DNA of 34,787 bases from Candidatus Micrarchaeia archaeon (GTDB lineage: Archaea > Micrarchaeota > Micrarchaeia > Anstonellales > J096), in the NCBI GenBank assembly GCA_041500865.1, contig JBGQMY010000010.1, forward strand, positions 1 through 34,787. Direction: 5' to 3'. This document shows, piece after piece, positions 1 to 34,787 of the stretch (within the stretch, counting starts at the first letter, position 1; the number at the start of each line of letters is the position of its first letter). The notes under the pieces were generated by a model. The model did no database searches and was not told the origin of the DNA. It saw only the letters and a list, made by a program, of their open reading frames with translations. The position numbers were made by a program, and so were the translations under genes.

Positions 1-90
1 AATATCATTCTCTGAATATAAAAACGTTGTGATTGGCGCGAAGGCGCGCGCCGAAAAAAATTAGGCTTTGCTGCGGCAACGACGATGGGT

Positions 91-126
91 CAATTCATTC
101 CCGGATTGAAATCCGGGGATTTCTTG
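91..126. mobile_element. IS200/IS605-like terminal hairpin / MITE remnant
   Basis: CAATTC-ATTCCCGGATT-GA-AATCCGGGGAT-TTCTTG: 11-bp stem with one G-T pair, framed by CAATTCAT and TTCTTG as I recall for IS200/IS605-family end hairpins; no transposase in the window. Confidence 0.4.
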
Positions 127-183
127 TCCAGCACGATTAATTTTTTATTTTTTATCCTTCTTTTTTCATTTTCTTATACTGAA

Positions 184-792
184 TTAAACGGCAATGCACT
201 CGCCAAAGGATTTCATGAACGAAATCAATATTTCATTTCCAATCAAATCGCGCAATGGTAACATAGATCTAAGGAATTTTACTGTTTGCGATAGCCTTCT
301 GTTTGCGACCATCATCAGAGCCGTCCACTCTCTATTCTCCATGTTTATAGCTTTTTCTATGTCTCCGCCCGATTCGGCATACTTATATATAAGCAGAATG
401 CAGGTTTGGGTGTGCGCTCCTTCCACGGCCCGATGCAGAGCTGTATCTCCATATGCGTCCTTCGCGGTAATTAGATTCTGTACATTCTCTCCTGTTTTTG
501 CGTATTCCTCCATAAGCATTGTACAGGTTTGGGTGTTGCCTTTGCTTGAGGCATAGTGTAAGGGCGTCCAGCCATTATCATCCTTTGCGGTGATGTCAGC
601 GCCACGCTTGATGAGCCGCAATATCTTATCATTGTCGCCAAGCAGTGCTGCGGTTAGGAGCGCATTATCAAGCTCCTTGCGCTTCTTTTTTGACAATAGC
701 ATTCTTTTCGCTGACCATTTACCTGATTCAAGCAAGTGCATTGCCTTTTTCCTAAGGGGATGTGGCTTTTTTTCCTTATGTCGCTGCTCCAT
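184..792 (-). CDS. Ankyrin repeat protein with FxxxFxxC C-terminal tail (ank1)
   Basis: GWTPLHYASSKG and GDTALHRAVEGA repeats; ends FMKSFGECIAV; start placed at M17 of the track ORF, 24 nt after the TATA box. Confidence 0.9.
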   Translation of the reverse strand: MEQRHKEKKPHPLRKKAMHLLESGKWSAKRMLLSKKKRKELDNALLTAALLGDNDKILRLIKRGADITAKDDNGWTPLHYASSKGNTQTCTMLMEEYAKTGENVQNLITAKDAYGDTALHRAVEGAHTQTCILLIYKYAESGGDIEKAINMENREWTALMMVANRRLSQTVKFLRSMLPLRDLIGNEILISFMKSFGECIAV

Positions 793-799
793 GCTCCAA

Positions 800-822
800 T
801 TATGCGGCAAAGGGATTAAAAA
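800..822 (-). promoter_or_regulatory. Ank-family promoter, type A (TTTTTAATCCCTTTGCCGCATAA)
   Basis: Related motif at 6050-6072 and 22617-22638 at the same distance from an ATG. Confidence 0.6.
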
Positions 823-892
823 CAGCGCAGCAGCGCCCAAAAATAGTTCTCTTCCGCAGGGGCTTTAAACCATTTGATTCCATAGCCAGCCA

Positions 893-1717
893 ATGGACAA
901 AACCTCGGAGTTAGCAGCGGCGCTGGAGCAGTGCATACGCGAAAGCACCGAAGGCAAGGACGTCGCGGTCGCCTTCTCAGGGGGCATAGACAGCACGCTG
1001 ATAGCGCACATAGGGAAGAAATACGCAAAATCCATGAAGCTGATTACTGTCGGGACTGAAACAGGCGAGGACATTGCCTCTGCGCGGGAAATCGGCAAAG
1101 AACTCGGAATTGAGCCGGAGATACATATTCTGGACGGCAACGAGCTCATGTCATTGTTCGGCGAGACGTGCATGATGATGAACGCAGGATACCTTAAAAC
1201 AGAGATACTTGCGCCTATTCTGAAACTCTTGAAGCTGGCTGCAGCAGAAAAACGCACACTGCTACTTGGCTCGGCCGCTGAAGAGCTGTTTGCCGGATAC
1301 AGGAGGCACTATGAATGGGTAGGCAAAGATTGGGAGGAGATAAGGAAAAACTTGAACGACGAATACAGAAAACTGGGCAATGGGGGAGACATCAGTGCAA
1401 TAAGGGCAATGGCGGAAAAGGCAGGATGCGAGGTCTGCTTTCCGCTTTACGACGAACGGATTGAGAGGATTGCGCATTTCAATATGGACATTAAAGAGCA
1501 TTTCAGCAATGATGGATTAAAGAAGCCGATGCTAAGGAAGGCCGCGTCTTTGCTTGGCGTGCCAATAGCCGCAATAGAAAGGAAGAAAAAGGCATTGCAG
1601 TATGGTTCAGGCGTTGACAGGTTTTATTCAAAAAACAGGAAAGAGCTGGGAAAGATGTTTCCTGATTGCATGGAGCGAAGCGGAACATCAAAGGCGCTGG
1701 CAAAGAGGCCCAAATAG
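893..1717 (+). CDS. Asparagine synthase-related protein (ATP pyrophosphatase domain only)
   Basis: PP-loop AFSGGIDS, EELFAGY, KKKALQYGSG; no glutamine amidotransferase domain. Confidence 0.8.
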   Translation: MDKTSELAAALEQCIRESTEGKDVAVAFSGGIDSTLIAHIGKKYAKSMKLITVGTETGEDIASAREIGKELGIEPEIHILDGNELMSLFGETCMMMNAGYLKTEILAPILKLLKLAAAEKRTLLLGSAAEELFAGYRRHYEWVGKDWEEIRKNLNDEYRKLGNGGDISAIRAMAEKAGCEVCFPLYDERIERIAHFNMDIKEHFSNDGLKKPMLRKAASLLGVPIAAIERKKKALQYGSGVDRFYSKNRKELGKMFPDCMERSGTSKALAKRPK

Positions 1718-1748
1718 TGATTTAAACCCTTTCTTGCGAAAACGGACT

Positions 1749-2090
1749 ATGCCGAAAGATTTGCTTCCGCCGTATATGGCGGAGAATTATGACGTTATAT
1801 CTAGACGTTACACCAAGCAGTCAAGGGCCAAAAAGCTGGAAAACCTCGGCAGATGGCTGATTGACGCAGCAAAGAACGGGAATTTGGGAAGGGCGAAAAG
1901 GCTGATTAGGGCAGGCGCAGACCCGTCATTCGGGGACAGGGCCCCGATATTCAATGCACAGTTTTACCATCGCGACGGGCCCGTATCCAAGCTGCTGGCA
2001 GGGGTAGAAATCCTAATGGATAAAAAATCGGCATGGATAGGAAACAGGCGCCTGTTCAAATTGGCGTTTTTGGAATGCATAGGAAGCTGA
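1749..2090 (+). CDS. Minimal ankyrin-like protein with FxxxFxxC tail (ank2), 113 aa
   Basis: LIDAAKNGNLGRAKRLIRAGADP N-cap-like repeat; ends FKLAFLECIGS; TTTAAA about 25 nt upstream of ATG 1749. Confidence 0.75.
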   Translation: MPKDLLPPYMAENYDVISRRYTKQSRAKKLENLGRWLIDAAKNGNLGRAKRLIRAGADPSFGDRAPIFNAQFYHRDGPVSKLLAGVEILMDKKSAWIGNRRLFKLAFLECIGS

Positions 2091-2094
2091 AACC

Positions 2095-3237
2095 ATGAAG
2101 ATAGGCATAGTCGGCGATTTGCACATAGGCATGCGGATGCACAAGGGAAGGTTCAGGCAGGATGCGTGCATGCAGGCAAAGGAGGCCATGCACCTGGCGT
2201 CAAAGAACGCCGATGTCGTTATTCAGACCGGGGACGTGTTTGACACAGATTCGCCAAGCATGGAGGACATGGTGTGCGCTGCCGAGGCGTTCAGGGCAAG
2301 CAACGAGAACGGCAAGAAGCCGGTCCTCATACACGGAAACCATGAAAGGAGGATAAGGGGCATGGCAACGCCCCTCAACGTTTTCTCAAACGGCGGCATG
2401 GCGCACTATGCGCACGGCGAAACCCTGACGTTCGTTGAAAACGGCGAAAAGGTCAATATTATCTCAATAGGCCATATACCGGACAGCCAGGCAAGGAAAG
2501 CAATAGATGACGTATTGGAAAGGAACCTGGCAAACATAAAGGACGGGCTGAAGGTGCTGGTCCTGCACCAGAGCATAGAGGAATTCATGCCGTTCGGGGA
2601 CAACGCCTTGACATTGGCATACCTTGATTCGCTGAACGTGGACGTTGTAATAGACGGCCACATCCACAAGAGGTACGTTTCTGAAAGCGGAAAGGTTATC
2701 ATGCCTGGCTCAACCGTTGCCGCAAAGCTGGACGAAACTGAGCTTTCAGAGCCAAGGGCCATATTCATCTACGACACTGCAACAAAAAAGGCCGAGCCTA
2801 TCGAGCTAAAACAGAAAAAGGGCATTTACGCTGTTATTGATGTGGGCGGGCAGGCGCCGGGAAAGGCAGGCGAGACGATAGACGCCGCTTACAATAAAAT
2901 AAAGGAGGAAAACAGGGGCATTGGCATCATCGCGAAAATCAAGGCAAGGGGCGCGCTCAAGGAGGGCTTTGAGCGGAAGGACATAAGCGTAAGGGAATAT
3001 CCGGACGCAGTTGTGGACATTTCAGACGTTGTCGGCGAGGACATAAAGGAGAAAATCAGGCTCATAAAGGAGCTTGGAAAGTCAAAAAAGCCGCTCATTG
3101 AAAGGATAGAGGAGATGCTGGACAGCGAGCTGAAGGGAAAGATGAAAACAAGGCCTTCAAGCCTTTACAGGATGCTGAAGGAAAAGGAAGCGGATGAGGC
3201 GATGGAGTCACTTCTTTCCGGAAAGTGTGAGGACTAA
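2095..3237 (+). CDS. mre11: Mre11/SbcD-family DNA repair nuclease
   Basis: Phosphoesterase motifs GDLH, GDVFD, GNHE, LHQ, GHIH; 3' end overlaps lonB by 30 nt. Confidence 0.8.
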
Positions 3238-5214
3238 TTTGGCCGTTTCCTTGGAGGCCTTGAAGGCTTCCTTTATGACTTCCTCAATCCTCTTTACGCC
3301 GACTATGCTGATTTCATCCATTATCTCCTTGTCAAGGTAAACGTCCTTTAGGTTGGAGGCCGGGATTATGACCTTCCTTATGCCTGCGTCGTAAGCCGCC
3401 TTTATCTTTCCTGAAACGCCGCCTACTGGCAGAACGTTGCCCCTTACGTCCAATGAGCCTGTCATGGCAACCGCCTGGCTGACAGGCAGGTCCTGCAAAG
3501 CAGAGAACACTGCAACAGCAACGCTTATGCTGGCTGAGTCCCCCTCAACGCCCTCATAAGTTTGGAGGAACTGGATGTGAATGTCCTTCTTTGATATGTC
3601 GGTGCCTATGCTCTTTTTTATTATGGCAGAAACGTTCCTTACTGCCTCCCTGGCTATCTTTCCGAGCTTGCCCGTCGCTATTATCCTCCCTTCCACTTCG
3701 CTTGTCGCAGGCGCGACCTCCGCGACTATGGGAAGCATCATGCCCTTGTTGGAGTCGCCGAGCACGGCAAGGCCGTTCACCCTTCCGACGTCGAAGCCCT
3801 CTGTCTTTATGACCTCGTACTCCTTCTTCTTCTGGATTATCTGGTCTGCAAGCTGGACCTCGATGGTCAAAAACGTCTTTCTTGCCGCAAGCACGTGCTC
3901 CCTTTCAACCAGTCTGCTTCCCTTTTCCAGAGCGATGTCACCTGAGGCTCTCACAAGGCCGCCAAGTTCCCTGAGGTTCAGGCTCAGCTTGCCCTTCCTC
4001 CCTGCCGCCTTCCTGGCCTCGTCTATTATCTCAAGCGCGGCCTCCTTTGAAAAGTGCGGTATTTTTCCGTCCTTCTTGACTTCCTGGGCTATGAAGCGCG
4101 CAAGGTCCTCCTGGTCCTTTTCGTTGTCTTCCATGTCCGATTCCATGTAGACCTCGTAGCCGCTGCCCCTTATCCTGCTCCTGAATGCGGGGTGCAGCCC
4201 TCCCATGTCAATTATGTTGCCTGCCGCGACCAGGACGAAGTCGCATGGGGCTGCCTGCGTCTTCACCAGCGCCCCGGACGAAAGCTCGCTCTGGCCCGTG
4301 ATTGAATAGCGCTTCTCCTGCATCGCAGTGAGGATTTCCTGCTGCCAGTTGACTTTCATGCTGGCTATCTCGTCTATGAACAGCACGCCCCTGTTTGACT
4401 TGTGGATTGCCCCGGCCTCAACCCTGAGGTGCGCCGGCGTCCCCAATCCTCCGGACTGGAGCGGGTCGTGCTTCACGTCGCCCAGCAATGCGCCTGCCTT
4501 TGCCCCGGTCCCGTCCACGAACGGCGCGAGCTTCCTGCCCGTGTTGTCCACTATCAGCTTTGGGACCGAGTCCTTCAGCATCCCGCCTTTCGGCATGGCG
4601 GCGAAGAAGGAAAGCATGCTGTAGACTATTCCGGCCCCTATGAGCAGCGAAAGCAGGAACCACTTCATGTATTCCGGTATGTCAACAAAGAGCAGCGCGG
4701 CCCCTATCAAGATTATTATCAAGACCGTCGTGAGCGGGGTCAGGAAGGAATCCTGCTTCTGCTGGCCCAGCATGGGGGAAGAGTAGTCCATCTTCATTAC
4801 GATTCTCCTGCCGAGCCCGACTTTCAGCGCATCCACAAGCTTCTCGTAGCTGCCCTTTTCGGAAAGCGCCTTTATCTTCGTGATTTCCTCAGGCGAGTAG
4901 TGGCGCAGGTATTCCCTGTGCTCTTGCAGGTATTTGACGTCCGGATACGTCCTTACCGTCTTTATGAGGGGCTCGTTCTCCATTATGTTGTTCGGATAGG
5001 CCAAAACGTCTTCCAGCGTCTCCAGCGGCAGGAGCTCGGCCATGGCCTGCGCCAGCAGGCTCTTTCCCGTGCCTGGCGGTCCGATGAGCAGGATGTGCCT
5101 CTTCTGCCTTGCAGCCGTCTTGACGATGTCAACCGCCTTCTGCTGGCCTATTATCTGGTCTACGAGCTTGCCCGGAACGGATATCGTGCTTGTGTCCTTG
5201 AAGTCAAGAGGCAT
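3208..5214 (-). CDS. lonB: Archaeal membrane-anchored ATP-dependent protease LonB
   Basis: Walker A GPPGTGKS, two TM helices within the AAA+ module, Walker B LFIDE, EGDSAS catalytic Ser and GGVSGK Lys. Confidence 0.95.
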
Positions 5215-5274
5215 TTATTGCACCATAAAACACTTGGATGTTCATAAAAAGGTATTAAAAAGGTATGCGGTGGG

Positions 5275-6042
5275 CTATGCCGATGAGACGCAGTCCCAGA
5301 AACCAGACAGGAAAGACCTGAATGTGTTGTTGCCCATGAATTCCTGAATGGCGTCCATTGACCTGAGGAACGCGACCGCTTTATTTTCGTTGCCATTTTC
5401 GGCTATTGAATAGGACGCGGTCCTGTCGTAGTTGTCCTTTGCCTCGATGCTTGCGTTGTGTTCAAGCAGTAAAGCGCATGTTTGGGTGCATCCGTTCCAT
5501 GCGGCATGCATGAGCGGGGTCCTGCCGTTGTTGTTCTTTGCCTCTATGTCTGCGCCTTTTTCAAGCAGGAAAGCGCATGTTTGGGTGCATCCGTTCGTTG
5601 CTGCCCACATGAGCGCAGTCCTGCCGTCATTGTCCTTTGCGTCGATGCTTGCGCCTTTTTCAAGCAGTAAAGCGCAGGTTGGGGTGCGTCCATACATTGC
5701 GGCATACATGAGCGCAGTACCGCCGTCATCGTCCTTTGCCTCGATGGTTGCGCCTTTTTCAAGCAGGAATTCGCAGGTTTGGGCGTGTCCGTTGGCTGCG
5801 GCATACATGAGCGCAGTCCAGCCGCCATTGTCCTTTGCCTCGATGCTTGCGCCTGCCTTGAGGCATTTCCTGATTTTCTCATCGTCTCCTTCCTTGGCGG
5901 CATCCAAGAGCATGCTGTCCAGTTCTTTGCGCTTCCTTGGAAGCATCAGCATCCTTTTTGCTGACGTTTTGCTTAACTCTAATAAACGCATTGTGCTTTT
6001 CCTGAAACGGCTTGGCTCCTTTTCCCTTTGGCGCTGGGCCAT
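5275..6042 (-). CDS. Ankyrin repeat protein with FxxxFxxC tail (ank3)
   Basis: Canonical 33-aa repeats GxTALMxAAxxGxxxTCxxLLEKGAxIxAKD; ends FLSGFWDCVSSA; start at M31 of the track ORF, after the promoter motif. Confidence 0.92.
   Translation of the reverse strand: MAQRQREKEPSRFRKSTMRLLELSKTSAKRMLMLPRKRKELDSMLLDAAKEGDDEKIRKCLKAGASIEAKDNGGWTALMYAAANGHAQTCEFLLEKGATIEAKDDDGGTALMYAAMYGRTPTCALLLEKGASIDAKDNDGRTALMWAATNGCTQTCAFLLEKGADIEAKNNNGRTPLMHAAWNGCTQTCALLLEHNASIEAKDNYDRTASYSIAENGNENKAVAFLRSMDAIQEFMGNNTFRSFLSGFWDCVSSA
5434..5855. repeat. 99-bp tandem DNA repeat (~4.3 units) encoding ankyrin repeats
   Basis: GT(C/T)CTTTGC... recurs at 5434, 5533, 5632, 5731 and 5830. Confidence 0.9.
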
Positions 6043-6073
6043 GGGCTTATTGTGCGGCGAAGGGAATAAAAAG

Positions 6074-6631
6074 TCATCCTGCAGTGCAGTCACTGAAGGA
6101 TGCCATGAACGCCTTGAAGCTGTCCCTGCCAATGGATGCCTGAATCATTTCCATTGACCTGAGGAACGCGACCGTTTCATCCTTGTTGTTTATTTCCGCC
6201 ATTGCGGACGCGGGCCTGCCTTCAACGTTCTTTGCACCAACATCCGCGCCGTTTTCCAAAAGCAGGATGCAGGTTTGCATGCTCCCCAGCGCGGCGGCAT
6301 ACATGAGCACAGTATTTCTGTTTTTTTCTTTTGCGTTCACGTCCGCGCCCTTTTCAATAAGGAGCTTGCAGGTGTCGGAATTCAGATTCATTATTGCAAA
6401 GTGCAGGGCGCTCCATTCAGCCGCGCCTTTTGCGTTTATGTTTGCGCCTGCGTTAAGAAAATGATTTATCAGTACGTTGTTGCCCATTTTTGCAGCCCCA
6501 AAAAACCTGTTGTTGAGCTGCGCCTGCTCCTCCTTGCTCAGAATCCTTTTCTCCAGTAGCGGGTTTTGGCATTCTAAGTACGGTTTCCTTGCGGCACCGT
6601 TATCCTTAGGCGCTAGGGCTTGCTTCTGCAT
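6074..6631 (-). CDS. Ankyrin repeat protein with FxxxFxxC tail (ank4)
   Basis: SALHFAIMN and TVLMYAAALG repeats; ends FMASFSDCTAG; start MQKQ after the promoter motif. Confidence 0.9.
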   Translation of the reverse strand: MQKQALAPKDNGAARKPYLECQNPLLEKRILSKEEQAQLNNRFFGAAKMGNNVLINHFLNAGANINAKGAAEWSALHFAIMNLNSDTCKLLIEKGADVNAKEKNRNTVLMYAAALGSMQTCILLLENGADVGAKNVEGRPASAMAEINNKDETVAFLRSMEMIQASIGRDSFKAFMASFSDCTAG

Positions 6632-6638
6632 GCCTATT

Positions 6639-6672
6639 TTGTGGGCAAATGTGGTTAAAAAGGCTATGTTTT
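6639..6672 (-). promoter_or_regulatory. Ank-family promoter, type B (34 bp identical to 7795-7828)
   Basis: AAAACATAGCCTTTTTAACCACATTTGCCCACAA on the minus strand, 7 nt before the ATG. Confidence 0.7.
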
Positions 6673-7787
6673 TAGGCGGCAAGGCATTCATTGAAGGATG
6701 CGATGAAGGCAGCTGCCGTTTTGTTTCCGACTCCAAACGCTGCCTCTATCAATTTGACTGAAAGGAACTGCGCGGTTTCGATATTCTTCTCACTTATGGC
6801 AGACTCCAGGGCTGTTTTGCACCATCTCTTGTCTTCTAGGGAGATTAGCCCCGTTACGTTTCCTCCGGCTTCTGCGTATTTTCTTATGAGCAGGGCGCAG
6901 GTTTCTGTATGTCCGTTTTGTGCGGCAATGCGCAGGGCTGTCATACCGTTACCGTTCTTTGCAGAGATGAGCGTCCTTACGTTTCCGCCGGCTTTTGCGT
7001 ATTCTCTTATTAGCATGGCGCAGATTTGGTTGTATCCGTATATTGCAGCATCCATGAGCGCGGTCTTGCCGTCCTTGTCCTTTGCGGCAATTAGCTCTTT
7101 TACGTCTCTGCCAGCTTCTGCATATCTTTGCATTATCAGGGCGCATATCCCAGTGCGTCCATTGACTGAGGCCCCGTGCAGGGCTGTCCAGTATTTCTCG
7201 TTATCTGAGAGGATTAGCTCTATCATGCTTCCGCCGGCCTTTGCATATGCGTCTAAAAGCAGTTTGTATGTTTTTGTGTTTCCGCGCTGTGCGGAAAAGA
7301 GCATCGTCCAGCCGCCACTCCTATTTCCGGAGATAAGGTCTCTTACGTCTCCGCCGGCTTCTGCATATCTCTGCATTATCAGGGCGCAGGTTTTGGTGTT
7401 CCCATTCCATGCAGCATAGTCCAGGACGCTCCAGCATGATAATGATATATCGTTAGGGTTCTTGAAAGTGATTACCTCTTTTATGTCCACGCCTGCTTGT
7501 GCATATGCGTCCAAAAGCAGGGCACAGATTCTGGTCTGTCCCTTGTTTGCGGCATTGTACAGAGCCGTCCTGCACCTCTTGTCCTCCGCGTCAACATTTG
7601 CGCCTGCCTCAATGAAGCGTTTTATCCTGGGGATGTCGCCCGTTTTCGCAGCCCTTAAGAATCTGCTGTTGAGCCACGCCTGCTTCCTTGTGCCGGAATA
7701 CCATTTTTCTATAAGCGGCTTTTGGCTTTCTAAGTACCAGTTCGTTGCGGCGCCCTTGTCCCTAGGCTTCGGAACCTGCTTTTGCAT
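6672..7787 (-). CDS. Ankyrin repeat protein with extended 41-aa repeats and FxxxFxxC tail (ank5)
   Basis: Repeats carry a YA(K/E)AGG(D/N)V..LI insertion; ~123-bp DNA period (6854, 6977, 7100); ends FIASFNECLAA. Confidence 0.92.
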   Translation of the reverse strand: MQKQVPKPRDKGAATNWYLESQKPLIEKWYSGTRKQAWLNSRFLRAAKTGDIPRIKRFIEAGANVDAEDKRCRTALYNAANKGQTRICALLLDAYAQAGVDIKEVITFKNPNDISLSCWSVLDYAAWNGNTKTCALIMQRYAEAGGDVRDLISGNRSGGWTMLFSAQRGNTKTYKLLLDAYAKAGGSMIELILSDNEKYWTALHGASVNGRTGICALIMQRYAEAGRDVKELIAAKDKDGKTALMDAAIYGYNQICAMLIREYAKAGGNVRTLISAKNGNGMTALRIAAQNGHTETCALLIRKYAEAGGNVTGLISLEDKRWCKTALESAISEKNIETAQFLSVKLIEAAFGVGNKTAAAFIASFNECLAA

Positions 7788-7794
7788 GGATATA

Positions 7795-7828
7795 TTGTGG
7801 GCAAATGTGGTTAAAAAGGCTATGTTTT
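7795..7828 (-). promoter_or_regulatory. Ank-family promoter, type B (second copy)
   Basis: Exact 34-bp match to 6639-6672. Confidence 0.7.
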
Positions 7829-7908
7829 CATGCCAAAACGGGAAATGGCCGTTACCGAGAGCGGAAAGTGGATGAAGGTTTAAAAGGCGTGTGCATCAAA
7901 AGTCTCCC

Positions 7909-10155
7909 ATGAACAGGCGGTTCGCCCTTGCCATTTTAGCGGCAATCTTGCTCCTTTCCGGCTGCACGGAAAAGAACTCCATAGACATAGGGGACAAGAT
8001 GAGGGTGGGCTCCATAAACGGAGTGAACGTCGACGGCAACGGAAACGACGAGGCCTCGCTGTACGAGTTCGCGCCGCTGAACGTCGTTCCTTCTGACCCG
8101 ACGGCAGGCTCCATCCTGGTAAAAAAGTACATGTTTGCATACCCTACCCAATATGACATAGCGTTCAGCGGGCCGATAAAGAGCTCAGACCTGGTTGCAT
8201 ATGCCAACGCAAGCTCCGCATACCTGGACGGCTTGCCTGGCAAGTGCAAGATGGACGTGGACGCATGCATTACGCCTGCAAGCTGCAAGGCCAATTGCGG
8301 CCTGGCGGCATGCAAGAGCGCGAAGCTCAACGACATCGGGTACGTGATGGAGGACCTTGCCGGCCTAATAAGGCAGAAGCAATCCGTAACCAGCGATTTG
8401 AAGAAGGAGCTGGCCGGCTACAGCGGCGAAAACGCGACTGACAGGGCCGCCAGGCTGTTCGTGCGCGCGGAAATCATCGATGCGGCGATAAACACGCATC
8501 CGGCAATAGCGGCGCTGGGGATATGCCCCAAGGTCCAGCCAACGGAAACCGGGATGCAGCCGTTCGCCATAAACACTACGAAGTTCAGCATAATCGTAAT
8601 ATACGATGTCATAGGCTCCGCGCTGCAGAGGGGCGCCGCGGTAACGCTGCAGGACAGCATACCCGCGGAGTTCTCCAACAAGGTGAGCCTAAGGGACGTT
8701 CTTGACTCTGCAAGATACGCAACAGAGCCCAACATACAGGTCAAGTTCAACGAGTTGGAGATAAACGACTCCGGGTCGGAATACCTTGCTTACGCGATGG
8801 ACTCAACGGCAGAGAACAGCCAGCTGACTTACGTTGCGATGAACAAGGGAAAGATGGACGTTGCGTTCTTCACAAGCGCGGGCATTGACATCGAAGGCCC
8901 GCTGTCTGCGCTGAATTCGCTATTCATCCCCATCAATGCGGCAACGAAGATGCCAAGGCTCTCCCTGGTGCTTTCCATAGCGACAATCTTCCTGCTGCTC
9001 CTGGTTGCGCTTCAGGTGCTGGGTTCCGCGTATGCGACCGCATCCGCAATCAGGACAAGGAGGGACGCGGTAACGGCTGCGCTGGAGTCGCTGGGCTCGG
9101 CCAATCCGGCATGGCTGGAAACCGCGGTTGCCTGCGCGGTGCTCTTTGCGGCCGGCATCTACATGGAATCCGGTTCCGCAGCCAAGCTCTCCGTAGCAGC
9201 GCTCGACAGCAGGAACATTTACGACGTCGTTCCAATGGACGACATGGCGGCGCTGCTAGGAATAACGCTATATCTGTTCGCCTCCTACCTTGCAGTTGAC
9301 GTGCTGCTGGACAGGCTCAAGGCGATAGCCGGCGGAAAGTACTATTCAAGGAACATAATAAAGTACTCCGCGGCCGAGATTGAGAAAGGCATAAAGGGCC
9401 TCAAGGAAAAAATAAAGAAGGCGTTCCAGGAGATAGGCGGCTATTCTGACAGGGGAATCAACACCAACGACGAGTACAAGAGCATAGCGGCGATATCGCT
9501 TGAAAGCCTGGATGCGCTGTTCAGGAAAGGCGACCTCAGGGAGGCGTACAGGGCACTGGAGGAATACGACAAGACGATAAAGGAAAGCATCCTCATCGTG
9601 AAGAACAAGGAAAAGACGGCAATGATAAACCACGACAAATGGATGGGCATGCTCAAGGACGAGCTGAAGGCGTCCGAAGGCGACAAGGTCAACGTGGACA
9701 CGCTCATAGAAATCCCGGCCGAATGGAGGCTGTGGGTCGTCAGGAAGTTCATAGACGACAACAAGGAAGAGGGCTGGGTATTGGACGGCAATACGCTGAA
9801 GAAGAGCGAACTGCCTGAATCCGACAGGATAGCCGCGCTGATGCACACCCTGGCAAAGGAGGGCAGGATAACCAGCGGCGCGGTGTTCAACAGGACCGTA
9901 TACGCTGGAGGGTATTTCGGGTTCGGCAAGGAAAGCGTAAACCTCGCTTTGAGCAACAGGATAATAAGGTTTTTATTGTCTTTGGGGCAGATGGTGGACA
10001 AGACCAAGGATGTCTCCTTCTCCAGCTACGGAAAGGCGTACAACATATACGTGAGGGAGAGGAACGGGATAAGCGTCATGCTGATAAGCGACAAGAGGAT
10101 AGACGACGCTGTTGACGGGATGGCTGACAAGGCCATAAGGATGGTCGGCAAATGA
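7909..10155 (+). CDS. Hypothetical lipoprotein / multi-pass membrane protein with Cys-rich ectodomain and possible C-terminal Roadblock-like domain
   Basis: MNRRFALAILAAILLLSGC lipobox; Cys cluster; ~3 TM helices; charged helical cytoplasmic region; TTTAAAA about 30 nt upstream. Confidence 0.75.
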   Translation: MNRRFALAILAAILLLSGCTEKNSIDIGDKMRVGSINGVNVDGNGNDEASLYEFAPLNVVPSDPTAGSILVKKYMFAYPTQYDIAFSGPIKSSDLVAYANASSAYLDGLPGKCKMDVDACITPASCKANCGLAACKSAKLNDIGYVMEDLAGLIRQKQSVTSDLKKELAGYSGENATDRAARLFVRAEIIDAAINTHPAIAALGICPKVQPTETGMQPFAINTTKFSIIVIYDVIGSALQRGAAVTLQDSIPAEFSNKVSLRDVLDSARYATEPNIQVKFNELEINDSGSEYLAYAMDSTAENSQLTYVAMNKGKMDVAFFTSAGIDIEGPLSALNSLFIPINAATKMPRLSLVLSIATIFLLLLVALQVLGSAYATASAIRTRRDAVTAALESLGSANPAWLETAVACAVLFAAGIYMESGSAAKLSVAALDSRNIYDVVPMDDMAALLGITLYLFASYLAVDVLLDRLKAIAGGKYYSRNIIKYSAAEIEKGIKGLKEKIKKAFQEIGGYSDRGINTNDEYKSIAAISLESLDALFRKGDLREAYRALEEYDKTIKESILIVKNKEKTAMINHDKWMGMLKDELKASEGDKVNVDTLIEIPAEWRLWVVRKFIDDNKEEGWVLDGNTLKKSELPESDRIAALMHTLAKEGRITSGAVFNRTVYAGGYFGFGKESVNLALSNRIIRFLLSLGQMVDKTKDVSFSSYGKAYNIYVRERNGISVMLISDKRIDDAVDGMADKAIRMVGK

Positions 10156-10159
10156 GGCA

Positions 10160-13100
10160 ATGATTGCAATGGCAGAAAAGAACGAGGAATACACCGCTTC
10201 GTCAATCAAGATACTGGAAGGGCTTGAGGCCGTGAGGAAGAGGCCTGCAATGTACATCGGCGACACATACTCCAGGGGATACCACCATCTCCTGTATGAG
10301 GTGCTTGACAACTCCATAGACGAGGCGCTGGCAGGGCACTGCACAGAGATAAGGATGACGCTCAAGGCGGACGGCTCGGCCGAAGTGGTTGACAACGGAA
10401 GGGGCATTCCGGTGGACATCCATCCTGACACCGGCAAGAGCGCGCTTGAGGTCGTTACAACGATACTGCATGCCGGCGGAAAGTTCGACAACAAGAACTA
10501 CAAGGTCAGCGGAGGCCTGCACGGGGTCGGCATCAGCGTGGTGAATGCGCTGAGCGAGTGGATGACTGTTGAAGTGCACAGGAACGGCCATGTGCACATG
10601 CAAAGGTATGAAAGGGGCGTGCCGTCGCACGACGTGAAGGTCACCGGAACCACGGGCATAAGGGGAACCGCGGTCCGTTTCAAGCCTGACACAAAGATTT
10701 TCGGGGAGCAGGCATTCGAGCCTGAAGGCATCCTGGCCCGACTCAGGGAAGAGGCGTTCCTGAACCCGAAGGTAAAAATAATATTCAATGACGAGGCCTC
10801 CAAAAAGGAGGAAACGTTCTATTCGGAAAGGGGGCTTGCCGACTTCGTGGAAGCGCTGGACAAGGACAAGCCTGCGGTGTCTCCGGTCCTTACTGGAAGC
10901 AAGAGCGAGGGCAGCGTCCAGGTTGACTTCGCGCTGCAGTACGTCAACTCGTATTCCGAGAACATCTACGCGTTCGCGAACAGCATAAAGAACGAGGAGG
11001 GCGGAACGCACCTCGTAGGCTTCAGGTCCGCGCTGACGAGAGTCATCAACGACTTCATAAAAAGGCTCAACCTGCTGAAGGGAGAGGATAAGATAACCGG
11101 GGACGACATAAGGGAGGGCCTGACTGCAGCCATACACGTAAGGCTGCCTTCTCCGCAGTTCGAGGGCCAGACAAAAACCAAATTGGGCAACAACGAGATA
11201 AAGGGCATAGTGGACAGCATCGTCTACGACACGCTGAAGGAATGGATGGAGATGCATCCAGAAGACGGCAAGCGGATATCCCATAAGATAATCTCCGCCA
11301 TGGAGGCAAGGGAGGCAGCGAAGAAGGCGAAGGAGCTGGTGAGGCGCAAGAGCGTGTTTGAGACGTCCGTGCTTCCGGGCAAGCTCGCCGATTGCGCAAC
11401 AAAGAAGGCCGAGGAGGCCGAGCTTTTCATTGTCGAGGGAGAATCTGCTGGCGGATGTTTTGCGGGAGATATTGAGGTAGCATTGGCAGATGGAAGAAGC
11501 CTTAGCTTTAAGGAGCTAATAGACGAGGACAAAAAAGGCAAGGCAAACTATTGCTATACAATCAATGCAGATGGGACTGTTGGCATTGGCCTGATAAAGA
11601 ATCCCAGAAAGACAAAAACAAATGCAGAAGTCATGAAAATAACGCTTGACAATGGCGAAAGCGTCATTTGCACCCTTGACCACAGATTCATGCTAAGGGA
11701 TGGCTCATATACAAGGGCAGACAGCCTGAATAATGGCATAAGCCTTATGCCATTGAACAGAAAACTGTCAAAGATGGAAGGAAGGATAACGATAAAGGGC
11801 TATGAAATGGTCTACGACCCAAAAAAGAGCAAGTGGATATTCACCCATGTTCTTGCAGACAGATATAATGTCAATAATGACAAATACAGTTGCCTTTTGG
11901 GGGCCCATAAACACCATGTGGATTTCAATAAGCTGAACAACAGCCCTGAAAATATCATAAGGCTGTCCAAGGAAGGTCATCTTGGCCTGCATGCAAAGAT
12001 AGCTGAGAAGACGCTGCTTAGGGAAGATAATAAGCAGAAGGCAAGGGAAGCGCACAAGAATCCGGAATACAGGGAGAACATATCCAAAATAATGTCTACG
12101 CCAGAAATGAGGAAAATGCTTTCAGAAAGGGCGAAAAAGCAATGGGACAGCCAAGAATATAAGGAATACATGGTCAAAAAATTCATAAATTTTTATGAGA
12201 ACAATGCGGAATACAGGGAAGAAACCATAAAAAGGCTTGACAAGGCGCAAAAGGACTACTGGTCCAAGGAAGAAAACAGGAAGCTCCAATCAGGGATAGT
12301 CATGAAATACTTTGAAGAGCACCCTGAAGCCCGACACATACTAAGCGAATTGTCAAAAAAGCAATGGGATAATCCTCAGCTGAAAAAATGGAGAAGCAAC
12401 AAGACCAAGGAGCAGTGGACTTCCGAGTTCAGGAAAAATAGAAAACAGGCATATGACAGGACGTATTTCAATGCCACGATAGGGTTCATGAAGCAGATAC
12501 TGGAGAAATACGGCAATCTTGAATCCTATGACAAGGAAAGGGCAAAGTCGGGAAATAGGAACCTGCTTAAAAAAGGGACTTTTGTTGAAAGGTTCTTCGA
12601 TGATGACGAGGGCGCAATGCTGGAAGCCGTCAAGAATTTCAACCATAAGATAGCAATCATTGAGAGATTGGATGAAAAGATGGATGTCTATGACCTGGAA
12701 GTCGAGGGAACGCATAATTTCGCGCTTGCAGCCGGAATTTTTGTCCATAACTCCGCAAAGCAGGGCCGTGACAGGGAGTTCCAGGCCATACTGCCGCTCA
12801 AGGGAAAAATATTGAATATAGAGAAGGCTACGCTCCAGAAGCTGCTGAACAATGCGGAAATCAAGAACATCATACTTGCGCTAGGCACGGGCTTCAGCGA
12901 CGAATTTGACGTAAAAAAGCTAAGGTACCACAAGATAATCACGATGACGGACGCCGACGTGGACGGAAGCCACATAATGACGCTGCTGCTCACGCTGTTC
13001 TTCAGGTATTTCAGGCCCCTCATAGAGGGCGGATACATCTATGTTGCGATGCCGCCATTGTACAAGCTCAAGAAGGGCAGGGTTGAAAAGTACGCATACA

Positions 13101-13360
13101 GCGACGAGGAGAAGGACAGGCTGCTCAAGGAGCTCGGCGAGGGGACGGACGTGCAGAGGTACAAGGGCCTTGGCGAAATGAACCCTGACCAGCTGTGGGG
13201 CACGACCATGGACCCCGCAACCAGGAAACTGAAGAAAATCAGCATACAGGACGCGGCTTACGCCGACACGCTGTTCAACATACTCATGGGCGAGGAAGTG
13301 GAGCCTAGGCGCAAGTACATAGAGGAGCATGCGCTCGAAGTAAAGGAACTGGATGTGTAG
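10160..13360 (+). CDS. gyrB: DNA gyrase subunit B containing an intein
   Basis: EAVRKRPAMYIG, EVLDNSIDE, SGGLHGVG, EGESAGG/SAKQGR, PLKGKILN, DADVDGSHI, QRYKGLGEMN; alternative start 10169. Confidence 0.97.
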   Translation: MIAMAEKNEEYTASSIKILEGLEAVRKRPAMYIGDTYSRGYHHLLYEVLDNSIDEALAGHCTEIRMTLKADGSAEVVDNGRGIPVDIHPDTGKSALEVVTTILHAGGKFDNKNYKVSGGLHGVGISVVNALSEWMTVEVHRNGHVHMQRYERGVPSHDVKVTGTTGIRGTAVRFKPDTKIFGEQAFEPEGILARLREEAFLNPKVKIIFNDEASKKEETFYSERGLADFVEALDKDKPAVSPVLTGSKSEGSVQVDFALQYVNSYSENIYAFANSIKNEEGGTHLVGFRSALTRVINDFIKRLNLLKGEDKITGDDIREGLTAAIHVRLPSPQFEGQTKTKLGNNEIKGIVDSIVYDTLKEWMEMHPEDGKRISHKIISAMEAREAAKKAKELVRRKSVFETSVLPGKLADCATKKAEEAELFIVEGESAGGCFAGDIEVALADGRSLSFKELIDEDKKGKANYCYTINADGTVGIGLIKNPRKTKTNAEVMKITLDNGESVICTLDHRFMLRDGSYTRADSLNNGISLMPLNRKLSKMEGRITIKGYEMVYDPKKSKWIFTHVLADRYNVNNDKYSCLLGAHKHHVDFNKLNNSPENIIRLSKEGHLGLHAKIAEKTLLREDNKQKAREAHKNPEYRENISKIMSTPEMRKMLSERAKKQWDSQEYKEYMVKKFINFYENNAEYREETIKRLDKAQKDYWSKEENRKLQSGIVMKYFEEHPEARHILSELSKKQWDNPQLKKWRSNKTKEQWTSEFRKNRKQAYDRTYFNATIGFMKQILEKYGNLESYDKERAKSGNRNLLKKGTFVERFFDDDEGAMLEAVKNFNHKIAIIERLDEKMDVYDLEVEGTHNFALAAGIFVHNSAKQGRDREFQAILPLKGKILNIEKATLQKLLNNAEIKNIILALGTGFSDEFDVKKLRYHKIITMTDADVDGSHIMTLLLTLFFRYFRPLIEGGYIYVAMPPLYKLKKGRVEKYAYSDEEKDRLLKELGEGTDVQRYKGLGEMNPDQLWGTTMDPATRKLKKISIQDAAYADTLFNILMGEEVEPRRKYIEEHALEVKELDV
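11456..12751 (+). mobile_element. GyrB intein (432 aa) with HNH homing endonuclease
   Basis: Starts CFAGD, block B CTLDHRF, HNH motif HHVDFNKLNNSPENI, block F VYDLEVEGTHNF, ends VHN followed by Ser+1; visibly more A/T-rich than the exteins. Confidence 0.95.
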
Positions 13361-13394
13361 CCTTAGGCTGGATTATTGAAATAATAAAATAAAG

Positions 13395-13427
13395 AAAGCT
13401 TCCGGGCTTCAGAAGTCCGGAAGCTTT
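13395..13427. terminator. Inverted repeat between convergent genes
   Basis: AAAGCTTCCGGGCTTC-A-GAAGTCCGGAAGCTTT: 16-bp arms with one mismatch, centred on the stop codon of 13409-13738. Confidence 0.5.
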
Positions 13428-13738
13428 GACTTTTCTCCCTTGGCAACGCAGTACACGTCCCAAACGACGTACAGGTCAAATGCCAGCGGGATTACGAATA
13501 TCGGGAAGCAAAGCGCGCCCACACCCATTGACACCAAGGTAATGATTGTGTAGACTATTGCCGTGATGATTATCACGCCCCATGTCGCAACCAGGTAGAC
13601 AATGCCTTTCCTGACATTCCCGAGGTACATGTATCCTGCAGAAGGGGCGCTGAGCACCAGCATGCAAACAAGGCTGATAAGCGCCGCTATTCCAGGGTCC
13701 TTTTTCTCAGCAACAGGCTGAGGGTTTGGATTTGCCAT
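13409..13738 (-). CDS. Small membrane protein (TM2/NINE-like)
   Basis: KKDPGIAALISL...AGYMYLGNVRKGI pattern, hydrophobic segments, GGTGA RBS upstream. Confidence 0.75.
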   Translation of the reverse strand: MANPNPQPVAEKKDPGIAALISLVCMLVLSAPSAGYMYLGNVRKGIVYLVATWGVIIITAIVYTIITLVSMGVGALCFPIFVIPLAFDLYVVWDVYCVAKGEKSKLPDF

Positions 13739-13789
13739 AGATTATTTCACCTTGTATTGCTCTTTCTGACGCTTGGTTTATAAATATAA

Positions 13790-14740
13790 TCAGAATATCT
13801 CCACGTTTCCACGCTTGCTGACAAGGATATCCCGCTCAAACCTTACGCCAAAGCGGTTTTTCACGTAAACTGCTGGCTCTATTGCCATCGTTGCGCCCCT
13901 TATCCTATCGCCGGATTTGGCCTTGAGCCTTGGCAGCTCATGGACCTCAAGCCCGATGCCGTGGCCTATGGAATGCGGCATCTCAGGCAGGCCAAGCCTG
14001 CTGAAAACGTTCTTAGCCAAGGCATCAACGTCCTTTCCTGTTTTTGCATCAGGAATTTTGTCAATGATTTCGCGGAATGCCTGATTCAGCTTGCCGTATG
14101 CCAATTCCGCCTTTCCTCCTTTTTCAAGGAAGATGACTTCAGTGATGTCCCCGCAATATCCTTCAACCTTGACGCCAAAATCAACCAGAACGTGCGGGCC
14201 GAGCCTCTTCTTGGTCGGGACGCTGTGCGGGAATGACGAGTTCGCGCCTGTTGCGACAATCGGCTCATAGGAAAGCTCAAGGCCCTGCCCCAAGGCGGCC
14301 ATTTTAAGCTCCTTGGCTATCTGCAGCTCGGTCTTGTCTTTTGAATAATGGATGCCCCTTATCATCTCAAGCGACTTCCTTGCGGCCTTTTTCACCAGCG
14401 CAACCTCGTTCTCGCGCTTGATGCTGCGTTTGGCCGCAATGTCGCTTCCGATGTCTATTACTTTTCGCGCATGTTTTTTCAAAAATGAATAGAAGGACGC
14501 ACTCTCGTTGGCAAAGCTTATGCCTACGTCCTTCTTGTTTATCGTCTTTCCAAGCGACTCCATGTCAAGCGCAAAAAGCGCGCCTTTCCATTTGCGGCTT
14601 GCATAATTGAAGTTCATCTTGGAAACATGGAGCCCCTTTTTGCCGCCCCGGTCTAGCAGGATTGCGTGGTCCAAGTCAAAGCCGGCTGACCACGTGAAGT
14701 CGGGGTTTGGCGACTCGCGCCTGCTTATCAGCGTTATCAT
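13790..14740 (-). CDS. M24 family Xaa-Pro aminopeptidase/prolidase
   Basis: PH, LVDFG, GDIT, HSIGHGIGLEVHE, IEP, RFE metal-ligand motifs. Confidence 0.9.
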   Translation of the reverse strand: MITLISRRESPNPDFTWSAGFDLDHAILLDRGGKKGLHVSKMNFNYASRKWKGALFALDMESLGKTINKKDVGISFANESASFYSFLKKHARKVIDIGSDIAAKRSIKRENEVALVKKAARKSLEMIRGIHYSKDKTELQIAKELKMAALGQGLELSYEPIVATGANSSFPHSVPTKKRLGPHVLVDFGVKVEGYCGDITEVIFLEKGGKAELAYGKLNQAFREIIDKIPDAKTGKDVDALAKNVFSRLGLPEMPHSIGHGIGLEVHELPRLKAKSGDRIRGATMAIEPAVYVKNRFGVRFERDILVSKRGNVEIF

Positions 14741-15612
14741 TTGCCCACTACCGCGCTCGCTATTATGAACGGCTCCCTTGTCTTGTCCACGACAAGCGCC
14801 TTCTCGCCCCTTGACGCGAACGGCTTTTGCACGGTGTTTTGGCCGAGCAGGAACGGCGAGTCCTGCATGGACTGGACCACCATGTATTGCGTGCCCTCCG
14901 AAAGCCTTTTTTCCAGGAAATGCAGCGTGCTTATGTTAGACACTTTCGTTCCGACCGCCATGTCGTAGTCGCAAAGGTAATCCCCCCTGTCGACCTGCGT
15001 CTCGTCCACGTTCTTCAGCGATGCGCCGAAGCGGTTTCCCGCCCCTATCTCGGCCACGTCCTCGTCGTGCAGCTGCAGGCTCTTTAGCTCGATTGACAAT
15101 CCCCTCTGGGGGACCTTGAGGGCCTGGTGCCTCTTGAGCGAGCCGGATATCACGAAACCGAGCGCGACAACGCCTATGCCCTTGACCTTGAAAACGTCGT
15201 CTACCAAGGCAAGGGTCCTTGCTTCGGCAGGCGGCTCAACCAAGAGCAGCCTTTCCCTGAGCTCAAGGGGGTCTGAAACAGGCTCGTATTTTTCCACTGC
15301 CGTGCCTTTTGTTATCTGCTCAATCAGCGACGGCTCTCCCAGCACGAATCCCTTTTTTCCAGAAAGGTGCGCTGCGATGACGATGTTCGCCATCTCCTGC
15401 AGGTTGCCGGTCGCGGCTATTACAAGCACGTCAGCAGTTGAAAAGACCTGCGCCAGCGTCTCGGGCCTGTTGTGCCAGTCATACGGGCAAAGCACTGTCA
15501 GGTATTTGGAATCCTCTTTCAGGCTGTAGACGTGTATGCCGCGCCGCTCCTCCTTCTTGCCGAAGTGCTTGAGGTGCTCCATGTCCCCCGCATAGCCGAT
15601 TATGCTTGGCAT
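14737..15612 (-). CDS. SelB-like (aSelBL-type) EF-Tu-related protein with degenerate G domain
   Basis: Domain II motifs VDDVFKVKGIGVVALG, KSLQLHD, AGNRFGASLKNV, RGD; no P-loop in the N-terminus. Confidence 0.75.
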   Translation of the reverse strand: MPSIIGYAGDMEHLKHFGKKEERRGIHVYSLKEDSKYLTVLCPYDWHNRPETLAQVFSTADVLVIAATGNLQEMANIVIAAHLSGKKGFVLGEPSLIEQITKGTAVEKYEPVSDPLELRERLLLVEPPAEARTLALVDDVFKVKGIGVVALGFVISGSLKRHQALKVPQRGLSIELKSLQLHDEDVAEIGAGNRFGASLKNVDETQVDRGDYLCDYDMAVGTKVSNISTLHFLEKRLSEGTQYMVVQSMQDSPFLLGQNTVQKPFASRGEKALVVDKTREPFIIASAVVGK

Positions 15613-15634
15613 GTTTTGATTAAGAAGGCAACAT

Positions 15635-15883
15635 TTAAATTGTTAAGCGAGCCTTGGCGGCTGGCCTTGGATGCCGGCTTTTCAGTTCCATCGGTTCGGA
15701 ACTGCCCCCGAAAAGGTCCAAATGGGGGCCAAAGGCGGCTTCCATGCTTCCGTCTATCCTCATCTCAAGCAGGTGCAGCGCCTCCTTGAACTTGTGCAGA
15801 TGGGGCTTGCGCACCCTTTGGGAGTCCTTCCTCTTCATCAGCATGATGAGCTGCTTTTCAGGCATGGATAGCCATTGGGCCAT
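15635..15883 (-). CDS. Hypothetical protein (82 aa)
   Basis: Fills the gap, co-oriented with the downstream operon; no recognisable motif. Confidence 0.35.
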   Translation of the reverse strand: MAQWLSMPEKQLIMLMKRKDSQRVRKPHLHKFKEALHLLEMRIDGSMEAAFGPHLDLFGGSSEPMELKSRHPRPAAKARLTI

Positions 15884-16026
15884 GCTTTTTAAACGGTTTG
15901 CATGCGGCCTCCTGCCTGCCTTATGGACAGGCAGCCAGGGGCGGGCCGAACCAGAGGGCAGGAGTGCCTTAAAAGGGCATTATATTATCAATACATTTAA
16001 AACCCCTTTGTAACACAAATTACAAC

Positions 16027-17541
16027 ATGCAAGCCAAAGACCTAGGGCCTCCCCAGTTCTCCCAGGGTGGCCCGAGCCAGGAAGCCAGGAATGCCAGGAA
16101 CCGCCAGTTCATGCAGGGCGGGCAGGCAGCAGACCCTAGCATAAGAAATGCCGACCCACTGGCGGACAGTGCGCCCCTTTTCAAGAGCTACATCGGCGAA
16201 AAGATAAGCGGCGCAACAGGCGACACGTACACTATCCTCAGGAAGATAGGCTCAGGCGGCACAAGCACTGTCTACTCTGCCTCAAACACTAAAACCGACG
16301 AAAGGGTGGCAGTAAAATTCGTCGGCAAGGACTTCAGCGAAATAACAGAACAGGACAACGTACGCTTAGGGCTTGAGATAGAGGCCCTGGGACGCCTTGA
16401 CCACCCCAACATAATAAAGCTGATTGACGCCGGCAAGTACATGAACAGGAAGTTCATGGTCATGGAATACGTAAAGGGCGTGCCGCTGTCCGACACCCTT
16501 GCTGACAGGAAAATGGTGCCATGGTCCAGGGCCAAGTCCATGCTTTTGCAGGTATGCGGCGCCATGGCTGAGGCCCATGCGCAGAACATCATAAACAGGG
16601 ACGTCAAGCCGTCCAACATCATCATACAGAAAAATGGAAATGTCAAGCTCATAGACTTCGGCACTGTTAAAGTGCCGGAGGCAACGGCAGGCACCCAGAC
16701 GGGCGCGATAGTGGGCAGCTTCCGCTACATGTCACCTGAGCAGCTTGATGACAGCAGGAAGGCCGACTGCCGCTCTGACATATACAGCCTTGGCGCCGTT
16801 ATGTACGAATTGATTACCAAGACCACGCCATTCGACATGCATGGCACTGCCCTGCTCAAAAGCATAGCGATGGGCGATGCGCCTGCTCCAAGCAAGCGCC
16901 GCCCCGACCTTGGCATACCGGGCAGGATAGATAAGATAATCCTAAAGGCCCTTGAAAGAGACCCCGACAAGAGGTTCCAGACCATGAAGGAATTCGCAGA
17001 AGCCCTCCGCAGCTGCAACTGGGACGACAAGAAGCGGCGCAATGCCAACCGCGGCAAAACGCCTGCCGCAGTCCACGGGATGGAAAAGGAAGACAGAAAG
17101 CCTCTTGGTATACGGGAAGAACCGCCCAAAAAAACAAAAGACGACACGACAGTCGCGGATGCCAGCTTCATGTACCAGAATTGGGACAGCGGCGCGCATC
17201 GCAGCAGCCACATAGGGAAGATACTTCTAGCCATAAGCGCAGGCCTTGTCGTTGCCGGAGCTGCCATAGGCGTAGTGAGCCTGCATTCGGCCCGCCAGCA
17301 TGCCAAAGCAGAGCAGTCTGCCGTGCATGCCAGGCCCGCAACAGCAGAGCCGGATGCATCAATCTGGAGTGCCATGGCAGACAGCCTGTCTTCTCCGGAA
17401 ACCAAGGATTCCGCAGCAGGCTCCGGCACGATGCACCAGAAAAAGGGCGCAGCAAAGAATGCGAAAAAGGCAGGCAGCAAAGCCGGCGCGCAGCACCATA
17501 AAAACAGGGCAAATGACGGCGTTGAATCCAACTCCTGGTAA
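16027..17541 (+). CDS. Hanks-type (PknB-like) Ser/Thr protein kinase with a TM helix
   Basis: IGSGGTSTVY, VAVK, NRDVKPSN, DFG, YMSPEQ, SDIYSLG; TM ILLAISAGLVVAGAAIGVV; low-complexity tail. Confidence 0.92.
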   Translation: MQAKDLGPPQFSQGGPSQEARNARNRQFMQGGQAADPSIRNADPLADSAPLFKSYIGEKISGATGDTYTILRKIGSGGTSTVYSASNTKTDERVAVKFVGKDFSEITEQDNVRLGLEIEALGRLDHPNIIKLIDAGKYMNRKFMVMEYVKGVPLSDTLADRKMVPWSRAKSMLLQVCGAMAEAHAQNIINRDVKPSNIIIQKNGNVKLIDFGTVKVPEATAGTQTGAIVGSFRYMSPEQLDDSRKADCRSDIYSLGAVMYELITKTTPFDMHGTALLKSIAMGDAPAPSKRRPDLGIPGRIDKIILKALERDPDKRFQTMKEFAEALRSCNWDDKKRRNANRGKTPAAVHGMEKEDRKPLGIREEPPKKTKDDTTVADASFMYQNWDSGAHRSSHIGKILLAISAGLVVAGAAIGVVSLHSARQHAKAEQSAVHARPATAEPDASIWSAMADSLSSPETKDSAAGSGTMHQKKGAAKNAKKAGSKAGAQHHKNRANDGVESNSW

Positions 17542-17669
17542 AGCAGCCCGCGGCGGCTGGCATAGGCAGCAGTCATGGCATGGACGGCAGAGCAATATTT
17601 AAAAAAGCGGGCAGCGCAGGCGCTTTGCAAAAGGCAGGTATTTAAACGATTTGCGCCAATGCTGGAACC

Positions 17670-18950
17670 ATGATTGACATCGAGCTTATCAGGAAAGACG
17701 CCAGAACCGTGGCAGGCGCATTGAAGGACAGGCAGATGGACCCCGAGATGGCGGGCAACCTGAAAAAGCTGGATGACAGATGGAAGGGCATAAAGGCCGA
17801 GCTTGACGCGCTAAGGGCAGGCAAGAACCAGGCAACGTCAAAAATAAGCGACGCAAAGAAGGCGGGAAAGGACATAAAGCCCATACTGGAAGAATCCAAG
17901 AAGATAACGAAAAACATGGAAGAGCTTGAAAAAAGGGAGAAGGACGTTGCTGCGGAAAGGGAAAGGCTATGGCTCATGATGCCAAATATGCCGGACAGGA
18001 GCGTCCCAATCGGAAAGGACGAAACCGAGAACAAAGAGATTAAAAAATGGGGAAAAATAAGCAAGGAAAGCGGCGACGTTCTTGCGCACTACGACTTGGG
18101 CATAAGGGAAGGCGTGCTGGATTTTGACAGGGGAGCGAAGCTGGGCGGCCACAGGTTCACTGTCATGGGCGGCTGGGCAAACAGGCTTGAAAGGTCGCTC
18201 ATCAATTTCATGCTTGACGTGCATACAGGAAACGGCTACAGGGAGATGTGGGTCCCTTACATGGTTAAAGAGGAGATGATGGTGGGGACCGGGCAGCTCC
18301 CGAAGTTCAGGGAGGAGTTTTACACCACTGAAAACGAGGGGAGCAGCCTGTGCCTAATCCCGACTGCGGAGGTTCCGCTGGCCAACCTGCATAACGGCGA
18401 AATTTTGGAAGAGATTGAGCTGCCTAAAAAGTATGTCGCCTATAGCCCGTGCTTCAGGAAGGAGGCAGGCTCGTACGGCAAGGACATAAAGGGCATACTG
18501 AGGCAGCACCAGTTCGACAAGGTGGAGCTTGTCAAGACAACAACCCCTGAAACAAGCTGGAAGGAGCATGAGTCCATGCTCGCGGACGCCGAGAGGATAC
18601 TTCAGCTGCTTGGGCTCCCTTACAGGGTGATAACGCTTTGCACCGGCGACATGGGGTTCGCGGCCGCCAAGACGTATGACATAGAGGCATGGATTCCAAG
18701 CCAGGACAGGTACCGCGAGATAAGCTCGGTCAGCAACTGCACCGACTTCCAGAGCAGGAGGATGAAGACGAGGTTCAGGAGGAAGGGCGAGCTGCTGCTT
18801 CCGCACACGCTGAACGGCTCCGGGCTTGCGGTCGGAAGGACGCTAATAGCGGTGATGGAGAACTTCCAGGAAAAGGACGGGCTGAAGATACCGAAGGTTC
18901 TTGTTGACTACGTTGGGACTGACTTCATCCAGTTCAAGGAACATCCTTAG
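17670..18950 (+). CDS. serS: Seryl-tRNA synthetase
   Basis: N-terminal coiled coil, GTGQLPKF, PTAEVP, FRKEAG, HQFDKVE, REISSVSNC, HTLNGSGLAVGR. Confidence 0.97.
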   Translation: MIDIELIRKDARTVAGALKDRQMDPEMAGNLKKLDDRWKGIKAELDALRAGKNQATSKISDAKKAGKDIKPILEESKKITKNMEELEKREKDVAAERERLWLMMPNMPDRSVPIGKDETENKEIKKWGKISKESGDVLAHYDLGIREGVLDFDRGAKLGGHRFTVMGGWANRLERSLINFMLDVHTGNGYREMWVPYMVKEEMMVGTGQLPKFREEFYTTENEGSSLCLIPTAEVPLANLHNGEILEEIELPKKYVAYSPCFRKEAGSYGKDIKGILRQHQFDKVELVKTTTPETSWKEHESMLADAERILQLLGLPYRVITLCTGDMGFAAAKTYDIEAWIPSQDRYREISSVSNCTDFQSRRMKTRFRRKGELLLPHTLNGSGLAVGRTLIAVMENFQEKDGLKIPKVLVDYVGTDFIQFKEHP

Positions 18951-19831
18951 GTTATGAGCAGTGCGCCCATGAACATGAGCGCTATTGCGACGAACTTGGC
19001 AATCAGCGTTGAGCTGCCTATCTCCTCCTTCAGTATTTTTGGCCAGAAGAGGCTCAGCGCTATCGCTATCAGGAAGACAAAGAAGGACTGCAATGAGATA
19101 AGCGCATTTGCAAGCGTAACAAAGCCCATTGACACGGCAGAGGCAAAGATTAGCGAGGCAGATGCGTCCAAAATCTCAGCCGAAGACATGAGCGCAAAGG
19201 CCTTTGCGCCGTGTTCCCTGAAAACAAGCAATACGTCCCTGTAATTCAGATAGATTAACGGTATCAGCGGGACTATTGTGCCCATGCGCGTGTATGAGAA
19301 CACAGTCCAGAAGTCCACAATGCCCAGGAGGTATTTTGAGATTATTCCGGTCACGGCGAACGCCAGCGACGAGGCTATCATCAGCTCAAATGCCTTCCCG
19401 ACCCTGAATTCCGCCTTCTTCATGGATACCATGACTGCCCCCGCAACAAGCAGCAAAATGCCAAGGTATGTTAGCGGCGCGAATATCTCGCCCAGGAATA
19501 TGGCCGCAAGCACAAGCACGAACAGCGGTATGAGGTAGTTCATGGGCACGACGCGGGATATTTCCTCTATCTTTACAGCCTTGAAATAGAGCTGGCTTCC
19601 AAGGACCAGGAAGATGCCGGATATCATGGAAAGCCCCGCATTCATGTATGAAATGGGCATAAGGCCGTGGAAGGCGCATATCACAGCGCTTGCGAGCAGC
19701 CCGAACGATATCCAGAATATCAGCGAAACGTTGGGGTTTTTGGCAAGCTTGTCGATGATATACTTGTCAAGTATGCTGACTATCGCCCATATGACCGCAG
19801 CAAGCAATGAAAGCTCGGCCCAAAGAAGCAT
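18947..19831 (-). CDS. EamA/DMT family transporter
   Basis: About 10 TM helices in two repeats; YFKAVKIEEISRVVP, FLGE. Confidence 0.85.
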   Translation of the reverse strand: MLLWAELSLLAAVIWAIVSILDKYIIDKLAKNPNVSLIFWISFGLLASAVICAFHGLMPISYMNAGLSMISGIFLVLGSQLYFKAVKIEEISRVVPMNYLIPLFVLVLAAIFLGEIFAPLTYLGILLLVAGAVMVSMKKAEFRVGKAFELMIASSLAFAVTGIISKYLLGIVDFWTVFSYTRMGTIVPLIPLIYLNYRDVLLVFREHGAKAFALMSSAEILDASASLIFASAVSMGFVTLANALISLQSFFVFLIAIALSLFWPKILKEEIGSSTLIAKFVAIALMFMGALLIT

Positions 19832-19835
19832 TTGC

Positions 19836-20411
19836 TTACCGTCTCTCAGGGACCAGGCCTTTAAGCCTTGCCATTATCCCGTCGTGGATTTCCTCGACGT
19901 TTTTTGATGCGTCTATCCTTACCCATTCCTTTGCGTAAAAGCGGGACTTGTACATCGCTTCATAAACGGATTTTACCTCGTTCATGAACTCCAAATCCTT
20001 TTCGTACCTGTCAGGCTCCTTGTGGTTTTTCTTCCTTTCCAGGCCCTTTTCCGCGGATATGTCCATCCAGAACACGATGTCGGGAACCGGCGGGGCGATG
20101 TTTTTTACGACGTCCATTGCCGTTTTGCGGTCCATCGTGCGCGCGTACGCCACTGTTGAATATATGTACCTGTCAAGCAGCACCGGCTTTGCCTCAAACC
20201 CGGAATTGTATATGCCCTGGCAGATGTCCGCCAGATACATCAGAAAAAGCGATTTCGGGTTCAGCTGGATTTTCCCTTCAAGGAAGTCCCTTATCTGCGG
20301 CATGGTGTTGTAGTCCGGGAACCTGAGCTGGCTGATGTCCAAATCCGCAGAGAGCAGGAAGGACTGCGTGGTCTTTCCGCAGCCGTCTATGCCCTCTATG
20401 ACTATTATCAT
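19836..20411 (-). CDS. tmk: Thymidylate kinase
   Basis: IEGIDGCGKTTQ, RFP, LDRYIYSTVAY, PDIVFWMD. Confidence 0.93.
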   Translation of the reverse strand: MIIVIEGIDGCGKTTQSFLLSADLDISQLRFPDYNTMPQIRDFLEGKIQLNPKSLFLMYLADICQGIYNSGFEAKPVLLDRYIYSTVAYARTMDRKTAMDVVKNIAPPVPDIVFWMDISAEKGLERKKNHKEPDRYEKDLEFMNEVKSVYEAMYKSRFYAKEWVRIDASKNVEEIHDGIMARLKGLVPERR

Positions 20412-20418
20412 GGGCGCG

Positions 20419-20571
20419 TCACTCCTGTAGCTGCTTCCTTACCTGTTCCAGCTCCTGATGCAGCCTGAAGTTCTTCTTCAGCGGATCCCTCTTTGCCTCC
20501 TCCTCAAGCTTCTCGAGCCTGGCCTTAAGGTTTGCTTTCATCTTCAAAAGGTCCCTTTTTGTCTTTCCCAT
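20419..20571 (-). CDS. Small basic coiled-coil protein (50 aa; not in the ORF track)
   Basis: MGKTKRDLLKMKANLKARLEKLEEEAKRDPLKKNFRLHQELEQVRKQLQE; GGTG RBS; stop 7 nt before the tmk start. Confidence 0.75.
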   Translation of the reverse strand: MGKTKRDLLKMKANLKARLEKLEEEAKRDPLKKNFRLHQELEQVRKQLQE

Positions 20572-20605
20572 GTTCGCACCCAAACTGAAATGAAGGATTA
20601 AATAT

Positions 20606-21205
20606 TTAAACGATTGGATATTTCTTTTTCAATTCCGGCTTCCGGGCAAGATGGTGCGGCATGACGAAGACGGCTGCCGCTATCACCGTTGTCCATGTGT
20701 CGTCCTTGCCTATGGACGTCTGCGTGCAATTCGTGGTTTTGACGATTTTGCCGCTTATCTTGAACAGGTCCTCCTTTTCGTCCCATTCCGTCTTCGGGTT
20801 GAATTCCACGCCTAGCGTTGACGCGAGCATGGACGCCGCAAGGTCCTCGGCATAGTCCCCGGCCTTCTTTTCCGGCTCCCCGAAGGAGTGGTGCTCGCTA
20901 AGGTATCCGTAGTTGTTCCTGTCTGCAGGCAGCGCACAGCCCACGGACGCGGCCACAAGCCTGTTGGCCTCGTTTGTCGCGTTCCTTGCAAGGACGCAGA
21001 ACACTATCTCCCCTGGCCTTAGATAGACGAGGCCTTCCGCCTGCGAGACGATTCCGCAATGCGGCGGCATTATGCTTGAGACAGTGACGAGGTTGAACTG
21101 GGCTATGCCAGCGTCCCTCAGCGCCTCCTCAAAGGAGCGCAGCTGCTCAGTGTGCCTGCCCATGCCTTTCACGAAAAATACGTTCCTGGGAACAAGGTTG
21201 TCCAT
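20606..21205 (-). CDS. pdaD: Pyruvoyl-dependent arginine decarboxylase
   Basis: SFEEALRDAGIAQFNLVTVS-SIMPP self-cleavage site; YGYLSEHH. Confidence 0.92.
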   Translation of the reverse strand: MDNLVPRNVFFVKGMGRHTEQLRSFEEALRDAGIAQFNLVTVSSIMPPHCGIVSQAEGLVYLRPGEIVFCVLARNATNEANRLVAASVGCALPADRNNYGYLSEHHSFGEPEKKAGDYAEDLAASMLASTLGVEFNPKTEWDEKEDLFKISGKIVKTTNCTQTSIGKDDTWTTVIAAAVFVMPHHLARKPELKKKYPIV

Positions 21206-21249
21206 ATGCTTTAGCACCGTTATGCGATTGAAGCACAATGTTTAAAGAG

Positions 21250-22521
21250 CTAACCCCCTGCCTTGGCGGCCTGCTGCAGCGTGTCGCGGGTCAGTATCTT
21301 GCGTATTTTTTCGCTTGCTGCAAAGAACGCGTCAACGACATCGGGGTCAAACTGCTTGCCGTGCCCGTCCCGTATCAGGTCGCAGACCTTCTCAAACGGC
21401 CACCCATCCTTATAGGACCGGGTTGAGGAAAGCGCCTCTGCGACGTCAGCGACCGCCGCAATCCTTCCTGAAAGGGGTATGCTGCTGCCTGATATGCCAT
21501 TGGGATAGCCCGTGCCGTCCCATTTCTCGTGGTGGGTAAGGGCAATCTCGGCAGGTATCGTGTTGAACGGCGCCTCGATGCACGAGAAATACGCATGCCC
21601 TATCTGCGGATGCATCTTGACTGTCTTGTATTCCTCTTTCGTGAGCCTGCCGGGCTTCTGCAGTATGGCTGCCGGAATGCCTATCTTGCCTATGTCGTGG
21701 AGCGTAAGCCCGTGCGCAAACGGCTCCCTGAGGCGCAGGTCCGTGTAAAGCGGCACGCCCATCTGCATCGCGAGTTCCATGCCGATGTCCGTCACGCGCT
21801 GGGCATGGGCGCCTGTTTCGCCAGGGTCAAACGTCGTTGCCACCTTTATCATGTTCAGGGTATGGCTCCTTGCCGTAAGCGCCTTGTCCAGCGCGCCGCC
21901 GGCGTGCCTCGCCATTATCTCTATGCAAAGCCTGTCCTCATGCGAAAACGGCACAACCTCCCTGCCCGCTTTCTTGTTTATGAGCTGTATCACGCCCACA
22001 AAATCCCCGACATATCCGAAAAGCGGCGCGACAAGCATTGAAACGGAACGGTATCCCGAAGACCTGTCAAAGTCGCTATTGAAGAAAGGGGGCCCCTTGA
22101 GCTCATAGGCATCCCGGATGCAGAGCACGTTCTTGGTGTCTGCGACATACCCCGCGATGGACGAGCGGTCGACAGGAATGACCTTGTTGGAATAATTATA
22201 ATTGAAGTCGTTAATCCCAAGCTCCCTGTTCTTTATGTATCCGAAGCGCAGTATCCGGCCCATCTCCTTATGGTTCTCGTATACGTAAATCGTCCCTGCG
22301 TCAGCGCTGAAGAACGCCATTGCGCCCGAAAGCTCCCTGTCAAGCACGTAATTCAGGTCTGTTACGGTCGTGTGCCTGGCATGCTTGTACAACGACACAA
22401 GCCTGTCAAGCGCCCTTGCCTTCCTTGACGTGATGTCGCTCCCTGCATCCAGTATGTCCGCGCGGGTGCTGTATGGGCCCTGCTTTCTTTCTGCGCCGCG
22501 ATGCTGTTTTTCTATTGACAT
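21250..22521 (-). CDS. GAF + HD-GYP domain phosphodiesterase
   Basis: GAF (SIAGYVA, FNSDFDRSSGYRSVSMLVAPL, GVIQLINK); ETGAH, LHDIGK, HHEKWDGTGYP, VADVAEAL. Confidence 0.92.
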   Translation of the reverse strand: MSIEKQHRGAERKQGPYSTRADILDAGSDITSRKARALDRLVSLYKHARHTTVTDLNYVLDRELSGAMAFFSADAGTIYVYENHKEMGRILRFGYIKNRELGINDFNYNYSNKVIPVDRSSIAGYVADTKNVLCIRDAYELKGPPFFNSDFDRSSGYRSVSMLVAPLFGYVGDFVGVIQLINKKAGREVVPFSHEDRLCIEIMARHAGGALDKALTARSHTLNMIKVATTFDPGETGAHAQRVTDIGMELAMQMGVPLYTDLRLREPFAHGLTLHDIGKIGIPAAILQKPGRLTKEEYKTVKMHPQIGHAYFSCIEAPFNTIPAEIALTHHEKWDGTGYPNGISGSSIPLSGRIAAVADVAEALSSTRSYKDGWPFEKVCDLIRDGHGKQFDPDVVDAFFAASEKIRKILTRDTLQQAAKAGG

Positions 22522-22633
22522 AAATGTATATTTATTGCAACAAAACAGTTTTTAAATGGCGCTGGGCCCCGTCTGCACGGCTTAGGATAGCTTCCGACGG
22601 TGCACCCATATCCCCATTATGGGCAAAGGAGTT

Positions 22634-22800
22634 AAAAATAGCGCAGCAGCGCCACCAGAAGGAAGGTTGAGCGTCAAGGGAACCTTGGTTCCCTTACGAA
22701 AAATAGCGCAGCAGCGCCACCAGAAGGGAGGTTGAGCGTCAAGTCGTTTTTCGCTGAAGCCTTTTCCTAAAAGGCTTCAGGGGGCCTTGGTTCCCTTACG
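22634..22800. repeat. 65-bp tandem duplication; copy 2 carries a 37-bp palindromic insertion
   Basis: Copy 1 22634-22698, copy 2 22699-22800 with insert 22744-22780; the unit contains the AAGGGAACC-TT-GGTTCCCTT palindrome. Confidence 0.9.
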
Positions 22801-22805
22801 AAATG

Positions 22806-23414
22806 CTATTGGACGCACGCCCTGAATGAAGCAAGAAACGCCATTGCGTTTTTCTTTCCCACAGTGTCGGCAAGCCATTCCATTGATTTAAGGAGCTGCG
22901 CGGTCTGGAGCTTCCCGAAGTTATAGGCGCTGTCGTAGGCCTTATTGCCTATGTTGTTTTTAGCGTTCACGTCAGCGCCGTTTTGTATCAGCAGGATGCA
23001 GGTTCGGGTGTGCCCCCCGTGCGCGGCGAAGTGAAGCGCCGTCCAGCTGTCGCTGTCCTTTTTGGAGGGGTTGGCCTTGCGGGACAGCAGGAGCCTGCAA
23101 ACGTCATAATGACCTTCTGCGGCGGCTGCCATCAACGGCATCCTTCCGAACGTGCCGGCGTTATCTGGGGATGCGCCAAGCTTGAGAAGCAGCCGGCAGA
23201 TGCGCAGCTGGCCGTCGTTGGCGGCAGCATACATGGCAGTGTTGCCGCTTAACCCCATGAAGGCATTGACGCTTGCGCCATGCCTTATTGATGATTTTAC
23301 GCGGGGCATGTCCCCCGAGCACACGCCCTCTATCAGCATGCTGTCGTACCCTGAGGCAGAGCCTGAGGCAGGGCGCCTGGACCTTGAAATGGCTGATTTC
23401 CTGAAGAGCCGCAT
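22806..23414 (-). CDS. Ankyrin repeat protein with FxxxFxxC tail (ank6)
   Basis: GNTAMYAAANDG, MPLMAAAAEGH, WTALHFAAHGGH; ends FLASFRACVQ. Confidence 0.9.
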   Translation of the reverse strand: MRLFRKSAISRSRRPASGSASGYDSMLIEGVCSGDMPRVKSSIRHGASVNAFMGLSGNTAMYAAANDGQLRICRLLLKLGASPDNAGTFGRMPLMAAAAEGHYDVCRLLLSRKANPSKKDSDSWTALHFAAHGGHTRTCILLIQNGADVNAKNNIGNKAYDSAYNFGKLQTAQLLKSMEWLADTVGKKNAMAFLASFRACVQ

Positions 23415-23488
23415 ATGCCCATTTTTATGGAAGTAAGAGTTTATAATATTGGCGCCCAAAAGTCAGGGGAAATCAGGAAAAAGCCCCT

Positions 23489-23533
23489 TTCTTTTTCCCC
23501 AAGTGCTTTTTCTTTCGCAAAGAAAAAGGACTT
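23489..23533. repeat. ~45-bp hairpin repeat directly 3' of tRNA-His (copy 1)
   Basis: TTCTTTTTCCCCAAGTGCTTTTTCTTTCGCAAAGAAAAAGGACTT; near-identical to 27977-28020. Confidence 0.85.
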
Positions 23534-23534
23534 T

Positions 23535-23605
23535 GGCCGGGACCGGGATTTGAACCCGGACCTAAGGCTCCACAGGCCTCCACGCTACCATTACGCTATC
23601 CCGGC
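23535..23605 (-). tRNA. tRNA-His (GTG)
   Basis: GCCGGGA/TCCCGGC acceptor stem, anticodon arm GAGGC-CTGTGGA-GCCTT, T arm CCGGG-TTCAAAT-CCCGG, discriminator C; CCA not encoded. Confidence 0.95.
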
Positions 23606-23641
23606 GACAAGCCTATTATGTGCCTCAAAACGTTTAAAACG

Positions 23642-24205
23642 CTATTGGACGATGCATTCTGCGAAAACCGAGAGGAACGACTGCAGCGCCTTTCTGCCAA
23701 TTGAGTTGCGGAATGCGACAACAGCCCTCATAGATTCAAAATTTTCGTTGTTTCCTACCGCTAAGGCGATATCGAACGCGGTGTCGCCAGATTCATCAAC
23801 TGCCTCAATGTCGGCATCGTGGGTAATCAATATAGCACACGTGCATCCGTCCGCATTCCTTGATGCGATTAATAGCGGGGTTTCGTTGAATTTGTTTTTT
23901 GCATCAACGTCAGCGCCCCTGCGGACAAGCAATCCACAGGTTTTTGCGTTTGCATTGTACGCCGCATACATGAGCGCGCTCTGGCCGTCCTCCCATGCCG
24001 CGTTCGCATCCGCGCCAGCATCCAATAGTTGCTTAATCCGGTTAGTACTGCCATTCACGGCGACCGCCGCCAGCAGCTTTTCGTCCAGCACTTGCTGGTT
24101 TTCCTTGCTTAATTTGGGGCGTGCCTCCGGAGCAGGCTTTTTTGCATCCAGCCTAAGTGCTGTGTTTGCAGGTTTGGACTCCTTTTTCGCATATTTCTGG
24201 AGCAT
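23642..24205 (-). CDS. Ankyrin repeat protein with FxxxFxxC tail (ank7)
   Basis: GQSALMYAAYN, ETPLLIASRN, GDTAFDIA; ends FLSVFAECIVQ; promoter motif at 24213-24236. Confidence 0.9.
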   Translation of the reverse strand: MLQKYAKKESKPANTALRLDAKKPAPEARPKLSKENQQVLDEKLLAAVAVNGSTNRIKQLLDAGADANAAWEDGQSALMYAAYNANAKTCGLLVRRGADVDAKNKFNETPLLIASRNADGCTCAILITHDADIEAVDESGDTAFDIALAVGNNENFESMRAVVAFRNSIGRKALQSFLSVFAECIVQ

Positions 24206-24290
24206 GTTTCAATTCGTGGGCAAAACATATTAAAAATGCCCCATTCCGGCTCTAAAAAGCATTTTTAAACCGAACGAATCAAATGGCCTC

Positions 24291-26021
24291 ATGCTCTTCA
24301 GGGAGATTTGCGAAGTGTTTCAGCAGATTGAGGGCAAGAGCGGAAGATTGGAGATAACCAGCATACTTGCCAAGATGTACAAAGGCATGGGCCCTTCCGA
24401 GGCAGAGAAGATAAGCTACCTTCTGCAGGGCAAGCTGAAAGCGGAGTATTACGGCGTTGAGTTCGGTGTGGGCGAAAAATTCGTCATAGCCGCGCTGGCC
24501 AACGCGACCGGATACACCGAAAAGGAGATAACGGCGCTATACGTCAAGAAGGGCGACATCGGCATAGCCGCATCGGAGCTTACAGGAGGAAGGAAGCAGA
24601 AGTCGCTTTCTTCAAGGGAGCTGACGCTGGAGGACATCTACAACTCATTCATGAGGATTGCGCTTGCCAGCGGCACGGGAAGCCAGACGCAGAAGATAAG
24701 GTTCCTTTCCGAGATGTTCAACAGCACGACGCCGATAGAGGCCAAGTACATAGCAAGGATAGTGCTCAACAAGCTGAGAATCAAGGTCGGCGATTCCACG
24801 ATACTGGATGCGCTGAGCTGGAGCAGCACGGGGGACAAAACGCTGAGGGAGAAGCTGGAAAGGGCGTACAACCTGTGCTCCGACCTTGGCCTGGTCGCAA
24901 AGACGTTCGTTGAAGGCCCTGATAAGATAGCAAAATTCAAGATAAGGGTCTTCATGCCGGTCAGGCCGGCATTGGCAGAGAGACTAAACAGCGCAGAGGA
25001 CATCTTCGAAAAGCTGGAGAAGTGCGCCGTAGAATACAAATACGACGGGTTCAGGATGCAGGTGCACAAGAAGGGCAAGGAGATAAGGATATACTCAAGG
25101 AAGATGGAGCCCATGGAGCACATGTTCCCCGACGTCGTTGAAAGCGTGAGGCAGCTTCCGCACAACGAGATGATTTTCGAGGGCGAGGCGCTCGCATACA
25201 ACGAAAAGGAGGACAGGTTCTACAGCTTCCAGGAGACCATGCACAGGAGGAGGAAATACGGCCTGGAGCAGGCGAGCAGGGACTGGCCCCTCCACGTCTA
25301 CGTGTTTGACATCATGTACCTTGACGGCGATGACTACACGGAAAGGAAGATGAGGGAAAGGAGGAAGGCCATAGAGGGCATATTCCCTTTCGGCAAGAAC
25401 CTCAAGCTCAGCGAATGGAGGATGGCAAAAAGCTCCGATGACATAGAGCGTACGTTCAGCGAGGCGCTTGGAAAGAGGCTGGAAGGCATAATAGCGAAGA
25501 ACCTCGAGGCCCCGTATACCGCAGGCAAGAGGGATTTCGCGTGGATAAAGCTGAAAAAAAGCTATGGCAAGGCGATAGACACGGTAGACGCGGCCATAGT
25601 CGGATACTATTTCGGCAAGGGCTCAAGGACCAAGTTCGGGTTCGGGGGCCTGCTCTGCGCCGTATACAACGAGGACAGGGACGCGTTTGAAACGATTGCC
25701 AAGGTCGGAAGCGGGTTCACCGAGGAGGAGATGGCGAACTTCAGGGAGATGCTTGGGCCCGAGAAGACAAAGGAGCCGCCGGAAAACCTCAGCCATGCCC
25801 TCAAGCCGGACGTATGGGTGGAGCCCAAGCACGTCGCGGAGATAGCGTTCGACGGCATAACAATAAGCAGCCAGCACACCTGCATGCAGAGGAACGGCAG
25901 GGGATATGCGCTCAGGTTCCCGAGGTTTGTCAAGCTCAGGGAGGACAAGGGCATATACGAGGCGTCAACGGCCCTTGAGGTCGAGAACATGTTCAAGCTG
26001 ATGAAAGGTGCGAAAAGATGA
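24291..26021 (+). CDS. lig: ATP-dependent DNA ligase
   Basis: EYKYDGFR (motif I), FEGE, VFDIM, EGIIAK, WIKLK, LRFPRF. Confidence 0.97.
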   Translation: MLFREICEVFQQIEGKSGRLEITSILAKMYKGMGPSEAEKISYLLQGKLKAEYYGVEFGVGEKFVIAALANATGYTEKEITALYVKKGDIGIAASELTGGRKQKSLSSRELTLEDIYNSFMRIALASGTGSQTQKIRFLSEMFNSTTPIEAKYIARIVLNKLRIKVGDSTILDALSWSSTGDKTLREKLERAYNLCSDLGLVAKTFVEGPDKIAKFKIRVFMPVRPALAERLNSAEDIFEKLEKCAVEYKYDGFRMQVHKKGKEIRIYSRKMEPMEHMFPDVVESVRQLPHNEMIFEGEALAYNEKEDRFYSFQETMHRRRKYGLEQASRDWPLHVYVFDIMYLDGDDYTERKMRERRKAIEGIFPFGKNLKLSEWRMAKSSDDIERTFSEALGKRLEGIIAKNLEAPYTAGKRDFAWIKLKKSYGKAIDTVDAAIVGYYFGKGSRTKFGFGGLLCAVYNEDRDAFETIAKVGSGFTEEEMANFREMLGPEKTKEPPENLSHALKPDVWVEPKHVAEIAFDGITISSQHTCMQRNGRGYALRFPRFVKLREDKGIYEASTALEVENMFKLMKGAKR

Positions 26022-27070
26022 GGCTGTGCCGCGCCTGCAGCAAAAGGTTTGCAAAAAAATTACCGATTGGGGACTGCCATGTCTGCGGAAACAGGATGGA
26101 CGGCATTGAAAAAACCATTTCAGCATACGGGTTCAGCTCGATAGAAACAAGCGGGGCGAAAAGGTTCTCGGTGTCAAGCGCCATAGGCAAAAAAACGCTG
26201 ATGTGGGAGGAGGACGTTTTTGACGTATGCCTTGGCGAGACCATAAAGCGCCAGCTCAACAGGATAATGCGCGAAACGATAGAGAAAAAGACGGGGTGGG
26301 AATACGGCCCCGATTGCCCGGACGTCTCCTTCAGCCTTGACCTTAACACAGGGAAGATGTCGCACAGGATGGAGCCGCTGTTCGTCTTTGGAAGGTATGA
26401 AAAGCTTGAGCCAAACGTTTCGCAAAAGGAATGGATAGTCAAAAGGTTTCCGTCATTGGAAGGCATAATCGGAGAAAAAATGAAGGAAACGGCAAAGGCG
26501 GACTCTTTCACGATGCATGCATCCGGAAGGGAGGACATAGACGTCACGAACACTGCGGGAAGGCCGTTCGTGATGGAGCTCAGGGGCGCGAAGGTGAGGG
26601 ATGCAAATCTTAAGAAGATGGAAAATGAGATAAACGAGGACAGGAGGGTAAAGGTAAAACTGATAAGCTACGCCAATCCGTCATTCGTCGCGCTTGTGTC
26701 GGACTCGCATTTTGACAAGACGTACAGGGCGTACATATCGTCAGAGCCGGAGCTGGATGAAAACGATTTGAAAAAGATAATGGCGCTTGAAGGAAAACGC
26801 ATAAGCCAGCAGACCCCGGCGCGCGTAATCAACAGGAGGGCGGACCTCATAAGGCTAAGAAAAATCCACTCGCTGAAGGCCGGAAAGGACGGCAGGGGAC
26901 GTTATGTTGACGTAGGCTGCGAGGCCGGGCTCTACATAAAGGAGCTGGTTAGCGGGGACGGCGGAAGGACAACGCCGAGCTTCTCAACCGCAACCAATAA
27001 GAACGTTAGGTGCGACAGCCTAACCGTGACTGAAATAAAGGACGGGTTCCTTGACACGGTGAAACCATGA
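26018..27070 (+). CDS. pus10: tRNA pseudouridine(54/55) synthase Pus10
   Basis: N-terminal CxxC...CxxC, GRYEK, HASGREDIDV, GRPF, QQTP, GLYIKELVSGDGGRTTPS. Confidence 0.92.
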   Translation: MRLCRACSKRFAKKLPIGDCHVCGNRMDGIEKTISAYGFSSIETSGAKRFSVSSAIGKKTLMWEEDVFDVCLGETIKRQLNRIMRETIEKKTGWEYGPDCPDVSFSLDLNTGKMSHRMEPLFVFGRYEKLEPNVSQKEWIVKRFPSLEGIIGEKMKETAKADSFTMHASGREDIDVTNTAGRPFVMELRGAKVRDANLKKMENEINEDRRVKVKLISYANPSFVALVSDSHFDKTYRAYISSEPELDENDLKKIMALEGKRISQQTPARVINRRADLIRLRKIHSLKAGKDGRGRYVDVGCEAGLYIKELVSGDGGRTTPSFSTATNKNVRCDSLTVTEIKDGFLDTVKP

Positions 27071-27915
27071 TTGACATGTCATTCATACTTGGATACGCGG
27101 AAATGCCGTTTGAGGCGCTGAGGATATTTGTCTCTCTTGCCATACTTGCGGTCTGCACCTATTTTGACCTTTTCAAGGACAAGAACATACCAGACAAGGT
27201 GCTTTATGCGTCAGCAGCGATAGCAGTAATAATTGCGCTGCCGGCGCCGCAGAGCCTTCTCCTGATGGAGTTTGCGCAGGCCGGTTTGCTTGCGCTGGCA
27301 TGCTATGTCTTCTACAGGATGGGGTGCCTGGGGGGCGCCGAGATGTTCGTCATGCCTGCAATCGCGCTGCTGCTGCCCGTGCCGCCCGTCGCGTCCGCCG
27401 TGTTCCTGAACTTCCCGTTCATACTGTTCACGCTTTTGTTCAGCGGCATGCTGTTCGCGCTCACGAATTTCATGTACTTTGCGTACGGGCTTGCGAAGTC
27501 GGGCGCAAAGCTGAAGCTCAACGCCGAGGGCACGAGCATGGCGCTCATGACGGTTATTTTCGCGGCCGTGTACATGGGCACGCCGATAGGCAACCCGGCC
27601 ATACTTGCCGTGGTGATAAGCCTCGGCCTCATGTCTTTCCTCTATTATACGTACAAGCCGGAGCTGGACGAGATGATGAGCGGCGAGGTTGGGATTGAAA
27701 AGGCGGAGGAAGAGGTCGTCAACATGAAAAAGCTTGACGAAAAGGCAAGGGAAATCTTCAAGCTATCGCCGCTGGTCACGGCAGACGCGATAAAGGGGCT
27801 GAAGAAGCTTGGCATAAGGAAAATCATAGTCATGAAGGGCATGCCGCCGTACATGCCGTTCCTGCTTGCAGGGGAGATCGTCGCAATCCTCTACGCGAAG
27901 CTGCTTCTGTTTTAG
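27067..27915 (+). CDS. A24-family prepilin/preflagellin peptidase-like membrane protein
   Basis: YFDL...IPD, LGGAE (normally GGAD), C-terminal GMPPYMPFLLAG. Confidence 0.75.
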   Translation: MIDMSFILGYAEMPFEALRIFVSLAILAVCTYFDLFKDKNIPDKVLYASAAIAVIIALPAPQSLLLMEFAQAGLLALACYVFYRMGCLGGAEMFVMPAIALLLPVPPVASAVFLNFPFILFTLLFSGMLFALTNFMYFAYGLAKSGAKLKLNAEGTSMALMTVIFAAVYMGTPIGNPAILAVVISLGLMSFLYYTYKPELDEMMSGEVGIEKAEEEVVNMKKLDEKAREIFKLSPLVTADAIKGLKKLGIRKIIVMKGMPPYMPFLLAGEIVAILYAKLLLF

Positions 27916-27976
27916 CGGGGAGCCCTTGCCCTATTGTGACGCGGTGATATCGTGGCTCCGCAGGGCGCAAAATGCC

Positions 27977-28020
27977 TTCTTTTTCCCCAAGTGCTTTTTC
28001 TTCGCGAAGAAAAAGGACTT
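27977..28020. repeat. ~45-bp hairpin repeat directly 3' of the C/D sRNA (copy 2)
   Basis: TTCTTTTTCCCCAAGTGCTTTTTCTTCGCGAAGAAAAAGGACTT. Confidence 0.85.
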
Positions 28021-28083
28021 CAGCAGTCAGTCGCTGTCTTGCCTCATCACCAATCAGAGGTTGTTCACGTCATCATCCTGCTG
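28021..28083 (-). ncRNA. Box C/D 2'-O-methylation guide sRNA
   Basis: CAGCAG-G-ATGATGA(C)-CGTGAACAACCT-CTGA(D')-TTG-GTGATGA(C')-GGCAAGACAGCGA-CTGA(D)-CTGCTG: four consensus boxes, 12/13-nt guides, 6-bp terminal stem, TATA 30 nt upstream. Confidence 0.9.
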
Positions 28084-28105
28084 ATTATGAAATGGCCTCA
28101 ATAAG

Positions 28106-28113
28106 TTTAAAAA
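28106..28113. promoter_or_regulatory. Candidate bidirectional TATA box (sppA / C/D sRNA)
   Basis: TTTAAAAA begins 30 nt before the sppA ATG; its complement begins 30 nt before the sRNA 5' end. Confidence 0.55.
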
Positions 28114-28135
28114 CAATTCCGAACCATCCCAAGCC

Positions 28136-29119
28136 ATGGTTGACACAAGCCAGGGGCAGAGGAATTACGGCAGGGGGGCGAATGCAGCGCCGTTTTCGGT
28201 TGGAAACATAGACCAAAGGAAGCTGGTCTTCTTCGGAGCGATTGTGATAGCGATAGGGCTTTTCGCCGCAATCGGCATAATGATGTTCATGGGCGCTTTC
28301 CAGCTGCCGTTCCAGGACTGCGTTGCCGTTGTCAACGTGGACGGCGAGATATCGTCGCAGGGGACGCCTGCAACGCTGCTTTCTTCCGGCTCTCCGGGCG
28401 CAGAGGACATAGCGAATTCCATATCATCGCTCAATGACAGAAGCGACGTGAAAGCCGTCGTAGTTAAGATAAACAGCCCTGGCGGCGGGGTCATTGCATC
28501 CCGCCAGATATACGAGGCGCTGAAGGGCCTCAACAAGACGAAGGTCGCGTACCTTTATGAGGAGGCGGCAAGCGGAGGATATTACATTGCGCTCGGGACC
28601 GATTACATAGTTGCAGAGCCTGACACGATAACCGGAAGCATAGGCGTCATATCGCTGACGATGGACCTGACCGGGCTCATGGAAAAGGTGGGCGTCAACA
28701 TATCCACGATAAAGAGCGCAGGCCACAAGGACTTCCTCAGCGAGTACAAGGCATCAGACCCCGAGGAGGTCGCGATAATGCAGGGCATAATAAACGAGAC
28801 TTTTGGGGAGTTTGTCGGCGTGCTGAAGGACAGCAGGGGAAGCAAGATAGCGAACAGCAACATCACCATGCTTACTGACGGAAGGGTATTTTCAGGAAGG
28901 CAGGCGGTGAAATACGGACTTGCCGACATGCTCGGGAACAAGGATGACGCAATAAGGAAGGCCGCGGATTTGGCAAACATGACGTATGACAAGAAGCCAA
29001 CCGTCTGCATCGTGTCGCTGTCATCGCAGGGAAGCAATGGCCTGTTCTCGGATCTTGAAAGGACGGTGGCGACAATATACCTGGGCAATTACCAGAGCAC
29101 GGGGCTATACCTAAAATGA
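28136..29119 (+). CDS. sppA: Signal peptide peptidase SppA (S49)
   Basis: N-terminal TM, INSPGG, AASGGY, TGSIGV, DGRVFSG. Confidence 0.92.
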   Translation: MVDTSQGQRNYGRGANAAPFSVGNIDQRKLVFFGAIVIAIGLFAAIGIMMFMGAFQLPFQDCVAVVNVDGEISSQGTPATLLSSGSPGAEDIANSISSLNDRSDVKAVVVKINSPGGGVIASRQIYEALKGLNKTKVAYLYEEAASGGYYIALGTDYIVAEPDTITGSIGVISLTMDLTGLMEKVGVNISTIKSAGHKDFLSEYKASDPEEVAIMQGIINETFGEFVGVLKDSRGSKIANSNITMLTDGRVFSGRQAVKYGLADMLGNKDDAIRKAADLANMTYDKKPTVCIVSLSSQGSNGLFSDLERTVATIYLGNYQSTGLYLK

Positions 29120-29406
29120 GAACATACAAGCCGTCGCACAGGCCTGACTTCAGGTACATCGAGATTGACAATGCCGGAAGGGTTGACATAGGCTCGTACC
29201 TGCTGGGCTTCTTCGGGACGTCCGGTTTCGGCGCCCTGATGTTCAAGCCGATAAGCAAGCGCGGCAGCTCGGAGACAATAAGGGTGGAAAGGGGCTCTGC
29301 AAGGGCCGTGGCAGGCGCGCTGCTCTGCTCGAAGGGCAGGATAAGGATTAAGAGGATAAGCGGGACGCTGGCAAGCTTGGGAAGGAAGATGAAGAAGGAT
29401 GCATAA
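29116..29406 (+). CDS. rnp2: RNase P protein component 2 (Pop5/Rpp14 family)
   Basis: RYI...FFGTSG...IRVER...V.GAL...ISGT pattern typical of Pop5; translationally coupled to sppA. Confidence 0.65.
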   Translation: MRTYKPSHRPDFRYIEIDNAGRVDIGSYLLGFFGTSGFGALMFKPISKRGSSETIRVERGSARAVAGALLCSKGRIRIKRISGTLASLGRKMKKDA

Positions 29407-29854
29407 GACGATAATCGCTGTTTTGGTCGTTTTTGCAATGCTGTATGGGTGCCTTGGCCAGGGCCAGGTGAGCAACGAGGAAGTGGACAAGGTGCTAAAC
29501 GGCACGGACAGGAAGAACGTCAGCGTCGGCATACTGATGTATTATGGCGAAGGCTGCCCGCACTGCGCGAACACCATATCGCTGCTGAACGAGCTCAACC
29601 AGTCCTACAACATAAGCATGACGCTTAAGGAGACATGGCACAACGACGCTAACCAGAACGAGATGCTTGCCGCGTACGGCAAATTCGGGGCAAACACGAG
29701 CCTGGCAGGCGTGCCGACCATGATTATAGGCGGGAAAATGATGGTCATTGGCGAGCTCTCTGTCAAGAACTGGATAAAGACGATTGACATGTGCGGTAGC
29801 GGAAGGTGCCCGTCCGGCGCCTTTGATGACGACACGGTTCCGGCCCTGGGCTAG
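29399..29854 (+). CDS. Thioredoxin/glutaredoxin-like lipoprotein
   Basis: LYGC lipobox, CPHC, GVPT cis-Pro loop. Confidence 0.8.
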   Translation: MHKTIIAVLVVFAMLYGCLGQGQVSNEEVDKVLNGTDRKNVSVGILMYYGEGCPHCANTISLLNELNQSYNISMTLKETWHNDANQNEMLAAYGKFGANTSLAGVPTMIIGGKMMVIGELSVKNWIKTIDMCGSGRCPSGAFDDDTVPALG

Positions 29855-29900
29855 GCTAAAGGCAAGGTATTTAAAAATGTTTATAAAAAAATCTCCATCC

Positions 29901-31136
29901 ATGGACATGTCTAGGATATTCTTTGCATTCGCCATTTTGGCGCTCTTGGCAATGCCGGGATGCATCGGCGGGGCCCAGTCGGGCGGGACCGGGACCGCAA
30001 TCAACGTGACGATGGTCGTCTACGAGGGCATAGGCTGCCCGCACTGCACGAACACCATAACGCTGCTGAACGACATACAGAAAACGTACAATTTTACCCT
30101 CATACTCAAAGAGGTGAGGTATAACCCGGACAACAACAAGGAACTTTTCAGCATGTACGACAGGTTCGGGTACGACTCCGCGAACGGCGGCATACCCACG
30201 ACGATAGTCAACGACAGGATAATGATAGTCGGGGAGCTTTCCAGGGACTCAACGATAAAGCTGATAAACATATGCCAAAGCTCAAGGTGCCCTGTAGGCG
30301 CATACACGAGCGCGCAGATGGACGAGCTGATAAAAAACATAGAGCAGAACGCCAACTTCAGCTACGACACGGAGCTTAAGCTGAACCGGACGGCCAATGC
30401 GAGCGTCTCGCCAACAAAGAATCCGGGAGACATACCTTTGATGATACTGGTGCCGGCTGCGGTCGCAGACTCCATAAATCCTTGTACTATGGCGATAATG
30501 GCCATGCTGCTTGCCATAACGCTTGAGAAGAAAGGCAAGAAAAGCGTGCTGATGAGCGGCGCCGTTTTCGTGACCGTCATCTTCATATGCTATTTCCTGA
30601 TGGGGCTTGGCGTCATGAAGGTCGTTGGCGACATCAGCATAGAGAAATATTTCTTCTATCTGATGCTGATTATTTCCACTGTGATAACCATCCTGGAGAT
30701 AAGGGCCTATTTCGCCTACCATCCTGGAATGGAGTCCATAGAGATACCGATGTTCCTGAGGCCGCAGCTCCAGAAGGTCATGCAGATGGCGACCTCGCTG
30801 CCCATGGTGGCTGTCGTTGCCCTGTTCTGCTCGCTGTTCCTTTTGCCGTGCTCGTCAGGCCCGTACCTGATGATACTCAGCATGCTGTCAATGACCGACA
30901 TATGGACAACAGCTTTCTTCAAGGCAGTGGGATATTTGCTGCTTTACAATGCGATATTCATTGTTCCGCTGCTGGCGATAACCGCGATTGTAGCATTCGG
31001 CATAAGGAACCCGGGGGACATACTGACATTGAGGGACAAGTACGTGAAGCAGATGCACCTTGTTGCAGGTTTGCTTATGCTGGTCGTTACAGTCATGCTT
31101 GCTGCGTTCGTGTTCAACAGCGGGCTGTTCCGCTGA
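29901..31136 (+). CDS. Thioredoxin-like domain fused to a CcdA/DsbD-type membrane domain
   Basis: MPGC lipobox, CPHC, GIPT; ADSINPC and LPCSSGPY redox Cys in ~6 TM helices; start may be 29907. Confidence 0.85.
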   Translation: MDMSRIFFAFAILALLAMPGCIGGAQSGGTGTAINVTMVVYEGIGCPHCTNTITLLNDIQKTYNFTLILKEVRYNPDNNKELFSMYDRFGYDSANGGIPTTIVNDRIMIVGELSRDSTIKLINICQSSRCPVGAYTSAQMDELIKNIEQNANFSYDTELKLNRTANASVSPTKNPGDIPLMILVPAAVADSINPCTMAIMAMLLAITLEKKGKKSVLMSGAVFVTVIFICYFLMGLGVMKVVGDISIEKYFFYLMLIISTVITILEIRAYFAYHPGMESIEIPMFLRPQLQKVMQMATSLPMVAVVALFCSLFLLPCSSGPYLMILSMLSMTDIWTTAFFKAVGYLLLYNAIFIVPLLAITAIVAFGIRNPGDILTLRDKYVKQMHLVAGLLMLVVTVMLAAFVFNSGLFR

Positions 31137-31199
31137 AGCTTTTTAGGGAAAAGCTTCAGCAAAAAGAGCCTTTTGGAAAAAGGCTCCAGCGAAAAACGG
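31133..31199. repeat. Two tandem copies of a REP-like palindrome
   Basis: CTGAAGCTTTTTAGGGAAAAGCTTCAGCAAAAAG and GAGCCTTTTGGAAAAAGGCTCCAGCGAAAAACG; reverse-complement relatives of 22744-22780. Confidence 0.8.
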
Positions 31200-31248
31200 A
31201 TTGATGCCAATCAACATCATTTTTAACCTCTCTTATTAACATTAAACC

Positions 31249-32013
31249 ATGCAGATTCAGGAAAAAAGGCCTGAACGCTGGGAAAGGCACAACAACCCCC
31301 TTAAGTTCAAGCCAGAGCCAGACGACGCGGCAGGCGCAATTAAGCACAACCAGAAGCTCCTGGACTGGATGCTCATACAAGGCGCGGGGATGGTTTGGAT
31401 AGATGCGGATAAAATCAAAAACCTACTGGACAAGGGCGCCAACCCCAATGCGCGGATAAATGGCGGCGAAAGCGCGCTTATGGAGGCCGCAGAGTATGCG
31501 CGTGCCGACGTCTGCTCATTGCTGCTTGAGAAAGGGGCGGACGTTGACGGAAAGAACAGCTATAAGGACACTCCTCTTATGCGTGCTGCGGCAGCCGGCT
31601 TGAGAGACACGGTTCTTCTGCTGCTGGAGCATGGGGCCAGAATCAACGCAAGGAACAGGGCAGGCGAAACTGCGCTCATGCTGGCGATAAAGGATAACCA
31701 TAGGGAGAATATTGAAACGGTCAGGCTCCTGGTTGAGCATGGCGCAAAGGTGAATGCAAGGAGCGGAAATCGCATGACCGCGCTCTTGGATGCCGCAAGC
31801 TACCGCCATGCCCGCATTGCCGAATTCCTGCTGGAGCATGGGGCAGACGCAAACGCAACCGATTGCCTCAACCAAACCGCGCTCACGCACGTTACAAACG
31901 AAAACAGCGAACTTTTCCAAATGCTGAAAGACGCGGAATCCATGCAGAAAATCGTCGGCTTGCCTGCATTGGGCGGGTTTTTGTCCAGCTTCCGCGAATG
32001 CATCGGAAGATAA
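31249..32013 (+). CDS. Ankyrin repeat protein with FxxxFxxC tail (ank8)
   Basis: GESALMEAA, DTPLMRAAAAG, GETALMLAI, MTALLDAA; ends FLSSFRECIGR. Confidence 0.92.
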   Translation: MQIQEKRPERWERHNNPLKFKPEPDDAAGAIKHNQKLLDWMLIQGAGMVWIDADKIKNLLDKGANPNARINGGESALMEAAEYARADVCSLLLEKGADVDGKNSYKDTPLMRAAAAGLRDTVLLLLEHGARINARNRAGETALMLAIKDNHRENIETVRLLVEHGAKVNARSGNRMTALLDAASYRHARIAEFLLEHGADANATDCLNQTALTHVTNENSELFQMLKDAESMQKIVGLPALGGFLSSFRECIGR

Positions 32014-32062
32014 CCGCCGGAATATGATTACCTTTAAAAACAACGGGACGCAAACTGTATCC

Positions 32063-33361
32063 ATGGGCGATGCCAAAAGCCTATTCAAAAGCGTGCTTGA
32101 GAGAATAAAACCCTCCAAGGACGAAAAGAAAAAGATAAACGACACTGTTTCCCATATAAAATCAAGGCTGGAGAGGCACCTGCCTAAAGGCGTGAGGATG
32201 CTGCTGGCCGGCTCCATAGCAAAAGGAACTTTTCTCCATGGCGAGGGCGACATAGACCTATTTCTTTTGTTTCCGAAAACGTTTGACAAGGAGGCCATGG
32301 GAAAGCTGGTCATAGACATCGTCAAGAAGGAGTTCCGCAACTACGAGATAGCGTATGCCGAACATCCATACGCAAGGATATTCGTCAATGGCATAAAGGC
32401 GGACATCGTGCCTGCCTACAACATAACGCATGTTGCGCACATGGGCTCAGCCGTTGACAGGAGCAAGTTCCACGTCAATTTCGTCAAAAAGCACCTGAAG
32501 GTCGTTGATGGCGTGCTTTTGCTCAAGAAGATGCTGAAGTCCTTCCGCATATACGGGGCCGACATGAAGTCAAAGGGTGTCTCGGGATACCTAGCCGAGC
32601 TGATGATAATAAGGTATGGAGGCCTTGAAAAAGCCATGGAAGCAATCTCCAAATGGAGGTTTGGGGAGGTTGTGGAAATAAACGAAAGGTGGAAGGACAA
32701 GGAAAAGGCAAGGCAGAAGTTCCAGGGCGCTCCGCTGATATTCATAGACCCGACTGACAGGAACAGGAACGTCGCATCTGCGCTTTCGGCAGAGAACTTC
32801 TCAAGGCTGGTTTTGCTGGCAAGGGCATATGCCAAGAAACCGGATGAGATGCTTTTCTTCCCCAAGCCAAAAAAGGCGAAATACATGCCGAGGCTCATAG
32901 GCATAAGGTTCAGGAGCCCGAAGATAATAGACGAGACCAAGTACGGCGAGCTTGGCAGGCTGGCGTCAAAGGTCGCAAGGCACCTTGAGTCAAAGGGCTT
33001 TGAGGTCATCCTTGCGCAGGCATACGACAACGGGACGGTGAGCGCATGCGCGATAGGGGTGGCCAACGACCTTGTCGGAAAGAACTTCATAAGGCACGGC
33101 CCGCCGCTGGAGATGGCCGAAGGGGTCGCAAGGTTCATTACAGACAAGACGTTCTTCAGGGAAGGCAGGATTGTGAGCATGGCCCAGAGGGAGGCGACCG
33201 CGGCAGTGGAAGAGGCGAGGAAAGCCTGCGCATCAGGCGCCCTGCCGAAGCATTTTGAAAGAAGGACGATGAAAATCTCGTATCTGGAAAAGGGGAGCGC
33301 CGCCTACAAGGAGATGGAACGGGGAAGGGCGCTTGACGAGCTCATTCTTTCGCTCCAATGA
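32063..33361 (+). CDS. cca: Archaeal (class I) CCA-adding enzyme
   Basis: GSIAKGTFL...DIDLF, YAEHPY, DIVP, SAVDRS, SGYLAEL, DPTDRNRNVASA; start chosen by TATA spacing (track ORF starts at 32024). Confidence 0.95.
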   Translation: MGDAKSLFKSVLERIKPSKDEKKKINDTVSHIKSRLERHLPKGVRMLLAGSIAKGTFLHGEGDIDLFLLFPKTFDKEAMGKLVIDIVKKEFRNYEIAYAEHPYARIFVNGIKADIVPAYNITHVAHMGSAVDRSKFHVNFVKKHLKVVDGVLLLKKMLKSFRIYGADMKSKGVSGYLAELMIIRYGGLEKAMEAISKWRFGEVVEINERWKDKEKARQKFQGAPLIFIDPTDRNRNVASALSAENFSRLVLLARAYAKKPDEMLFFPKPKKAKYMPRLIGIRFRSPKIIDETKYGELGRLASKVARHLESKGFEVILAQAYDNGTVSACAIGVANDLVGKNFIRHGPPLEMAEGVARFITDKTFFREGRIVSMAQREATAAVEEARKACASGALPKHFERRTMKISYLEKGSAAYKEMERGRALDELILSLQ

Positions 33362-34760
33362 AGTCCCTTTTGGTGGATTTCAGGAAATCCAGGTCGTTGT
33401 TGTAGAACGCCCTTATGTCATTCGTCTCCAGAATCATCATCAGCGGCCTTTCAAGGCTCAGGCCGAATGCAAGCACGGGATATGTGCAGCCCAGTATCTC
33501 GCAGACTTCGGGGCGGAAGATGCCGGCCCCGCCAATCTCTATCCATTCCTGCCTTGGCTCAAAGAACACCTCTATCTCCAGGCTGGGCTCGGTATAAGGA
33601 AAGTAGGACGGCCTGAACCTTATCTTCTCGAAGCCGAGCCTTGAGTAGAATGTTTTCAGCACGCCGAGGAGTTGCCTGAACGTTACGCTCTCGTCAGCGA
33701 TTATGCCCTCAACCTGGTGGAACTCCGCAAGGTGCTTGAAGTCTATCGCCTCGTTCCTGAATACCCTGCCTATGGCGAAGAACTTGCCCTTCTTCCTTTT
33801 TGCAAGGGTCCTTGCGCTGAGCACGGTCGTATGTGTCCTCAGTATTGTCTTTTTCGCCTCGTTTATGTCCCATTTGCAGTGCCAGCCCTTCTCGTGCACG
33901 GCTTTCGCCCTTTCCATTACGTCGTCCGGGACGTCGGCAAGGCTGCTGACCCTGTCTATGTAGAACGTGTCGGCAAGCTCCCTTGACGGATGGTCCTGTG
34001 GCTGGAAAAGGGCGTCGAAGTTCCAGAACGCCTCCTCCACGTAGTCCCCTTCCATCTCCTCAAAGCCCATGGATATGAATATGTCCCTTATTTTGTTTAT
34101 CGCATTTGTCAGCGGATGCGTCTTTCCGGATTCCTGCGCCGGGACGGTGTCTGGCGCGATGTTGAGCTCCGGGAATTTTGCGCCCTTCCAGCTTCCGGAT
34201 TTCACCATTTCCTGTGTCAGCGACTTCGCGCCGCCTTCGCTGCCTTCGCTGGTTTCAAACGCCTTGCCTTCATCCGTTATTTTCGCGGATATGGCCTTTG
34301 ACGAGAACTCCTCAACGTACCCCCTCCTTTTCAGCTCGGCGACGCTGTTTTTGTCCGCCTTTTCAGGGGATTTGAGCGCCGTTGCAAGCGGATATGACGC
34401 AGGATTCTTGCCCATCGGCTTTATCTTTCCGTTTTCGAGCGAGATGTATCCATAAGACTTCATTGGCCCCATGAAAGCGGCAAGCTCCGCAGGGACCTCC
34501 TTTACCGGCTTTCCTCCGTAATCCAGGAGCTTCAAATCAGGGAAAGATTGCAATGCTGCCTTTCCCTTTTCCGTAACCCTTATGCCATTGGACTCCTCAA
34601 CGCGCATTGACGCGAGGCCTTTCTGGCTCAGGAAGAAAACGCCCCTCCTTGCCCCGTCCTCGTTTAGCCCCGTCTCTTTGCATATGGCGGGAATGCCCTT
34701 TTCCTTGCCGTCTTTGAGCGCCTTCAGCGCAAGCCCCTCGTTCTGGCTCAGGCTTGTCAT
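33342..34760 (-). CDS. pheS: Phenylalanyl-tRNA synthetase alpha subunit (archaeal type)
   Basis: N-terminal wHTH extension, WNFDALFQPQDHPSRE, LRTHTT, FRNE, FHQVEG, YFPYTEPS, GAGIFRPE, GLSLER. Confidence 0.97.
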   Translation of the reverse strand: MTSLSQNEGLALKALKDGKEKGIPAICKETGLNEDGARRGVFFLSQKGLASMRVEESNGIRVTEKGKAALQSFPDLKLLDYGGKPVKEVPAELAAFMGPMKSYGYISLENGKIKPMGKNPASYPLATALKSPEKADKNSVAELKRRGYVEEFSSKAISAKITDEGKAFETSEGSEGGAKSLTQEMVKSGSWKGAKFPELNIAPDTVPAQESGKTHPLTNAINKIRDIFISMGFEEMEGDYVEEAFWNFDALFQPQDHPSRELADTFYIDRVSSLADVPDDVMERAKAVHEKGWHCKWDINEAKKTILRTHTTVLSARTLAKRKKGKFFAIGRVFRNEAIDFKHLAEFHQVEGIIADESVTFRQLLGVLKTFYSRLGFEKIRFRPSYFPYTEPSLEIEVFFEPRQEWIEIGGAGIFRPEVCEILGCTYPVLAFGLSLERPLMMILETNDIRAFYNNDLDFLKSTKRDFIGAKE

Positions 34761-34787
34761 TGGGAATCTCCCTTCTTGGAGGACTGC

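Follow-up and report, generated by a model that had tools for sequence, protein, structure and literature searches.

Variable ankyrin binders that end in a constant short helical module are known from the ANK-PRANC/F-box proteins of poxviruses and Orientia and from the ASB ankyrin/SOCS-box proteins, whose partner is a cullin ligase. The BC-box has a Leu four residues before its Cys. The archaeal proteins analysed here resemble both groups in that variable ankyrins each carry a constant short helical end, but this tail matches no Pfam entry (three tails tested, E ≤ 10; F-box, SOCS and PRANC included) and no PDB sequence, a eukaryotic host of the archaeon is not known, and a MoxR AAA+/zincin-VWA pair, not a cullin ligase, is the candidate partner. 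The BC-box Leu spacing is unmatched as well, position −4 of the tail (counted from its conserved Cys) being S, D, P, A or N.

In the MoxR-vWA ternary conflict systems (Kaur et al., 2020; PMC7159879), a MoxR/dynein-type AAA+ protein and a MIDAS-bearing VWA protein are linked to a variable third component; MoxR/VWA pairs also include CbbQO, NorQD and Rea1 (PMC4660213). As outlined in these sources, capture of a peptide or an acidic residue is the role of the VWA domain, and remodelling of the complex that of the ATPase. The archaeal arrangement shares the AAA+ and MIDAS-VWA pair, but its candidate third component would consist of dispersed ankyrins (up to ~90) with a private tail, linked by gene neighbourhood only, and its VWA protein differs in being fused to a zincin domain. 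The words 'ankyrin' and 'DPANN' do not occur in the main text of PMC7159879.

The window, that is, the whole stretch of 34,787 nucleotides analysed, contains eight ankyrin genes (Table 1). Their ORFs and C-terminal sequences are exactly those quoted in a preliminary description of this DNA, which had also placed the Cys at −4 from the C-terminus in six of the eight; the exceptions are the genes at 5275 and 22806. Its remark that no other protein of the window ends in this way holds for the strict tail motif, which is absent from every other window ORF. Pfam ankyrin matches (PF00023/PF12796, tandem 33-aa helix-turn-helix repeats) were obtained for seven genes. The 113-aa gene has none and is matched weakly, only by a purpose-built ankyrin HMM (E = 0.001); its orthologue in genome G002 (66% identity) keeps both Phe and the Cys. 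The starts at 792, 6042, 6631 and 23414 lie downstream of the longest-ORF starts of these four genes, and similar copies of the promoter cassette of the first gene lie 5′ of the other seven.

Table 1. Ankyrin genes of the window with their tail motifs, and one example of the promoter cassette. Cys offsets are counted from the C-terminus.
Feature	Position	Strand	Details
Ankyrin gene, 202 aa, basic N-terminal leader	184..792	-	tail motif 184-219, Cys codon 196-198 (−4)
Degenerate single-repeat ankyrin gene, 113 aa	1749..2090	+	tail motif 2055-2090, Cys codon 2076-2078 (−4)
Ankyrin gene, 255 aa	5275..6042	-	tail motif 5275-5313, Cys codon 5290-5292 (−5)
Ankyrin gene, 185 aa	6074..6631	-	tail motif 6074-6109, Cys codon 6086-6088 (−4)
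Ankyrin gene, 371 aa, long-insert repeat type	6672..7787	-	tail motif 6672-6707, Cys codon 6684-6686 (−4)
Ankyrin gene, 202 aa	22806..23414	-	tail motif 22806-22838, Cys codon 22815-22817 (−3)
Ankyrin gene, 187 aa	23642..24205	-	tail motif 23642-23677, Cys codon 23654-23656 (−4)
Ankyrin gene, 254 aa	31249..32013	+	tail motif 31978-32013, Cys codon 31999-32001 (−4)
TATA-containing leaderless promoter cassette (example)	793..832	-	directly upstream of start codon

Across the whole genome of this small sediment archaeon of the Micrarchaeota, probably of the Anstonellales (~1,055 genes, 1 Mb), the pattern F-x3-F-x-[E/D]-C-[I/V] forms the C-terminal end of 93 of the 118 complete ankyrin ORFs; it is present in three of the 925 other called genes, one of them a degenerate ankyrin. 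When the F, F and C columns were masked in the search, F−7 was still found in 96/96 tails, F−3 in 93/96 and the Cys in 95/96, these residues being kept despite a mean identity of ~30% among tails. Positions −7 and −3 are Phe in 213 of 216 tails each, and position −1 is D or E in 173 of 216, hence not invariant (~20% other residues). The spacer variants (33 versus 36-37 residues) are mostly one helical turn apart, so that a helical hairpin would stay in register. Codon use at the tail sites (TTC 72/92 versus 0.74 genome-wide; TGC 87/92 versus 0.95) is that of the genome, indicating that the constraint acts on the protein. The tail, found in three of the 19 genomes of the family, is restricted to a single genus. 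It recurs far beyond chance and in a much larger set than the eight genes of the preliminary description. Ankyrins account for about one tenth of the genes in this 1-Mb genome. The 23-60 ankyrin genes quoted for Wolbachia (PMC3563639) are fewer than in the archaeon.

The preliminary description had asked whether the tail occurs on non-ankyrin proteins, and it does: a conserved helical-repeat protein (G000 C13:15918) ends with it, has the top score among the 925 genes, and is equalled by none of 244,143 internal windows. Its three homologues (56-62% identity) all have the tail (four of four including itself), each of these carriers having the Cys at −3 from the C-terminus. Ankyrin expansions with their own constant tails were found in six other Micrarchaeota lineages (G008, G124, G187, G083, G337 and G041). 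Most of these tails lack a Cys, G008 having a parallel one 10-17 residues from the end, and the G187 tail has no conserved acidic column. A HEAT protein of G083 bears the private tail of its lineage (pairwise E = 3e-4) and is encoded directly upstream of an AAA+/zincin-VWA pair. Tail identity in G124, G187, G083 and G041 (0.58-0.70, versus 0.50-0.74 for the bodies) is no higher than recent duplication gives. The non-ankyrin carrier and the recurrence of the same design elsewhere in Micrarchaeota support the earlier idea of a library of variable binders joined to a constant C-terminal module.

Gene neighbourhood connects the ankyrins to MoxR-type AAA+/zincin-VWA cassettes. An ankyrin gene abuts or overlaps the cassette in 5 of 11 examined (G000, G001, G020, G053 and G124, from four lineages) and lies within ~10 kb of two others (G002 and G083), giving seven of 11; the cassettes of G008, G011, G014 and G101 have no adjacent ankyrin gene in the DNA examined. 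No such cassette was found for G187 or G131, or in the loci examined in G337 and G041. In G053, which is outside the search profile, the order is AAA-VWA-ANK-ANK-ANK on one strand. All seven aligned zincin-VWA proteins share invariant HExxH and DxSxS...T...D motifs. Pfam matches were obtained to AAA_5 in G124 (E = 6.7e-27) and G083 (E = 3e-17) and to VWA in G124 (E = 7e-11); in G000 the ATPase diverges (AAA_22, E = 5.6e-10; AAA_5, only 0.02) and the VWA protein has no Pfam match. The cassette is present in 5/7 ankyrin-rich genomes versus 4/264 others, a comparison made circular by the inclusion of profile-training genomes; once these are removed, the counts are 0/2 versus 3/263.

Among the three functions offered in the preliminary description, docking fits best, lipidation poorly and secretion weakly. 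We lean towards the view that the conserved predicted terminal helix of this ~90-protein ankyrin library is a constant docking handle to one shared partner. The AAA+/VWA machine is the leading candidate for this role by gene neighbourhood, with about half of the confidence that we place in docking itself, and such an in-cell partner is at least as likely for the tail as host interaction. The tail would form a helical hairpin in which a variable hydrophobic stripe (−10, −6, +1) packs on the preceding helix, leaving the acidic −1 and an invariant stripe (F−7, F−3 and C0, with −4 and −11 occupied by small residues) free for the partner. The AAA+/zincin-VWA machine would grip the tail, possibly with its acidic residue bound at the MIDAS metal, its Cys at the zincin zinc, or both. 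ATP would then be used to pull on, remodel or cleave the ankyrin-bound target, which may be viral, parasite or host proteins. In general, MIDAS sites bind their partner through one of its acidic residues (PMC4660213); the frequent D/E at −1 of the tail sequences is at most compatible with this.

The tail is predicted to form an extra amphipathic helix. In the folded model of the last 120 aa of the 5275..6042 gene, the last helix has a fixed position (pLDDT 84-90, pTM 0.82). The preliminary description had set a helix-Gly-helix of ~30 aa outside the ankyrin fold; this stands for the last helix only, since the one ahead of the Gly still belongs to the last repeat, as its lengthened second helix. 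The model matches solved ankyrins overall at Z 13-17, fold searches being dominated by the repeats (residues 1-102), and the alignments to 8glv_AH (residues 1-120, Z 16.6, rmsd 1.9, 111 aligned) and 6if3_A (residues 1-118, Z 13.6, rmsd 3.1) extend through the last helix.

The similarly placed helix in these two structures, together with the confident fixed position in the model, would suit a plain C-cap, an extra helix packed on the last repeat that arose once in the ancestor of the genus and spread by duplication. The spacer changes of about one helical turn, the weak covariation of the tail with the helix before it, and the spread of the family as promoter-gene cassettes agree with such a cap. 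However, the same tail is kept in all four homologues of a non-ankyrin scaffold, other ankyrins of the same genome manage with ordinary polar caps, and an invariant Cys, along with enrichment for an acidic residue on the polar face, is unexpected for a cap. Moreover, the invariant stripe is more conserved than its supposed intramolecular contacts, the likely contact residues of the preceding helix (F 76%, M 38%, L 60%, M 23%) being less constant than F/F/C; we consider a mere cap rather unlikely. A receptor of the oxidoreductase type (Mia40/ITS-like) might form a transient mixed disulfide with the Cys-bearing helix, or two family members might hold a metal between them; this is suggested by the aromatic −7, hydrophobic −3 and Cys on one face of an amphipathic helix, as in the X[Ar]XX[Hy][Hy]XXC signal (MISS/ITS) that Mia40 substrates carry (PMC2806287). 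The fit at −7 and −3 (Phe in nearly all tails) fails at −4, which is important in ITS but small or polar here, with a large hydrophobic residue in just 5% of tails; there is no mitochondrial context, the proteins lack a signal for export to an oxidising compartment, and no Mia40-like partner was identified, making this reading highly improbable.

The tail might also be a C-terminal signal for translocation of the ankyrins into a host cell by a machine resembling type IV secretion, which we regard as distinctly unlikely. Genes for a TraG/VirB4-like ATPase (P-loop_TraG, E = 2.8e-8), a TrwB-like ATPase fragment and, below Pfam cut-offs, pilin-like proteins are present in the genome; a hydrophobic signal peptide is absent from 60 of 60 proteins checked, and for nanohaloarchaea injection by a VirB4-like route has been proposed (PMC10266531). 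Type IV effectors with constant C-terminal recognition domains are also known, such as XVIPCD of Xanthomonas (PMC8740702), likewise a constant module on many variable proteins; XVIPCD, however, spans ~120 aa on diverse effectors, whereas the archaeal tail has ~20-30 aa, sits almost only on ankyrins and does not appear to track the secretion ATPases. VirB4-like ATPases occur in 19/19 family genomes, against 3/19 for the tail; TrwB-like ATPases occur in 4/19 and were not found in G001 or G002 with the query used. The tail is missing from other proteins that share the promoter and basic leader, and it is this leader that tailed, tail-less and non-ankyrin proteins have in common. The secretion signal suggested earlier is possible, but the tail does not appear to follow the VirB4- or VirD4-like ATPases. 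Lipidation of the Cys (CaaX prenylation by a eukaryotic host, or acylation), with the amphipathic helix as membrane anchor, would account for a single invariant Cys at −4 from the C-terminus in 134 of 215 tails, with a1 mostly I/V/L/T. By yeast FTase rules, a restrictive a2 (D/E/K/R) occurs in only 9 of these 134 and a restrictive X (K/P/R) in only 8, and the favoured Q is the commonest X (35/134); since most CXXX sequences are permissive (PMC10320760), this fit is weak. The −4 position is a mode and no rule: the Cys is at −3 in 49 tails, at −5/−6 in 30 and at −10 and −16 in two further in (81/215, or 38%, away from −4), and tail ends are not independent because the terminal codons are copied along with the promoter of the next gene. 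Legionella AnkB is also an ankyrin protein with a near-terminal Cys, and there four residues suffice (PMC2916131), which leaves the invariant Phe residues of the tail unexplained; the archaeal tails further differ in their offsets (−3 to −16), in a small instead of aliphatic a2 (canonical in 1/134) and in placing the Cys in a predicted helix. The non-ankyrin carriers at −3, the distant Cys of G008 and its absence from most other lineages' tails also argue against lipidation, as do the absence of LRR and SET genes from the genus and the failure to find any other eukaryote-type effector domain. The prenyltransferase family PF00432 is matched in 0/4 genomes, its control also having no match anywhere, and an Rce1-like protein in 0/3 genomes of the genus. 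With over a third of the Cys off −4 and two Phe that it would not require, CaaX lipidation appears very unlikely.

Docking to a shared partner could be part of a broader pattern. We put forward, as a doubtful extension, that Micrarchaeota may repeatedly have evolved a counterpart, working without ubiquitin, to cullin-RING substrate receptors, in which ankyrin libraries (tens to a hundred) with lineage-private handles serve one MoxR-type AAA+/zincin-VWA machine that pulls on and cleaves the catch; in this genus the handle Glu would complete the MIDAS metal site, and the Cys could be a ligand of the zincin zinc in the manner of a cysteine switch. Should the tail be no more than a cap, it marks an unusual gene-family expansion. 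The dealings of DPANN archaea with hosts, viruses and competitors are poorly understood, and the tail would provide one bait for the machine behind ~90 proteins. The unrelated tails of the same design in several Micrarchaeota lineages make a comparison of cognate and non-cognate pairs possible. If the AAA+/zincin-VWA link is true, it would represent a modular, reprogrammable protein-targeting system in archaea.

The eight ankyrin genes of the window and their tails, as quoted in the preliminary description, were all confirmed, with the Cys at -4 from the C-terminus in six of the eight. The source genome (1.04 Mb, 92% complete), of which the window is contig C10, has about 1,055 called genes; 121 of these are ankyrin ORFs, 118 of them complete, and the tail (F-x3-F-x-[E/D]-C-[I/V], with columns numbered from the Cys as F-7, F-3, -1 and C0) is present on 93. 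The source genome, two congeners and a protein collection together supplied 218 distinct tails, all picked by the motif itself; in these, F-7 and F-3 are found in 213/216, the Cys in 215/216 and D or E at -1 in 173/216. In a masked retest, with the F-7, F-3 and Cys columns hidden (leave-one-out in the source genome, independent in the congeners G001 and G002), 96 of 176 ankyrin ORFs passed, with F-7 in 96, F-3 in 93 and the Cys in 95 of these; 11 of 925 other genes passed, none of them with the Cys. Codon usage at the motif is the same as genome-wide, indicating that constraint acts on the protein and ruling out a DNA-level motif or recombination site. A dN/dS comparison of six orthologue pairs (0/18 changes at F/F/C) was left unused, since the pairs had been chosen by the motif and the result is hence circular, and in a covariation analysis the subfamily signal dominates. 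Long difference-free pieces from four sequencing runs, of up to four studies, match the window, so its genes are not assembly artefacts. Some ankyrin genes of this genome have lost their tail to a frameshift or stop (see table), consistent with birth-and-death turnover; the sole C>R variant sits in a truncated ankyrin fragment, and relics of the last tail codons plus stop are found ahead of isolated promoters.

Of 41 related genomes, three gave matches to a profile of the tail (97, 26 and 39), and these three belong to one genus. In a 401-genome sample of the phylum, the profile matched genus members only, apart from a weak match in G199 (E 8.7e-4, with an internal stop) that was dropped as spurious. 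The 123 matches among 1.84 billion cluster representatives correspond to 117 ankyrin proteins, five short fragments and one hit, P0059, dropped as spurious, and all except the latter are C-terminal; 34 share at least 95% identity with ORFs already in the data set, and the taxonomy of the remaining 89 rests on shared leader style and similarity. The tail has no match in Pfam or in PDB sequences, and its Atlas matches are short unnamed clusters or generic ankyrins. DNA-pattern matches in other genera were chance frames wherever the sequence was inspected.

The tail ankyrins measure 117-378 aa (60 proteins with a promoter-defined start). Their N-terminal leader is basic and hydrophilic (median net charge +6, versus +1 genome-wide), a hydrophobic signal peptide being found in 0/60, and a shared promoter cassette scoring >20 bits lies directly 5' of the starts of 58 ankyrin and nine other genes. 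A model covering the final 120 residues, built on a 103-sequence alignment (pLDDT 90.5, pTM 0.82), ends in two helices, 86-101 and 103-119. In fold searches, solved ankyrins align mostly to residue 92-102 only, and two run through the last helix, so that the first tail helix belongs to the last repeat and the motif helix alone is extra. The helix-G-helix said to lie outside the ankyrin fold is thus upheld for the motif helix, its first helix being an extended end of the final repeat. The matches listed for the tail include no known adaptor fold. In a helical-wheel projection, the hydrophobic arc consists of a variable stripe (-10, -6, +1) and an invariant stripe (F-7, F-3, C0). The latter has small residues on its flanks, at -4 and -11, and is conserved more than the hydrophobic residues of the helix before it; the acidic -1 falls on the polar side. 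On this predicted helix, the variable stripe would face the interior of the protein, leaving the invariant one for a constant partner.

Whether the tail also occurs on non-ankyrin proteins, as the preliminary description had asked, can be answered positively: it terminates the orphan protein C13:15918 of the source genome and is kept (F, F, D and C) in three homologues of 56-62% identity. This protein has the highest PSSM score of 925 non-ankyrin genes, a level reached by 0 of 244,143 internal windows, and its leader is of the same style as that of the ankyrins. Its tail speaks against a cap peculiar to ankyrins, although one ancient fusion at the 3' end could conceivably have placed it there. 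The model of C13:15918 is poor (pLDDT 62, tail <50), with generic helical-repeat matches only (Z<=7), and the Atlas gave no match to it. The gene C13:5089 matches the strict regular expression but is unlike C13:15918 and has no PSSM rank, and was not counted as a carrier.

Ankyrin matches are present in 193 of the 401 phylum genomes, and unrelated families show large expansions (226, 218, 116, 107, 79, 75, 70, 70, 55 and 46 in the first-look candidates). In the stretches examined, each of six further lineages carries a constant tail of its own (see table), and the ankyrins of G343, G131 and G313 finish with ordinary caps. Identity between bodies is just 29-41% in the source genus, G008 and G337; recent duplication alone could explain the constancy of the G124, G187, G083 and G041 tails. 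Scans of the G187, G337, G041 and G008 tails gave no Pfam family of note, and all between-lineage comparisons were non-significant (best 11%). Comparisons of the G008 tail (L-x3-L-x2-C-[DNS]-K) with the genus tail gave no support for homology (hhalign probabilities of 23% and 1.7%, confined to the ankyrin helix; negative PSSM scores), and its sequence appears to resemble the genus tail in pattern only. A Cys is absent from most of the other lineages' tails, which means that lipidation is not the general rule.

Location of tails, tail carriers and other features in the source genome (G000) and other Micrarchaeota genomes
Genome	Location	Strand	Feature
G000	window 6672-6707		Junction in tandem array (as at many others in G000): last tail codons and stop immediately before next TATA box
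G000	window 10160-13360		GyrB gene with long insertion, apparently intein-like, with homing-endonuclease-like region
G000	window 15635-15883	-	Short ORF, middle part like the N-terminal leader of ankyrin genes 184-792 and 5275-6042; possibly an ankyrin gene relic
G000	window 16027-17541	+	Ser/Thr protein kinase, hydrophobic segment, ankyrin-type promoter in front
G000	window 21250-22521	-	GAF-HD-GYP-like protein
G000	C23:1212-1965; C1:17371-18015; C12:11709-12263; C13:3605-4148		Ankyrin genes, tail lost to frameshift or stop
G000	C13:15918-16907		Non-ankyrin 330-aa helical-repeat orphan ending in the ankyrin tail motif
G000	C1:79969-86062		Five-gene cluster including TraG/VirB4-like ATPase
G000	C6; C15; C29		Pilin-like genes
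G000	C11:21395-32391; C35		Eight paralogues of ~525 aa, seven in tandem
G008			Tail a different Cys-containing helix; 18 matches, 1/301 genomes
G041	C2		Private tail on 4/4
G053	C7:198994-204686	one strand	AAA-VWA-ANK-ANK-ANK, operon-like; tails like those of G124
G083			Private tail on 5/6
G083	C19:31018-35765		HEAT-repeat protein with G083 ankyrin tail (E 3e-4), directly upstream of AAA_5 ATPase and zincin-VWA
G124	C1:689380-723757		38-gene tandem ankyrin array, private tail on at least 34; interrupted by AAA_5 ATPase and zincin-VWA genes
G187	C12		Private tail on 13/13
G337	C1		Private tail on 12/13

Relatives of the ATPase of the source-genome cassette, which pairs a MoxR-type AAA+ ATPase gene with a zincin-VWA (MIDAS) gene, are present in 8/41 related genomes (three of the source genus, G008, G020 and three of genus g6) and in 5/401 of the phylum sample. 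An AAA_5 search of ankyrin-rich genomes detected a separate tandem AAA_5 and zincin-VWA pair inside the G124 array, where adjacent ankyrin genes mostly share about 14 nt, and the pair of G083 lies about 10 kb from the ankyrins of that genome. A profile built from seven VWA proteins gave nine strong matches in 271 genomes, three of them beyond the training set, including the G053 locus, and no match in the ankyrin-rich G187 and G131. A remote ankyrin gene of G053 has the same ending as those of its operon. An ankyrin gene abuts five of the 11 cassettes examined and lies within 10 kb of seven; the other four have none in the stretches examined, two of them being on contigs <9 kb. Genome-level enrichment disappears without the training genomes (0/2 versus 3/263, assuming that the 401 genomes include all of the 271). 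For CbbQO, PMC4660213 describes a VWA protein whose MIDAS takes hold of an acidic residue on the target, which the ATPase remodels; PMC7159879 proposes that MoxR-vWA pairs, together with a third component that varies, are conflict systems. By analogy, the MoxR AAA+/zincin-VWA machine would be the leading candidate partner of the tail.

The fixed position of the last helix in the model, and spacer variants that differ by one turn, favour a structural cap; we nevertheless consider this unlikely, as it leaves unexplained the foreign scaffold of C13:15918, the invariant Cys and the conservation asymmetry. More doubtful still is a T4SS signal: the source genome has VirB4/TraG-like, TrwB-like and pilin-like genes, but a VirB4-like gene is found in 19/19 family genomes and the tail in 3/19, and other leader-bearing proteins are devoid of the tail. 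The terminal residues are permissive by yeast FTase rules, yet a CaaX lipidation site seems very improbable, the Cys being off -4 in 81/215 tails and four residues being sufficient for AnkB. We give hardly any credence to an ITS-like disulfide handle, which agrees with the tail at -7 and -3 and departs from it at -4.

From the initial proposal of a common lipidation, secretion or docking signal, docking emerges as the best fit. ANK-F-box/SOCS adaptors follow the same logic as the tail ankyrins, but the tail fails their sequence tests. Searches for F-box, U-box and prenyltransferase gave no matches, with controls equally silent, and the source genus yielded neither LRR nor SET genes.

By LonB, the closest named relatives, a Micrarchaeota MAG at 77% and an Anstonellales MAG at 63%, place the source organism in Micrarchaeota, probably in Anstonellales. 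The considerable biosynthetic capacity described for Anstonellales in PMC12892359, where 'ankyrin' has 0 occurrences, implies that a host is not a given. The window sequence is present in sediment metagenomes (shares 0.97, 0.73 and 0.46, the first possibly the source itself), with no RNA run among those listed as containing it. The kinase and GAF-HD-GYP-like genes of the window are bacterial-type signalling genes in a small archaeon, and most of the ~525-aa paralogues end in a conserved Cys-containing C-terminus unlike the ankyrin tail.

In the literature searched (few subscription papers, mostly without supplements), neither the tail nor an ankyrin-AAA+/VWA link in Micrarchaeota is described. 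The tail is a real feature, and the ankyrins that carry it are part of a recurrent Micrarchaeota design, best filed with families that join a variable repeat binder to a constant module, here a putative docking one.
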